Source of the DNA: Halalkalibacterium halodurans
Lineage (GTDB): Bacteria > Bacillota > Bacilli > Bacillales > Bacillaceae_D
Direction of reading: 5' to 3'
DNA: 32,000 nt
Assembly (NCBI RefSeq): GCF_004376175.1
Contig: NZ_SNUY01000014.1
Coordinates: 1-32,000, forward strand
In this document: positions 1-32,000 of the stretch, one piece after another
How positions within the stretch are numbered: the stretch's first letter is position 1
Layout of the letters: each line of letters opens with the position of its first letter
Notes under the pieces: model-generated
Seen by the model: only the letters and a program-made list of their open reading frames with translations
What the model was told of the DNA's origin: nothing
The model's database searches: none
Program-made: the position numbers and the translations under genes

Positions 1-47
1 TTTTTTCATGTATTTTGCTTAAACCCTACCGCGCTTTCGCTTGGTGG

Positions 48-99
48 CCTCCTCATCCAAGTAACGGAAATTTCCATTACTTGGATGAGGAGGTTTTTT
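48..99 (+). terminator. Orphan rho-independent terminator-like hairpin
   Basis: 17-nt perfect arms CCTCCTCATCCAAGTAA (48-64) and TTACTTGGATGAGGAGG (77-93). The loop contains the GGAAATTTCC palindrome. TTTTTT follows at 94-99. No + strand gene is visible upstream in the window. Confidence 0.55.
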
Positions 100-110
100 C
101 TTCTCCCACA

Positions 111-464
111 AACATTTTACTCATACATTTTTCGAAGGATGCGTATGACTTAATTTTTCGATATCCTTGGCCGGGAAATGTACGTGAAATTGTCAATATG
201 GTAGAACACGTGATTTATTTGGAAACGGGAGACCTTATCACGGCCGATAGTTTACCAGCCTATTTGAAAATAAAGGAAGGGAAAGCTACTTCTCAGCTGC
301 AAATAAACGTAGCCCCTCACGGTGAGGAGTCGTTTAAACAACAAGTTCTTCACCTGCTGGATGTTTATGGTCGGCATACGGAAGGAAAAAAACGAATTGC
401 GAAGGAGATGGGCATTAGCCTCCCAACACTTTACCGCAGGTTGAAAAAACTGAAAATTAGATAA
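111..464 (+). pseudogene. Sigma-54-dependent transcriptional activator, C-terminal fragment only
   Basis: FSKDAYDLIFRYPWPGNVREIVNMVEHVIYL matches the end of the AAA+ sigma-54 interaction domain (WPGNVREL-type motif). A C-terminal Fis-type HTH follows (KRIAKEMGISLPTLYRRLKKL). There is no Walker A/B or GAFTGA region and no plausible start where homology begins. The 5' part of the tracked ORF (15-110) reads through the terminator hairpin. Confidence 0.6.
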
Positions 465-643
465 ATATTGAGAATTATTGAGAAAAATCGATAAAATCAA
501 CAGTTCATCGACAATATTCGGTGTTTTTAAAAGTCGGATTCTCACAATCTTTATACAAATTTGTAAGATTTAAGTGTTTTATTCGAAAAAGATCGAGCGA
601 TAAATTCCCTTGGCTTAGGAATATTTATAAAAATTAGCAAAGT

Positions 644-659
644 TGGCACGAAACTTGCA
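644..659 (+). promoter_or_regulatory. Sigma-54 (-24/-12) promoter
   Basis: TGGCAC gaaac TTGCA is an exact match to TGGCAC-N5-TTGCA. It ends 28 nt before ATG 687, and RBS GAAGGGG lies at 673-679. The 12-bp palindrome TACAAATTTGTA (554-565) upstream is a possible activator site. Confidence 0.7.
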
Positions 660-686
660 AATATTTTTGATAGAAGGGGCGTAGAA

Positions 687-935
687 ATGAGTTGGTTCAT
701 ATCGAGAAAAGATATTGCTTATATTTCGAGAGGAGCTAAGCTACTCGGATGTGGAGGTGGTGGAGATACAAAGACTACCCAAAGGCTTCTAGAATCGATC
801 ACGAAGGAAGACGATCAAATTAACGTCTTGCAATATGAAGACCTTACAGAACAGGTTGTCGCTACAGTTTGCTTCGCCGGTTCTCCTATCCTTTATGAAG
901 AACAACTTCCTAGAGGCGATGAGGGGCAAATGGTT
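687..935 (+). pseudogene. DUF917-family (hydantoinase-associated) protein, N-terminal ~80 aa fragment
   Basis: ISRGAKLLGCGGGGDTKTT...ATVCFAGSPILYEEQLPRGDEG resembles the N-terminus of DUF917 proteins (GxGGGGD motif). Recognisable sequence stops near nt 930 and the frame runs into a stop at 998. Confidence 0.5.
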
Positions 936-936
936 T

Positions 937-1959
937 TTCAGGGAGAATGCAACCATTTTAAACGCCTCTGTCGTCAATGTGGCGCAGGCAACCGCTGAAG
1001 GCTTTGTCGCAGCTTTAAAGGAAGAAGGAATTGAGGCCAACGTTTTCTTTGGTGAAAACGATGGAACGTTAATGTCTGTTGAATACGCGAAGAAATACCC
1101 GATTTTAACGATTGCTTGCGGACCGACGAACAGCTTGCGAGGCGCTTCTTTTTTAACAGGAAAAGAGAATGCGATCGTCGTTGATGTCGGGGGGACAACG
1201 ACCGATATTGGTGTGCTCGCTCAATCCTTTCCACGTGAATCATCCCTCGCTGTAGAAATTGGCGGAGCCCGGACAAATTTTCGTATGCCGGATTTAGTGT
1301 CGATCGGTTTAGGTGGAGGGACGATCATCAGAGTGAATGAAACGGACGGGACTTTTACCATTGGTCCAGAAAGCGTGGGCTATCGGCTCCCAGAAAAAGG
1401 GCTCGTGTTTGGCGGTGACACATTGACGACAACAGATGTGGTCGTCGCCCTTGGCAGAGCCAATATCGGTGACCGTTCAAAAGTGGCACACTTAGACAAA
1501 GAGCTGCTTAGACGAATCTATGACCGAATGGTCGAGATGGTTGAAATGGCGGTCGATCAAATGAAAACGAGTAGTGGGGATGCTCCAGTCATTTTAGTCG
1601 GTGGTGGCAGTATTTTATTGCCTGATCAATTACGAGGTGCCTCCGAAGTGATGAAGCCTGAGCATTTAGGTGTTGCGAATGCTATTGGTGCGGCCATTGC
1701 TCAAGTAAGTGGACAAATTGAACGAGTGTTTTCCCTTGATGAGCGCGGGCGTGAGCAAACACTTGCGTATGCGAAGGACTTAGCAAGGGAAGAAGCGATA
1801 AAAGCAGGGGCAGATCCTAGTGATTTGACGATTGTTGACGTGGAAGATGTTCCACTCGCTTATTTGCCGGGAAACGCCACGCGAATAAGGGTGAAAGCAG
1901 CAGGACCATTAGGGAGTGCATCAGCTGAGCAGTACGAAAAGGGAAACGTCATTCTGTAA
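937..1959 (+). pseudogene. Hydantoinase/oxoprolinase A-family protein, C-terminal ~340 aa fragment, fused out of frame to the DUF917 stub
   Basis: From FRENATILNASVVNVAQATAEGF onward the sequence carries hydantoinase_A motifs (ACGPTNSLRGASFL, AIVVDVGGTTTDIGVL, VILVGGGSILLP). The N-terminal Hydant_A_N region is absent. The tracked Met at 835 lies in out-of-frame DUF917 sequence. Confidence 0.6.
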
Positions 1960-2180
1960 GACGTTTGCTTACATCTGCCGCTCTGGCTTTTTCGTTACAT
2001 TTTAACCCTTGCTAAATTGAATAAAGGAGCTGAAAAGACCTAGGCGCAAATTTTTACATGAGCCAGGTCTTTTTTACACTTAAAAAATGACGTGCTATCA
2101 AGGCTATATCCTATTTTGGCAGTTAGAGTAATCAACGGCTAGTCAAACTTGAAATAGGGCTAGCTGTATACCGTTATTTT

Positions 2181-2196
2181 TGTGAATTCTGTCACA
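2181..2196. promoter_or_regulatory. Crp/Fnr-family box TGTGA-N6-TCACA
   Basis: TGTGAattctgTCACA is a perfect palindromic match, extended to TTTTTGTGA/TCACAAAAA (2177-2200). Its centre (2188.5) lies 29.5 nt before a -10-like CATTAT (2218-2223). That is about -41.5 relative to a start near 2230, which is class II geometry. ATG of the downstream gene is at 2329. Confidence 0.4.
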
Positions 2197-2328
2197 AAAA
2201 TGCCATGTAGGGTATCTCATTATGGGTGATTTTTCGACAACAATCGATTAAAATAATCGTGTATGACCCATTGGTCAAAGATTATTGAACCATTGTTCGG
2301 ATGATCGCCCTTGAGGAGGAAAAGGCTT

Positions 2329-3084
2329 ATGACTAAATATGAACTAAATGTGAAACAATTAAAAATACTGAAAACAGAACTTACACGTTTTATGATGTCT
2401 TATAAATTTGCTTTACAAGAGCTTAACACAAAGATAGATATCCTAAAGCAGGAATTTCAATACATTCATGATTACAATCCGATTGAGCATGTGTCATCAA
2501 GGGTCAAATCACCGGAGAGTATTGTTAATAAGATTCAGCGGAGAGGCAACGACTTTACTCTGGAGTCCATTCGGGAAAATGTTCGTGATATTGCAGGGAT
2601 TCGCATTACATGTTCTTTTGAATCGGATATTTATGCGCTCAGTGAACAATTAATGCAGCAACATGATATTACGGTCGTTGAAACAAAAGATTACATTAAA
2701 AACCCGAAACCAAATGGGTACCGCAGTCTCCATTTAATTTTGTCGATTCCGATTTTCATGTCAGACCGGGTGCAGGATGTCTATGTAGAAGTACAAATCC
2801 GAACGATCGCCATGGATTTCTGGGCAAGCTTAGAACATAAAATTTACTACAAATACAACAAAAATGTGCCTGAGCATTTGTTAAAAGAATTGAAGGATGC
2901 AGCAGAATCAGCTGCGCTCTTAGATCAAAAAATGGAGAAGATTCAGCATGAAATGAGTGCCTGGAAGGATCGGCAAACCGATGAGGATGAGCGCTACGAA
3001 TTAATCATTGATAATGAAACCTTTAGTCTTCCGAATGAATCGATTTTAGTTAATTTGATGCCCCCGTCTTCATTGCGTGATTAA
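2329..3084 (+). CDS. relP: Small alarmone synthetase (GTP pyrophosphokinase, RelA/SpoT-domain), RelP/YwaC-like
   Basis: ATG 2329 lies 8 nt after AGGAGGA (2314-2320); the tracked TTG 2311 overlaps the RBS. Diagnostic stretches: YKFALQELNTK, NPIEHVSSRVKSPESIVNKIQRRG, DIAGIRITC, KPNGYRSLHL, EVQIRTIAMDFWASLEHKIYYKY. From memory these are closer to B. subtilis YwaC than to YjbM. Confidence 0.85.
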   Translation: MTKYELNVKQLKILKTELTRFMMSYKFALQELNTKIDILKQEFQYIHDYNPIEHVSSRVKSPESIVNKIQRRGNDFTLESIRENVRDIAGIRITCSFESDIYALSEQLMQQHDITVVETKDYIKNPKPNGYRSLHLILSIPIFMSDRVQDVYVEVQIRTIAMDFWASLEHKIYYKYNKNVPEHLLKELKDAAESAALLDQKMEKIQHEMSAWKDRQTDEDERYELIIDNETFSLPNESILVNLMPPSSLRD

Positions 3085-3117
3085 TCCTTCAAATTTTTTT
3101 GCTGAGGAGGAATACTT

Positions 3118-3567
3118 ATGTTGCGAAAGCAAGACAAAATGACACTTCATGTGAAAAAAGAATTTGAGCGAATGCAGCTTCAGCTTGCACCGATTATTCG
3201 TAAAAGCACGATTTATAGCTTCATCTCCATCCCGCTTCTTTCGTTTGCGCTATTCAATTTATTCCTCTTTTTGTTTAATGGAGAGTTGCCTATACAGGAC
3301 TTTACGATTGCGATTGCCATTTTCTGTTTAATGGGCGCATTCGGATTGGCCCTTTTTAAAGAGTCGATGCATAAAAACAAAGAATTTATCGACTCCAGTA
3401 TTGCCTATATTAAAGACCGGATTGCCACAAGCTCTTATGTTCCAGACCAAGCAAAGGAGCGGTATCTTCATGATATTAAAGAAGATCCGAGGCAAGTATT
3501 TTGGGTTTTTCAGCAGTTTCTTGAGCAGGAGGAGCGGATAAAGCGGTTGGATGAGGTTGATGACTAA
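3118..3567 (+). CDS. Hypothetical small membrane protein (two predicted TM helices)
   Basis: ATG lies 7 nt after GAGGAGG. Hydrophobic segments are IYSFISIPLLSFALFNLFLFLF and FTIAIAIFCLMGAFGLALF. The C-terminus is acidic. The gene is tightly packed between relP and the TetR gene. Confidence 0.6.
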   Translation: MLRKQDKMTLHVKKEFERMQLQLAPIIRKSTIYSFISIPLLSFALFNLFLFLFNGELPIQDFTIAIAIFCLMGAFGLALFKESMHKNKEFIDSSIAYIKDRIATSSYVPDQAKERYLHDIKEDPRQVFWVFQQFLEQEERIKRLDEVDD

Positions 3568-3585
3568 CGAGAGAGAGGGAGAAAC

Positions 3586-4455
3586 ATGCGAGAGAAAGAA
3601 CGATTGATTATCGAACAAGCGATGAGGCTCTTTATTGAAAAAGGCTTTGTCGCAACTTCAATTCAAGAGATTGCTTCAGCATGTGGAATGGCGAAAGGCT
3701 CACTATATTCTTATTTTTCATCAAAGGAGGAAATCCTTCTAGCAGCGTTACGAATGTACTTTCAAGCCGTTCAGTCAGAGCTGATGTCGTTCCAACAGTT
3801 GGGGAAAGATCCGAGGGAGGTTTTTTGCCAGCAGCTTTCTTATCTATTAGACCATATTTCAAACCACAAGGAGTTTGTCGATGATCAACTGTTACAACAA
3901 AGTGTGAGGATCCCTGAAAAAGTACGAAAATTTTTAATCACAAAGCACTATGAACTTCATGCCTTTTATTTGCATGGGCTTCAAGCGATTTACGGGCATG
4001 AGGCAAAGCCGTATCTTCATGATTTAGCAATCATGCTAGATGGCATGTTACGATCATATATAAAAATTCTCATTGTCAATGAACAGACATTCTCAAGTGA
4101 TGATTTAGTCGCATTTCTCTTGAATAGAGTTGATGATCTATATCAAGGTCTATGTGCAAATGAAGAAAAACCGATGATGTCTGAAATTCAAATGCACCGA
4201 ATGTCCAAAAAGGTTCGTGCTTTCGTAAAAGAGGATGAGGATCAGATTGTCCAGTTGATTCACGGAATGAAGCAAACGCTATCGACCACCCCAAATAGCG
4301 ATGACGCGCTTTTGTCGATCCACGTGATTGAAGAAGAGTTGGAGAATGATCATCCTCGTTATCCCGTCATCAAAGGAATGCTTTCTAACTTAGTGGGAAT
4401 AAAAGAACTTGAATCGTTCGTAAAAGAATTAAAGCGACAAATGGCATTAAAGTAG
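3586..4455 (+). CDS. TetR/AcrR-family transcriptional regulator (long, 289 aa)
   Basis: N-terminal TetR HTH: IIEQAMRLFIEKGFVATSIQEIASACGMAKGSLYSYFSSKEEIL. RBS is GAGAGGGAG. The start lies 19 nt after the previous stop. Confidence 0.85.
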   Translation: MREKERLIIEQAMRLFIEKGFVATSIQEIASACGMAKGSLYSYFSSKEEILLAALRMYFQAVQSELMSFQQLGKDPREVFCQQLSYLLDHISNHKEFVDDQLLQQSVRIPEKVRKFLITKHYELHAFYLHGLQAIYGHEAKPYLHDLAIMLDGMLRSYIKILIVNEQTFSSDDLVAFLLNRVDDLYQGLCANEEKPMMSEIQMHRMSKKVRAFVKEDEDQIVQLIHGMKQTLSTTPNSDDALLSIHVIEEELENDHPRYPVIKGMLSNLVGIKELESFVKELKRQMALK

Positions 4456-4490
4456 TCAAGGGGTTGTCCCAGAAGCACCTTGAACAATAA

Positions 4491-4528
4491 AATCGGGTGA
4501 ACCGTTTATGCGGTTCACCCGATTTTTG
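4491..4528 (+). terminator. Rho-independent terminator of the relP-membrane-tetR unit
   Basis: 14-bp perfect stem AATCGGGTGAACCG (4491-4504) / CGGTTCACCCGATT (4511-4524) with loop TTTATG and a following T run. A residues precede it, so it could act in both directions. Confidence 0.85.
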
Positions 4529-4562
4529 TCCTTCGATCGATGATCCGCTGCCGCTCGTTTCC

Positions 4563-4740
4563 TTAAGGTTTATGGGCAAGGGCCACAAGCCCAAGCTCTA
4601 TGTACGCATTTTCCTTCCCGCGAAGATGCAGCCTGCGGAAGACGAGGTTTTGTTTGACATGACCAAGTGCGCTCTCCACATCCGTTTTTCTTTTTTGGTA
4701 GAGTGTTGGCCTTCTTCGCTTTTCAGTTTTGATGTTGCTT
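4563..4740 (-). pseudogene. DDE transposase C-terminal remnant (IS1182/IS5-like)
   Basis: The reverse strand reads IKTEKRRRPTLYQKRKTDVESALGHVKQNLVFRRLHLRGKENAYIELGLVALAHKP-stop. This matches the typical C-terminal end of IS1182/IS5-type transposases (R..VE..FG.lK....fRR..lRG). A stop lies upstream and possible further homology (to ~4800) is in another frame. No N-terminal part is present. Confidence 0.6.
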
Positions 4741-4980
4741 CACTTTGAGTTCCTCATACACCGGGTTAAAGTAGATTTGGTCATGCCCCTTTAAGTAGGC
4801 AGCTAAAATGCTCTATCAGTGTGTGTTAATTATTTATGGAGAAAGTTGGATTCTTCATTACTTTACGATTCTACGATCTAATTAATAGGATTTTTAACTT
4901 CTGTAATTAGTATAAGAGGCTAACTTAATTTTATAAAATTAAACCTAAAATTTAAAAGAAAAACAAAATATTGACATAAA

Positions 4981-5009
4981 TATTCTGTGTTATTATAATA
5001 CACAATAGA
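4981..5009 (+). promoter_or_regulatory. Consensus sigma-A promoter (copy A) with overlapping cre-like box
   Basis: TTGACA (4981-4986), 17-nt spacer, TATAAT (5004-5009), with an A-rich UP-like tract upstream. AGAAAGCGTTTACA (5017-5030) fits the cre consensus TGNAANCGNWNNCW except at the first base. It points into the 3' end of the dead IS4 element. Confidence 0.6.
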
Positions 5010-5086
5010 AAGCGTTTACACTCGGGTATTCATCATTTTAGCCGTCTTTCAGATAAAAATTAAGAAGGAGGTTCCACGAAATTCAA

Positions 5087-5100
5087 TGCAAACGTTTGCT
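5087..5100. promoter_or_regulatory. cre / LacI-family operator (copy A)
   Basis: TGCAAACGTTTGCT matches TGNAANCGNWNNCW at every specified position. It contains the perfect 12-bp palindrome GCAAACGTTTGC (5088-5099). Confidence 0.5.
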
Positions 5101-5126
5101 CTTTCGATTAATTTAATCATTGGATG

Positions 5127-6420
5127 AATAATTACTCAAATTTCGCAGACCAAATTAGGCAGGTAAGCCCTGATGTAACGAGTTAAACCTGCAATCCATT
5201 GTGATAGTTGATTTTTAAGTAATTGTTGTGTTTGTTTGTTCGTCTTTTTCAAGACATCTTGAAGAAGATCGATTAATTGCTGTAATGCGACAGCCCAATC
5301 AAGTTCATTTACTTCGTCACACAGGTCATAAAATAAACCACCTAATGTCCGTTCATCTGTGTGGCAACGATTTTACCACGAGAGAACAATGTATGTAGTA
5401 AAGACGATCGTTGTATGGCTGATAAGTAAGTCATACGAGCGGCCTTGAAACTCTTTTTATAAGCGAAGAAGGGACTTTGTCGTTTTAAAGAGCACTTCAA
5501 TATCCTAACGAATGCCGTAAATACGGACCATTTCTTGTTTAGATAGTGTGCAATCTGTGCTTAAAATGGCAAGCCATTCACTCTTCTTATTACGGTTTTG
5601 CACGAACACGACTTTAACGGGTACGCCATTGGCCATCGTCGTCGTGATTGAACGAAGAAGCCCTTTCTTTCCTTGAAGTGGAGCGGCAGATTGATAGAGT
5701 TGTTTTAAGGAAAGCATTTGTCCATTCACGTTGTAGCGCTGCTTGGCATTCTTCACCATCCCAATCACATCAAGCCCTTGGACAACGCTCGTTCAATCAT
5801 CGCTGGAATTTGATCAGGTGCAGACTGTAGCGCTTCTGTACGGCGTTTATAACCCGAACATCGCTTATCAACTTCTTCATTGATTCCGTTAATGGAAGAC
5901 GTTTTTGAGCTTAGTAAAAAGAAGTCAATCGGCATGAAAGTATGCCCATCTGACCAGCCTAATGTAAGCATTCGAAACCCTTTATAAAATCGCATGTTCA
6001 AAGAAGCATGATCAAAACAACGGGCAAGTAATTCAACATTTTTTACTGCCGATTACGATCAAACGTAGGGTCGTCAATAAATGAAGCACTTTTGAGCGGT
6101 CTATTGATGTAAGAATGCTGACTTTTTGTATGGTAGCTGTACTAAAGTGTAAAAGAAATTTCCTCCAAGCAAACTTGGAATGATTTAAAAAGAGATAGAC
6201 GGTATCTTTGCTTGGCGAACAATCATTCTTTTTCGATGTGACAAGGGCAAACCAATTTTTTTGATGGAAAATCAGACAAAAAACAAGCCGAAACAAATAG
6301 GTGCATGAAAACCCAAAGCTTTTTCGAATACCTGCGTGACATAGGTGTTTCGACACTTGTAATTTAGAGAATGTTCATTTGGTAGTTGCTCATTTGAGTG
6401 TTTTTCTCTTATCATAGAGA
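5127..6420 (-). mobile_element. Degenerate IS4-family insertion sequence (boundaries approximate)
   Basis: Transposase reading frames lie on the minus strand. The copy A / copy B alignment breaks at ~5126. A possible imperfect terminal inverted repeat pairs ATGAATAATTACTCAAATT (5127-5145) with 6361-6378 (about 13 of 19 by eye), so the right end could instead be ~6378. Confidence 0.6.
5136..6417 (-). pseudogene. IS4-family DDE transposase, inactivated (one nonsense codon and at least two frameshifts)
   Basis: It is split into ORFs 6356-6033, 6001-5765 and 5768-5505, plus an untracked tail to the stop at 5136. The minus strand reads IYGIR-TAG-DIEVLFKTTKS, the IS4 Y-(2)-R-(3)-E-(6)-K signature. 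TAG (plus strand 5505-5507) sits where Trp is expected. FKGFRMLTLGWSDGHTFMPIDF is also typical of IS4. Confidence 0.75.
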
Positions 6421-6624
6421 AGGCACCTCTTCTTTGTGGTAATGGTTTCTAGTCAATTCCACTATAACAAAGAATCAGGTGGCTTTTTCTGTTTAAAAGC
6501 AACTTGTCAAGCAACCTATCGGATCGGACTTAAAGCTTTGATCGATCTAAAACAGATGACTTTGAAGGTACGAAAGTTAAGTTAATTAACTATAAAACCC
6601 AAAAAAATTTAAAAAAACAAAATA

Positions 6625-6653
6625 TTGACACAAATCTTCTGTGCTATTATAAT
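6625..6653 (+). promoter_or_regulatory. Consensus sigma-A promoter (copy B), candidate promoter of the NRPS operon
   Basis: TTGACA (6625-6630), 17-nt spacer, TATAAT (6648-6653), with an A-rich upstream tract. The inverted repeat TTCTGT-N11-ACAGAA spans the -10. The cre-like box AGAAATCGTTTACA lies at 6661-6674. It faces the NRPS genes, ~400 nt upstream of ATG 7059, with no canonical terminator between. Confidence 0.55.
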
Positions 6654-6765
6654 ACAGAATAGAAATCGTTTACACTAAAAAGTTTACACTCTAAAATTCG
6701 TGATTTCAACCATTTTCTAGCTGAAAATAAAGAAAGGGGTTTTTATGGATTTTTGAGCAAACGTT

Positions 6766-6779
6766 TGCGCTTTAAATTG
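6766..6779. promoter_or_regulatory. cre / LacI-family operator (copy B)
   Basis: AGCAAACGTTTGCG contains the same perfect palindrome GCAAACGTTTGC (6767-6778). The outermost consensus bases differ. Confidence 0.45.
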
Positions 6780-6811
6780 ATGAAATAACTTGGTCCACCG
6801 CCCAAACTTTC

Positions 6812-6976
6812 GGTTGCTTGTGATGATCATGTTTTCTCTTTCATACCGAAAAGAATTGGGACATTAACGCGATTCAGGTCGTTACGTCTCTCCAGAAGTA
6901 TGATATCTAATTAGACCTGGTTGAACTGTATGAGTACCAAACGCTAGAAGAATTGGCTAAGCGTATTGCTAATCAT
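6812..6976 (+). pseudogene. Relic of an NRPS peptidyl-carrier (T) domain
   Basis: The frame from 6854 reads NWDINAIQVVTSLQKYDI-stop-LDLVELYEYQTLEELAKRIANH. Compare GGDSILALQIVAKAQEIGIRVSTKDVFEYQTIEELASSVL in the second synthetase. The Ppant Ser is missing, TAA lies in frame at 6908-6910, and the preceding DDHVFSF is in another frame. Confidence 0.6.
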
Positions 6977-6982
6977 ATAAAG

Positions 6983-7014
6983 ACTCTTCCTAAACAATAT
7001 TGTTTAGGAAGAGT
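6983..7014. repeat. 32-bp perfect palindrome / stem-loop just upstream of the first NRPS RBS
   Basis: ACTCTTCCTAAACAA (6983-6997), ta, TTGTTTAGGAAGAGT (7000-7014). No U-run follows. It ends 32 nt before the RBS GGGGGGAG (7046-7053). Confidence 0.8.
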
Positions 7015-7058
7015 GACTAGGTAAAAGGATACGTAAATTGAGATCGGGGGGAGTACCT

Positions 7059-10000
7059 ATGACAGGTCAGTATACCGAAGAAGTGAGAAAAAAGAGAGAA
7101 ATCCTACAGCAGTATTTCCAATCGAACGAACAATCGGCAAACCGATTGTATCCGTTATCGTCTGGACAGGAGACGCTTTGGTGCTCTCACTATATTTCAG
7201 AAAATCAGAATCATTTAAATATGTTTTCAGCATGGAAGCTCCCACATCATGTAAGAATAGACATGTTAGAAAAAGCATTTCAATACCTAGTAGATAAATA
7301 TGAAACACTTAGAACAAATTACATGACTGTGAAAGGTTCTCCATACCAGTATATCCATGAAAATCATAAGGTGAACTTTAGATATGAGGATTTATCCCAT
7401 CTGAGTAGGGTGGAATTTGATAAAAGGTTATCAGGGGAAGCACATGCATCTTTCGACATTGAGAAGGACCCATTATTAAAGATTCGCGTATATAAAAACC
7501 ATGCTGATGAGCAGATTCTTCTTTTTAATGTTCATCATTTAGCAATTGATGGCTGGTCCATTACGATTCTGCTTCAAGAGCTAGGTGAAATGTATAGCAG
7601 GCTAGTATCGGCAGCTTCCCCAATTCGTACAGTGGTTCATGATACATACAGGCAGTTTGTACGTGAGGATAAGCAGAGATTAAAGGAGCAGGGGAAGGCT
7701 GATAATCCTATTAGGAAGTATTGGTCTGAAAGAATACGTGAAGGGGGAGGACTACAACCAGTAAATCTCCCTTCATTAAAAAATACGGGTCATTCCTATA
7801 AAGGGGAGCCCATCTTTTCTAGAATTGAGGAGGATCTGTGTACAAGGTTATATAAGCTTGCTAAAGACAATAAAACGACTGTTTATAATGTATTATTGGC
7901 CAGCTTACATACGTTGCTATACCGGTACACTGGTCAAGAGAACATCTGGGTATCTACGCCTTTTTCGAGAAGGGGAGACGCTCGATGTTTTGACAGTGTA
8001 GGTTATTACGTAAATACATTACATATTCATGGCCGGTTTCATCAGGAAGTAACATTTCATGATATGCTCGCCCAAATATCAAATAGAGTAAAAGAAGTAT
8101 TCAAATACCAAGACATATCCAACTCATTTTTTACAGGTAATGAGGGTTACGCACAGGGGAATACGAATGTTATCTTCAGCTTTCAGAACTTAAATGAGTT
8201 AAAAGAAAGCGGGTTAAGTCTAGTCTTTCTAGGGATAGAAGGGGCAAAAGGGAACGTAGGGCCACTTCAAATCGAGGTGTACCCTTTAAAGAGACGTGTC
8301 GCTCAGTTTGAAGTAGAACTTGAGGTGGTTGAGCACGGCAAAGAGATGTATTTTAGGCTACTCTATGATCCAGAAAAATACGATGCCCATATCATGCAAA
8401 GGATTTGCTCTCATTATGTCAATCTATTATCGGCCATCACTAGTGATCAGCACAGACGAATAACAGATTACCAGTTCTTAAATGAATCTGATGTTGTTGA
8501 ACAACTTCATCAATACAATCATTCAGAGCTAATCAGGCCTAGCGAAAGTAATACCATTCTGCAGCTAATCGAAGAGGTTGCTCTAGTAAAGCCGAATGCT
8601 ATTGCTGTGGTAAGGGGACAAGACTCTATTACGTATACTGAAATTTTGCAACAGGCAGAAATATTGGCTAATAACTTACATTTACTAGGCATCGAGTCTG
8701 AGGATCGCGTAGGCCTCTGTATGAATACGAGTGCAGATCTGATGATCGGTATAGTAGGGATATTAAAAGCGGGAGCGGTATATGTACCATTAGACCCTGC
8801 CTATCCTGCTGGACGGATAGATTATATGATCAACGATAGTGACATTTCATTGATCATTACGGATCAAAGTGTTTCAGCACTAAACGATGTAGGGGCAAGG
8901 AAAGTTTTTCTTCAAGACCTGCTAATAGATCAAGCAGCACCACAAAGAAAAGTTGGAATTCAGTCGAACCAGCTGGCGTACATGATCTATACATCAGGGT
9001 CTACAGGTAAACCGAAGGGGGTTATGGTAAGCCATGGGAACTTATATGCGTCCACATACGCAAGAAGATTCGCATATGAAGAAGATAGACCATGCCGATT
9101 CATACTGCTATCCTCTATTTCCTTCGATAGCTCATTAGTCGGAATATTTTGGACACTGAGTATTGGGGGGACAATCATAATACCGGAAATCAGAGATTTG
9201 CTAGATATCAACGAATTAATAAAAGAAATATCAAACCATAAAGCAACACATTTTCTGAGTGTCCCATCTTTAGCACATGTGTTATTGAGCAGAGCACATC
9301 CAGAGAAAATAAGGAGCTTGGAAACGATCATTGTTGCAGGAGAGCAGTTCCCAAGCAAGTTGCAAGCGTATCAACAGGACAAATACCCCAATCTGAAGAT
9401 CTATAACGAGTATGGTCCAACAGAAGGGACCGTTTGGGGAAGTGTACATCGTTTAAATGATATAACTTATCCGATAGTCCCGATCGGCAAGCCAGCGAAG
9501 CATTGCAAGCTATATATTTTTGATGATGCTTTGAATCTGGTACCTAAAGGAGTTGTTGGCGAACTATTTATTGCTGGATCAGGAGTAACAAGAGGATATA
9601 TCAATCAGCCGAGAATGACTGCTGAGCGCTTTATCCCTAATCCATACGGAGATGGTGAAAGACTTTATCGGACAGGTGACTTAGCCAAATATAACCATGA
9701 TGGAACGATTCAGTTTATCGGTAGAAAAGATAATCAAATTAAAGTAAACGGTTTTAGAATTGAATTAGGTGAGATAGAAGCAACATATGAAAGACATCCA
9801 GTCATACAGAAGGCTGTAGTCATCAACAAAAAAGACCAAGGTGCACAGATAGTTGCCTTTATTAAATGCTCTGACCATTTATCACAGGAGCAGTTAAAAG
9901 AGTACGGCTCAAAGCATCTGCCTCATTATCTGATCCCGCACTACTTTGTAAGCGTTGAGGAGTACCCATTATCACAGAACGGTAAGATAGATCGGAAACG

Positions 10001-11720
10001 GCTCAGAGAGTGGGAGATAGATAGAATAGAAACAGACACCGTACTCCCTAGAAATGAAGTGGAAAGAAAACTGGTGGACATTTTTAAACAAGTGCTACGG
10101 ATCGAACAAATAGGGGTTAACGATAACTTTTTTGAAATGGGTGGAGATTCTATCATAGCCATCCAGATTGCATCAAAAGCTAGTGAAGAAGGTTTAACAC
10201 TTAAACCTAAGGATATTTTTGAAAGCAGGACGATTGCTAGGATTGCACAACAAGTATTAAACAATAGTCAGACTGTGTATGAAGAATCATTAGATATAAA
10301 TGGAGACGTTCCGCTTACTCCTATTCAACAATGGTTTTTTGAACAAAAATTTAACTACCCTAACCATTGGAATCAAGCAATACATCTAAAAATAGATAAG
10401 ACACTACCGTTTGTAATGATTAAGGAAGCTATGGAGGCTGTCATCGGGCAGCATGAAGCGCTTCACATGCGCTTTATGTATAAGGAAGGCGAATGGATTC
10501 AGAAGTACATGCCAGATCATAAATCAGTCCAAATCATTAATATCAAGACAAATCATACTCATCCAAATGCGATGAACAGTACGCAGGATGTTGCTACCAG
10601 CATAGGTAGTTTACAACAGGCGCTTGATTTGCAAGAAGGGCCAACAGTGCTTGCTGCATTGCTCGAAAATGATAAAGACAGTCTAAACAACGATTTCATC
10701 ATCATTATTCATCACTTGCTCGTGGATATTGTTTCGTGGCAGATCATTATGACAGATTTTGAGAGAATACTAAATAAAATGATAGAAAAAGAAAAAATAG
10801 ATATACAGCATAAAACAGCATCATACAAACGCTGGTCAACCCATTTAATAGAATCGCTTCCACTAGTACTGAGTGAGAGTAGTTATTGGAATAGAGTGAA
10901 CGACGCTGTAGCAGTATACGGAGGATCAGAAACAATTACAGGATCAGAAGGAAGTACAGTGAAAATGGAAATGCCTCTAGGTACAGCTGAAACAGAAGAC
11001 CTATTACAGGAGGTTCCTAAGTACTTTGGGACACAGCTGAACGAAGTTGTACTAGCTGCAATAGTGCTTTCTTTAAAGGCTTATACACAACGGGATGGCA
11101 TCGTCATAGATATAGAACATCACGGTAGAGTGCCATTTAATGAAGAGGCAATAGATGTATCAAAAACAGTTGGATGGTTCACTAATATCTACCCGATTTA
11201 TCTTGACTTACAGCAGATTGTCCAACCGAATGGAGATTTGTTAAAACATGTGAAGAATAAGATGCGTGAAGTTCCACATTCAGGGCTTGGCTACGGCATG
11301 TTGAGGTATCTGCAAGCGAAGGGTGCTTGTGATGAATCACAGTCTGAAATGCCGAGGGCTCGGTTTAGTTATAACTTTTTAGGTCAGATAGACCATACAT
11401 TCTTTCATTCTCGTTACTTCACATTTTCTGGATACCTTAGTGAATCTGTTCGTGATCCAAATGAAAAACGCCCTTATTTTCTTGACTTTGAACCGTACAT
11501 TTCTGCAGGAAATTTTGTACTAAGAATCGGCTATAGTAAGGACCTTGTCCCAGATTCCCGAATCCAGCGCCTAGCGGAAGAGACGATTGAACACCTAAAG
11601 TCTTTAATTACTTTATGTAAATCATCAGAAGAAATCGGTTACGTCTCTGGGGACTTTCCTAATGCTAATATTGGCCAAAAAGAGTTAGAAAAGTTCTTAT
11701 CTCATTTGAAAAATCACTAA
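7059..11720 (+). CDS. Non-ribosomal peptide synthetase 1, module 1: C-A-T-E
   Basis: ATG 7059 lies 5 nt after GGGGGGAG; the tracked TTG 7038 is less likely.
- C: YPLSSGQETLW, HHLAIDGWS (nt 7533).
- A: LAYMIYTSGSTGKPKG (8973-9020), NEYGPTE, YRTGDLA, GRKDNQIKVNGFRIE, NGKIDRK.
- T: FFEMGGDSI (Ser codon 10150-10152).
- E: PLTPIQQWFF, HHLLVDIVSW (nt 10710). Confidence 0.95.
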   Translation: MTGQYTEEVRKKREILQQYFQSNEQSANRLYPLSSGQETLWCSHYISENQNHLNMFSAWKLPHHVRIDMLEKAFQYLVDKYETLRTNYMTVKGSPYQYIHENHKVNFRYEDLSHLSRVEFDKRLSGEAHASFDIEKDPLLKIRVYKNHADEQILLFNVHHLAIDGWSITILLQELGEMYSRLVSAASPIRTVVHDTYRQFVREDKQRLKEQGKADNPIRKYWSERIREGGGLQPVNLPSLKNTGHSYKGEPIFSRIEEDLCTRLYKLAKDNKTTVYNVLLASLHTLLYRYTGQENIWVSTPFSRRGDARCFDSVGYYVNTLHIHGRFHQEVTFHDMLAQISNRVKEVFKYQDISNSFFTGNEGYAQGNTNVIFSFQNLNELKESGLSLVFLGIEGAKGNVGPLQIEVYPLKRRVAQFEVELEVVEHGKEMYFRLLYDPEKYDAHIMQRICSHYVNLLSAITSDQHRRITDYQFLNESDVVEQLHQYNHSELIRPSESNTILQLIEEVALVKPNAIAVVRGQDSITYTEILQQAEILANNLHLLGIESEDRVGLCMNTSADLMIGIVGILKAGAVYVPLDPAYPAGRIDYMINDSDISLIITDQSVSALNDVGARKVFLQDLLIDQAAPQRKVGIQSNQLAYMIYTSGSTGKPKGVMVSHGNLYASTYARRFAYEEDRPCRFILLSSISFDSSLVGIFWTLSIGGTIIIPEIRDLLDINELIKEISNHKATHFLSVPSLAHVLLSRAHPEKIRSLETIIVAGEQFPSKLQAYQQDKYPNLKIYNEYGPTEGTVWGSVHRLNDITYPIVPIGKPAKHCKLYIFDDALNLVPKGVVGELFIAGSGVTRGYINQPRMTAERFIPNPYGDGERLYRTGDLAKYNHDGTIQFIGRKDNQIKVNGFRIELGEIEATYERHPVIQKAVVINKKDQGAQIVAFIKCSDHLSQEQLKEYGSKHLPHYLIPHYFVSVEEYPLSQNGKIDRKRLREWEIDRIETDTVLPRNEVERKLVDIFKQVLRIEQIGVNDNFFEMGGDSIIAIQIASKASEEGLTLKPKDIFESRTIARIAQQVLNNSQTVYEESLDINGDVPLTPIQQWFFEQKFNYPNHWNQAIHLKIDKTLPFVMIKEAMEAVIGQHEALHMRFMYKEGEWIQKYMPDHKSVQIINIKTNHTHPNAMNSTQDVATSIGSLQQALDLQEGPTVLAALLENDKDSLNNDFIIIIHHLLVDIVSWQIIMTDFERILNKMIEKEKIDIQHKTASYKRWSTHLIESLPLVLSESSYWNRVNDAVAVYGGSETITGSEGSTVKMEMPLGTAETEDLLQEVPKYFGTQLNEVVLAAIVLSLKAYTQRDGIVIDIEHHGRVPFNEEAIDVSKTVGWFTNIYPIYLDLQQIVQPNGDLLKHVKNKMREVPHSGLGYGMLRYLQAKGACDESQSEMPRARFSYNFLGQIDHTFFHSRYFTFSGYLSESVRDPNEKRPYFLDFEPYISAGNFVLRIGYSKDLVPDSRIQRLAEETIEHLKSLITLCKSSEEIGYVSGDFPNANIGQKELEKFLSHLKNH

Positions 11721-14700
11721 ATGAAAAGCATGGGGGGATATACATAGATATTCGGAACATAGAAAACATATACACCTGCTCACCGATACAAGAAGGGATG
11801 CTATTTCACACATTACATCAACCTGAATCAGGTTTATATGTAGAACAACTAAGCTTTCAAATGATCGGTAAAGTAGAACAAGCAATGTTTGAAAAAGCTT
11901 GGCAGGAAACGATTCAAATGCACTCTGCGTTACGCACCACTTTTCACTGGAAAGAGAGCGATCGAATATTACAGGTTGTTCATAAGCAGATAGATATACG
12001 GGTCAACTATATTGATATACGGCACCATTCGATAGATGAAGGGAAAAATATAGAGTCAATAATAGAAGAAATTGCGGGAAAGTTAAAAAGAGAAGGTTTT
12101 GATTTATCGAAAGGTCCTTTAATGAAACTACATCTGCTAAGAATAGGCGATAATGAGTATCACTTTATTTGGACTTTTCATCATTTACTGCTTGATGGGT
12201 GGTCCATGGGACGAGTGATGCAAGATATTTTGAAGCTTTATGAGGGGTATGTACAAAAAAATCCTGTATTCATTCCTGCCCCTGAACAGTATGAGAGCTA
12301 TATTTCGTGGCTCAACAACCAGGATATGGATGGGGCTAAGCAATTCTGGCTTAATAAGCTGGAAGGGTTTGAGAATATCTGTCCTTTTAGTGCAGGGGAT
12401 TCATTTAGTAAAAGAAAAACACAGCAAGACGGGTACCAGGATCTCTGGCTTTCAGAAACAGTAAAAGAACAATTGGTAAATCTCACGCATGAACATGAGA
12501 TTACAATATTTTCCTTGCTACAGACAGCTTGGATTCTGCTGATTAATGGTAAATATAATATAGAGGATATCGTTATTGGAAACGTCGTTTCTGGAAGACC
12601 CCATGATTTAAAAGGGGCTGAGAACATTGTAGGTCCTTTTATTAATACACTACCGCTAAGGGCAAAGGTGAAAGCGAATGATAGGATACTTACACTCATT
12701 AAGCAAGTGCAACAAGAACAGTTAGAAATCAGTTCCTATGCTTTTACCCCCTTAAAAGACATTCATAAAGTATGTAATTTACAGGGCAACCAATCTTTGT
12801 TTGATAGTATTGTAGTCTTTGAGAATTATCCTTTAGATCAGAGTATGTTTTCAAATGAGGCTTTAGGATTCAGGATTAACAATTTCAGTATAGAGGAAAA
12901 GTCGAACTTTCCTTTAAGCTTAGCGATTATACCGTATGACAATCAGGTCATTCTGCGCTTACATTATGATTCGGAAGTGATGACCTCAGAGCAAACAAAC
13001 AAGATTCTGGAACAAGTTGAGAATATTGTTCAGGAGATCATTCTGGATATAACACGTACAGTAGATTCAATCAGTCTGCTGTCGCCTGAAGATAGAGACA
13101 AGAGCATAATGCAGTCTGAAACAACAGAATGTATCGGAGTAACAGAAAGTGCTCCTCAGGTATCGAATGTGCTACACCAACGGTTTGAGCATCAAGCAGC
13201 ACGTAGGCCTGACAAAATAGCGCTTAGAACAGAGTCTGATCTCTTATCCTATGAACAGTTAAATTGTAAAGCAGAACATATTGCCTCCCTTTTACTCTCT
13301 AAGGGGCTGAAGTTTGAAGAGCGAGTAGCCGTACTATTGAATAGGTCACTGGAATCAATCGTTTCCATGCTAGGCATTCTTAAAGCAGGCGGTGTCTACG
13401 TCCCTCTTGATGTAAACTTACCTCCAGAACGTTTGGAGTATGTGATTCAGGATGCAAATATTCGCACAATGATCACCGAGGAACCGTTCACAGAAAAATA
13501 CAAAGATCAAGTGCTAGATCTGATCAATATCCACCATTCATCAAAGACTCAACACTTAGAGGCAATAGACAGGCCACCAGTTGTAGCCGATCAATTGGCG
13601 TACATTATGTACACCTCAGGTTCTACTGGGCTACCTAAGGGAGTAGCTGTTACACACGAGGCAGCAGCTTTGCATTATACTGCTTTTCAACAGCAGTTTC
13701 AATTGAGTGAAGATGACGTTGTTTTGCAATTTAGTGCAATGACCTTCGATCCATCCATTGAGCAGGTTTTTCCAACACTTTTCAGTGGTGGAGAGGTCTT
13801 CGTTCGGGGGGAGGATGTTTGGGATGCACAACACTTTGTTCACACGCTAGAAGAATACGCAATTACGGTCGCGAATTTACCGACGGCGTACTTTTATGAG
13901 GTAGTGAATAGCCTTATGATCACAACTCAGTGCTTGAGCCTTCCAGCGTTACGTTTTTTAGCGATCGGGGGGGATAAGCTTTCATATAAACATGTTCAGC
14001 TATGGAATCGACTCAATCAAGGAAAGACACAATTGTTTAACTTTTACGGCCCAACAGAAACTGTAACAACGAGCACATTCTATTTAGTCCAACCGAGTAA
14101 TCTGTTAGATGAGATCAGTACGATTCCAATTGGTATACCTATGAGCGGTAGAAAGTTATATATTCTTGACACGTATGGTAGACCAGTACCGTCAGGGGAA
14201 AAGGGCGAGCTATGCATAGGAGGCAATATCATCGCACGTGGTTATGTTAATAAACCGAGACTGACTGCCCAACGATTTATTCCCGACCCTTTCAGTACAG
14301 AAGAAGGAGCCTTAATGTACAGGACAGGCGACATTGTTCGCCTTAATGAACACGGAGACCTAGAATATATAGGGCGAAATGACGATCAGGTAAAAATACG
14401 TGGTTATCGAATAGAAATAGGAGAAATAGAAAAAGCGCTGCTTACAATTCGTGAAGTTGAAGACGTAGCGGTCATTGTACATGATCAAGATACTCGTTCA
14501 AAAACATTAGTAGCATACGTGGTTGTTGCTGGCGATATGGACAGGCAAAGGATAAAAAGGAAGTTAAAAGATAAGCTCCCAGAATATATGCTACCAAAAC
14601 AAATCATGTTTTTGGACCGCTTGCCATTAAATACGAATGGAAAAGTGGATAGAAAATCGCTACCACTTGTTCATCTTCAAGATGAAGAGTATAAAGAGAA

Positions 14701-17700
14701 CGATGAAAACGCTGCACCAAAAACGGAAACGGAAAAAGCGTTGGTGAACATTTGGAAGAGTGTTCTACAGGTACAGCAAGTTAGCATTAAAGATAATTTT
14801 TTTGATCTAGGTGGCGACTCAATTCTAGCTTTACAAATTGTAGCGAAAGCACAGGAAATTGGAATCCGAGTGAGTACAAAGGATGTATTTGAGTATCAGA
14901 CGATAGAAGAGTTAGCATCATCAGTCTTAACGGGGGCTTATCCAGAAGTAGCTGCCACAACGATACAAAAACACGTGGTTGGGAGCGATCGGGGTAAATC
15001 TGGGGAGAATATTCCACTTACACCAATACAATCATGGTTTTTTGAACAGCAGTTTGATCAGCATCATCACTGGAATCAATCAGTCCTATTGCAGGTAAAA
15101 GAGCGTATAAACACTCATGCGTTAACTGAAGCATTAGAAGCAGTAGTAGATCATCATGAAGCTTTAAAATATCGTTATCACCAAAAGGATGGACAATGGA
15201 TTCAACAAGTGACAGACCGTGGAAAGACGTATGCAATAGATGTCATAAAACTAAACGATAACAGCACAACCAGACAGATTCAGGTTAAAGAAGAAATATT
15301 GCGAGTACAAACGAGCTTAAATATTGAAAATGGTCCAATAATGAAAGTGCTTTACTTAGAACACACAAACACTTCGCTATGTAGGCTGTTTATAACAATC
15401 CACCACTTGGTCGTTGATAGCGTTTCATGGCGTATCCTACTTGAGGATTTACTACGACTATATAGACAAGCTTTGCAGTCCAAACAACTAGATATTCCTG
15501 AGAGGACATCGAGCTTTAAGGATTGGTCTTACACACTCAGTACATACGCTCAGCAACATATTTCACATGATGAGCAAGAATACTGGGAGAAGAAAGCGAG
15601 CATTGAATACAAGCTCCCAGTCGATTTTAGAAACGATTCAAACAACACAGAAGGTTCTCTAGACAAAATAACGTTGACCTTTACTAGAGAAGAGACTGAA
15701 TCGCTGACGAGAACGCTGCATACCACCTTAGGAGCAAAAGCGCATGAAATATTAATAGCAGCACTCATGATCTCTCTGCAGCAATGGTCAGACACACGTC
15801 AAATCAAAATAGACATCGAAGGACATGGAAGAGAAAATATTGACCCTACCATAAATTTGAGCAAAACGGTGGGCTGGTTTACAACGCTCTTTCCAGTTAC
15901 GGTCAATTTTGATCAACAGTACTCCGTGCTTCAGAAAGTACAAAGGGCCGTCCAAGAACTGCGCTCAATTCCTATGAATGGAATCGGTTACGGTCTACTC
16001 AAGTATATGAGTGGATCAATATTGAATGAGAGGCCAGCCGATGTCAGCTTTAACTACTTAGGGCATATTCATACGGAACTACACACAGATGCTCCATTTA
16101 TGATGTCATCTGAAAGTATTGAGCCTCTCAGACATGCTGAAGCTAAAAGAACATATTTGCTAGATATAGAAGGGGGGATCTTCGACGGCCAGTTAAAACT
16201 TGATTGGATGTTCAGTAAGAACGTTCATCAGAAGTCTACAATGATAAATCTGACAAATGAATTTAACCAAGTGATAAAAGAATGTGTGAGTATTGGCCAA
16301 CAGTTAAAGGGATACAAGCATCTTCCAAAGGATTTTCCTACAGCAGTACTATCACTGGAGGACTGGAAAATCGTCAATGAATTAGAGGGAAATATAGAAG
16401 ACTTATATTCGTTGTCCCCGATCCAAGAAGGCATGCTTTTCCATTCATTATTACAGCCTGGCACGGGTGTATACGTTCAGCAAATGGCATTTAAGATAAA
16501 AGGAGAGGCATTCATAGAGCGGTTTATGCAATCTTGGGAATATGTGATGAACCAACATCCGATATTAAGAACGATTTTTAGATGGGAAGGCTTTGAAAAG
16601 CCAGTACAGATCGTCAAGGCTAAAGCTAGTGTTCACGTTGATATTCTCGATTGGACAGATCGTCGATTCAGTTCAGATTTTAAAGTACAGGATGAATTGG
16701 GGAAATTGTGTAAAAAACTTAGGGAAAGCACTGTCGATATTTCCAAGGATAAACTTGTTTGCTTTACATTCGTAAAGCTAGAGTCAAATGAGTTCTTCTT
16801 TATATGGAACTATCATCACATGCTCTTAGACGGCTGGTCAATGCCAACCGTTTTGAGTCAGGTGTGTGAGGTTTATACGAAATTGTTACACCAAGAACCA
16901 TTACCAAAATTAGAGTCACCACCTTTTAGAGTATTTATAGACTGGTATTTAAAGCAGGACCACTCAACAGCAGAAACCTTTTGGAAAACGATGCTAGACG
17001 GATATCAACATACCACATACTTACCGATCAAGCAGGTTGATCCTGTTGGTGGGAGGAGGATAGAGGAGATATCAGGGCAAACACATGAAGAAATGACATT
17101 ACAATTGTCTAGTGCAAGTTTTCGTCGTCTCAAACAATTAGCGACTAAAAAGAGAGTTACTTTGTATAGTTTAATTCAAACAGCTTGGAGCATCCTACTT
17201 CATTATGCTAGCAAAAAGGAAGATCTTATATTCGGCTCTGTATACTCAGGAAGACCTGCATCCATTAAAGGTATAGAGGATATGGTTGGTATGTTTATTA
17301 ACACGTTACCAATACGTGTAAAAATTGAAGCGGACCAAACACTTAACAACCTACTACAAAATGCTCATGCACTACAAATGAAGGTAAAGGAGTATGAACA
17401 CACCCCACTTGTAGACATCAAGAAATGGAGCGGAATCCAAACAAGAGGGGAGTTGTTTGACACGTGTGTGATCTATGCAAATTTCCCTAACGTCATGTCT
17501 ACTGAGGGTACACAACAGATCATCGAAGGGGTAGAAGTCTCAGATATCACCGCTCTTGAACAAACGAATTATCCACTGACCTTGTCAGTGGTAACAAATG
17601 AAACCATGTCATTAGATGTGAACTTTGATACGTACAAAATTGATAAAGGCGATGTAGAGCACTACCTATTTATACTCGAACATATCCTGAACAACTTTGA

Positions 17701-17842
17701 GAACAGGATAGAGTCAACTTTGACTGACATAAGTAAGGAGCTAGATAAGCTTTTCCAGTCCAGAAGTGGAGTGATCAGGTCGAAGCAGAGAGAGAAAAAT
17801 CGAAGCAGGCTGTTAAACGTCACAAGAAGGAAAAAAAGGTAA
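11721..17842 (+). CDS. Non-ribosomal peptide synthetase 2: C-A-T-E-C (frameshifted at its 5' end as sequenced)
   Basis: The uninterrupted ATG-initiated ORF starts at 11798, inside the C1 motif (SPIQEG-MLFH). Homology continues upstream in the same frame to ~11738 without a start codon. ATG 11721 abuts the NRPS1 stop but is one frame off across the G6 run at 11732-11737.
- C: HHLLLDGWS (nt 12179).
- A: LAYIMYTSGSTGLPKG, NFYGPTE, NGKVDRK.
- T: FFDLGGDSI.
- E: PLTPIQSWFF, HHLVVDSVSW (nt 15401).
- Second C: SLSPIQEGMLFH, HHMLLDGWS (nt 16814).
The protein then ends with a basic tail. Confidence 0.9.
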
Positions 17843-17882
17843 AGGGATTGATATTTCATTATAACAAATCGAGAGGTGAAGT

Positions 17883-18914
17883 GTGTTGAATAAATCACTA
17901 AATATTAAAAATAGAAAAAGAAGGCAAGTAAAAATTGGACAAGAATTAGTACAAAAGCAATTACTTAATGAAGAGCAGCAGCTTCCACTTGTTATTAAAC
18001 CAATGTCAGCAGATGTAAATATCCTTGAGTGGGTGGGAAAAAATAGAACAGCTCTCGAAAAAGATTTAGCTAAGCACGGTGGGATATTGTTTAGAGGTTT
18101 TAATATAGATGAGGTCGATCGTTTCTACGATTTTATTCATCAGTACTCTGGGAATCTACTAGAATACAAAGATAGTGCGACGCCAAGAAGTAATGTGAAT
18201 AAACAGATTTATACATCAACTGACTATTCAGCAGAGCATTGGATCGAGCTGCATAATGAAAGTGCCTACAGTGATCAATGGCCAATGAAGATCTTCTTTA
18301 ACTGTCAGATACCTGCACAAGAAGGTGGTGAAACACCTATCTTAGATAGCAGGAAAGTCTACGAAAAAATGGATAAGCGTGTACGTAAAAAGTTTGAAGA
18401 AAAGCAAGTGATGTATGTGAGGAACTTCGGTCTAGGAGTAGGTCAGAAATGGCAAGATGTATTCCAAACCGAAGACAAAGATCAAGTAGAGGAGATTTGT
18501 GAGAAAAGTGAGATGCAATGTGAATGGGAATCAGATGAACACTTAAGAATCAAGCAAATTAGACCTGCTGTATCCCAACATCCACTAACAAAAGAATATG
18601 TCTGGTTTAATCAGATTACCGCATTTAATATCACAACTTTAAACGAAGACGTAAGACAGGAGCTTTTGAGAGAGTATGGAGAGATGAATGTGCCTAAAAA
18701 CACATTTTATGGAGATGGAACTGCAATCGAAGCAGAAGTTTTAGAAGAGATTAGAAGAGTATATAACGAGGAAATGATCGTATTCCCTTGGGAAAAGGGT
18801 GATCTTATCGTATTAGACAATATGCTAGTTGCCCATGGGAGGACATCTTATAAGGGTAAGCGAAAAGTGCTCGTTGGAATGACTGAACCGATGAAATGGT
18901 CACAGATTAAATAA
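17883..18914 (+). CDS. Stand-alone Fe(II)/2-oxoglutarate dioxygenase, TauD/TfdA superfamily, SyrP-like amino-acyl beta-hydroxylase
   Basis: Motifs typical of SyrP-like NRPS hydroxylases: GGILFRGF, YTSTDYS, LHNESAY (H-x-E), GGETPILD, VWFNQI, VLDNMLVAHGR (distal His). RBS GAGAGGTGA lies at 17871-17879. The start is GTG 17883 or TTG 17886. Confidence 0.85.
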   Translation: MLNKSLNIKNRKRRQVKIGQELVQKQLLNEEQQLPLVIKPMSADVNILEWVGKNRTALEKDLAKHGGILFRGFNIDEVDRFYDFIHQYSGNLLEYKDSATPRSNVNKQIYTSTDYSAEHWIELHNESAYSDQWPMKIFFNCQIPAQEGGETPILDSRKVYEKMDKRVRKKFEEKQVMYVRNFGLGVGQKWQDVFQTEDKDQVEEICEKSEMQCEWESDEHLRIKQIRPAVSQHPLTKEYVWFNQITAFNITTLNEDVRQELLREYGEMNVPKNTFYGDGTAIEAEVLEEIRRVYNEEMIVFPWEKGDLIVLDNMLVAHGRTSYKGKRKVLVGMTEPMKWSQIK

Positions 18915-18925
18915 GGGGGATGAAC

Positions 18926-21900
18926 ATGAGTACGATGGAAGGATACCCATTATCACCTCAACAAAAAAAAGTATGGGAATTACAGAATAAGATAGATAAG
19001 CCATTGTATCATCTCGCATCTTTTCAACTGTCTGGGGAGTTAGACTTGTTTAAATTACGAGAAAGCATGAAGCAAGTACTAAATCGCCACGAAATACTTC
19101 GTACAAGCTTTAATAAAATTGAAGGGATGCACTATCCCGTACAAAGGATTCATGATGAAACGGACGTACGTCTTTCAAGTCGGAGTATTGAGGAAGTACA
19201 GCAGGAAAGGAATGCGAAGGAGATATTAAGTACGTATACAGATGAAACAATCAATCAAATTCTTGATATAGAGAATGGCAGTCCTGTTTACGTAGAGGTG
19301 ATCAAACAAAGTGAAGAAACGCATAAAATTGTATTGTGCTGCTCTGCTTTGAACGCTGATGCTACAACCTTACAAAGCGTCTTGCAGGAAACAATACATT
19401 TATATAGTAAGCAAGAATCACGTTCAGAAGATGATATTGTTCAGTATGTAGACTATTCAGATTGGCAAGAAGAGCTATTTGAAACGGAGAAAACAATTGA
19501 GGATAATAAGCAAAACGTTCAACAGAAGGCGTTACCTTATGAAGCGCAAGACTTGGAATGGCCTAGCGGTAAAAATCGTGCTTCTATCCAGGTTTCCGTC
19601 GACATTTACTCAAAAATGCAAGCGTTAGCGCATGAATGGAATGTTCCTTTGCTTACACTTTTACTCACCAGTTGGAGCATGTACTTATCAAAACTGGTAA
19701 ATGGTGATGTCAATCTAGGAATAACAATAGATGGAAGAAGAAATTATGAAGAATTAAAGAATGGAATGGGTCCGTACGCAAAATTAATGAAGCTTATTAC
19801 ACCAGAAATAGAGGAGAAAGCAACGTTTAAGGAGTATGTTGCGATCATCCAAGACCGTTTCGTACAGTTGGCAGATGCTGTTGAGTACTTGGATCCAACT
19901 TCAACTCTAAAAGAGAAGAGGATTCTACCATATCAGATCCAGTACGTGAAAGGTGTAAACTATGAGCATGGGAACTTGAGCTGCTTTTCTGAAGAAATAT
20001 ACTCGGGGGAGGATACGTATAAGTTAAAGCTCAGCATTTTAGATAGCGAGTCAGTTATGAACATCGGTATTCAATATGATGATGCCATATATAAAGCAGA
20101 AGATATTCAAACGGTCATTAGGCATTTTCTACACTTCTTAGAGGAGTGTCTAGACGATTGGAACAGACCATTTTCTGAGCTAAAGTATCAATCGAAAGAA
20201 GAAGAGAAGGAGATTCTATCAAGTACGAGCACTTCAAGTGCTACATACCCTTCGGAGGACATCCTAAGTCATACAAAAAACATTTTGCAACACCTTAAAG
20301 AGAGTATAACTCTTCATGCTCATAAAGTGGCAATTGAGGAAGGCTCACTTACATTATCGTACAAGGATATTGATGAAAAATCGAATCAAATGGCCCAGTT
20401 TATTAAATCTTTTAATATTATGCCTGAAGAGCGTATTGCGATGTGCCTACCGAGAAGTGTGAATGCAATCATAAGTATGCTAGCAATACTCAAGTCAGGA
20501 GCTAGCTTTGTACCTATTGATCCTAAGTGGCCAGTGGAAAGAATTCAATATGTCCTTCAAGATAGTGGGGCTAAGTTGATAGTTGTACAAAATCGAGAAT
20601 CAATGGATCCAGCATTTTCTCCAGGGGTACCACTGATAGATATAGAGCATGATGAAGAGAAGATCAATCAGTATGAAACGGGACAAGAGCTGCCATTAAA
20701 CAATATTGAATCTAATCAACTTGCTTATATGATGTACACGTCAGGATCTACTGGCTTACCTAAAGGGGTGGGAATCGAACACGGTGGGCTTTTGAATTAC
20801 ATATTATGGTTTAAACGCCAATTTTCGGAGGATTTGAACATGCCGTTTATCTCTGAGTTCGGCTTTGATGCTTTTCTAAAGCAAGTGTTTTGCCCCCTAA
20901 CGTTAGGGAATAAAATCACGATTTTCACAGAAGAGGAAGTACTAGATACAAATAAGCTAGTAGCAAAGTTAATCAATACGAATATGAACGCACTTAACTG
21001 TGTACCGTCCTTATGGGAAGTGGTTCTACAAGAAATCCAGCAAAAAGAAGACTTGTTAAGGAATCTGCGTCGTCAACTAAGAACGTTACTTGTAGGAGGG
21101 GAACAAGTTTCAGTTTCATTTATTCAGAGAACGAAGGACATGCTACCTGAAGTAGACATCGTAAATCTTTATGGACCGACTGAAGCAACATCAAATGCAA
21201 CATTTGCAAGGTTAACGCATCCTTACCTCATTACCATCGGCCAACCAATCGCCAACATAGAAGTGGCTGTCTTAAATGAAAAGCTAGAACAAGTTGCAGT
21301 CGATGAAATTGGTGAACTGTATATTGGTGGAACAGGTATTGCTAGAGGTTATATCAACAAGGCGAAGCTTACGGCAACTCAGTTCATCCCGCATCCATAC
21401 TCAGATGTGCCAGGTATGCGACTGTATAAGACAGGTGATCTTGTTCGTATTCGCCCGAATAGACAAATAGAGTTTATAGGGCGGCGGGATTCACAAATGA
21501 AGATCAATGGTAAGCGTGTAGATGCGAGAGAGATCGAATACACGTATGCACAACATCCACTTTTAGAAAGCGTAGTTGTGTTACCTATTGAAGAAGAAAA
21601 GACCCTCGTAGCGTTTTATGTGCAACAGGGTACAGCACTGACACAGGAAGAATTGAGAACATACGGGCAAAAACGATTACCTCAATATATGATTCCTCAT
21701 TCATTTGTCAGAGTGGATATGATGCCACTAAATAATAGTGGAAAAACGGATCACCGAACGTTACAAAGCATCTATCGTGAAGCATCAAGAAAGGAGTATA
21801 TAGCGCCGCGTAACAAGACAGAACAAGCAGTATCAGAAATATGGAGAGAGGTGCTGAAAGTTGAGAGAGTAGGGATGAGAGATAATTTCTTTGAACTGGG

Positions 21901-22099
21901 AGGTCATTCTCTAAATGCTACCCAATTGATTTCAAGATTGAGAAGGATTTATAGGGTAGATATCCCGATCAGTCTAATATTCGAGACGGAGACGGTTGAA
22001 CGATTATGTGAAGAGATAGAGATGACTCTTTCCCAAAAACACCATATTGAAGAGATATCAGCTGCATATCTTAAAGCTAAGGCTTTGGCAATAAAATAA
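18926..22099 (+). CDS. Non-ribosomal peptide synthetase 3: catalytically His-less C-like (interface-type) domain-A-T
   Basis: ATG 18926 lies 6 nt after AAGGGGGA; ATG 18920 is also possible. The C fold is recognisable (YPLSPQQKKVW, RHEILRTSF, YVDYSDWQ). At the HHxxxDG position it reads SALNADA (nt 19343-19363).
- A: LAYMMYTSGSTGLPKG, NLYGPTE, YKTGDLV, SGKTDHR.
- T: FFELGGHSL. Confidence 0.9.
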   Translation: MSTMEGYPLSPQQKKVWELQNKIDKPLYHLASFQLSGELDLFKLRESMKQVLNRHEILRTSFNKIEGMHYPVQRIHDETDVRLSSRSIEEVQQERNAKEILSTYTDETINQILDIENGSPVYVEVIKQSEETHKIVLCCSALNADATTLQSVLQETIHLYSKQESRSEDDIVQYVDYSDWQEELFETEKTIEDNKQNVQQKALPYEAQDLEWPSGKNRASIQVSVDIYSKMQALAHEWNVPLLTLLLTSWSMYLSKLVNGDVNLGITIDGRRNYEELKNGMGPYAKLMKLITPEIEEKATFKEYVAIIQDRFVQLADAVEYLDPTSTLKEKRILPYQIQYVKGVNYEHGNLSCFSEEIYSGEDTYKLKLSILDSESVMNIGIQYDDAIYKAEDIQTVIRHFLHFLEECLDDWNRPFSELKYQSKEEEKEILSSTSTSSATYPSEDILSHTKNILQHLKESITLHAHKVAIEEGSLTLSYKDIDEKSNQMAQFIKSFNIMPEERIAMCLPRSVNAIISMLAILKSGASFVPIDPKWPVERIQYVLQDSGAKLIVVQNRESMDPAFSPGVPLIDIEHDEEKINQYETGQELPLNNIESNQLAYMMYTSGSTGLPKGVGIEHGGLLNYILWFKRQFSEDLNMPFISEFGFDAFLKQVFCPLTLGNKITIFTEEEVLDTNKLVAKLINTNMNALNCVPSLWEVVLQEIQQKEDLLRNLRRQLRTLLVGGEQVSVSFIQRTKDMLPEVDIVNLYGPTEATSNATFARLTHPYLITIGQPIANIEVAVLNEKLEQVAVDEIGELYIGGTGIARGYINKAKLTATQFIPHPYSDVPGMRLYKTGDLVRIRPNRQIEFIGRRDSQMKINGKRVDAREIEYTYAQHPLLESVVVLPIEEEKTLVAFYVQQGTALTQEELRTYGQKRLPQYMIPHSFVRVDMMPLNNSGKTDHRTLQSIYREASRKEYIAPRNKTEQAVSEIWREVLKVERVGMRDNFFELGGHSLNATQLISRLRRIYRVDIPISLIFETETVERLCEEIEMTLSQKHHIEEISAAYLKAKALAIK

Positions 22100-22123
22100 G
22101 GTGATATAAGTAGGTGAATGTAT

Positions 22124-25100
22124 ATGAGCTTTTCAAAAGAAATGGAAATTCTTGATCAGCTATTAAAAGATGAAGGTGAAAGTGATCGTATCCCAAGAAG
22201 AACTAATCGAGCAGAATACCCTTTATCATTTGCCCAAGAGCGGCTTTGGTTTATCCAGCAGTTAGATCATCACAGTGCAGCGTACAATATCCCCTTAGCG
22301 ATTAGATTGGCTGGTGCTCTTGATACAGAAAAATTGGAACGCTGTTTTAATAAGGTCATTGAAAGGCACGAGGTGCTACGTGCAACATTTAAGAAAGAAA
22401 ATGGGAAAGCGAATCAGCATATTATTTCAGCCCAGTATTATCCTATTTCTTTACACGATTTAAGTACACTCTCTTATGCTGAAAGAGAGAATGAGGCCAG
22501 AAGTGTTGCTCAGAAATTAGCCTGTAAACCGTTTGACTTGAGTGAAGGGCCTTTATTCCGTATTCAATTAATAAAATTACAAGCGAATGAACATATCCTC
22601 GTTCTGATCATGCATCATATCGTATCAGATGGTTGGTCTACAGGAGTGTTGATTAATGAACTGACTAAGCTGTATCATGCGAATGAAGAAGAATGGAATG
22701 AGATACTCCCAGACCTATCTATCACATATTCTGACTATGCAGCTTGGCAGAGAAAAAAATATGAAAACGGTGATTATCAGAAGCAACTGGAATACTGGAA
22801 AAAGATAATAGGAACAGAATCGACGAAGCTTGCACTTCCTTATGATTTCCCTAAAGCGAATGCGGCTAGTCAATATGGTGATGTTGAGTGCTTCACAGTT
22901 CCGTTGTCGGTGACAAAAGCGGTTAAGCACACGAGCCAAAAGCTAGGAGTATCAGCTTTTACAATCTTACTTTCCGCATACTATCTATTCTTATTTCGGT
23001 ACTGCAACCAAAAAGAAATAATAGTGGGAACACCTGTGGCGAATCGTAACCAGTTTGAAACTGAGTCACTTATTGGCTGTATTGCGAACACGATTCCATT
23101 AAAAATGAATGTTGAAAGCGATTCTACTGTGAAGGATTTCATTGCAGAAGTAAGTCGTACAACATTAGAAGCTTATCAGAATCAGGATGTTCCTTTCGAG
23201 AAAATAGTAGATGAGCTTAAAGCTGAACGTACACTATATCAATCACCAATATTTGAAACGATGTTTACATTTCAAAATCAACATCGAAACTTAATCACTT
23301 TAGATCGGAGCATAGAGACACAACCGTACCACTTACAGTTAGATGCAAGCAAGTTTGATTTATCCTTATCAATCATGGAAGTGGATGGAGAATATGACTG
23401 TGTATTTGAATATCGAACAGAGCTTTTCAGGCAAGATTCAATTAAACGGATGGCCAGTAACTTTATTTGTATATTAGAAGGAATGGTAGATGAGCCATTA
23501 AATACGATTCATACGCTTCAGTATATGGATCAAGAAGAGCAGAAACTAATGAGTGTAGCATCGTCCTTAGTCTATAAAAAGGGAGATATGATTTTTCAGC
23601 GCTTTGAGCATCAGGTGCTACAGAACCCTGATGTGATCGCAGTTGATGACGGTAAGCAAAGGCTATCGTATGCGGAATTAAACAATAAATCCAACAAGTT
23701 AGCTAGATATTTGCGGAGAAATGGTGTAAATACAGAAGCGAAAGTACTCATTCAATTGGACCGTTCAATAGATTTAATCATTGCAATTTTAGGTGTATTA
23801 AAAGCAGGTGGGACCTACATACCCGTTGACCCAGAGCAACCTGCTGAAAGAACAAAGTATATCATCAACGACGCTAAATGCGAGTATATGCTTACAAAAT
23901 CAAAATATATGAAAGATAACCAGCTGGAATTGGATCAACGAATCCTGTATATAGACCTGCATGATCAGAGGTGGTTAAAAGAGGAAGAAAAGAATTTAGC
24001 ATCTGTAGGAATGTCACCTGATCAAGTCGCTTATATGATCTACACATCAGGTTCAACCGGGAAGCCAAAAGGAGTGTGTAATACACATTACAATGTCATC
24101 CGCTTGTTTGATAGCGCTGAACAACATTTTGATTTTGGCCGTGATGATGTCTGGACCCTCTTTCACTCTATAGCGTTTGATTTCTCGGTGTGGGAGATGT
24201 GGGGGGCCCTACTTAATGGTGGAAAACTCATGATTGTACCGCATGAGCTACGTAGAAATCCTGAAGCATTTTACAAATTCATGAGTGAAAATCGTGTTAC
24301 TGTTTTAAATCAGACACCTTCTGCATTTAAAGTAATTGTTCGGTTGGCGAAGCACACTCAGCATCCTCTGTTTCTTAAGTACGTTATTTTCGGAGGAGAA
24401 GCATTAGATTATCAAGACTTGACAGCATGGTTTGAATATCATGGCGAAAAAACAAAAATGATTAACATGTATGGCATCACAGAGACAACGGTTCATGTCA
24501 CCTATAGGGAGGTGAAGAAGTCAGATGTAACTGGAAATCAAGGTAGCTTCATAGGACAACCTTTAAATGATCTTACCATTTATATATTGAATGAGGACTT
24601 ACTTCCAACACCAATTGGCGTTCCTGGAGAAATTTATGTGAGTGGAGCAGGCTTAGCGAGGGGATATTTTAATCGTCCCTCCCTTACTGCGGAGCGCTAT
24701 ATCCCCAACCCATTCAAATCCGGTGGACAAAGGCTATACCGTACAGGGGATATTGCCAAGCGAACGGTGAACGGAGACATAGAATATCTAGGTAGATCGG
24801 ACGACCAAGTAAAGGTTAAAGGGCACAGGATTGAATTAGGGGAAATAAAAGCCACTATTGCAGAGGATCACAGGGTAGAAGATTGTGTGGTTTTAGTGGG
24901 ATCGAACAGTAGGAATGAAAAGGAGCTTGCAGCTTTTATTACGTTTAAGCAAAAGGAAGAAACTGAAGAACAGGTACGAGAATTACGCAATCATTTAATT
25001 GATAAGTTGCCGAGATACATGTATCCAGCTCATATTATAGCTGTTGACACTATACCGATGAATGCAAATGGAAAGGTTAACAAAGAGCAATTATTGACTC

Positions 25101-28100
25101 TACGTACTGAAAGCGCTGCTTCTCAAGGAGGTAGGCCACAAACAAAGACTGAAAAAGAGTTGGTTGCCGTCTGGGAAAAAGTATTAGGAAGAAATGGTAT
25201 AGGGATACATGATAATTATTTCTCACTCGGTGGAGACTCGATAAGGAGTGTTCAAGTCATATCTGAGCTACAAGAAATGGGATATGAACTTGAAGTAAAA
25301 GACATGTTCCTTAACCAAACGGTTAAAGAATTGGCAGAATACTTGGAACAGAGCGAAAGTCGTACAACAACGTATAGGCGTACAAAGCCATTTGAACTCA
25401 TTTCAGATAAAGATCGGTCAGCGTTAAGCGAGGCAATAGAAGATGCGTATCCACTTACAAAGCTACAAGAAGGGATGCTTTTCCACATGGAACAGTTTCC
25501 TAATCAACCGATTTATCACAACATCGATAGTGTGCGACTGGAGGGTGCATTAAATATTGACCTATTTAATGAAGCGGTAGCAAGCGTTGTGGAAAACAAT
25601 GTAATGTTACGTACCTCCTTTGACATGTATTCATATTCCGTACCATTACAACTTGTACACAAAAAAGCAAAGCTACCTGTTGGTTATCAAGACATTAGAC
25701 ATTTATCCGAACAAGAGCAGGAGCGAGTCATTGATGAGTATGTTGAACAAGAAAAAATGAATAAGTTCGATTTAAATAAACCGAGTCTGTTAAGGTTCTA
25801 TATTCACCAGCGAACGGCCGAGACATTTCAATTCACGCTTACAGAGTGTCATCTAATATTTGATGGGTGGAGCTTAACATCAACGCTTAGTGAAATCTTT
25901 GACCTATACTTTGATCTGCTTGAAAATAAACGTCAAATGACGGAAAGCAAGGAACTGAATGTACGGTTTAGTGATTTCATACGCTTAGAACAGGAATCGA
26001 TAAATAGTGAGGAACAGCAAGAGTTTTGGAAGAGCTACCTTGACGATTGCCAACTACTAAAATTTAATCATTTGACCCCTGAAACAAAGCATGAATCAGT
26101 GGAAATCCATAGAAGAATCGTTTCATTACCACAGACTGTTAAGAAAAAGTTAAAGCAAATAGCTGCAGATCATAGCGTGACGTTAAAAAGTATGGTATTA
26201 GCCGCTCATATTAAAGCTTTGCAGGTTATTTCAGGGCAATCCGATGTCTTGACTGGGTTGGTTTCAAACGGAAGGATGGAAGTGAAGGATGGGGAGAAAG
26301 TAAAGGGACTATTTCTAAACACACTTCCATTAAGACAGAGAGTGCAACAGGGTACGTGGATCGACTTTATTCATCAAACATTCAAGATGGAACAACAGAT
26401 CCTGCCGTACAGGAGATACCCGTTGCCCGAGATACAGAAAACTGTAGGACAATCTCCATTATTTGAAACAGCGTTTAACTACGTTTACTTTCATTCAATG
26501 GAGCACTTGTTTCAATCGAAAAAGCTTAAGTTTATTGACTTTAATAAAAACTCAGCAAATGATACCCATTTTTCGTTAATGGCTAACTTTGCTGTACATC
26601 CACCACATTACGATATTCAGTTAACTTTAGCTTTTGATCGGAATCGTTTTTCAGAAGAAAAGATGGACTCTGTTGCTGATATCTATCGTAATATCCTAAT
26701 ACAAATCGCTTCTGATCCTTTGATAAATCATAACAACCGTTCCTATCTAGCTGACCAGGAATATAAAAAGGCAGTGTACAAATGGAATGAAACTGATAGA
26801 GGATATGCTGAAAGTGGTTTGACGATTCAACAATTGATCGCCAAGCAAGTTAAACGGACACCAGAACATCCTGCGGTAGTGTTTCAATCGGAGAAGATGA
26901 CTTATGCAGAGCTAAATCAAAAAGCTGATCAGGTTGCTCAGTTTTTAAAGGCACAAGGAATCTCAAATAACGCTTTTGTTGGTGTATATCTTGAACGATC
27001 CTTAGAGATGATGGTTGCATTATTAGGGATTCTTAAAGCAGGATGTGCTTATGTACCATTGGACACATCCTATCCAGAAGAACGAATCAAGTATATGATA
27101 GCTGATGCTGGTGTTGAGTGTATCCTTACAGTGAAACATCAACTAAACAATATTTTGAGCATGAGTAATGATACACCGCAGGACTGTTATGACATACTCG
27201 AAATTCTTAGTGCCCAAGAAAAGCAACCAAGTTCTGATTTTGAGTATCATAGGGGATCAACAGAGGATATTGCTTATATGATTTATACGTCTGGATCAAC
27301 AGGAAATCCAAAAGGGGTAATGATTCCACACAAAGGGATTGTAAACCGTCTTCTGTGGATGCAAGAGGAGTATCAGTTAAACAAGGAGGATCGAGTGCTT
27401 CAAAAAACACCTTTAAGCTTCGATGTTTCTGTATGGGAGTTATTTTGGCCACTGATTACAGGTGCAAGCTTAGTCATCGCTAAGCCTGAAGGTCATAAAG
27501 ATAGCTACTATTTAGCAAAGCTAATTAAAGAAGAACAGATCACCACTTTACATTTTGTACCTACAATGCTGCAAGAATTTCTGAATGAAAAAGAATCAGA
27601 GAACTGTACAAGCTTAAAAAGGGTGATTTGTAGTGGTGAGGCTCTTGCCCCAGAACTGAAAGATCGCTTCTATAAAGCATTAAATTCACACCTGCATAAT
27701 TTATACGGCCCTACAGAGGCATCGGTAGATGTGAGTTATTACGCCTGTAAACAAGAGGATTCTTCAGTTTGGATCGGAAAACCGATTGCGAATATACAGC
27801 TCTATGTTCTAAACAAGGATTTGCAACCTGTAGGGGTAGATAGAATAGGAGAGCTGTTTATCAGCGGCATAGGATTAGCGACAGGATATGCGAACAAGCC
27901 TAGTTTAACTGCAGAGAAATTTATACCGAATCCTTTTTCAAAAAAACAAGGCATGAGAATGTATAGCACAGGGGACCTAGTACGCTTATTACCAGACGGA
28001 AATATCGAATACATTGGTAGAAAAGACAGCCAAGTAAAAATCCGTGGAGTAAGGATTGAGTTAAAGGAAATCGAGTCTGCAATGAGAAGCCATCATCATA

Positions 28101-29614
28101 TTAAAGAGGCTGTTGTCGTATTCAATAAGACAGCTAATAGAAACAAAGACTTGCTCGTTGCATATGTTGTTCCAGTGGAACGTGCTGAGTTATCTATAAC
28201 GAAAGTAAAGAAGTATATTTCAACACGTCTCTCTGACTATATGCAGCCAGACCGAGTCATATTTTTGGACAAAATGCCTGTATCACCAAATGGGAAAATT
28301 GACCGAAAAAGTTTGCCAGACCCGTCGGAGGATAGACCAGATCTAGATGCACAGTATGTAGCACCAGAAAAACCACTTGAAAAAGAACTGGTGGAAGTAT
28401 ATAAAAAAGTTCTGAATCTTGAGCGTGTTGGAATACTCGATAACTTCTTTGAATTAGGAGGGAACTCCTTAACAGCCGTATTTTTGATCAATCATATAGA
28501 AAAGTTAACTGGACAGAAGTACCCAATTAATTTGATCTTTGAAAATCCACAAATAAAGGACTTAGCACATGAAATCATGCATCGCAACACATGGGCGGGA
28601 GGAATAGAAAACCTTAGAAGAAAGGATGGAAATCAGGAGAGTAGGGGGATGCTTGTAGATATTCAACCTAATGGAGAGAGACAAGCGTTATTCTTTTCAG
28701 CTCCACTAGGAGGAATCTTACCTTCTACTGTTGTTGCTGGGATAATAGATTTCTCCCATGCGCTTGGGAAAAAGCAACCGTTTTTCGGCATCCAAACCCC
28801 ACCTTTATCTGGTGAACTATCTGCAAAATTGAATCTGGATCAACCGTCTTTCATTGAACAAATGAATGTCGTCCGAGCCTGGGAACCAGATCAGGAGATA
28901 CTCCCAAAGCTAGCGAAAGAAAGTATTAGTATGATCAGGGAAAAGCAACCAAGTGGTCCATACGTCTTAGGTGGGTTTTGTACAGGCTCACATTTAACAC
29001 TTGAGATTGCTAGTCAGCTAGAAAAGGAAGGTGAGCATGTTAAAGAAATTATAATGATTGACTCGTTTGCTCCAGGGTATACCGTCAACGGGGGCGAACA
29101 AGAAACACCTAAAGAGTACATTTTTGACGAGAACGACCCAGTATATATTGGTCAAATGTCACAATCCTTAGCTTGGTTCACTTGTAGGGAAATTGGCATA
29201 AATAAAGTGAGCCAATCCGTTCAAGAGGTTGCAGAAAGGATTAAATGTTTACCAGGCATGGATCAACGTTGGGAGTATATTACGGATGTATTAATTGCTA
29301 GTGAAGTGGTACCGATAGATACTACGTCGTCCGAGACGTACAGATTATACGTATTGTATAAGCTTAATACTGAAGCAACAAGAGTTGCGTTGAATGATTA
29401 CCATCCTAAAAAAGTGAATAGTGATATAACATTATTCATTGCTAAGAACGGATTTGAGGCCGAACTGCATCAGGATCATACGTTGGGCTGGTCGCAGGTA
29501 ACCTTCGGAAATGTGAATGTTAACTATGTATCGGGAGACCATTTAACAGTCTTAACAGTTCCAAACGTGTATGAGATTACGGATATCCTGGACAAACGTC
29601 TACGGTCTAAATAA
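22124..29614 (+). CDS. Non-ribosomal peptide synthetase 4: C-A(Thr-like)-T-C-A(Ser-like)-T-TE
   Basis: ATG 22124 lies 6 nt after TAGGTGA; the tracked ATG 22118 abuts the RBS.
- C1: YPLSFAQERLWF, HHIVSDGWS (nt 22613).
- A1: VAYMIYTSGSTGKPKG. Code read by eye is DFWNIGMVHK, the Thr code.
- T1: GGDSI.
- C2: YPLTKLQEGMLFH, CHLIFDGWS (nt 25847).
- A2: IAYMIYTSGSTGNPKG. Code read by eye is DVWHISLVDK, against the Ser code DVWHLSLIDK.
- T2: GGNSL.
- TE: GPYVLGGFCTGS, IMIDSFAP, SGDHLTV. Confidence 0.95.
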   Translation: MSFSKEMEILDQLLKDEGESDRIPRRTNRAEYPLSFAQERLWFIQQLDHHSAAYNIPLAIRLAGALDTEKLERCFNKVIERHEVLRATFKKENGKANQHIISAQYYPISLHDLSTLSYAERENEARSVAQKLACKPFDLSEGPLFRIQLIKLQANEHILVLIMHHIVSDGWSTGVLINELTKLYHANEEEWNEILPDLSITYSDYAAWQRKKYENGDYQKQLEYWKKIIGTESTKLALPYDFPKANAASQYGDVECFTVPLSVTKAVKHTSQKLGVSAFTILLSAYYLFLFRYCNQKEIIVGTPVANRNQFETESLIGCIANTIPLKMNVESDSTVKDFIAEVSRTTLEAYQNQDVPFEKIVDELKAERTLYQSPIFETMFTFQNQHRNLITLDRSIETQPYHLQLDASKFDLSLSIMEVDGEYDCVFEYRTELFRQDSIKRMASNFICILEGMVDEPLNTIHTLQYMDQEEQKLMSVASSLVYKKGDMIFQRFEHQVLQNPDVIAVDDGKQRLSYAELNNKSNKLARYLRRNGVNTEAKVLIQLDRSIDLIIAILGVLKAGGTYIPVDPEQPAERTKYIINDAKCEYMLTKSKYMKDNQLELDQRILYIDLHDQRWLKEEEKNLASVGMSPDQVAYMIYTSGSTGKPKGVCNTHYNVIRLFDSAEQHFDFGRDDVWTLFHSIAFDFSVWEMWGALLNGGKLMIVPHELRRNPEAFYKFMSENRVTVLNQTPSAFKVIVRLAKHTQHPLFLKYVIFGGEALDYQDLTAWFEYHGEKTKMINMYGITETTVHVTYREVKKSDVTGNQGSFIGQPLNDLTIYILNEDLLPTPIGVPGEIYVSGAGLARGYFNRPSLTAERYIPNPFKSGGQRLYRTGDIAKRTVNGDIEYLGRSDDQVKVKGHRIELGEIKATIAEDHRVEDCVVLVGSNSRNEKELAAFITFKQKEETEEQVRELRNHLIDKLPRYMYPAHIIAVDTIPMNANGKVNKEQLLTLRTESAASQGGRPQTKTEKELVAVWEKVLGRNGIGIHDNYFSLGGDSIRSVQVISELQEMGYELEVKDMFLNQTVKELAEYLEQSESRTTTYRRTKPFELISDKDRSALSEAIEDAYPLTKLQEGMLFHMEQFPNQPIYHNIDSVRLEGALNIDLFNEAVASVVENNVMLRTSFDMYSYSVPLQLVHKKAKLPVGYQDIRHLSEQEQERVIDEYVEQEKMNKFDLNKPSLLRFYIHQRTAETFQFTLTECHLIFDGWSLTSTLSEIFDLYFDLLENKRQMTESKELNVRFSDFIRLEQESINSEEQQEFWKSYLDDCQLLKFNHLTPETKHESVEIHRRIVSLPQTVKKKLKQIAADHSVTLKSMVLAAHIKALQVISGQSDVLTGLVSNGRMEVKDGEKVKGLFLNTLPLRQRVQQGTWIDFIHQTFKMEQQILPYRRYPLPEIQKTVGQSPLFETAFNYVYFHSMEHLFQSKKLKFIDFNKNSANDTHFSLMANFAVHPPHYDIQLTLAFDRNRFSEEKMDSVADIYRNILIQIASDPLINHNNRSYLADQEYKKAVYKWNETDRGYAESGLTIQQLIAKQVKRTPEHPAVVFQSEKMTYAELNQKADQVAQFLKAQGISNNAFVGVYLERSLEMMVALLGILKAGCAYVPLDTSYPEERIKYMIADAGVECILTVKHQLNNILSMSNDTPQDCYDILEILSAQEKQPSSDFEYHRGSTEDIAYMIYTSGSTGNPKGVMIPHKGIVNRLLWMQEEYQLNKEDRVLQKTPLSFDVSVWELFWPLITGASLVIAKPEGHKDSYYLAKLIKEEQITTLHFVPTMLQEFLNEKESENCTSLKRVICSGEALAPELKDRFYKALNSHLHNLYGPTEASVDVSYYACKQEDSSVWIGKPIANIQLYVLNKDLQPVGVDRIGELFISGIGLATGYANKPSLTAEKFIPNPFSKKQGMRMYSTGDLVRLLPDGNIEYIGRKDSQVKIRGVRIELKEIESAMRSHHHIKEAVVVFNKTANRNKDLLVAYVVPVERAELSITKVKKYISTRLSDYMQPDRVIFLDKMPVSPNGKIDRKSLPDPSEDRPDLDAQYVAPEKPLEKELVEVYKKVLNLERVGILDNFFELGGNSLTAVFLINHIEKLTGQKYPINLIFENPQIKDLAHEIMHRNTWAGGIENLRRKDGNQESRGMLVDIQPNGERQALFFSAPLGGILPSTVVAGIIDFSHALGKKQPFFGIQTPPLSGELSAKLNLDQPSFIEQMNVVRAWEPDQEILPKLAKESISMIREKQPSGPYVLGGFCTGSHLTLEIASQLEKEGEHVKEIIMIDSFAPGYTVNGGEQETPKEYIFDENDPVYIGQMSQSLAWFTCREIGINKVSQSVQEVAERIKCLPGMDQRWEYITDVLIASEVVPIDTTSSETYRLYVLYKLNTEATRVALNDYHPKKVNSDITLFIAKNGFEAELHQDHTLGWSQVTFGNVNVNYVSGDHLTVLTVPNVYEITDILDKRLRSK

Positions 29615-29630
29615 AGAAGGGGGAGTATGA

Positions 29631-31274
29631 ATGAGTATATACAAATATCTGTTTTCCATTTCCAAAAAGAATGTGCTTTATGCTCTGATTGCTGGTCTCA
29701 TTAGTGGGGCCAGCAGTACAGGTGTCATCGCTGTCATAAACCACACCATAAACAATCAGCAAAGTACGGGTTACCATATTGTATTAGCGTTTATCGCCTT
29801 GTGCTTAACGATGCTTTTGAGCAGTTTAGTGTCTGGATATTTATTGATTAAGCTTGCACAAGGGTCAATCATCAATTTACGTATTAACCTGAGTAAGCGC
29901 ATTCTATCAACCCCACTTAGGAAGGTAGAACAGAATGGCTCTCACAGGCTGTTAGCATCGTTAACTGACGATGTAATGGCAATCGCGAATGCTATTACGG
30001 TTAGTCCAATGCTGATCATTAATCTTTTCATTGTTCTGGGATGTCTAATCTACATGGGATGGCTATCCATATCAGTGCTCTTCATTGGACTAACATTTAT
30101 GACGATAGCATTTTTTAGCTACCAAATGCTGATGAAGATAGCTAACAAATATCTAGCAAGTGCGAGAGAGGAACACGACTCACTTTTTAGACATTTTAAA
30201 TCACTTACAAGCGGAACAAAAGAATTAAAAATGAGCAAACAGCGTCGAATAGATTTCTTCGATAAGCAGTTAACACCAACAATAAGGGGTGTTTATAAGG
30301 ACACTGTAAAAGGCATGACAATATATACTGCAGCTGGAAACTGGGGACAAATGCTATTCCTGTTTTTTATTGCGCTGGTCATCTTCTTTATTCCCCAGCT
30401 TAACCTAGTCAGTACAGAGATATTAACTGGATATACGCTATCGATTTTATATATGATCACACCTTTGGTTACAATCCTTAATGTCTTTCCAAACTTCGGG
30501 CGTGCCAATGTGGCTCTTAGGAAGATTGAAAAGCTCGAACTCGCTACAGAGGATGAAGAGTTGATGAGCAATCGAGAACAGTTACCGAGTAGTTTTAACG
30601 AGATCAGACTAATAGATTTAACCCACACGTATTATCGAGAAGAGGAAGATCATAACTTTACACTCGGACCAATCAATTTGACCTTCAAAGAAAATGAGCT
30701 CATCTTCCTCGTAGGTGGTAACGGGAGTGGAAAAACAACACTAGCCAAACTGATTACCGGGTTATATGAGCCTGAAGGGGGGAGGATAGAGGTCAATGGT
30801 CAGCCTATCACAGATAAGCACATTGATCATTACCGCCAGCTCTTTTCTACAGTGTTCTCAGATTTTTATCTTTTCGAGCAATTTATTGGTATCTCAGAAG
30901 ACAAAGTAAAAGAGGAAGCGGAAGAGTACCTGCGGCTTCTTCAACTAAATCATAAGGTAAAGGTTGAAGAAGATCGCTTATCAACAACAGATCTGTCAGG
31001 AGGACAAAGGAAGCGACTTGCGTTGTTAGTTTCATATCTGGAGGATAGACCATTTTATGTATTTGATGAATGGGCGGCAGATCAGGATCCGCTGTTCAAA
31101 GACTTCTTTTATACAAAACTTCTACCAGCTTTGAAAGGTAAGGGCAAGACGGTGCTTGTAATCTCACATGATGATAAATATTTCAACGTGGCGGACAGAA
31201 TCATTAAGATAGACTACGGGCAAGTGATAAAAGATGAGCCTATTGAAGCACTATCACAGCAAGCAGCTGAGTAA
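29631..31274 (+). CDS. Cyclic-peptide export ABC transporter (fused TMD-NBD, SyrD/PvdE/YojI family)
   Basis: N-terminal multi-TM region. Walker A is GGNGSGKTT, signature LSGGQRKRLAL, Walker B region FYVFDEWAADQDP (the EWAADQDP stretch is characteristic of this family). RBS AAGAAGGGGGAG. Confidence 0.9.
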   Translation: MSIYKYLFSISKKNVLYALIAGLISGASSTGVIAVINHTINNQQSTGYHIVLAFIALCLTMLLSSLVSGYLLIKLAQGSIINLRINLSKRILSTPLRKVEQNGSHRLLASLTDDVMAIANAITVSPMLIINLFIVLGCLIYMGWLSISVLFIGLTFMTIAFFSYQMLMKIANKYLASAREEHDSLFRHFKSLTSGTKELKMSKQRRIDFFDKQLTPTIRGVYKDTVKGMTIYTAAGNWGQMLFLFFIALVIFFIPQLNLVSTEILTGYTLSILYMITPLVTILNVFPNFGRANVALRKIEKLELATEDEELMSNREQLPSSFNEIRLIDLTHTYYREEEDHNFTLGPINLTFKENELIFLVGGNGSGKTTLAKLITGLYEPEGGRIEVNGQPITDKHIDHYRQLFSTVFSDFYLFEQFIGISEDKVKEEAEEYLRLLQLNHKVKVEEDRLSTTDLSGGQRKRLALLVSYLEDRPFYVFDEWAADQDPLFKDFFYTKLLPALKGKGKTVLVISHDDKYFNVADRIIKIDYGQVIKDEPIEALSQQAAE

Positions 31275-31353
31275 TCGGTGGGTTGCCACATATGCTATTT
31301 AAGTAATAGAAGATTCATTATACAGAAACTTCATTGAAAGGGGGTGATAAACC

Positions 31354-31563
31354 ATGGAGAACACAAACATCCAATATAAAGTTGTATACAATCACGAAGA
31401 ACAGTACTCAATTTGGCCAGCTCATAGAGAGCTGCCGAACGGATGGTTTGAGGAGGGTACGATTGGAGAGAAGGAAGAATGTCTTCAACGGATCGAGGAA
31501 GTATGGACAGATATGAGACCACTAAGTCTAAGAAAGCAACTATCTAAGGCTGAAGGCAATTAA
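31354..31563 (+). CDS. MbtH-like protein
   Basis: 69 aa. YKVVYNHEEQYSIWPAHRELPNGW...CLQRIEEVWTDMRPLSLR carries the three conserved Trp and the SxWP, GW and WTDMRP motifs. RBS GAAAGGGGGTGA. Confidence 0.9.
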   Translation: MENTNIQYKVVYNHEEQYSIWPAHRELPNGWFEEGTIGEKEECLQRIEEVWTDMRPLSLRKQLSKAEGN

Positions 31564-31614
31564 TATAAAGCTTTATACATGTATTGATCTTTTAAAAAGG
31601 GGTGCATACGTGAG

Positions 31615-32000
31615 GTGAGCAACACTAGATATGAAGAAAAGTTACCTGATCTCTATTCTCTTAATAGAGATCAGGCTCAGCAGCATATTCTGAAATACCT
31701 AGAGCAGCTATTAATCGAACATACTGAATATGATGCGCAGCTCGAGATCGAAAATGTGAAGATCATGGAATGGGTACAGGACTCATTAACAGCAATTAAG
31801 CTAAAGGCACACATAGAAAAAGATATAGGAATAGAGATAGACGTATCTGAACTGTTTGAAGAGCAATCACTATTACAGTTAACAGCAATGATGATTGACC
31901 TCGTAGATGAACTGAGGCATTCATCCAGCTCTTCTATTGATTCGGGTGAGGAAAAGGATTTCTTCACTGAAGAGCTACAAAAGATGAGTGACGAAGAGAT
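31615..32000 (+). CDS. Partial CDS (3' end outside window) beginning with an acyl/peptidyl carrier domain
   Basis: Not in the ORF track because it has no stop. It is open from GTG 31615 to the window end. MEWVQDSLTAIKLKAHIEKDIGIEIDVSELFEEQSLLQLTAMMIDLV is carrier-protein-like, with the DSL Ser codon at 31783-31785. A Ser-rich/acidic linker (HSSSSSIDSGEEKDFFTEELQKMSDEE) follows. The start codon is uncertain and the RBS is weak (AAGGGG 12 nt upstream). Confidence 0.6.
   Translation, partial: MSNTRYEEKLPDLYSLNRDQAQQHILKYLEQLLIEHTEYDAQLEIENVKIMEWVQDSLTAIKLKAHIEKDIGIEIDVSELFEEQSLLQLTAMMIDLVDELRHSSSSSIDSGEEKDFFTEELQKMSDEE

Follow-up and report, generated by a model that had tools for sequence, protein, structure and literature searches.

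Directly upstream of NRPS1, the first synthetase gene of a five-module line in Halalkalibacterium halodurans, positions 6863-7024 are very probably what remains of a lost bimodular NRPS gene, its pseudogenised 3′ end of about 53 codons, the assembly line having been truncated at this point. The window analysed here is the whole stretch of 32,000 nt (contig NZ_SNUY01000014.1, positions 1 to 32,000); its relevant features are collected in Table 1. Considering that the relic corresponds to the tail of a two-module gene still intact in the closest syntenic cluster (L002), the line would have been shortened from seven modules to five.

An earlier note, made from the sequence alone, had described a decayed T domain close upstream of NRPS1, and this description held in part, the C-terminal half of the domain alone being demonstrable. 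The window, read directly in frame 2 with codons counted from 6863, encodes INAIQVVTSLQKYDI*LDLVELYEYQTLEELAKRIANH. The HMM check that the note had proposed gave a significant similarity: the PF00550 PP-binding profile scored 21.8 bits (E=2.3e-4) against the relic with its flanks and 23.5 bits (E=6.7e-5) against the trimmed relic, with a gathering cutoff of 20.8, and covered only profile positions 32-67 of 67. By tblastn, also proposed, the relic matched residues 2054-2092 of the L002 synthetase NRPS0 with 65% amino acid identity (E=2e-10), the last T domain being the only part of the upstream modules that was hit. By blastn, positions 6872-6952 aligned to L002 with 76.5% nucleotide identity over 81 nt (E=3.6e-11), and the local DNA alignment score was 67 versus 15.4 ± 2.1 in shuffles, about 25 standard deviations above. 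The relic is thus orthologous to the last T domain of NRPS0.

The in-frame TAA reported inside the relic was confirmed; in the same frame, the first stop after the T-like part is a TAA at 7022-7024, and the NRPS1 ATG lies about 81 nt after the end of the T-like helix. The interval 6800-7160 given in the earlier note does contain the relic, but it also takes in the first 100 nt of the intact NRPS1. We found no start codon, upstream coding sequence or called ORF for the relic. The phosphopantetheine serine has indeed gone: the interval 6794-6866 has no GG(H/D)S motif in any frame and shows no homology to the GGHSL region of the ortholog, indicating a PP-binding relic rather than a functional member. 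Over the same 39-aa segment, 25 of 39 residues are identical to L002 in the relic and 31 of 39 in the intact T domains, whereas nucleotide identity is 67% and 72-75%, respectively. This greater protein divergence at similar nucleotide divergence would fit relaxed constraint, an age read from one stop in 160 nt being a noisy estimate.

Table 1. Features of the window that bear on the relic, the left border and the surviving line.
Feature	Position	Strand	Evidence or remark
IS1182-family transposase gene, 3′ fragment	4530-4700	-	NCBIfam NF033551 positions 438-480 of 488, E=7.5e-11
Repeat copy A	4920-5131	+	~71-84% identical to copy B
Second predicted sigma-A promoter, in repeat A	4971-4999		12/12 consensus
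Palindrome GCAAACGTTTGC in repeat A	5088-5099		
IS4-family insertion sequence, pseudogene	5132-6560	-	six-frame translation; NCBIfam NF049925
Repeat copy B (~224 nt)	6570-6793	+	sequence comparison with copy A
Predicted sigma-A promoter in repeat B, facing NRPS1	6625-6653		TTGACA-17-TATAAT, 12/12 consensus
Palindrome GCAAACGTTTGC in repeat B	6757-6768		
Unassigned spacer from repeat B to relic (~69 nt), without detectable T-domain homology	6794-6862	.	alignment versus shuffles; Pfam reconstructions
Relic of T/PCP domain, C-terminal half	6863-6979	+	Pfam PP-binding; orthology to L002 NRPS0
In-frame nonsense codon TAA inside relic	6908-6910	+	sequence read; L002 alignment, ortholog GAA (Glu)
Degenerate C-terminal tail of the probable lost gene	6980-7024	+	translation; DNA alignment to L002 gene end
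Perfect palindrome (16+16 nt), relic to NRPS1 ribosome-binding site	6983-7014	.	sequence; L002 alignment
Five-module line, all frames uninterrupted	7059-29614	+	ORFs, Pfam
NRPS1 N-terminal extension (~29 aa), core KKREILQQYFQS	7059-7145	+	alignment
C1, N-terminal C domain of NRPS1	7059-8600	+	Pfam Condensation; PDB scores; NJ tree
NRPS1, C-A-T-E	7059-11720	+	
NRPS2, C-A-T-E-C	11798-17842	+	
TauD	17883-18914	+	
NRPS3, C*-A-T	18920-22099	+	
NRPS4, C-A-T-C-A-T-TE	22118-29614	+	

The closest syntenic cluster (L002/L003) has the gene order TE-II, NRPS0, NRPS1 ortholog. Its NRPS0 is a 2098-aa protein with the domains C-A-T-C-A-T, and the gene ends 24 nt before the NRPS1 ortholog, which is 64% identical to NRPS1, a value matched by the 65% of the relic. 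This cluster, with its intact upstream modules, is the kind of relative that the note had suggested looking for, and it directly supports the claim that NRPS1 once followed a synthetase with a terminal T domain. Of the L002 NRPS0, the last T domain was the sole part matched within positions 1-7100, at the syntenic position; other pieces of NRPS0, TE-II, ODC, GerA, PPTase, amine oxidase and ADI were not found in the window. NRPS0 and TE-II are therefore absent from these 32 kb, although a relocated partner gene, or a TE-II or PPTase gene, might conceivably lie in another part of the genome. TE-II lies upstream in L002, L004 and L005 (mutual identity 43-65%), and a PPTase gene lies upstream in L004 and L005 and is not present in the examined part of L002. 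A collection of 5.8 billion proteins, which contains the NRPS1 of this strain, yielded no NRPS0 ortholog above 41% identity.

The NRPS0 of L002 would hand its dipeptidyl chain in trans from its C-terminal T domain to the N-terminal C domain of NRPS1. The ancestor of the H. halodurans cluster may have been L002-like, with seven modules, and in this lineage at least 7 kb would have been deleted or replaced, the loss reaching into the middle of the last T domain, near the serine codon. The lost stretch would comprise the type II thioesterase gene and all of the upstream synthetase before that point.

The N-terminal condensation domain and the ancestral number of modules

Having lost its putative donor, NRPS1 begins with a C domain (C1) that retains an intact catalytic HHxxxDG motif (HHLAIDGWS at residue 159) and all of the core residues invariant across eight aligned C domains. 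In a neighbour-joining tree, the C1 clade was sister to LCL (99% bootstrap), from whose core C1 was excluded (95%); its branch was long, with 20-26% identity to the LCL references. The SrfAA Cstarter fell outside LCL plus C1 (99%) in this tree, which contained few starter references. Among solved structures, the LCL domain 2jgp (TycC5-6) was the best match to C1 (121 bits, full length), the CDA-C1 structure reached 27 bits, and the RzmA starter C was unmatched at E<=1e-3; as a positive control, a genuine SrfAA starter C matched each of these two starter structures at about 100 bits. PDB entry 8f7f ('Surfactin synthetase') was rejected as a starter reference, since it is not SrfAA C1 and gave only 41-44 bits to the SrfAA C1 query.

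By these comparisons, C1 falls in a clade of its own, the sister of LCL, and is no starter of the surfactin type. It resembles the LCL domain of TycC5-6 (2jgp) in being best matched by that structure and in that the L002 donor protein ends in a T domain (motif GGHSL) with no E domain after it; unlike that domain, it lies outside core LCL at the low identity given above, carries a clade-specific insertion (LVFLGIEGAKG...) and has first-position orthologs. With starter C domains (Rausch et al. 2007, PMC1894796) it shares, in the window, the very first position and an intact catalytic motif, but it stands apart from the surfactin starter and, in the closest relative, follows a T domain and elongates. 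The L002 version of C1 must act as an elongation C. Placing C1 among the Cstarter, LCL and DCL clades, as the earlier note had advised, thus separated it from the SrfAA Cstarter but put it beside core LCL, not inside it. Compared with the nearest relative, the first two residues and the editing thioesterase would have been lost, which changes the product prediction for the cluster and means that C1 cannot be assumed to be a lipo-initiation domain.

The note had taken C1 for an orphaned elongation C rather than a starter C. The position of the SrfAA Cstarter outside LCL plus C1 agrees with the second part, but the first is weakened by L004/L007 (Metabacillus arenae), L005, L006 and L008, four syntenic clusters at a greater distance in which the NRPS1 ortholog comes first and C1 is natively the first domain. 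These clusters have neither an upstream synthetase nor a T relic, and their C1 keeps HHxxxDG. Whether syntenic clusters also start with NRPS1, a point on which the note's reading was to turn, therefore has a divided answer: the four distant ones do, but the closest, L002/L003, where NRPS0 precedes C1, does not. Considering that four clusters natively begin with this clade, 'non-functional' is the least likely of the three product outcomes that had been suggested (N-acylated, shortened or non-functional).

These relatives also give almost even standing to the view that five modules are ancestral, that NRPS0 was an add-on gained by the common ancestor of L002 and the window, that the window has since reverted to the ancestral state, and that C1 is a genuine, non-classical initiation C. 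The product would then be the normal pentapeptide of the family, possibly N-acylated. Besides the four clusters that begin with a catalytically intact C1, with no upstream NRPS or relic, this view draws on NRPS0 itself: its two C domains are each other's closest relatives and of the ordinary TycC-like LCL kind (369 bits to 2jgp), whereas the rest of the cluster is divergent, a contrast suggestive of a duplicated insert of foreign origin, and the protein has no relative above 41% identity. Against it, the flanks examined contained no acyl ligase, ACP or free-standing A-T donor for C1. Moreover, the C1 tree consists of only two sister sub-clades (window and L002 versus L004, L005 and L008), so that one gain and one loss are equally parsimonious and the tree does not decide between seven and five modules for the family ancestor. 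Ancestry with five modules would still require the event that produced the relic, and therefore competes only with the idea of an orphaned elongation C, not with truncation.

The set of relatives depended on the query. A scan of genome contigs with a single C1 protein found no relatives and an alignment query only two loci, and a scan of metagenome contigs returned nothing. In a protein search with the domain alone, no hit exceeded 27% identity or reached 870 aa and the orthologs were overlooked; the full-length query recovered them. We found no literature on NRPS in H. halodurans.

The left border and the route of the loss

In place of the upstream synthetase, the earlier note had seen a mosaic of promoter repeats and IS elements, and this proved accurate, with TE-II gone as well. 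The mosaic comprises an IS4-family pseudogene, an IS1182-family fragment and repeats A and B. The IS4 transposase is broken by frameshifts and stops; the reconstructed protein scored 279 bits against NF049925 (cutoff 250). DNA related to this IS4 element is carried by Firmicute plasmids. Each repeat contains a predicted sigma-A promoter of perfect consensus; the operon starts about 400 nt downstream of the one in repeat B, and no + strand terminator was found between that promoter and the operon. We could define no IS terminal inverted repeats or target duplications. Repeats A and B and the spacer had no homology to the promoter regions of related clusters or to plasmids, and an Rfam search of 4400-7200 gave no meaningful hit, just noise from terminator hairpins at 4491-4546.

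The deletion or replacement junction sits within the spacer between repeat B and the relic. The note had the left edge of the relic abutting repeat B, but the similarity that defines repeat B stops near 6793, about 69 nt short of the relic, whose homology to the L002 T domain begins at about 6863. The spacer had no significant match in any of the compared loci, and its local alignment to the 5′ half of the L002 T domain scored 13 versus 13.8 ± 2.0 in shuffles. Three reconstructions toward that half, in different frames, were discarded, since they brought no meaningful Pfam gain; the hand-built reconstruction added a meagre 1.3 bits at most to the PP-binding score in any frame. Since neither the serine nor any other part of the T domain's 5′ half can be detected, the frameshift that had been claimed on the 5′ side is unsupported.

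The junction lies about 300 nt from the near end of the IS4 pseudogene (~6560). With repeat B and the 69 nt intervening, IS-mediated deletion is not demonstrated, and since no IS end coincides with the junction, we infer the mechanism of loss: recombination between IS elements or repeats, or the break-point of a horizontal transfer, could have produced it. That integration never brought in more than the 3′ part of a seven-module cluster, with nothing lost afterwards in place and the truncation marking the edge of a horizontally acquired segment, is rather unlikely, although several features would suit it. The left flank of the window (a sigma-54 regulator, a hydantoinase-like gene, a small alarmone synthetase and TetR) bears no relation to those of L002, L004 and L005; the family is rare and patchy; the L006 cluster adjoins FtsK/SpoIIIE and relaxase-type genes; and IS remnants lie at the cluster border. 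However, the same data do not separate it from deletion in place, and both routes require an upstream synthetase in the donor.

Fate of the shortened line and comparison with known systems

The five-module remainder is intact: there are no stops over about 22.5 kb of NRPS and TauD frames, and one in the 53-codon relic. Had the operon been neutral for as long as the relic, many disruptions would be expected. Since none of the five remaining modules is damaged, the shortened line probably continues to function. C1 would then serve as its first domain, as it natively does in the five-module relatives, and the product would be two residues shorter. The NRPS1 N-terminal extension is shared only by the window NRPS1 and its L002 ortholog, is missing in L004, L005, L006 and L008, and matched no Pfam family; it may once have served to dock the lost synthetase.

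A dead or crippled line, in which C1 is an obligate elongation C deprived of its donor and the operon a young, decaying pseudocluster, is improbable. It would accord with the grouping of C1 with LCL and not with the SrfAA Cstarter, with its role as an elongation C in L002, with the lack in the window of TE-II and of the PPTase gene carried by L004 and L005, and with the IS debris at the border. But while the 160-nt relic already has a stop and has lost its 5′ half, the NRPS and TauD frames have remained open, four other clusters start with a C domain of the C1 clade, and the predicted sigma-A promoter of perfect consensus points at the operon, no terminator intervening on the + strand. We tentatively propose, at somewhat less than an even chance, that the line is alive and that a single C clade serves both as an internal elongation C fed in trans (L002) and as a first domain (the window and L004-L008). 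If so, the family would be a natural before-and-after pair for the gain and loss of N-terminal modules, a recent transition would be recorded by the relic and by the docking extension that NRPS1 has kept, and the donor tolerance of C1 could be exploited for engineering.

According to Christiansen et al. 2008, as recounted in PMC4349496, non-toxic Planktothrix strains have lost the mcy NRPS/PKS cluster and retain mcyT fragments and insertion-element residues. As in that account, a large deletion here shortens a synthetase locus, a pseudogene fragment remains at the junction with IS debris adjacent, and the event is recognised against intact clusters, in our case L002/L003 at the same position. 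Unlike the near-total loss described there, which ends the product, only the first two modules and TE-II have been lost here, and five intact modules remain downstream of a strong predicted promoter. There, several types of deletion served as the argument for an IS-induced mechanism; here, IS DNA is present at the deletion site but the junction does not fall at an IS end. Deletion of modules is also a route to new peptides, as for nodularin from microcystin and putatively in the nostopeptolide and minutumamide pathways (PMC12184294). Our case is like the nodularin type in that whole modules are gone, the remainder would work, and docking regions and C domains are kept at the border; unlike those internal deletions, inferred by phylogeny, it is an N-terminal loss of a whole gene with a physical relic. 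No new principle is involved, truncation of clusters with remnants and IS debris being already documented. It would nevertheless be an unusually clean natural loss of NRPS modules, with a gene fossil, a seven-module comparator and several native five-module comparators, and such trios help to ask which junctions and C domains tolerate the removal of upstream modules, a practical question in NRPS engineering.

Other possible sources of the relic, and the palindrome at its end

In some lipopeptide clusters, a free-standing ACP is encoded ahead of a starter-C synthetase. No more than the final half of a single carrier domain has survived, from which the length of the lost gene cannot be read directly, and the relic might derive from a small carrier-protein gene of this kind (a DptF-like ACP feeding a starter C). 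This is very improbable: the relic has a single specific match, also its best, in the terminal T domain of the bimodular gene at the syntenic position, the identity of the relic equals that of the flanking orthologous genes, and the NRPS1 extension shared with L002 indicates the same partner. A chance likeness of AT-rich intergenic DNA to a carrier-domain helix, suggested by a Pfam score only about 1-3 bits over the gathering threshold for half of the model, is refuted by the protein and DNA orthology and its distance from the shuffles. Derivation from one of the window's own T domains was also rejected, the best identity among these being 40%.

The tail of the relic, in which the end of the L002 gene aligns with CCTAAACAAT opposite CCTGAACAAC, overlaps a perfect palindrome that is missing from L002. 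No T-run follows the palindrome on the + strand. Its left arm pairs in the alignment with the last codons of the lost gene and its right arm is an inverted copy; the RNA of 6960-7075 is predicted to fold with -34.4 kcal/mol (z=-4.7). The Logan contig L001 breaks at this palindrome.

Remnant of a lost synthetase gene upstream of NRPS1

The operon layout was derived from Pfam scans and ORF calls (see table), and the 1553-aa NRPS1 product shares 100% identity with a Halalkalibacterium halodurans protein at NCBI. A 2.6-kb non-coding mosaic separates the operon from unrelated genes on its 5′ side, which encode a sigma-54 regulator C-terminus, a hydantoinase-like protein, a small RelA/SpoT synthetase, a membrane protein and a TetR regulator. 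The earlier note had described a decayed carrier (T) domain upstream of NRPS1, with an in-frame TAA, a frameshifted 5′ side and a left edge adjoining repeat copy B. The relic peptide quoted there lies in a single frame from 6863, contains the TAA (6908–6910) and scored 21.8 bits against Pfam PP-binding with flanks and 23.5 bits when trimmed (gathering cutoff, 20.8), but it covers only profile positions 32–67, the part past the phosphopantetheine serine. Three reconstructions of the 5′ half from other frames gained at most 1.3 bits, and local DNA alignment of 6794–6866 to the 5′ T half of the ortholog scored 13 versus 13.8 ± 2.0 for shuffles, as compared with 67 versus 15.4 ± 2.1 for the 3′ half. 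Because these tests reveal no 5′ half, the relic is a half domain beginning at about the serine codon, and a frameshifted 5′ half finds no support. Nor does the relic adjoin repeat B, whose similarity ends near 6793, leaving a 69-nt spacer.

A full-length NRPS1 query returned four orthologs of equal length and architecture (64%, 48%, 47% and 42% identity), and their contigs were fetched for comparison. In the closest cluster, found in two near-identical Logan samples (L002 and L003), the gene order is a type II thioesterase (TE-II), NRPS0 (2098 aa, C-A-T-C-A-T), a 24-nt gap, the NRPS1 ortholog, NRPS2, TauD and NRPS3, so that a syntenic cluster with intact upstream modules does exist. When NRPS0 was searched by tblastn against 4400–7100 and then 1–7100 of the window, exactly one significant match was obtained, the relic, which aligned with residues 2054–2092, the second half of the terminal T domain (65% identity, E=2e-10). 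At the DNA level, L002 9848–9928 matched window 6872–6952 with 76.5% identity (E=3.6e-11). The neighbouring orthologous genes show an equal identity (64% aa, about 69% nt), the position is syntenic with the NRPS0 3′ end, and the window's own T domains are at most 40% identical to the relic, which is not a copy of any of them. The relic is therefore what remains, by orthology, of the 3′ end of a lost gene of the NRPS0 type, and the proposal that a synthetase ending in a T domain once preceded NRPS1 is supported.

Three further observations agree with such a loss. L002 and the five-module relatives L004 and L005 carry TE-II ahead of their synthetases (43–65% identity among the copies), but it was not found in the window. 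An N-terminal NRPS1 extension of ~29 aa, KKRE[I/F][L/I][Q/R]QYFQS, is common to the window and L002, is absent from orthologs without an upstream partner and matched no Pfam family; it is probably a leftover docking region. An NRPS0 query of a 5.8-billion-protein collection, which contains the H. halodurans NRPS1, returned only NRPS0 itself and generic synthetases of at most 41% identity, which gives no indication that H. halodurans has a relocated copy. The PPTase, amine-oxidase and ADI-like genes present in some relatives were also not found in the window.

Loss of mcy in Planktothrix left gene remnants and IS residues (PMC4349496, citing Christiansen et al. 2008), and module deletion is discussed as a route to new peptides in the nodularin/microcystin and other cyanobacterial pathways (PMC12184294). 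The window is a fresh example of such documented losses, distinctive in that the N-terminal end of the line was lost with the remainder intact, and in that it can be compared with a seven-module cluster as well as with native five-module clusters.

The border region left of NRPS1

Features of the border region and the operon (window coordinates)
Feature	Position	Strand	Details
IS1182-family transposase gene, 3′ fragment	~4530–4700	minus	NF033551, E=7.5e-11
Repeat A	~4920–5131		promoter, 4971–4999
IS4-family element	~5132–6560	minus	transposase interrupted by stop codons and frameshifts; NF049925, 279 bits on reconstructed protein
Repeat B	~6570–6793		promoter, 6625–6653
Spacer	between repeat B and relic		69 nt
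Perfect palindrome	6983–7014		16+16 (32 nt); between relic and NRPS1 ribosome-binding site, immediately 5′ of the latter
NRPS1	7059–11720		C-A-T-E
NRPS2	11798–17842		C-A-T-E-C
TauD-family dioxygenase	17883–18914
NRPS3	18920–22099		C*-A-T
NRPS4	22118–29614		C-A-T-C-A-T-TE
ABC exporter	29631–31274

Repeats A and B are diverged direct repeats (71–84% identity) that border the IS4 pseudogene immediately on either side. Both contain a sigma-A promoter that matches the consensus at 12/12 positions (TTGACA-17-TATAAT), a GCAAACGTTTGC palindrome similar to a LacI-family or cre operator, and GTTTACACT motifs, and neither has a counterpart in related clusters or on plasmids. Putative promoter B is oriented toward NRPS1, with no plus-strand terminator predicted in between. 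The IS1182-family fragment, a second IS scar of the cluster border, sits just past the terminator hairpin of the TetR gene (4489–4526).

In the palindrome at 6983–7014, which is not in L002, the left arm aligns to the last NRPS0 codons and the right arm is its inverted copy. It is predicted to form a strong RNA hairpin, and an independent Logan assembly of the same strain (L001) breaks exactly there; the palindrome is perhaps an operator, an RNA structure or a mutation by-product. No IS end coincides with the deletion junction, so loss of the upstream genes through the IS is only a tentative inference, and they may equally have been cut off during horizontal acquisition.

The C1 domain and the fate of the shortened line

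The N-terminal C domain of NRPS1 (C1) had been proposed to be an orphaned elongation domain rather than a starter, a subtype defined in PMC1894796. Among solved structures, C1 gave its best score, 121 bits, against the TycC5-6 LCL domain, as compared with 27 bits for the CDA starter C; the RzmA starter C was not matched at E≤1e-3. A control surfactin SrfAA starter C sequence, checked at its N-terminus against P0227, scored ~100 bits with both starter structures. In a neighbour-joining tree (430 columns, 200 bootstraps) with NCBI-named references (C1, C2, C3 and E of both SrfAA and TycB), the NRPS1-C1 orthologs formed one clade (100%) sister to LCL. LCL plus C1 excluded the SrfAA Cstarter, DCL and E at 99%, and core LCL excluded C1 at 95%. 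By these scores and this placement, with LCL and apart from the SrfAA Cstarter, C1 is no starter of the surfactin type.

In L002, as the domain order implies, the chain reaches C1 from a T domain (GGHSL motif, no E domain), so that C1 must act in elongation there. An orphaned elongation domain is nevertheless only part of the picture, since the C1 clade natively leads other, more distantly related syntenic clusters: those of L004/L007 (Metabacillus arenae), L005, L006 and L008 begin with the NRPS1 ortholog, with neither a synthetase nor a T relic upstream of it, whereas L002/L003 start further upstream. HHxxxDG is kept in C1 of these five-module relatives. The C1 motif of L002 (10001–11560), where the elongation role is certain, is HHLAIDVWS (Gly to Val); the canonical Gly is kept in the window, L004, L005 and L008.

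Within the C1 clade, the window groups with L002 (100%), and L004, L005 and L008 form the sister group (96%). One gain and one loss of NRPS0 in the family are therefore equally parsimonious; in either case the window lineage lost it. The N-terminal C domain of NRPS0 is an ordinary LCL (369 bits to 2jgp) and pairs with the second C domain of NRPS0 (82%), which hints at a duplicated, imported add-on. Under either polarity, one C1 clade appears to work in both first and internal positions, making a working five-module line plausible. Continued function of the shortened line is also suggested by the ~22.5 kb of uninterrupted reading frames versus a 160-nt relic with a stop and half its domain gone, and by the greater protein divergence of the relic (25/39 versus 31/39 aa for intact T domains) at similar nucleotide divergence. 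A non-functional product is the least likely outcome.

Module specificities and minor observations

Specificity codes were read by alignment to GrsA, which reproduced the known codes of GrsA, SrfAA and TycB. Those of modules 1 (DSVLIAEVWK) and 2 (DPENAGFTTK) gave no residue assignment; they are shared, exactly or almost exactly, with L002/L003, L004 and L005, one position differing in module 1 of L005. Module 3, associated with TauD, has a Glu-like code (DAKNLGLSN-), module 4 the canonical Thr code (DFWNIGMVHK) and module 5 a Ser-like code (DVWHISLVDK). The two modules missing from the window have DGVFSGEVIK and DGGCSGEVIK in L002, which likewise gave no residue assignment.

An additional C domain (HHMLLDGWS) closes NRPS2, and the free-standing TauD gene comes next (region 16800–20300). 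The N-terminal C-like domain of NRPS3 has CCSALNAD in place of HHxxxDG, the catalytic histidines being gone, and a low Condensation score (141–145 bits). The resulting C / TauD / C / A / T series, spread over three genes in the window, corresponds to the C-TauD-C-A(Asp)-PCP layout described for beta-hydroxy-Asp siderophores (PMC7100376). The A code is Glu-like. The second C domain of NRPS4 (~25400–26800) falls in the DCL clade (100%), has CHLIFDGWS instead of HH and follows a GGDSI T domain without an E domain, which points to a domain of the dual epimerisation/condensation type or one that is atypical in some other way.

The hydantoinase/oxoprolinase-like gene (687–1959) consists of two overlapping ORFs in different frames (687–998 and 835–1959), for which a frameshifted pseudogene and a sequencing error are both possible explanations. 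The two near-identical samples differ in the NRPS2 ortholog (L002 14689–20780, L003 14689–20781), which is intact (2030 aa) in one and broken into ORFs of 124 and 1905 aa in the other, through a frameshift variant or else an error of assembly. In L006, a GTDB representative labelled Bacillus thuringiensis s1930, FtsK/SpoIIIE-type and replication-relaxation genes (2617–4381) lie a few kb from the five-module cluster, suggesting that the cluster family travels on or beside a conjugative element.

Follow-up and report, generated by a model that had tools for sequence, protein, structure and literature searches.

The syringomycin clusters of Pseudomonas (SyrE, SyrP, SyrD) combine a TauD-family hydroxylase acting on a carrier-bound residue with a peptide that contains dehydrobutyrine (Dhb). 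Modules pairing a trans-acting hydroxylase with an interface domain have been described for the beta-OH-Asp siderophores (Reitz et al. 2019), and the interface-domain literature now covers the hydroxylation of Asp, His, and Glu, with beta-OH-His in glidomide (GlmF) and beta-OH-Glu in myxoglucamide (OxMxgA/MxgB). Among solved condensation (C) domains, 8JBR comes from McyA2, where it is located after the Mdha module and carries only an HxxxD motif. A review notes that dehydrating C domains do not share conserved catalytic residues and that GGDSI-type T domains feed E, D-donor, C/E, and dehydrating C domains.

We analyzed a window of 32,000 nucleotides from Halalkalibacterium halodurans, the whole stretch to which all positions refer. 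In the reading that we favor with moderate confidence, what survives at this locus is the 3' part of a non-ribosomal lipopeptide cluster that belongs to a small Bacillaceae family, lies on low-GC3 DNA, and has lost its initiation gene. The assembly line is real but uncharacterized, of the peptide-antibiotic type, and a member of a very rare family; the system itself is ordinary in kind. Its parts, called from Pfam domains, motifs, and alignments, are as follows.

7059..11720 (ORF from 7038), + strand: nonribosomal peptide synthetase (NRPS) gene 1, module 1, C-A-T-E, with C at ~7146-8489, A at ~8571-9986, T at ~10068-10250 (GGDSI), and E at ~10290-11717 (Pfam, motifs)
11744..11746, + strand: ATA codon where relatives have the ATG start of gene 2
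11744..17842, + strand: NRPS gene 2, comprising module 2 and the C domain of module 3, with D-donor C to ~13099, A at ~13184-14644 (code DPE[A/T]AGFTTK), T at ~14738-14920 (GGDSI), E at ~14960-16387, and D-donor C at 16415-17839 (Pfam, motifs)
17883..18914, + strand: stand-alone Fe(II)/alpha-ketoglutarate dioxygenase of the TauD family (Pfam, alignment to At3g21360)
18920..22099, + strand: NRPS gene 4, module 3 without its C domain, with an interface-type C-like domain at ~18944-20218, A at ~20303-21745, and T at ~21827-22015 (GGHSL) (Pfam, motifs)
22118..29614, + strand: NRPS gene 5, modules 4 and 5 (Pfam, motifs)
22208-23551, ~23630-25087, and ~25157-25345, + strand: module 4, namely L-donor C, A4 (DFWSIGMVHK, Thr), and T4 (GGDSI)
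25430-26797 and 26840-28297, + strand: module 5, namely McyA2/AmbE-like C ('CHLIFDG' at 25847-25867) and A5 (DVWTISLVDK, Ser-like)
~28385-28582 and ~28670-29611, + strand: T5 (GGNSL) and thioesterase (TE) at the end of gene 5
28970..28987, + strand: TE nucleophile motif GGFCTG, with Cys in the usual Ser position (alignments)
29051-29068 and 29534-29551, + strand: TE Asp in 'IMIDSF' and TE His in 'GDH' (alignments)
29631..31274, + strand: fused permease/ATPase ABC exporter of the cyclic-peptide (SyrD/PvdE) family (TIGR01194, Pfam)
31354..31563, + strand: MbtH-like protein of 69 aa (Pfam PF03621, 67.1 bits)
31615..32000, + strand: 5' part of a 141-aa stand-alone carrier protein, with a GTG start, running off the window

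All genes lie on the + strand where the original prediction had placed them, and the five large ORFs (~22.5 kb) are intact, with no frameshift or stop in the NRPS coding sequence. NCBI uses the ATG at 7059 for gene 1 (P0121, 1553 aa). The genes read co-linearly as C-A-T-E / C-A-T-E-C / TauD / C-like-A-T / C-A-T-C-A-T-TE, followed by the exporter, MbtH, and the carrier protein. On one strand, C, A, and T (PP-binding) domains recur in co-linear order and end in a TE, as in a modular NRPS. Pfam returned two Condensation stretches, AMP-binding, and PP-binding in gene 1; three Condensation stretches, AMP-binding, and PP-binding in gene 2 (11798-17842); a weak Condensation match (141 bits), AMP-binding, and PP-binding in gene 4; and two each of C, A, and T plus Thioesterase in gene 5. 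E-values for the Pfam domains were 1e-14 to 1e-244, and these matches are therefore not due to chance. Core motifs A3, A5, and A10, the T-domain serine motifs, and HHxxxDG are present in the NRPS genes, and together with the Pfam domains they bear out the domain order originally predicted. The same holds for the SyrD/PvdE-type exporter (TIGR01194 'cyclic peptide export ABC transporter', scoring 474.5 bits where the cut-off is 286.2; Pfam ABC_membrane and ABC_tran), for MbtH (PF03621), and for a carrier-domain ORF running off the window, which has a 'VQDSL' motif and scores 28.5 bits for PP-binding in the full-length 141-aa copy on a near-identical contig. The proposed stereochemical logic of the C domains of modules 2, 3, and 4 also stands on motifs and on a ranking of solved PDB structures: the SPIQEGMLFH-type motifs expected after E domains were found (in gene 2, 'CSPIQEGMLFH' at the 5' end and 'SPIQEGMLFHS' at residue 1540), as was the L-donor-type motif 'YPLSFAQERLWF' at gene 5 residue 34. 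The closest matches to the C-terminal C domain of gene 2 are the D-donor C domains McyB1, SrfA-C, and TycB1, and those to the first C domain of gene 5 are Txo1, Txo2, and TycC6. The E-domain signatures PIQxWF, TVGWFT, and FNYLG are present, with EGHGRE in the E domain of gene 2 only.

The cluster had been called an orphan, and this agrees with our searches of the literature, in which no published description was found, and of protein sequences, in which it has no characterized counterpart. Only two or three relatives above ~45% identity were found among 5.8 billion proteins, and no close relative of the cluster was found in GTDB representative genomes or JGI metagenomes. An NCBI H. halodurans protein matches the gene 4 protein at 100% identity, with the next match at 56% and the rest at 32% or less, and relatives of the gene 1 protein stand at 64%, 48%, and 47% only. 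In the public data searched, the family comprises four loci, the other three coming from two Logan assemblies and Metabacillus arenae. The first three A codes are identical or nearly so in all four members, and in the relative whose sequence spans all five modules the A codes are conserved. The low-GC3 character of the cluster DNA extends through downstream aminotransferase and aldehyde dehydrogenase genes.

These downstream genes were read outside the window, from a contig (L001) of a second, independently sequenced assembly that differs from the window at one of 10,647 bases. The carrier protein at the window's edge opens a type II PKS-like lipid cassette, missed by the original prediction, that encodes KR, ACP, KS, CLF, a FabZ-like DH, a fatty acyl-AMP ligase-type protein (FAAL), a class III aminotransferase, and an aldehyde dehydrogenase. 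Two carrier proteins accompany the FAAL, KS, Gln-type CLF, KR, and DH; the KS carries Cys-His-His, and its partner KSb has Gln at the Cys position and is without both His, next to a discrete ACP, as in type II PKS KS/CLF pairs. Its first two genes, for the carrier protein and an SDR, are syntenic in the relative L013, and conservation in relatives covers these two genes. Adjacency suggests a link with the NRPS, and the set presumably makes an unsaturated acyl chain for the starter C domain of the ancestral line.

At the other end of the cluster, the region before gene 1 contains four features.

5342..6356, - strand: transposase pseudogene fragments, four short ORFs in different frames (ORF list)
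6625..6653, + strand: putative promoter upstream of gene 1, matching the sigma-70-type consensus (TTGACA, 17 nt, TATAAT) at 12 of 12 positions
6863..6991, + strand: 3' remnant of a lost upstream NRPS gene, its last 43 codons, encoding a T-domain tail (tblastn)
6983..7014, no strand: perfect 32-nt palindrome with a 14-bp stem, just before the ribosome-binding site of gene 1

Annotated transposases in Alicyclobacillus plasmids match the fragment at 5765-6001 with 68.5% identity; a Pfam search of the fragment ORFs (5342..6356) gave no match. The palindrome folds with a centroid energy of -20.5 kcal/mol (z-score, -4.3) and has no T-run on the + strand. The remnant at 6863-6991, which was also aligned at the DNA level, matches the C terminus of a 2098-aa upstream NRPS in the relative L014 (tblastn, 65% identity, E 3e-13) and carries an in-frame TAA inside the match. 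In that relative (L014/L015), a type II thioesterase (TEII) gene and the gene for this C-A-T-C-A-T protein lie directly upstream of the gene 1 ortholog, the first C domain of the bimodule is of the starter type, and the whole line has seven modules. Gene 1 keeps a 28-aa N-terminal extension common to the L014 ortholog and missing where the ortholog is naturally first. This copy is truncated at its 5' end, having lost the first two modules, the starter bimodule, relative to the closest relative. The description as a five-module line fits only the modules that remain here. The orthologous lines of M. arenae and L017 naturally begin with gene 1, so a five-module line is a viable state of the family, and an acyl donor may be used directly by the C domain of gene 1.

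A further feature that the original prediction had missed is that gene 2 has ATA as its start codon. The sequence there is ...GGGGGGATATAC ATA GAT ATT..., and the same site in a relative reads ...GGGGGATTTGC ATG GAT ATT..., encoding MDIRNIENIYTC; gene 2 orthologs of 2030, 2028, and 2000 aa start at that site, and the first canonical start, ATG 11798, is located downstream of the SPIQEG motif. Whether this copy still makes any product is, in our judgment, about evenly balanced. That it is a dead relic, which lost its initiation bimodule and the start of gene 2 and whose intact ORFs reflect the recency of the damage, is a credible minority reading. It draws on the truncation with its in-frame stop and transposase debris, on the ATA codon, and on the lack, unlike in the relatives, of a PPTase or TEII gene adjoining the cluster; moreover, the similarity of the remnant to L014 (65%) is close to that of intact gene 1 (64%), and the loss therefore looks recent. 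However, 22.5 kb of NRPS coding sequence remains uninterrupted, an independent sequencing run gave the same sequence, there is a consensus promoter upstream, and rare start codons are still able to initiate translation. With its large ORFs intact and its promoter consensus perfect, the copy may thus be fully functional; a truncated line is not necessarily a dead one.

The opposite reading takes the original prediction as right and holds the line to be complete and functional, with ordinary C domains and a lipo-initiating first C domain, and to yield (acyl)-D-Xaa-D-Xaa-L-(beta-OH)Xaa-L-Thr-L-Ser. We consider it unlikely. The intact ORFs, the intact HHxxxDG of the gene 1 C domain, the lines of M. 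arenae and L017 that begin with an orthologous gene, and the FAAL and carrier proteins downstream would all suit it; but an upstream NRPS remnant with a stop codon lies at 6863-6991, the N-terminal extension kept by gene 1 is of the docking type, its C domain is nearer to TycC6 (121 bits) than to the surfactin starter C domain (70 bits), gene 2 has no canonical start codon at the conserved site, and the C domain that follows module 4 resembles McyA2/AmbE far more than it does L-donor C domains.

This last domain bears on the product itself. Compared with published Thr, Thr/Dhb, and Ser codes, DFWSIGMVHK and DVWTISLVDK fit the Thr and Ser-like residues originally proposed at positions 4 and 5. 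The C domain between the two modules, however, is not an ordinary one: it scores 363 bits against McyA2-C and 175 bits against the AmbE CmodAA domain, with ordinary C domains at 137 bits or less. The features of a CmodAA donor are present, with a Thr/Dhb-like A4 code and GGDSI in T4, and the McyA2/AmbE-like character is conserved in L013. Given a C domain that by homology is of the dehydrating type and is fed by a GGDSI T domain, the L-Thr proposed at position 4 is unlikely, and residue 4 is probably Dhb. An extended HH[I/L]xxxxGD motif is typical of dual C/E domains. A dual epimerization/condensation domain after the Thr module, which would leave D-allo-Thr at position 4, seems improbable to us: that motif is absent, the sequence reading 'FHMEQFPNQPIYH', and McyA2-C and AmbE CmodAA are the best solved relatives by a wide margin, even though the N terminus ('LTKLQEGMLFH') is that of a D-donor C domain, GGDSI occurs in the upstream T domain, module 4 is without an E domain, the domain is closer to the D-donor C domains than to the L-donor C domain within the window, and, according to the review, some of the C domains that form Dhb group within the C/E clade.

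In module 3, the TauD-family protein scores 149.8 bits for PF02668 (cut-off, 27), its metal triad H124-x-E126...H318 aligns with At3g21360, and it shares 61% identity with its M. arenae counterpart and 45% with the TauD protein of a Nostoc cassette. The domain that follows was predicted as a degenerate C domain; it is indeed present before the A-T of gene 4, but 'SALNADA' (19343-19363) replaces HHxxxDG, so that both catalytic His are absent. The corresponding position reads SALNSDV in L013, IALCTDF in M. arenae, and 'PALCAD' in distant homologs; among solved structures, the P450-recruiting X-domain 4TX2 ranks second as a match to the domain. The order C / TauD / C-like-A-T is the same in the window and in all three relatives, and both sampled distant homologs (Nostoc, metagenome) have the C, TauD, I-A-T arrangement. 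By motif and gene order, the domain is of the interface type, in a conserved beta-hydroxylation cassette. The A3 code, DAKSLGLSNK, is conserved across the family. An aspartyl beta-hydroxylase of the TBH_Asp/SyrP type was considered and rejected on this code, the Asp code being DLTKVGHVGK. A peptide metallophore (siderophore) with beta-hydroxy-acid and His ligands, attractive for an alkaliphile in need of strong iron chelators, is very unlikely: the hydroxylase/interface-domain arrangement was first defined in siderophore clusters, the first A code is His-like, MbtH is present, and M. arenae has a gene for a Fur-regulated small protein (Fur_reg_FbpB) ~6 kb upstream, but the A3 code is not that of Asp, the same cassette serves the non-siderophore glidomide and myxoglucamide pathways, no siderophore-binding or uptake gene occurs in the ~51 kb seen (window and L001), and there is no Fur box near the promoter, matches elsewhere being at chance level.

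The TE departs from the usual type in a way that the original prediction had missed. Its GGFCTG aligns with GGWCFGG of AB3403 and GYSYGA of a fatty acid synthase TE, and the Cys is conserved in L013; from these alignments, it is a Cys-nucleophile TE of the AB3403 type. A Cys nucleophile is also shared with the beta-lactone and beta-lactam TEs ObiF and SulM. An ObiF/SulM-type TE was rejected: the Asp of IMIDSF aligns with 'MID' of AB3403, the usual position according to the paper, whereas in ObiF and SulM the Asp is moved to the loop after strand beta7; no ObiF or SulM chain occurred among the TE matches even at E up to 1.

Altogether, the directly observed domains, motifs, synteny, and truncation lead us to infer the following substrates, dehydration, acylation, and release mode. 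In the ancestral form, a type II thioesterase and a bimodular C-A-T-C-A-T NRPS would have come first; in this genome the initiation gene has been reduced to its last 43 codons beside the transposase debris. Module 1, whose code DSVSIAEVWK is His-like (published His code, DSALIAEVWK), would activate a His-like residue and epimerize it, and module 2 would do the same with a residue that is possibly basic. The C-terminal D-donor C domain of gene 2 would then work in trans with gene 4, where the catalytically dead interface domain would accompany the TauD protein as it beta-hydroxylates the T3-bound residue, possibly Glu-like from its Lys239 code. Module 4 would activate Thr, which the McyA2/AmbE-like C domain of module 5 would dehydrate to Dhb while joining the Ser-like residue; the Cys-nucleophile TE would release the chain, and the SyrD-type ABC pump would export the product. 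The predicted core would be D-His, D-Xaa (perhaps basic), beta-OH-Xaa (perhaps acidic), Dhb, and a Ser-like residue, different from the core first proposed. More tentatively, and with some doubt on our part, the family, restricted to Bacillaceae, could represent a new lipopeptide scaffold with a type II PKS unsaturated tail, D-His, an interface-cassette beta-OH acidic residue, Dhb from a McyA2-like C domain, and release by an AB3403-type Cys-TE.

If so, nature would have provided in the H. halodurans copy an experiment on the loss of N-terminal modules, with seven- and five-module lines sharing one core, and the seven-module, naturally five-module, and freshly truncated copies would show how initiation modules are gained and lost. 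For natural-product discovery, this is a rare family without a described product, in which a single molecule could report on the outcomes of four non-standard NRPS features. To NRPS enzymology, the family would offer a Gram-positive interface-domain/hydroxylase pair acting on a substrate that is neither Asp nor His, a second context for a McyA2-type dehydrating C domain, and an AB3403-type Cys-TE with a predictable substrate. The H. halodurans strain may not make the compound, and the seven-module relative or M. arenae would be a better source.

Several parts of the locus have counterparts in known systems. As in the beta-OH-Asp siderophore, glidomide, and myxoglucamide pathways, to which module 3 is likened by motif and gene order, the upstream protein ends in a C domain, an Fe(II)/alpha-ketoglutarate dioxygenase comes next, and the following protein starts with a C-like domain without catalytic His, followed by A-T; the Bacillaceae host and an A3 code of neither Asp nor His set it apart. 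McyA2-C (microcystin synthetase) and AmbE-C2 (AMB pathway) are the closest solved-structure matches to the C domain of module 5, which shares the HxxxD-only motif with McyA2 and, as in both systems, follows a Thr/Ser-type module with a GGDSI T domain, whereas the donor here would be a Thr-ending tetrapeptide instead of N-methyl-Ser or a modified Glu. AB3403 of Acinetobacter baumannii (C-A-T-TE; PDB 4ZXH), the best solved TE match (53 bits), has the same Cys nucleophile and an Asp after the same strand, but it is a single-module enzyme with an uncharacterized product and the similarity is modest. The downstream cassette resembles the highly reducing type II PKS sets for polyene or cinnamoyl acyl tails (ishigamide, aryl polyene, and skyllamycin-type sets, and cispentacin AmcB/E/F in NCBIfam) in its Cys-His-His KS with a Gln partner KS, discrete ACP, FabG-like KR, and FabZ-like DH with no enoyl reductase; unlike in the named sets, the host is a member of the Bacillaceae, and all NCBIfam matches are below the family cut-offs. 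Compared with syringomycin, the peptide differs in length and residue order and is without chlorination, and the locus has separate E domains instead of dual C/E domains, a type II PKS-like cassette, and a Gram-positive host, but the two systems have in common a TauD-family hydroxylase, a Dhb residue, here predicted, and an ABC pump of the SyrD family (TIGR01194).

The NRPS locus forms a single long gene array on the + strand, from ~7.0 kb to the end of the window.

Genes of the NRPS array in the window
7038/7059-11720, +, gene 1 (Pfam: two Condensation stretches, A domain, carrier domain)
11798-17842, +, gene 2 (Pfam: three Condensation stretches, A domain, carrier domain)
17883-18914, +, TauD-family dioxygenase (Pfam)
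18920-22099, +, gene 4 (Pfam: weak Condensation match of 141 bits, A domain, carrier domain)
22118-29614, +, gene 5 (Pfam: two full modules, thioesterase)
29631-31274, +, fused ABC exporter (Pfam)
31354-31563, +, MbtH (Pfam)
GTG 31615, leaving the window, +, carrier-type ORF

The epimerization motifs PIQxWF, TVGWFT, and FNYLG occur in the second Condensation stretch of gene 1 and in the middle one of gene 2, EGHGRE being present in the E domain of gene 2 only and not in that of gene 1. Together with the Pfam domains, these motifs bear out the domain parsing of the original prediction far beyond chance. Its claims of a SyrD/PvdE-type exporter (which exceeds the curated threshold of the cyclic-peptide exporter family TIGR01194), an MbtH protein, and a carrier-domain ORF running off the window hold as well. 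The observation was thus confirmed, and its interpretation was supported in part, with five points corrected. An Rfam search of the window returned zero families.

The line that had been read as five-module is the truncated remainder of a longer one. In the closest relative, which has seven modules, the gene 1 ortholog is immediately preceded by a type II thioesterase gene and a gene of 2098 aa (C-A-T-C-A-T). The first C domain of this 2098-aa protein opens with YPMSAAQRRIY and is presumably starter-like, by comparison with surfactin-type starter domains. The window retains at 6863-6991 the last 43 codons of this gene (65% identity, E 3e-13, in-frame TAA), the homology ending just past the carrier serine motif. 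This remnant has diverged to no greater degree than the intact genes, which makes the loss of the upstream gene look recent. The C domain of gene 1 itself scored 121 bits with TycC6, an elongation C domain, versus 70 bits with the surfactin starter C domain. Moreover, the N-terminal extension of gene 1 is kept in the window and in the closest relative and is missing in Metabacillus arenae and in a Logan locus (L017), whose lines naturally begin with the gene 1 ortholog.

Four short ORFs in differing frames at 5342-6356 (- strand), located after the TetR gene and ahead of the NRPS genes, represent the remains of a transposase gene, with one piece (5765-6001) 68.5% identical to annotated Alicyclobacillus plasmid transposases by tblastn against plasmids; Pfam gave no match for the short ORFs at 4497-6356. 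A perfect sigma-70 consensus (12/12; TTGACA, 17 nt, TATAAT) lies at 6625-6653, ~400 nt upstream of gene 1, and is without counterpart in the seven-module relative. We also observed a 32-nt perfect palindrome at 6983-7014 (14-bp stem, z-score -4.3), between the remnant and the ribosome-binding site of gene 1; it is not followed by a T-run on the + strand and may act as an operator or form a hairpin in the mRNA. The upstream host genes at 15-4455 encode the C terminus of a sigma-54-type activator, a hydantoinase-A-like protein (GC 48.6%), a YjbM-like small alarmone synthetase with a RelA_SpoT domain, a DUF5392 protein, and the TetR regulator.

A separate difference affects gene 2, whose ATG, conserved in the relatives, reads ATA at 11744 in the window, the ribosome-binding site and spacing being the same as in the relative; the first canonical start of gene 2 lies inside the C1 motif. 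Directly after the gene 1 stop, a tiny ORF (MKSMGGYT*, 11721-11746) crosses a G6 homopolymer (11732-11737), where one additional G would join its ATG to gene 2. A frameshift in this run was considered as the cause of the abnormal start and ruled out, since the relative shows a plain ATG-to-ATA difference.

Specificity codes were derived by alignment to a reconstruction of the GrsA core, with motif positions checked by eye.

Specificity codes of the five A domains
A1, DSVSIAEVWK: 8/10 to the published His code DSALIAEVWK
A2, DPE[A/T]AGFTTK: Glu239 hints at a basic side chain
A3, DAKSLGLSNK: Lys239 hints at an acidic side chain; differs from the Asp code
A4, DFWSIGMVHK: 9/10 to Thr/Dhb codes
A5, DVWTISLVDK: 8/10 to the Ser code, without His278

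Lys239 occurs in Glu codes. For residue 5, proposed as L-Ser, the A5 code fits a Ser-like residue. In the 56-75% relative, the codes of all five modules are unchanged except at position 299 of A3 (Leu/Phe), and those of A1 to A3 are identical or nearly so across all 4 family members. A full-text literature search for the exact codes gave a single match, the His-code paper.

For residue 4, proposed as L-Thr, the A4 code upholds Thr activation, and it is L-Thr in the product that is called into question by the C domain between modules 4 and 5. This domain begins with YPLTKLQEGMLFH and carries CHLIFDG; the T domain ahead of it has GGDSI, and module 4 is without an E domain. Compared with all solved structures, it scored 363 bits with McyA2-C (8JBR), the HxxxD-only C domain after the dehydroalanine-forming module of microcystin synthetase, 175 bits with the dehydrating-type CmodAA domain of AmbE, and 174 bits with the D-donor C domain McyB1-C, all other C domains reaching at most 137 bits. 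A review of dehydroamino acid biosynthesis assigns McyA2/AmbE-type C domains to a dehydrating clade and describes GGDSI as the motif of T domains located ahead of E, D-donor, C/E, and dehydrating C domains. Given the likeness to McyA2 and AmbE, the GGDSI motif of T4, and the conservation of these features in the relative, dehydrobutyrine appears more likely than L-Thr at residue 4, the chief rival reading being that this C domain is of the dual, epimerising type. The sole difference across 10.6 kb from a near-identical, independent Logan contig (SRR31300264_19, hereafter L001) falls in T4, just past the GGDSI motif, at 25254 (A in the window, Gln1046; G in L001, Arg).

The terminal thioesterase has the nucleophile motif GGFCTG. 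Its best match among solved structures is AB3403, whose GGWCFGG stands at the same alignment position, as does the GxSxG of the fatty acid synthase thioesterase; the Cys motif is conserved in the relative. Formation of beta-lactone or beta-lactam rings is known from two Cys thioesterases, ObiF and SulM, in which the Asp follows strand beta7, whereas AB3403 has it in the usual place. A beta-lactone-forming ObiF-type enzyme was considered. It would share the Cys with the domain in the window, but here the Asp lines up with the one in AB3403, and neither ObiF nor SulM came up among the solved-structure matches, so that we did not file the domain with the ring-forming type.

Past the window, L001 continues with genes for a 141-aa carrier protein, a FabG-like reductase, an 83-aa ACP, a ketosynthase (KS), a second KS-like protein, a FabZ-like dehydratase, and a fatty acyl-AMP ligase-like enzyme (FAAL), followed by a class III aminotransferase and then an aldehyde dehydrogenase. 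The KS has Cys-His-His; in its partner, Gln replaces the Cys and both His are absent, the hallmark of a chain-length-factor subunit. These genes do not include an enoyl reductase and make up a type II PKS-like set of the kind building unsaturated acyl tails; the carrier protein and reductase genes are syntenic in the relative with 56% identity in gene 4. The aminotransferase (GABA-transaminase family, TIGR00700 cut-off passed) and the overlapping aldehyde dehydrogenase gene, behind the FAAL gene at L001 16593-19438 (~37.9-40.8 kb in window coordinates), have a GC3 of 0.31-0.32, as in the cluster. This pair may serve to provide an unusual acid as starter, or the two may be GABA-shunt genes that were transferred along with the cluster.

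If expressed, the line would assemble D-His, D-Xaa, beta-hydroxy-Xaa, Dhb, and a Ser-like residue, possibly N-acylated through the downstream cassette, the product being released by the Cys thioesterase and exported by the ABC pump. We give this copy an even chance of being productive in H. halodurans, because the NRPS ORFs are intact over 22.5 kb but the starter bimodule is missing, no PPTase/TEII pair is linked to the cluster, and gene 2 lacks a normal start. A Fur-regulated siderophore cluster was also considered and rejected: there is no Asp code, no Fur box match rose above chance, and no siderophore uptake gene occurs in the ~51 kb seen (window and L001), so that the locus gives no support for a siderophore role.

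Among 5.8 billion proteins searched, gene 4 matches an NCBI protein of Halalkalibacterium halodurans at 100% identity; the next-best match reaches 56% and all others at most 32%. Gene 1 has relatives at 64% (one organism, Logan runs SRR28496334 and SRR28496352), 48% (Logan SRR31641224), and 47% (Metabacillus arenae), and the order gene 1, gene 2, TauD, gene 4 is common to all 3 relatives. Scans of GTDB representative genomes with the downstream KS found distant relatives only (at most 47%, in unrelated phyla), and scans of JGI metagenomes with modules 4b-5 found relatives only at 31-47% identity. The literature searched contains no description of an NRPS cluster from either H. halodurans or M. 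arenae, which agrees with the claim of an orphan cluster. GC3 is 0.29-0.37 in the cluster genes, ~0.40 in the exporter and MbtH genes, and 0.39-0.46 in the upstream host genes; in the closest relative, the cluster occupies another chromosomal site, after a GerA-family gene and a DAP-decarboxylase-type gene. The low GC3 and the different site point to horizontal spread. The intact relatives are the better object of pursuit than the H. halodurans strain. A frameshift of one base divides the gene 2 ortholog of the SRR28496334 assembly into 124 and 1905 aa (L013/L014, ~3190/15063), whereas the ortholog is unbroken (2030 aa) in SRR28496352, the split being either an assembly error or a strain variant. 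In the five-module relatives, a flavin amine oxidase gene adjoins the NRPS genes (L017 2278-5178; M. arenae locus L016 4340-5809) and L017 also has an amidinotransferase/arginine-deiminase-family gene, a hint that this branch may use a building block with a guanidino group or one derived from Arg.

The N-terminal domain of gene 4, marked C* in the original prediction, appears to be of the interface type: it aligns as a C domain with SALNADA in place of HHxxxDG (SALNSDV and IALCTDF in two relatives) and stands in a cassette with TauD. Module 3 has its true condensation domain at the C terminus of gene 2; this C domain resembles those of McyB1, SrfA-C, and TycB1, which follow E domains. Wider homologs of gene 4 are mostly cyanobacterial (~1050-1100 aa, PALCAD at the HHxxxDG site); both of the two looked up show the order stand-alone C, TauD, C-like-A-T, the Nostoc TauD being 45% identical to that of the window. 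The second-best solved relative of the hydroxylase, the sulfoquinovose dioxygenase 9YUT, was uninformative. The cassettes of Nostoc sp. (L018) and a JGI metagenome (L019) are embedded in PKS-NRPS hybrids. The A codes of the interface-type homologues vary (His-like DSASIAEVW in L018; Asn/Asp-like DLTSVGEVG in L019; DAKQLGLAN, close to the window A3 code, in homologue P0016), and hence the cassette appears to be a portable hydroxylation unit for varied substrates.

Altogether, each component is of a known kind, and it is the combination and the family that are rare and undescribed. The C domain between modules 4 and 5 shares its HxxxD-only motif with McyA2-C of microcystin synthetase, and the order of the gene 2 C domain, TauD, and gene 4 is the interface-domain arrangement described for the beta-hydroxyaspartate of siderophores, for glidomide (His), and for myxoglucamide (Glu).

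Follow-up and report, generated by a model that had tools for sequence, protein, structure and literature searches.

A histidine-less interface domain next to a stand-alone TauD-type dioxygenase in a Halalkalibacterium halodurans NRPS cluster

Introduction

A five-module NRPS cluster in a Halalkalibacterium halodurans strain contains a synthetase, NRPS3, that begins with a C-fold domain lacking the His pair of the HHxxxDG motif. What might such a domain do, when an intact C domain lies at the end of the preceding synthetase and a dioxygenase is encoded between the two? A first-pass annotation of the 32,000-nt stretch of DNA analyzed here, referred to in the following as the window, had likened the arrangement to the interface (I) domains of beta-hydroxy-Asp siderophore systems and considered it unusual. 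[quoted passage not shown] Profiles for interface domains and their hydroxylases are now part of antiSMASH 8 (PMC12230676). Our results point to a known arrangement in a divergent Bacillus-family lineage, where it probably hydroxylates a residue other than aspartate.

Results

The genes of the cluster are arranged in the order NRPS1, NRPS2, TauD, NRPS3, NRPS4, exporter, MbtH protein and ACP-like ORF. The synthetases have the domain orders C-A-T-E (NRPS1), C-A-T-E-C (NRPS2), I-A-T (NRPS3) and C-A-T-C-A-T-TE (NRPS4). Module 3 is split over three proteins: NRPS2 with its terminal C domain, the stand-alone TauD dioxygenase and NRPS3, which probably starts at the second ATG (18926). The first C domain of NRPS4 is predicted to transfer the T3-bound chain to Thr, the A4 code being DFWNIGMVHK.

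Table 1. Features in and around module 3 of the cluster (nucleotide positions in the window).
Feature	Position	Strand	Details
NRPS2	11798-17842	+	C-A-T-E-C
E domain of NRPS2, module 2	14975..16357	+	HHLVVDSVSW at 15401-15430
Terminal C domain of NRPS2	16403..17731	+	Intact HHMLLDGWS, aa 1673, nt 16814-16840
Basic C-terminal tail of NRPS2, ≈36 aa	17732..17842	+	Ends …SKQREKNRSRLLNVTRRKKR, then stop codon
TauD/SyrP-like Fe(II)/2-oxoglutarate dioxygenase	17883..18914	+	343 aa, stand-alone ORF; H124-x-E126 at 18252-18260, H318-G-R at 18834-18842
NRPS3	18920 or 18926-22099	+	C*-A-T (C* = I domain)
Interface (I) domain, His-less C-fold, N-terminus of NRPS3	18920..20254	+
SALNADA in place of HHxxxDG	19343..19363	+	Asp kept, both His gone
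A domain of module 3	20294..21799	+	Code DAKCLGLSNK; SGSTGLPK at 20741-20764
T domain of module 3	21812..22054	+	Ppant-attachment Ser997 in GGHS, 21908-21910
First C domain of NRPS4	22190..23572	+	HHIVSDGWS from 22613
MbtH-like accessory protein	31354..31563	+

As first annotated, the last domain of NRPS2 is an intact C domain, followed not by A or T but only by the basic tail. This terminal C domain scored 320 bits on a canonical-C HMM versus 110 on an I HMM and grouped with DCL-type C domains. It is the C domain of module 3, carried by the upstream protein, and its type fits the D-configured donor expected from the E domain of module 2. The basic tail is kept in the Bacillus cereus, Cytobacillus firmus and Salibacterium orthologues, and is a candidate for a docking element or a former C–TauD linker.

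The next gene indeed encodes a stand-alone SyrP-like Fe/2OG dioxygenase. The protein matched Pfam TauD (PF02668) at 1.8e-43 and has the iron triad; its H, E, H and R are invariant columns in the family alignment with 54 relatives. An RBS (GAGGTGA) lies 5' of the ORF, which ends 5 nt before the start of NRPS3.

Translation and alignment agree with the earlier reading that NRPS3 opens with a C-fold domain, here called C*, in which SALNADA replaces HHxxxDG, followed by A and T. The SALNADA residues aligned with the HHxxxDG motifs of the seven other C and E domains of the window. A catalytic His that had merely shifted was ruled out, as Ala and Ser occupy positions -4 and -5 relative to the Asp that is kept. 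SALNADA is followed by TL at +3/+4, as across the whole I family, and C* carries the I-clade replacement motif [SP][AS]L..D..[ST]L. This pattern was common to the window domain and to four other Bacillaceae, one cyanobacterial and five proteobacterial I-like domains in the alignment. The His pair was absent from all 106 related domains from other phyla and from all five Bacillaceae orthologues, and I-like domains from at least three phyla share their own motif and about 30 invariant positions.

Against PF00668, C* scored 141 bits (5.5e-41, aa 9–433), compared with 400–800 bits for each of the neighboring synthetases, summed over two or three C-type domains. On an I HMM trained on non-Bacillaceae I-like domains only, C* scored 267 bits versus 143 on the canonical-C HMM, a difference of +124 bits, while each of the window's remaining seven C and E domains preferred the canonical HMM. 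In a neighbor-joining (NJ) tree of 70 domains, built without Cy, dual E/C and X-domain references, the I-like domains were monophyletic at 93% bootstrap, apart from canonical C and E domains. This clade takes in the cyanochelin B protein CcsL and the partners of proteobacterial IbH and TbH hydroxylases, and C* fell within it, not with ordinary active C domains. The Bacillaceae I domains were monophyletic at 99.5% and sister to a cyanobacterial/acidobacterial group at 77.5%. The motif, the HMM scores and the tree thus support the assignment of C* as a putative non-catalytic member of the interface domain clade, in line with the original proposal.

C* is full length, without stop codons, and was modeled by AF2 with a confident two-lobed C fold (pLDDT 79, pTM 0.82). 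The model matched solved C domains (the top Foldseek matches) and an X domain with TM scores of about 0.66–0.77, so that its predicted fold similarity to the X domain is comparable to that with true C domains. The X domain belongs to a different clade from the I domain. In glycopeptide NRPSs, it is a catalytically dead C-fold that brings oxygenases in trans to a substrate on the carrier protein (PDB 4tx2/4tx3); it sits in the last module before the TE and recruits P450s, whereas no P450 was found in the window.

The gene arrangement was then considered in a survey of 106 I-like domains. A TauD gene lies immediately upstream, defined as within 700 nt, of 81 of these (median gap 51 nt) and within about 1.1 kb in four more, bearing out the proposed pairing of an interface-type domain with a SyrP/TauD-type hydroxylase. 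The C domain that precedes TauD has an ORF of its own in 55 cases and is fused with it in 21; fusion of the hydroxylase to an NRPS was found in 21–25 relatives. All I-like domains begin no more than ≈80 residues into their reading frames, and 100 of the 106 no more than 40; a separately encoded C domain almost always precedes them where upstream sequence is available. In 11 of the 106, a trans or stand-alone C domain is directly upstream with no adjacent TauD, as in locus L040, with the order PKS, stand-alone C, I-A-T. The invariant partner of the I domain is therefore the trans C domain and not the hydroxylase.

The C, TauD, I-A-T type of layout was also found at Variovorax, Janthinobacterium, Eleftheria, Methylocystis and Azospirillum loci. 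A C domain, or a C domain fused to TauD, followed by I-A-T is the rule in the I-domain family in Cyanobacteria, Acidobacteria, Proteobacteria and Bacillaceae. A catalytic C domain on a different protein had been thought unusual, but the same layout runs throughout the family, in all four groups. Nor is the Firmicute context exceptional, as had been suggested, since syntenic clusters are present in B. cereus, C. firmus, Salibacterium and others. When the H. halodurans and B. cereus clusters are compared, the lowest conservation is that of the I domain, at 29.5% identity versus 42–64% for the others, and this ordering recurred in every pair tested, which fits a scaffold rather than a catalyst. 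By sequence, the Bacillaceae I domains appear to form a third deep lineage beside the proteobacterial and the cyanobacterial/acidobacterial ones.

Discussion

We consider it fairly likely that module 3 is a beta-hydroxylase/interface-domain cassette that works in four steps. A3 would load an amino acid, probably acidic and Glu-like rather than Asp, onto T3, which presumably carries the substrate during hydroxylation. The I domain would serve as a protein–protein platform, holding the dioxygenase and the trans-acting C domain of NRPS2 beside aminoacyl-S-T3. The dioxygenase would then beta-hydroxylate the tethered residue, and the DCL-type C domain of NRPS2 would condense the D-configured upstream chain with it. 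That this C domain must act in trans had been proposed at the outset, and is supported by the gene order shared with CcsK and CcsL (PMC12628792) and by trans condensation between MxgA and MxgB (PMC13638107).

The window resembles the proteobacterial siderophore systems in having a His-less C-fold at the N-terminus of the protein that bears the A-T of the residue to be hydroxylated, and a TauD-type hydroxylase, which in those systems either stands alone or is attached behind the C domain of the upstream protein. Proteobacterial loci from Variovorax to Azospirillum share the layout, and their I domains are monophyletic with C*. The window differs in its Bacillaceae host and in an A3 code that is neither that of Asp nor that of His. 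C* is only 17% identical to the Azospirillum I domain in the trimmed alignment, the Bacillaceae domains being their own deep lineage.

The gene order of cyanochelin B from Leptolyngbya sp. NIES-3755 is identical to that of the window: an NRPS ending in C, TauD, and a protein with a His-less domain followed by A-T. There, the stand-alone hydroxylase CcsK and CcsL (BAU16061) lead to beta-OH-Asp (PMC12628792), and the product contains the predicted beta-OH residue. The N-terminal domain of CcsL shares 26% identity with C*, and CcsK shares 42% with the window TauD. Unlike the window, however, CcsL is described as Asp-specific (PMC12628792), and cyanochelin B is a siderophore of hybrid PKS/NRPS origin. 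Across the cyanobacterial loci in general, TauD follows an LCL-type C domain, whereas in the window it follows a DCL-type one.

Two further systems were compared by description. In myxoglucamide synthesis, the Ox domain of MxgA (…ACP-C-Ox) hydroxylates Glu-S-PCP of MxgB (I-A-PCP), and trans condensation by the upstream C domain was demonstrated and is coupled to hydroxylation (PMC13638107). The likeness to the window lies in the I-domain cassette and, as predicted for the window, in a non-Asp acidic residue (L-Glu) and PCP-bound hydroxylation; the myxoglucamide oxygenase is fused to the upstream protein and not stand-alone, and its hydroxyl is cryptic in the final product (PMC13638107). The glidomide hydroxylase GlmF is likewise a stand-alone Fe/2OG enzyme acting on a PCP-bound residue, and it needs its I domain for beta-OH-His formation (Chen et al., Angew Chem 2022, as summarised in PMC13638107 and PMC11611013), but the substrate is His and the host belongs to the Burkholderiales. 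The part played by the I domain thus differs between systems: it is essential for GlmF, whereas in the Mxg system it was dispensable in vitro, so a strict positioning role of I domains is not general (PMC13638107).

In a second reading, less probable but with some claim to attention, C* is mainly a docking platform for the trans C domain, acting as a large COM-like element with no particular part in hydroxylation, and the dioxygenase itself recognizes aminoacyl-S-T. It accords with the N-terminal position of all I-like domains, almost always after a separately encoded C domain, with the 11 loci where C is directly upstream and TauD is not adjacent, with coupled hydroxylation and condensation by MxgB lacking a need for its I domain in vitro, and with the conserved basic tail of NRPS2. 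On the other hand, TauD accompanies the I domain in the great majority of the loci surveyed, the TauD clades follow the code of the partner A domain in the family comparison, and GlmF requires its I domain.

It is improbable that the dioxygenase hydroxylates the free amino acid and that A3 then selects the product, with the I domain standing outside the chemistry. The TauD/CAS-like family does include the free-amino-acid hydroxylases VioC and IboH (PMC11611013), and the unusual A3 code could suit a modified substrate. However, the nearest relatives of the dioxygenase belong to C, TauD, I-A-T cassettes, the hydroxylase is fused to an NRPS in some relatives, and the tested related enzymes from such settings, namely the MxgA Ox domain, GlmF and KtzO/P (with Glu), use substrates bound to a carrier (PMC13638107, PMC11611013, PMC8949500). 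Judging from the gene order and these tested relatives, the window dioxygenase would also act on a carrier-bound amino acid.

Least probable of all is that C* is a functionless, decaying C relic or a non-canonical C domain catalyzing with other residues: although it evolves faster than the other domains of the assembly line and keeps the structural Asp of HHxxxDG, chance decay is rejected by the universal loss of His in its relatives and the conserved replacement motif with its invariant positions across phyla, the domain is uninterrupted with a confidently modeled fold, and an intact canonical C domain is always present upstream for condensation.

Within the favored hydroxylase/interface cassette, the substrate implied by the first-pass annotation, Asp, is unlikely. 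The A3 code is not DLTK(V/I)GH(I/V)GK, and an Asp beta-hydroxylase cassette was rejected on this basis. The Asp code DLTKIGHVGK is found in most I-domain relatives and dominates the cyanobacterial loci, while in Bacillaceae the A3 code is kept as DAK[CN][LF]GLSNK. The A3 code resembles those of Glu (DAKDLGVVDK) and, with an opposite charge at position 239, of Orn (DMENLGLINK), and from this resemblance the A3 substrate is probably Glu-like. The A1 code, DSVSIAEVWK, is His-like; DSALIAEVWK is a His code (PMC12283262). Possible signs of a metallophore in the window are this A1 code and the single beta-hydroxylase. Transport is represented by the exporter only (TIGR01194): in contrast to the proteobacterial siderophore systems, the window yielded neither siderophore uptake genes nor a Fur box above chance level.

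Tentatively, the Bacillaceae cassettes may be a third deep lineage that hydroxylates a Glu-like residue, and not Asp or His, at the beta position, in an uncharacterised (lipo)pentapeptide whose cluster would be common to H. halodurans, the B. cereus group, Cytobacillus, Metabacillus and Salibacterium, with the tail of NRPS2 docking the I domain. The peptide would consist of a His-like residue, X, beta-OH-X, Thr, and then Ser or another residue. If so, it might bind metal and in this way be of use to an alkaliphile.

Organization and setting of the gene cluster

The NRPS genes of the window are all encoded on one strand and are interrupted, between NRPS2 and NRPS3, by a gene for a stand-alone Fe/2OG dioxygenase of the TauD family. 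The proteins matched accessions TES55742–TES55749 by exact sequence. As the first-pass annotation had described, the last domain of NRPS2 is a complete C domain, the dioxygenase gene follows, and NRPS3 opens with a C-fold domain, referred to here as C*, in which SALNADA takes the place of the active-site motif; all of these were recovered exactly where it had placed them.

Features of the NRPS cluster in the window (nucleotide positions)
Feature	Position	Strand	Organization or sequence
DDE transposase remnant	4566–4739	−	PF13751, 3e-07
Sigma-70 consensus promoter	6625–6653		perfect 12/12, TTGACA-17-TATAAT; ~385 nt 5′ of NRPS1
Carrier-protein-like remnant	6863–7010		…INAIQVVTSLQKYDI, in-frame stop, LDLVELYEYQTLEELAKRIANH
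Perfect 14-bp palindrome	6983–7014		ACTCTTCCTAAACA ATAT TGTTTAGGAAGAGT
NRPS1	7038–11720	+	C-A-T-E
E-domain motif, NRPS1	10710–10739		HHLLVDIVSW
Open frame 5′ of NRPS2 ATG	11708–11800		IDIRNIENIYTCSPIQEG
NRPS2	11798–17842	+	C-A-T-E-C
E-domain motif, NRPS2	15401–15430		HHLVVDSVSW
Terminal C-domain motif, NRPS2	16814–16840		HHMLLDGWS
Basic tail, NRPS2	17732–17839		SKQREKNRSRLLNVTRRKKR
TauD-family dioxygenase	17883–18914	+
NRPS3	18920–22099	+	C*-A-T
C* motif	19343–19363		SALNADA
T3 serine	21908–21910		Ser997
NRPS4	22118–29614	+	C-A-T-C-A-T-TE
Second C-domain motif, NRPS4	25847–25873		CHLIFDGWS
Cyclic-peptide export ABC transporter	29631–31274	+
MbtH-like protein	31354–31563	+
ACP-like ORF	~31620–32000, runs past window end	+	ACP-like DSL motif

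The YwnF and TetR genes that flank the cluster are orthologues of BH1886 and BH1887 in strain C-125, and the sequence clusters that hold the NRPS proteins of the window have just 3 or 4 members each. Intact genes are absent between TetR and NRPS1 (4455–6400), where only minus-strand ORF fragments are found, the transposase remnant among them. Together, the flanks, the small clusters and the transposase remnant suggest that the NRPS genes form an acquired accessory island beside the BH1886 and BH1887 orthologues. With regard to a possible siderophore product, an exporter is present; no uptake genes, no Fur box scoring above chance and no Rfam elements were found in the window.

A consensus promoter lies upstream of NRPS1. 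The carrier-protein-like remnant just 5′ of the gene might be what is left of a further upstream module, and the palindrome just ahead of the NRPS1 RBS could be an operator or attenuator. The NRPS2 frame stays open 5′ of its first ATG (11798), encoding the usual N-terminal motif of a C domain in a stretch that lacks ATG, GTG and TTG; translation probably begins at a non-canonical codon, ATA or ATT, near 11744, behind a GGGGGG RBS.

The N-terminal domain of NRPS3

When C* is aligned with the window's other C and E domains, seven in all, SALNADA falls opposite their HHxxxDG motif. The first-pass annotation had allowed that the catalytic His might merely be shifted; however, the Asp is kept while Ala and Ser occupy positions −4 and −5 relative to it, and the His is therefore absent. 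Relatives of C* in a protein-collection search all open their protein with MxxxxEGFRLSPQQ and have SLCAD(A/S) where HHxxxDG would stand; an A domain comes next in each. A common motif, [SP][AS]L[CI]AD..[TS]L, was found in 106/106 of the related domains mapped on homologous loci (I-like domains), all of them lacking the His pair, and the SALNADATTL of C* conforms to it. When C* was scored against an I-like HMM trained on non-Bacillaceae domains only, it gave 267 bits, versus 143 bits on a canonical-C HMM built from 192 C domains of the same loci, whereas all other C and E domains of the window favored the canonical-C HMM, by 44–212 bits.

The AlphaFold2 model of C* (pLDDT 79, pTM 0.82) has an intact two-lobed C fold, matching the C domains of DhbF, Txo2, TycC and SrfA-C as well as the teicoplanin X domain. 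An X-domain reading of C* was rejected: no P450 is present in the window, and the place of C* in the assembly line is wrong for one. No solved interface (I) domain was detectable by sequence in the PDB, and NCBIfam has no specific model for either NRPS3 or the dioxygenase.

In a neighbor-joining tree, a simple distance method (70 domains, Poisson distances, 200 bootstraps), the I-like domains were monophyletic with respect to LCL, DCL, starter-like, modAA-like and E domains (93%). Within them, the Bacillaceae (99.5%), cyanobacterial plus acidobacterial (100%) and proteobacterial (99.5%) domains formed separate groups, with the cyanobacterial group as sister of the Bacillaceae domains (77.5%). 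The references in this tree, CcsL of cyanochelin B and proteobacterial loci with the canonical layout, are proxies for the original set of Reitz 2019. With that reference set and method, the placement proposed as a check in the first-pass annotation favors the interface reading. Sequence, fold, phylogeny and synteny support the identification of C* as an interface domain, as had been suggested.

Distribution and gene order

Cassettes of an interface domain and a hydroxylase were described in Proteobacteria and are now routinely found in cyanobacteria. A one-genome-per-species scan returned more than 576 relatives of C*, the best 80 of which are mostly from Cyanobacteria, Pyrinomonadaceae and delta-proteobacterial or Binatia MAGs, at 24–30% identity. 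Firmicutes were not among the matches listed, which is not readable as their absence; the Firmicute relatives came from plasmid and TauD searches. The protein-collection search with C* returned short fragments only and missed the query's own protein, although the collection contains it, so it cannot show absence of close relatives. An exhaustive representative search was dominated by megasynthetases rich in C domains. Among its listed matches, nothing exceeded ~27% identity to C* outside its own cluster, but this search ranks by summed multi-domain score, and a single-domain relative near 30%, such as that of B. cereus, falls below the matches listed. A search with the Azospirillum I domain gave two matches only.

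The 106 I-like domains, mapped with phmmer, all lie at the very start of a reading frame, and in 100 of them an A domain follows in the same frame. TauD is directly 5′ in 81/106 (median gap 51 nt), never in the same frame, and is itself preceded by a C domain in 76 of these 81 cases; this C domain has its own ORF in 55, whereas 21 encode it as a fusion with TauD. A further 11 I-like domains have a C domain directly 5′ with no adjacent TauD. It is therefore the trans C domain, and not the hydroxylase, that invariably accompanies the I domain. The first-pass annotation had considered a catalytic C domain on a different protein unusual. This is not borne out: in four phyla, practically all members of the family have the catalytic C domain on the polypeptide that comes before.

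Plasmids of Variovorax, Janthinobacterium, Eleftheria and Azospirillum encode …T-C-TauD as a fusion, then I-A-T, and a Methylocystis plasmid has …T-C, TauD and I-A-T as separate units. In loci L025, L026, L040, L061 and L072 (around position 10001), from delta-proteobacterial or Binatia MAGs, a C domain is followed by an I-like domain with no adjacent TauD; the order in L040 is PKS, a stand-alone 524-aa C protein and I-A-T-C-A-T.

Proposed function of module 3

A tblastn match on a plasmid of Leptolyngbya sp. NIES-3755 placed BAU16062, a TauD protein, directly ahead of BAU16061, whose N-terminus is an I-like domain. BAU16062 is CcsK, the self-standing aspartate beta-hydroxylase of cyanochelin B, and BAU16061 is CcsL, the Asp module yielding beta-OH-Asp6 (PMC12628792). 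As in the window, a stand-alone TauD directly precedes the I-like protein. The dioxygenase of the window matches PF02668 (1.8e-43) and has H124-x-E126 and H318; H, E, H and R are invariant columns in an alignment of 54 TauD relatives.

In the model best supported here, A3 would charge T3, and the I domain would keep both the dioxygenase and the trans-acting C domain close to the carrier, where the tethered residue would be beta-hydroxylated. The DCL-type C domain of NRPS2 would then join the D-configured donor to the hydroxylated residue, after which NRPS4 would add Thr and Ser and the TE would release the product. Published biochemical work on relatives supports both carrier-bound hydroxylation and trans condensation (PMC13638107). 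A serious rival is that the I domain acts in docking only, since 11 of the 106 I-like domains have the upstream C domain without an adjacent TauD. Published systems differ on the role of the domain: it is essential for the glidomide hydroxylase GlmF, but dispensable in the myxoglucamide (Mxg) system (PMC13638107). The simple five-gene system described here, with its stand-alone hydroxylase, would offer a convenient third test case.

Clusters in other Bacillaceae

The best single match to C*, at 30% identity by tblastn of plasmid records, was on Bacillus cereus plasmid pVKMB-370_1, in a syntenic cluster with the order NRPS, NRPS, TauD, NRPS, NRPS, exporter, MbtH and then fatty-acid synthesis genes. 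TauD orthologues with 57–75% identity were found in B. albus, Cytobacillus firmus, Metabacillus arenae, B. infantis, Salibacterium and one further sample, and the five-gene architecture was identical in the 3/3 contexts examined. The Firmicute-type context is thus not the oddity that it had been taken for. The Bacillaceae cassette is a new, divergent member of the known interface-domain/hydroxylase systems, placing them outside Proteobacteria and cyanobacteria, with I-domain identity of at most 30%, a different A-domain code and culturable hosts (among them B. cereus VKM B-370, C. firmus and H. halodurans).

The His pair is absent in 5/5 Bacillaceae I domains. Comparison of the H. halodurans cluster with that of B. 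cereus gave 29.5% identity for the I domains and 42–64% for the catalytic domains. Over ten pairs of Bacillaceae clusters, identity was 28–48% for I domains, 44–60% for A domains and 50–79% for T domains, and in all pairs tested the true C domain of the module exceeded the I domain by 8–12 points. Conservation nonetheless extends to the structural Asp, an invariant Arg and ~30 further positions. This pattern fits a scaffold that is less constrained than a catalyst would be, and does not fit a decaying relic.

Further along the B. cereus cluster are FabG, ACP, two KS genes, FabZ and a transaminase, suggesting a lipid or beta-amino-acyl starter. Upstream of its NRPS1 (1424–4325 of the extracted locus, L084) are an arginine-deiminase-family gene and an NAD(P)/FAD oxidoreductase, neither of which is in the window. 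Its last A domain has the code DYFYMSQVEK, not a Ser code, and its last synthetase lacks a TE region.

Predicted substrates

Stachelhaus codes were read by alignment to GrsA-PheA, with the anchor sequence checked against known positions. A4 (DFWNIGMVHK) and A5 (DVWHISLVDK) read as Thr and Ser, respectively, by the canonical codes. The A3 code, DAKCLGLSNK, is not that of Asp, the substrate implied by the first-pass annotation. It resembles DAKDLGVVDK and, with Glu239 replaced by Lys, DMENLGLINK, reportedly the Glu and Orn codes, respectively, of Stachelhaus 1999. From this resemblance we infer that the A3 substrate may be Glu-like. The A1 code, DSVSIAEVWK, is His-like, close to the His signature DSALIAEVWK (PMC12283262), and A2 (DPENAGFTTK) is unassigned; the His code alone was confirmed in the literature and supplements.

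Bacillaceae clusters keep the A3 code as DAK[CN][LF]GLSNK. In cyanobacteria, the partner A domains mostly have the Asp code DLTKIGHVGK, some being His-like or Gln-like. Outside Bacillaceae, the A domain closest to A3 (364 bits) is one in a delta-proteobacterial MAG, where it sits behind an I-like domain and has the code DMKNLGIANK. The TauDs of Bacillaceae group in a clade of their own that is separate from the main clade of stand-alone Asp TauDs and has as its sister a mixed-substrate clade with partner codes of the His, Gln and Asp types. MxgB, a myxobacterial I-A-PCP protein, activates L-Glu (PMC13638107). A Glu-like A3 would be consistent with this substrate, with the DMKNLGIANK neighbor and with the TauD placement.

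Other condensation and epimerization domains

After the terminal C domain of NRPS2, the sole addition is a basic tail of ~36 residues. A QK(E/D)xNRxxL…R(R/K)-like tail is also present on the NRPS2 orthologues of B. cereus, C. firmus and Salibacterium, and the tail may serve in docking or be left over from a linker between C and TauD. Both E domains of the window have variant active-site motifs, with Ile or Ser where Gly usually follows the Asp. The second C domain of NRPS4, after the Thr module, has Cys for the first His of HHxxxDG and retains the second; at 59.6% identity to its B. cereus orthologue, it is unusually well conserved, with the top value among the C-type domains.

Follow-up and report, generated by a model that had tools for sequence, protein, structure and literature searches.

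A cysteine-type terminal thioesterase with a canonical catalytic triad in a Halalkalibacterium halodurans NRPS cluster

Organization of the NRPS locus

The window analyzed here is a stretch of 32,000 nucleotides from Halalkalibacterium halodurans (contig NZ_SNUY01000014.1, positions 1 to 32,000). It contains an NRPS assembly line and associated genes, with the following features.

7038..11720, + strand: module 1 protein, with an N-terminal (starter-position) C domain, A (DSVLIAEVW, His-like), T and E
11798..17842, + strand: module 2 protein, C-A(DPENAGFTT)-T-E plus a C domain serving module 3
17883..18914, + strand: stand-alone TauD/clavaminate-synthase-like dioxygenase (PF02668, 1.8e-43; At3g21360-like, 3.8e-39), presumed beta-hydroxylase of residue 3
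18920..22099, + strand: module 3 protein, with a C-like domain lacking HHxxxDG (interface type), A (DAKNLGLSN) and T
22118..25366, + strand: module 4 (C-A-T), with the A code DFWNIGMVH(K) predicting Thr, the presumed precursor of Dhb
25367..26794, + strand: condensation domain of the dehydrating C_modAA type, lying between the Thr module and the Ser module, with CHLIFDG as active-site motif
26834..28315, + strand: last adenylation domain, predicted to select Ser from its code DVWHISLVD(K)
28457..28480, + strand: GGNSLTAV, phosphopantetheine site in the carrier domain of the last module, feeding the thioesterase (TE)
28652..29611, + strand: terminal type I TE domain, about residues 2179-2498 of the ORF, assigned from PF00975, the AF2 model and the AB3403 match
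29631..31274, + strand: ABC exporter of the cluster, with a 66% identical orthologue in L081
31354..31563, + strand: MbtH-like protein (PF03621, 8.6e-19)

The code of module 1 is His-like (His code DSALIAEVWK, PMC12283262), and that of module 2, which matches no assigned code, contains Glu239, typical of cationic substrates. Module 3 begins with a C-like domain, which was assigned to the interface type because it lacks HHxxxDG and in view of the gene order and the domain description of antiSMASH 8. The gene preceding this domain encodes the stand-alone TauD protein, which has a 60.5% identical orthologue in L081, and the beta-hydroxy residue proposed for module 3 in the initial annotation is thus plausible. 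The assignment of Ser to the last A domain is likewise upheld by its code (Ser codes DVWH[LM]SLVDK, PMC12283262).

For the residue before Ser, the A-domain code agrees with the Thr named earlier, but the product residue is probably Dhb formed from Thr, because the C domain following the Thr module appears to be of the dehydrating C_modAA type. Its best PDB matches were McyA2-C (8jbr, 1.6e-108) and AmbE C2 (7r9x, 2.9e-51), with ordinary C domains at 6e-40 or weaker. Among the C_modAA and dehydrating C domains McyA2-C, AmbE-C2 and AlbB-C2/C3, the window domain resembles the first two and it follows a Thr module. Unlike the HHxxxDG of C_modAA domains, however, the first His of the motif is replaced by Cys (CHLIFDG) in the window and in all orthologues. 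At the other end of the line, the N-terminal C domain together with a downstream ACP suggests lipoinitiation, which would block head-to-tail closure.

An apparent frameshift is present at the ORF1/ORF2 junction, where the G6 run at 11733-11738 may represent a homopolymer assembly error. Broken ORFs at 5505-6356 gave no Pfam match, and NCBIfam was uninformative for the TE and the TauD protein as well as for the interface-like and C_modAA domains. A literature search retrieved no characterised product for this BGC family.

The terminal TE carries Cys at the nucleophile elbow

The ORF at 22118-29614 (2498 aa) has a type I TE as its C-terminal domain, with GGFCTGS as the nucleophile elbow. PF00975 (Thioesterase) matched residues 2261-2489 with E=1.6e-18 and 68.2 bits, against a Pfam cut-off of 26.4. 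The AF2 model of the domain (pLDDT 88, pTM 0.88) adopts an alpha/beta-hydrolase fold, and 601 PDB matches were obtained at E<=0.001, the best 50 of which were all thioesterases, either TE domains or stand-alone TEs. The TE had been placed at 28650-29614. It does lie there, but 28650 is one base out of frame, the nearest codon starts being 28649 and 28652. The peptide quoted in support, QPSGPYVLGGFCTGSHLTLEIASQLEKEGEHVKEIIMIDSFAP, is present in the translation of the ORF. Within the domain, the following residues and motifs were located.

28700..28714, + strand: APLGG motif of the oxyanion-hole region, followed by a clade-specific ILPST insertion in the clade alignment
28979..28981, + strand: Cys2288 (TGT codon, in frame), the nucleophile in GGFCTGS
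29060..29062, + strand: Asp2315 (GAC codon) in IIMIDSF, the acid of the triad at canonical position I (loop after beta6), at +27 from the nucleophile, aligned with IVMIDT of AB3403
29474..29476, + strand: Asp2453 (GAT codon) in the loop after beta7, where 17 of 20 clade members also have an acidic residue (D or E)
29540..29542, + strand: His2475 (CAT codon) in SGDHLTV, the triad histidine, invariant across the clade alignment

In HMMER alignments to solved TEs and in the clade alignment, Cys2288, Asp2315 and His2475 fall on the triad columns of AB3403, FAS TE and skyllamycin TE. The column of Cys2288 is occupied by the catalytic Ser in skyllamycin TE (7crn, GWSLGS; the S-to-A mutant is 7dxo) and in FAS TE (GYSYGA), and by Cys in AB3403 (GGWCFGG). 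The initial annotation had placed Cys at the elbow, with Asp and His retained, and had proposed an alignment to a TE profile or structure as a check; all three residues stand where it put them. Judged by these alignments, the domain is confirmed as an intact type I NRPS thioesterase with a predicted Cys nucleophile.

The nearest solved relative is AB3403, whose TE was the first PDB match by sequence, with 2.6e-13 for the single sequence and 5.8e-47 for the clade profile, as well as the top Foldseek match of the AF2 model (2.2e-17). AB3403 combines a Cys nucleophile with an Asp at position I (PMC11298585).

Cys is conserved across a deep clade of type I TEs

To collect relatives of the TE, 1.84 billion representative proteins were scanned exhaustively with HMMER. 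The relatives recovered are 31-37% identical, and the nearest have GGFC[ST]G in common. The aligned nucleophile column contains Cys in 26 of the 30 best-scoring TE-bearing proteins, and 68 Cys versus 99 Ser are found in the best 150 proteins; clade members P0009, P0014 and P0018 have Ser instead of Cys. With Cys in 26 of these 30 proteins, the residue at the elbow is, as read from the alignment, a lineage trait and not an error. By the same comparison, the TE belongs to a large, mostly-Cys clade of type I TEs, and the strong retention of Cys over such depth suggests selection for thioester chemistry. Cys-nucleophile TEs as a whole are as rare as had been stated, accounting for about 2% of known TEs (PMC13288461).

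Asp is found at the column of Asp2315 in at least 90% of the clade. The window TE keeps 27 of 29 clade-invariant residues, independent intact members keeping 22-29, and is therefore likely to be under purifying selection. According to their last A-domain codes, the Cys-bearing relatives end in Gly (at least five), Asn-like residues (at least four), Tyr, Lys-like residues and Ser. An elbow Cys thus does not imply a beta-functionalised or beta-hydroxy C-terminus. A TE-only query against genome contigs gave 60 pattern matches, none of which was confirmed, and a word-indexed protein search with the TE alone gave no match.

Orthologous Bacillaceae clusters lack a functional TE

The six nearest orthologous synthetases all sit in syntenic clusters. 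Their TE is absent in P0160 (Metabacillus arenae) and P0161 (B. cereus), and a triad-less remnant is left in P0159, P0162, P0166 and P0167. Conservation of the Cys in homologous clusters, which had been proposed as a check, is thus not observed, the whole TE being lost or degraded. The remnants retain 12-14 of the 29 clade-invariant residues, and the APLGG motif is degraded in the sister clusters. In an NJ tree, the window TE and the remnants lie outside the Ser-type TE group and adjoin the branches of the Cys clade, on long branches.

The last A-domain code reads DYF[YF]MSQVE in the orthologues versus the Ser code in the window, and only the specificity residues differ between these domains. 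A wholesale swap of the last A domain was rejected, as its identity to the orthologues, roughly 45-70% over most of its length, is comparable to that of the remaining protein. With the alarmone-synthetase gene as synteny anchor, 80 loci (mostly from Bacillales, at up to 69% identity) were inspected and none carried the NRPS; the cluster is therefore not at this locus in these relatives.

Proposed release by intramolecular cyclization

By analogy with characterised Cys TEs, we favor with moderate confidence the reading that the domain is an intact, catalytically competent Cys-type releasing TE with a canonical EntF/AB3403-like triad, most likely an intramolecular cyclase and not of the ObiF/SulM type. 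Its substrate would be a five-residue chain, probably N-acylated, with the predicted order D-His-like, D-cationic, beta-OH acidic, Dhb, Ser. Transthioesterification would transfer the chain from the carrier domain of the last module onto Cys2288 as an acyl-S-enzyme. Since a thioester is more activated than an oxoester toward amines and poor nucleophiles, this intermediate would most likely be attacked by a nucleophile within the chain itself. The side-chain amine of residue 2 is one candidate, which would yield a 14- to 16-membered macrolactam, and the beta-hydroxyl of residue 3 is another, which would yield a 10-membered lactone. Formation of a four-membered serine beta-lactone would be less likely.

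Such a closure would be in line with the canonical-triad Cys TEs MacB/PmxB and BulbE. The initial annotation had named ObiF and SulM as the known characterised Cys TEs; this list has to be extended, as BulbE-TE and MacB/PmxB-TE also use Cys and make macrolactams. MacB-TE has the triad Cys89/Asp116/His218, with Asp at +27, and in MacB/PmxB-TE the Cys is indispensable for macrolactam formation, the C-to-S variant hydrolyzing its substrate (PMC13288461). BulbE-TE, with Cys961/Asp988/His1097 and Asp at the canonical +27 site, forms a 15-atom macrolactam from a poor nucleophile, and its C-to-S variant hydrolyzes as well (PMC11536411).

Several observations set limits on the cyclase reading. Arg as residue 2 would leave no good amine nucleophile, and Asp2453 in the loop after beta7, instead of Asp2315, might be the acid that pairs with His2475. 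MacB-TE is reported to group with Ser-type cyclases, outside the clade of the window TE. Since the orthologous clusters manage with no functional TE, product release in this BGC family might be independent of it, and the apparent ORF1/ORF2 frameshift bears on whether the assembly line is fully functional.

Alternative explanations

The TE may merely act as a hydrolase that releases a linear (lipo)pentapeptide acid, with Cys as an inherited clade trait without special chemistry. The interchange of Cys and Ser within the clade fits this explanation, as do the similar reactivity of thioesters and oxoesters toward hydrolysis (PMC11536411) and the AB3403-like single-module lines that end in Gly without an obvious internal nucleophile. 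However, both tested canonical-triad Cys TEs cyclize as wild type and only the Ser variant hydrolyzes, and the retention of Cys in 26 of 30 proteins over a deep clade points toward selection for thioester chemistry. We therefore regard simple hydrolysis as unlikely.

According to the beta-lactone proposal, the Cys TE would close the C-terminal Ser on its own thioester, as in ObiF and SulM, and release a very small strained ring such as an N-acyl-peptidyl serine beta-lactone. A Cys nucleophile is present, the canonical Ser code of the last A domain would make a beta-hydroxyl available on the enzyme-bound residue, and Cys is indispensable for difficult ring closures in ObiF, SulM, BulbE and MacB. 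The position of the acid argues against it. In the TEs of ObiF and SulM, the catalytic Asp is relocated to position II, a RifR-like site in the loop after the next strand (PMC6668435, PMC11298585), and the canonical site of ObiF is Gly1173, where the introduction of Asp or Leu lowered activity (PMC6668435). The window TE has the widely conserved Asp2315 at this site. SulM TE further contains a Gln-Cys-Asn motif and a cationic pocket (PMC11298585); the motif is absent from the window TE, which has Phe-Cys-Thr at the site. ObiF and SulM were also absent from the 60 best profile matches (E up to 0.005) and the 50 best Foldseek matches, and the Cys clade members ending in Gly, Asn-like residues, Tyr and others cannot form beta-lactones. 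The window TE is thus not of the ObiF/SulM type. Of the traits of ObiF and SulM, it shows the Cys nucleophile and, by its predicted Ser, a beta-nucleophile on the C-terminal residue. It departs from them in the occupied canonical Asp site (although the second acid Asp2453 does lie in the loop after beta7), in sequence and fold kinship and in the SulM motif. Release by this route appears improbable.

A further explanation is that this BGC family can do without the TE or keeps it as a vestige, another release route being used and the window keeping a copy that has not yet decayed. This is consistent with the loss or degradation of the TE in all six nearest orthologues despite synteny, but it is at odds with the 27 of 29 invariant residues in the window TE versus 12-14 in the remnants. 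Moreover, the last A-domain code differs from that of the orthologues, and the chemically different chain end may need a TE. We give this explanation little credence.

Even with its canonical triad, a Cys TE might close the C-terminal Ser of the Dhb-Ser lipopeptide into a beta-lactone or very small strained ring. We consider this highly doubtful. If true, enzymes would have evolved a second route to peptide beta-lactones independently of the first, and the sister clusters would have given up the TE when the last residue changed. Finally, a sequencing or assembly error for Ser is hardly credible: TGT is one substitution from TCT or AGT and a possible error exists elsewhere in the assembly (11733-11738), but the latter is an indel and not a substitution, and a substitution error hitting the consensus residue of the nearest relatives is very unlikely.

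Significance and comparison with known TEs

Only a handful of Cys-type TEs have been studied, and Cys was needed for a difficult ring closure in every tested case. Each new Cys TE is hence a potential biocatalyst and hints at an unusual product. The deep, mostly-Cys clade described here has no member of known product, and hundreds of assembly lines could be annotated once its reaction is assigned. The orthologous Bacillaceae clusters, with the TE lost or degraded and the last A domain re-coded, provide a natural comparison that could show what the Cys TE is for. A beta-lactone cannot be predicted from an elbow Cys alone; where the catalytic Asp lies must be checked as well.

AB3403 (ABBFA_003403, the Acinetobacter baumannii termination module, PDB 4ZXH/4ZXI) likewise has a GxCxG elbow and the canonical position I Asp, and shares the WF-x-RD motif, the GDH motif and the lid organization with the window TE. 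The two are only about 22-28% identical, however, and two insertions of the window TE, ILPST behind the oxyanion GG and another of ~20 residues before the core helix, are absent from AB3403. AB3403 is a single Gly-type module from a Gram-negative host and is known from its structure, so the likeness says nothing on function.

ObiF-TE (obafluorin beta-lactone) and SulM-TE (sulfazecin beta-lactam) combine a Cys nucleophile with a beta-functionalised acyl residue, and Ser is predicted in the window. They have no side chain at the canonical Asp site, in contrast to the window TE, and act on short chains (a tripeptide for SulM).

The remaining two systems were compared by their published descriptions. 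BulbE-TE of the bulbiferamide synthetase (Microbulbifer) likewise has Cys and the canonical Asp at +27, but its nucleophile is the Trp indole nitrogen of a ureidopeptide, and no Trp is predicted in the window product. MacB-TE and PmxB-TE of the macolacin and polymyxin synthetases (Paenibacillus) likewise have a Cys/Asp(+27)/His triad in a lipopeptide NRPS from a Firmicute. They differ in their decapeptide substrate, closed via the Dab4 amine, and MacB-TE is reported to fall among Ser-type cyclases, apart from the AB3403-like clade (PMC13288461). Among the systems considered, MacB/PmxB-TE is by analogy the best functional counterpart for a putative canonical-triad Cys TE.

A Cys nucleophile in the terminal thioesterase

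The NRPS cluster lies on the + strand of the window, which has a GC content of ~39%. Its terminal thioesterase (TE) and the putative triad residues map as follows:

22118-29614, + strand: ORF of 2498 amino acids, C-A-T-C-A-T-TE
28979-28981, + strand: TGT, in frame, Cys2288 in GGFCTGS
29060-29062, + strand: GAC, Asp2315 in IIMIDSF, 27 residues past Cys2288
29540-29542, + strand: CAT, His2475 in SGDHLTV

The translation contains the exact peptide quoted in the initial annotation, and the Pfam Thioesterase family PF00975 covers residues 2261-2489 (68 bits, cut-off 26.4). The nucleophile column was judged by phmmer alignments against all PDB chains. Cys2288 aligns with the catalytic Ser of the skyllamycin TE (7crn, GWSLGS; S-to-A mutant 7dxo, GWALGS), and the catalytic Ser of the human FAS TE (GYSYGA) is also found opposite Cys2288. 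The top match was the Acinetobacter baumannii AB3403 TE (4zxh, E=2.6e-13), which has the elbow GGWCFGG and whose segments IVMIDT and GDHSSIM lie opposite IIMIDS and GDHLTVL of the window TE. An AlphaFold2 model built from a 20-sequence alignment (pLDDT 88.1, pTM 0.88) displays the expected strand-elbow-helix around the Cys. AB3403 was also the top Foldseek match in the PDB (2.2e-17), ahead of the FAS, Vlm2, skyllamycin, Pks13 and NocB TEs. The Cys thus lies at the nucleophile elbow, as proposed initially, and the Asp and His said to be retained are indeed present, in frame and aligned with the AB3403 motifs. These data show that an intact Cys/His/Asp TE of an AB3403-like clade sits after the last carrier domain.

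A further acidic residue, Asp2453 (29474-29476, + strand), is located in the loop after beta7, near the site where ObiF and SulM put their catalytic Asp, and is D or E in 17/20 clade members. Either Asp2315 or this second candidate acid may pair with His2475.

The TE belongs to a mostly Cys-bearing clade

Word-indexed searches with the window TE found no relatives. An exhaustive HMMER scan of 1.84 billion representatives retrieved 13,303 relatives, the best of which are merely 31-37% identical. When the 150 best-scoring proteins were mapped at the nucleophile column, 68 Cys and 99 Ser were counted overall; Cys is present in 26 of the 30 top-scoring proteins, mostly as GGFC[ST]G. Named clade members come from Roseiflexaceae, Herpetosiphonaceae and Archangium, the remainder being metagenomic, and the two inspected in their genomic context (P0004 and P0006) end long NRPS or NRPS-PKS lines. 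The clade signature comprises APLGGxLPS, GPYxxGGFC, AWFxxRD, RW and GDHGT; AB3403 differs in lacking the five-residue insertion of the APLGGxLPS region. The window TE keeps 27 of 29 invariant or near-invariant clade positions, the remaining two being conservative changes, and independent intact members keep 22-29. Given this retention and the prevalence of Cys in the nearest relatives, the window Cys is no error but a selected trait of the lineage. The statement that Cys TEs are rare agrees with a literature figure of ~2% of known TEs (PMC13288461).

Five relatives (P0001, P0017, P0026, P0029 and P0078) contain two tandem TE domains with Cys at both elbows. Reversion to Ser inside the Cys clade was seen in P0009, P0014 and P0018.

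Assembly line and predicted peptide

The following features define the remainder of the assembly line:

7038-11720, + strand: module 1, starting with a C domain; A code DSVLIAEVW; E domain last
11798-17842, + strand: module 2; A code DPENAGFTT; E domain, then the C domain serving module 3
17883-18914, + strand: stand-alone TauD-family dioxygenase
18920 to about 20200, + strand: N-terminal C-like domain of module 3; no HHxxxDG; LCCSALNAD
25367-26794, + strand: C domain between the Thr and Ser modules; CHLIFDG replaces HHxxxDG
31354-31563, + strand: MbtH-like gene, downstream of the ABC exporter that follows the synthetase genes
about 31700-32000, + strand: start of an ACP-like ORF at the window end (PP-binding, 1.4e-06)

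N-acylation of the chain is likely because module 1 opens with a C domain. The A1 code differs by one residue from the His code DSALIAEVWK, A2 has Glu239, typical of cationic substrates, and the A3 code DAKNLGLSN has Lys239, as Glu codes do. The C-like domain of module 3 is devoid of HHxxxDG in all orthologues too, the true C domain being located at the end of the preceding protein. Together with the TauD protein, it fits the beta-hydroxylase/'interface' domain arrangement described for siderophore NRPSs. The suggested beta-hydroxy residue before Thr is plausible in view of this arrangement.

The module 4 code DFWNIGMVH is a Thr code, so that the earlier assignment of Thr before Ser holds for the A domain but probably not for the product. 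The subsequent C domain, whose CHLIFDG motif recurs in all orthologues, matched McyA2-C (8jbr, 1.6e-108) and AmbE-C2 (7r9x, 2.9e-51) in the PDB, whereas ordinary C domains matched at 6e-40 or weaker. Both matches belong to the C_modAA dehydrating clade, as founding or characterised members. As the C domain after the Thr module is of this type, the penultimate residue is probably dehydrobutyrine (Dhb). The last A domain, in module 5, carries the canonical Ser code DVWHISLVD, in line with the initial reading. In sister clusters, the region of the ACP-like ORF goes on with genes for KR, ACP, two KS, a dehydratase of FabA/ApeI-like type, an aminotransferase and an aldehyde dehydrogenase; the ORF and this KR-ACP-KS-KS-DH set suggest a dedicated, possibly polyene-type, acyl starter.

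At the ORF1/ORF2 junction, the ORF1 stop TAA (11718-11720) is directly followed by ATG at 11721 and a G6 run at 11733-11738. With one G more in this run, the reading would be MKSMGGIYIDIRNIENIYTCSPIQEGMLFH..., which is how the next C domain normally begins; the assembled sequence leaves ATG 11798 as the only possible start of ORF2. This apparent one-base frameshift may be genuine or stem from a homopolymer sequencing error, so that either the assembly line or the sequence may not be intact.

TE loss and A-domain re-coding in orthologous clusters

A search with the last module found its closest synthetases in Bacillaceae and related taxa. Three loci were inspected in context: L081 (metagenomic contig, 10001-17368), L082 (Metabacillus arenae, 10001-16447) and L083 (Bacillus infantis, 10001-17284). 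They share the gene order NRPS, TauD, interface-A-T, bimodule, ABC and MbtH. KR-ACP-KS-KS-DH comes next in L081 and L082 and is absent from L083; aminotransferase, aldehyde dehydrogenase, PadR and RND transporter then follow in all three. By tblastn, L081, the sole locus so compared, encodes proteins 41-66% identical to those of the window. Judged by gene order and sequence, the window and sister clusters are clearly orthologous.

Conservation of the Cys in homologous clusters, which the initial annotation had suggested checking, was not found: six orthologues have either no TE or a triad-less remnant. The terminal TE is absent from P0160 (M. arenae) and P0161 (B. cereus). P0159, P0162, P0166 and P0167 contain a remnant of the same clade that retains insertion and lid. 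Its elbow residue is Val, Ser, Ser or Gly, and the acid position is occupied by Asn, Glu, Asn or Asp; it has neither the GDH histidine nor the oxyanion GG and keeps 12-14 of the 29 invariant positions. The last A code of the same six proteins, DYF[YF][ML]SQVE, differs from that of the window, and the similarity of the last A-domain backbone to the window's equals that of the rest of the protein. Besides the three inspected loci, B. cereus and Salibacterium proteins belong to this TE-less or remnant group.

The homologous clusters have thus given up the TE together with Ser specificity. Only the window has both an intact Cys TE and a Ser-coded end, a pairing that may represent either the ancestral state or a re-acquisition. 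TE loss co-varying with last A-domain re-coding is a more unusual observation than the Cys itself.

Genomic surroundings

Two features flank the cluster:

2311-3084, + strand: small alarmone synthetase gene
5505-6356, - strand: three broken ORFs between the TetR gene and the first NRPS gene

No match to the alarmone synthetase in 185,579 species-representative genomes exceeds 69% identity (best in Fredinandcohnia, Heyndrickxia and Neobacillus). None of the 80 loci retrieved had the NRPS cluster beside it, so the location of the cluster here is not conserved. The three broken ORFs had no Pfam match. One is 59% identical to unannotated stretches on 28 plasmids, mostly from Enterococcus and other Bacillota, which occur in two copies in each listed record and, in the one inspected, between resistance genes. 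The region is probably an insertion-sequence remnant.

Proposed release mechanism and comparison with characterised Cys TEs

Besides ObiF and SulM, the characterised Cys TEs named initially, two Cys TEs with a canonical triad have been studied, BulbE-TE and MacB-TE. The former (Cys961/Asp988/His1097) makes a macrolactam of 15 atoms via an indole nitrogen (PMC11536411). MacB-TE (Cys89/Asp116/His218) from Paenibacillus, 90.6% identical to polymyxin PmxB-TE, closes a lipodecapeptide via the Dab4 amine with no detectable hydrolysis (PMC13288461). In both, the Cys-to-Asp spacing is +27, equal to the window TE. Their C-to-S variants are acylated, but only hydrolyse (PMC11536411, PMC13288461); the explanation offered is that the acyl-thioester is far more activated toward aminolysis than the oxoester, while hydrolysis is similar for both (PMC11536411).

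In the window, the chain would pass to Cys2288 by transthioesterification, and the acyl-S-enzyme would be resolved by an internal nucleophile. Assuming an N-acyl cap, one candidate is the side-chain amine of residue 2, whose attack would produce a 14- to 16-membered lactam, much like the bulbiferamide ring. A 10-membered lactone would result from the beta-hydroxyl of residue 3; the Ser5 hydroxyl (beta-lactone) or water are the other candidates. By analogy with the sole tested canonical-triad Cys TEs, the most likely outcome would be cyclisation through an amine or hindered nucleophile, then plain hydrolysis and, in third place, a beta-lactone.

The beta-lactone release proposed initially draws on the Ser end and the Cys, and as precedents ObiF and SulM hold for the nucleophile but not for the relocated Asp that defines both. 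In these two enzymes, the catalytic Asp is found one strand further on, in the loop that follows it (RifR-like 'position II'); ObiF has Gly at the canonical site, where Asp or Leu lowered activity, whereas AB3403 combines Cys with Asp at the canonical position I (PMC6668435, PMC11298585). The window TE, unlike ObiF and SulM, holds Asp2315 at the canonical site, conserved in at least 90% of the clade, and reads Phe-Cys-Thr where SulM has Gln-Cys-Asn. Neither enzyme appeared among the best 60 clade-profile matches (E up to 0.005) or the best 50 Foldseek matches in the PDB. The A-domain codes read upstream of each related TE also argue against this release. In Cys-bearing relatives, the predicted last residue is Gly (P0007, P0013, P0019, P0038 and others), Asn-like (P0004, P0008, P0015, P0139), Tyr or Lys-like, and just occasionally Ser (P0006, P0118), so that Cys is not tied to a beta-functionalised last residue in the clade.

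The window TE is another Cys-type type I TE; its clade has no characterised member, and the Bacillaceae cluster that encodes it is an orphan. Since Paenibacillus polymyxin-type synthetases already use a Cys TE, its Cys is noteworthy, but not startling to a specialist.
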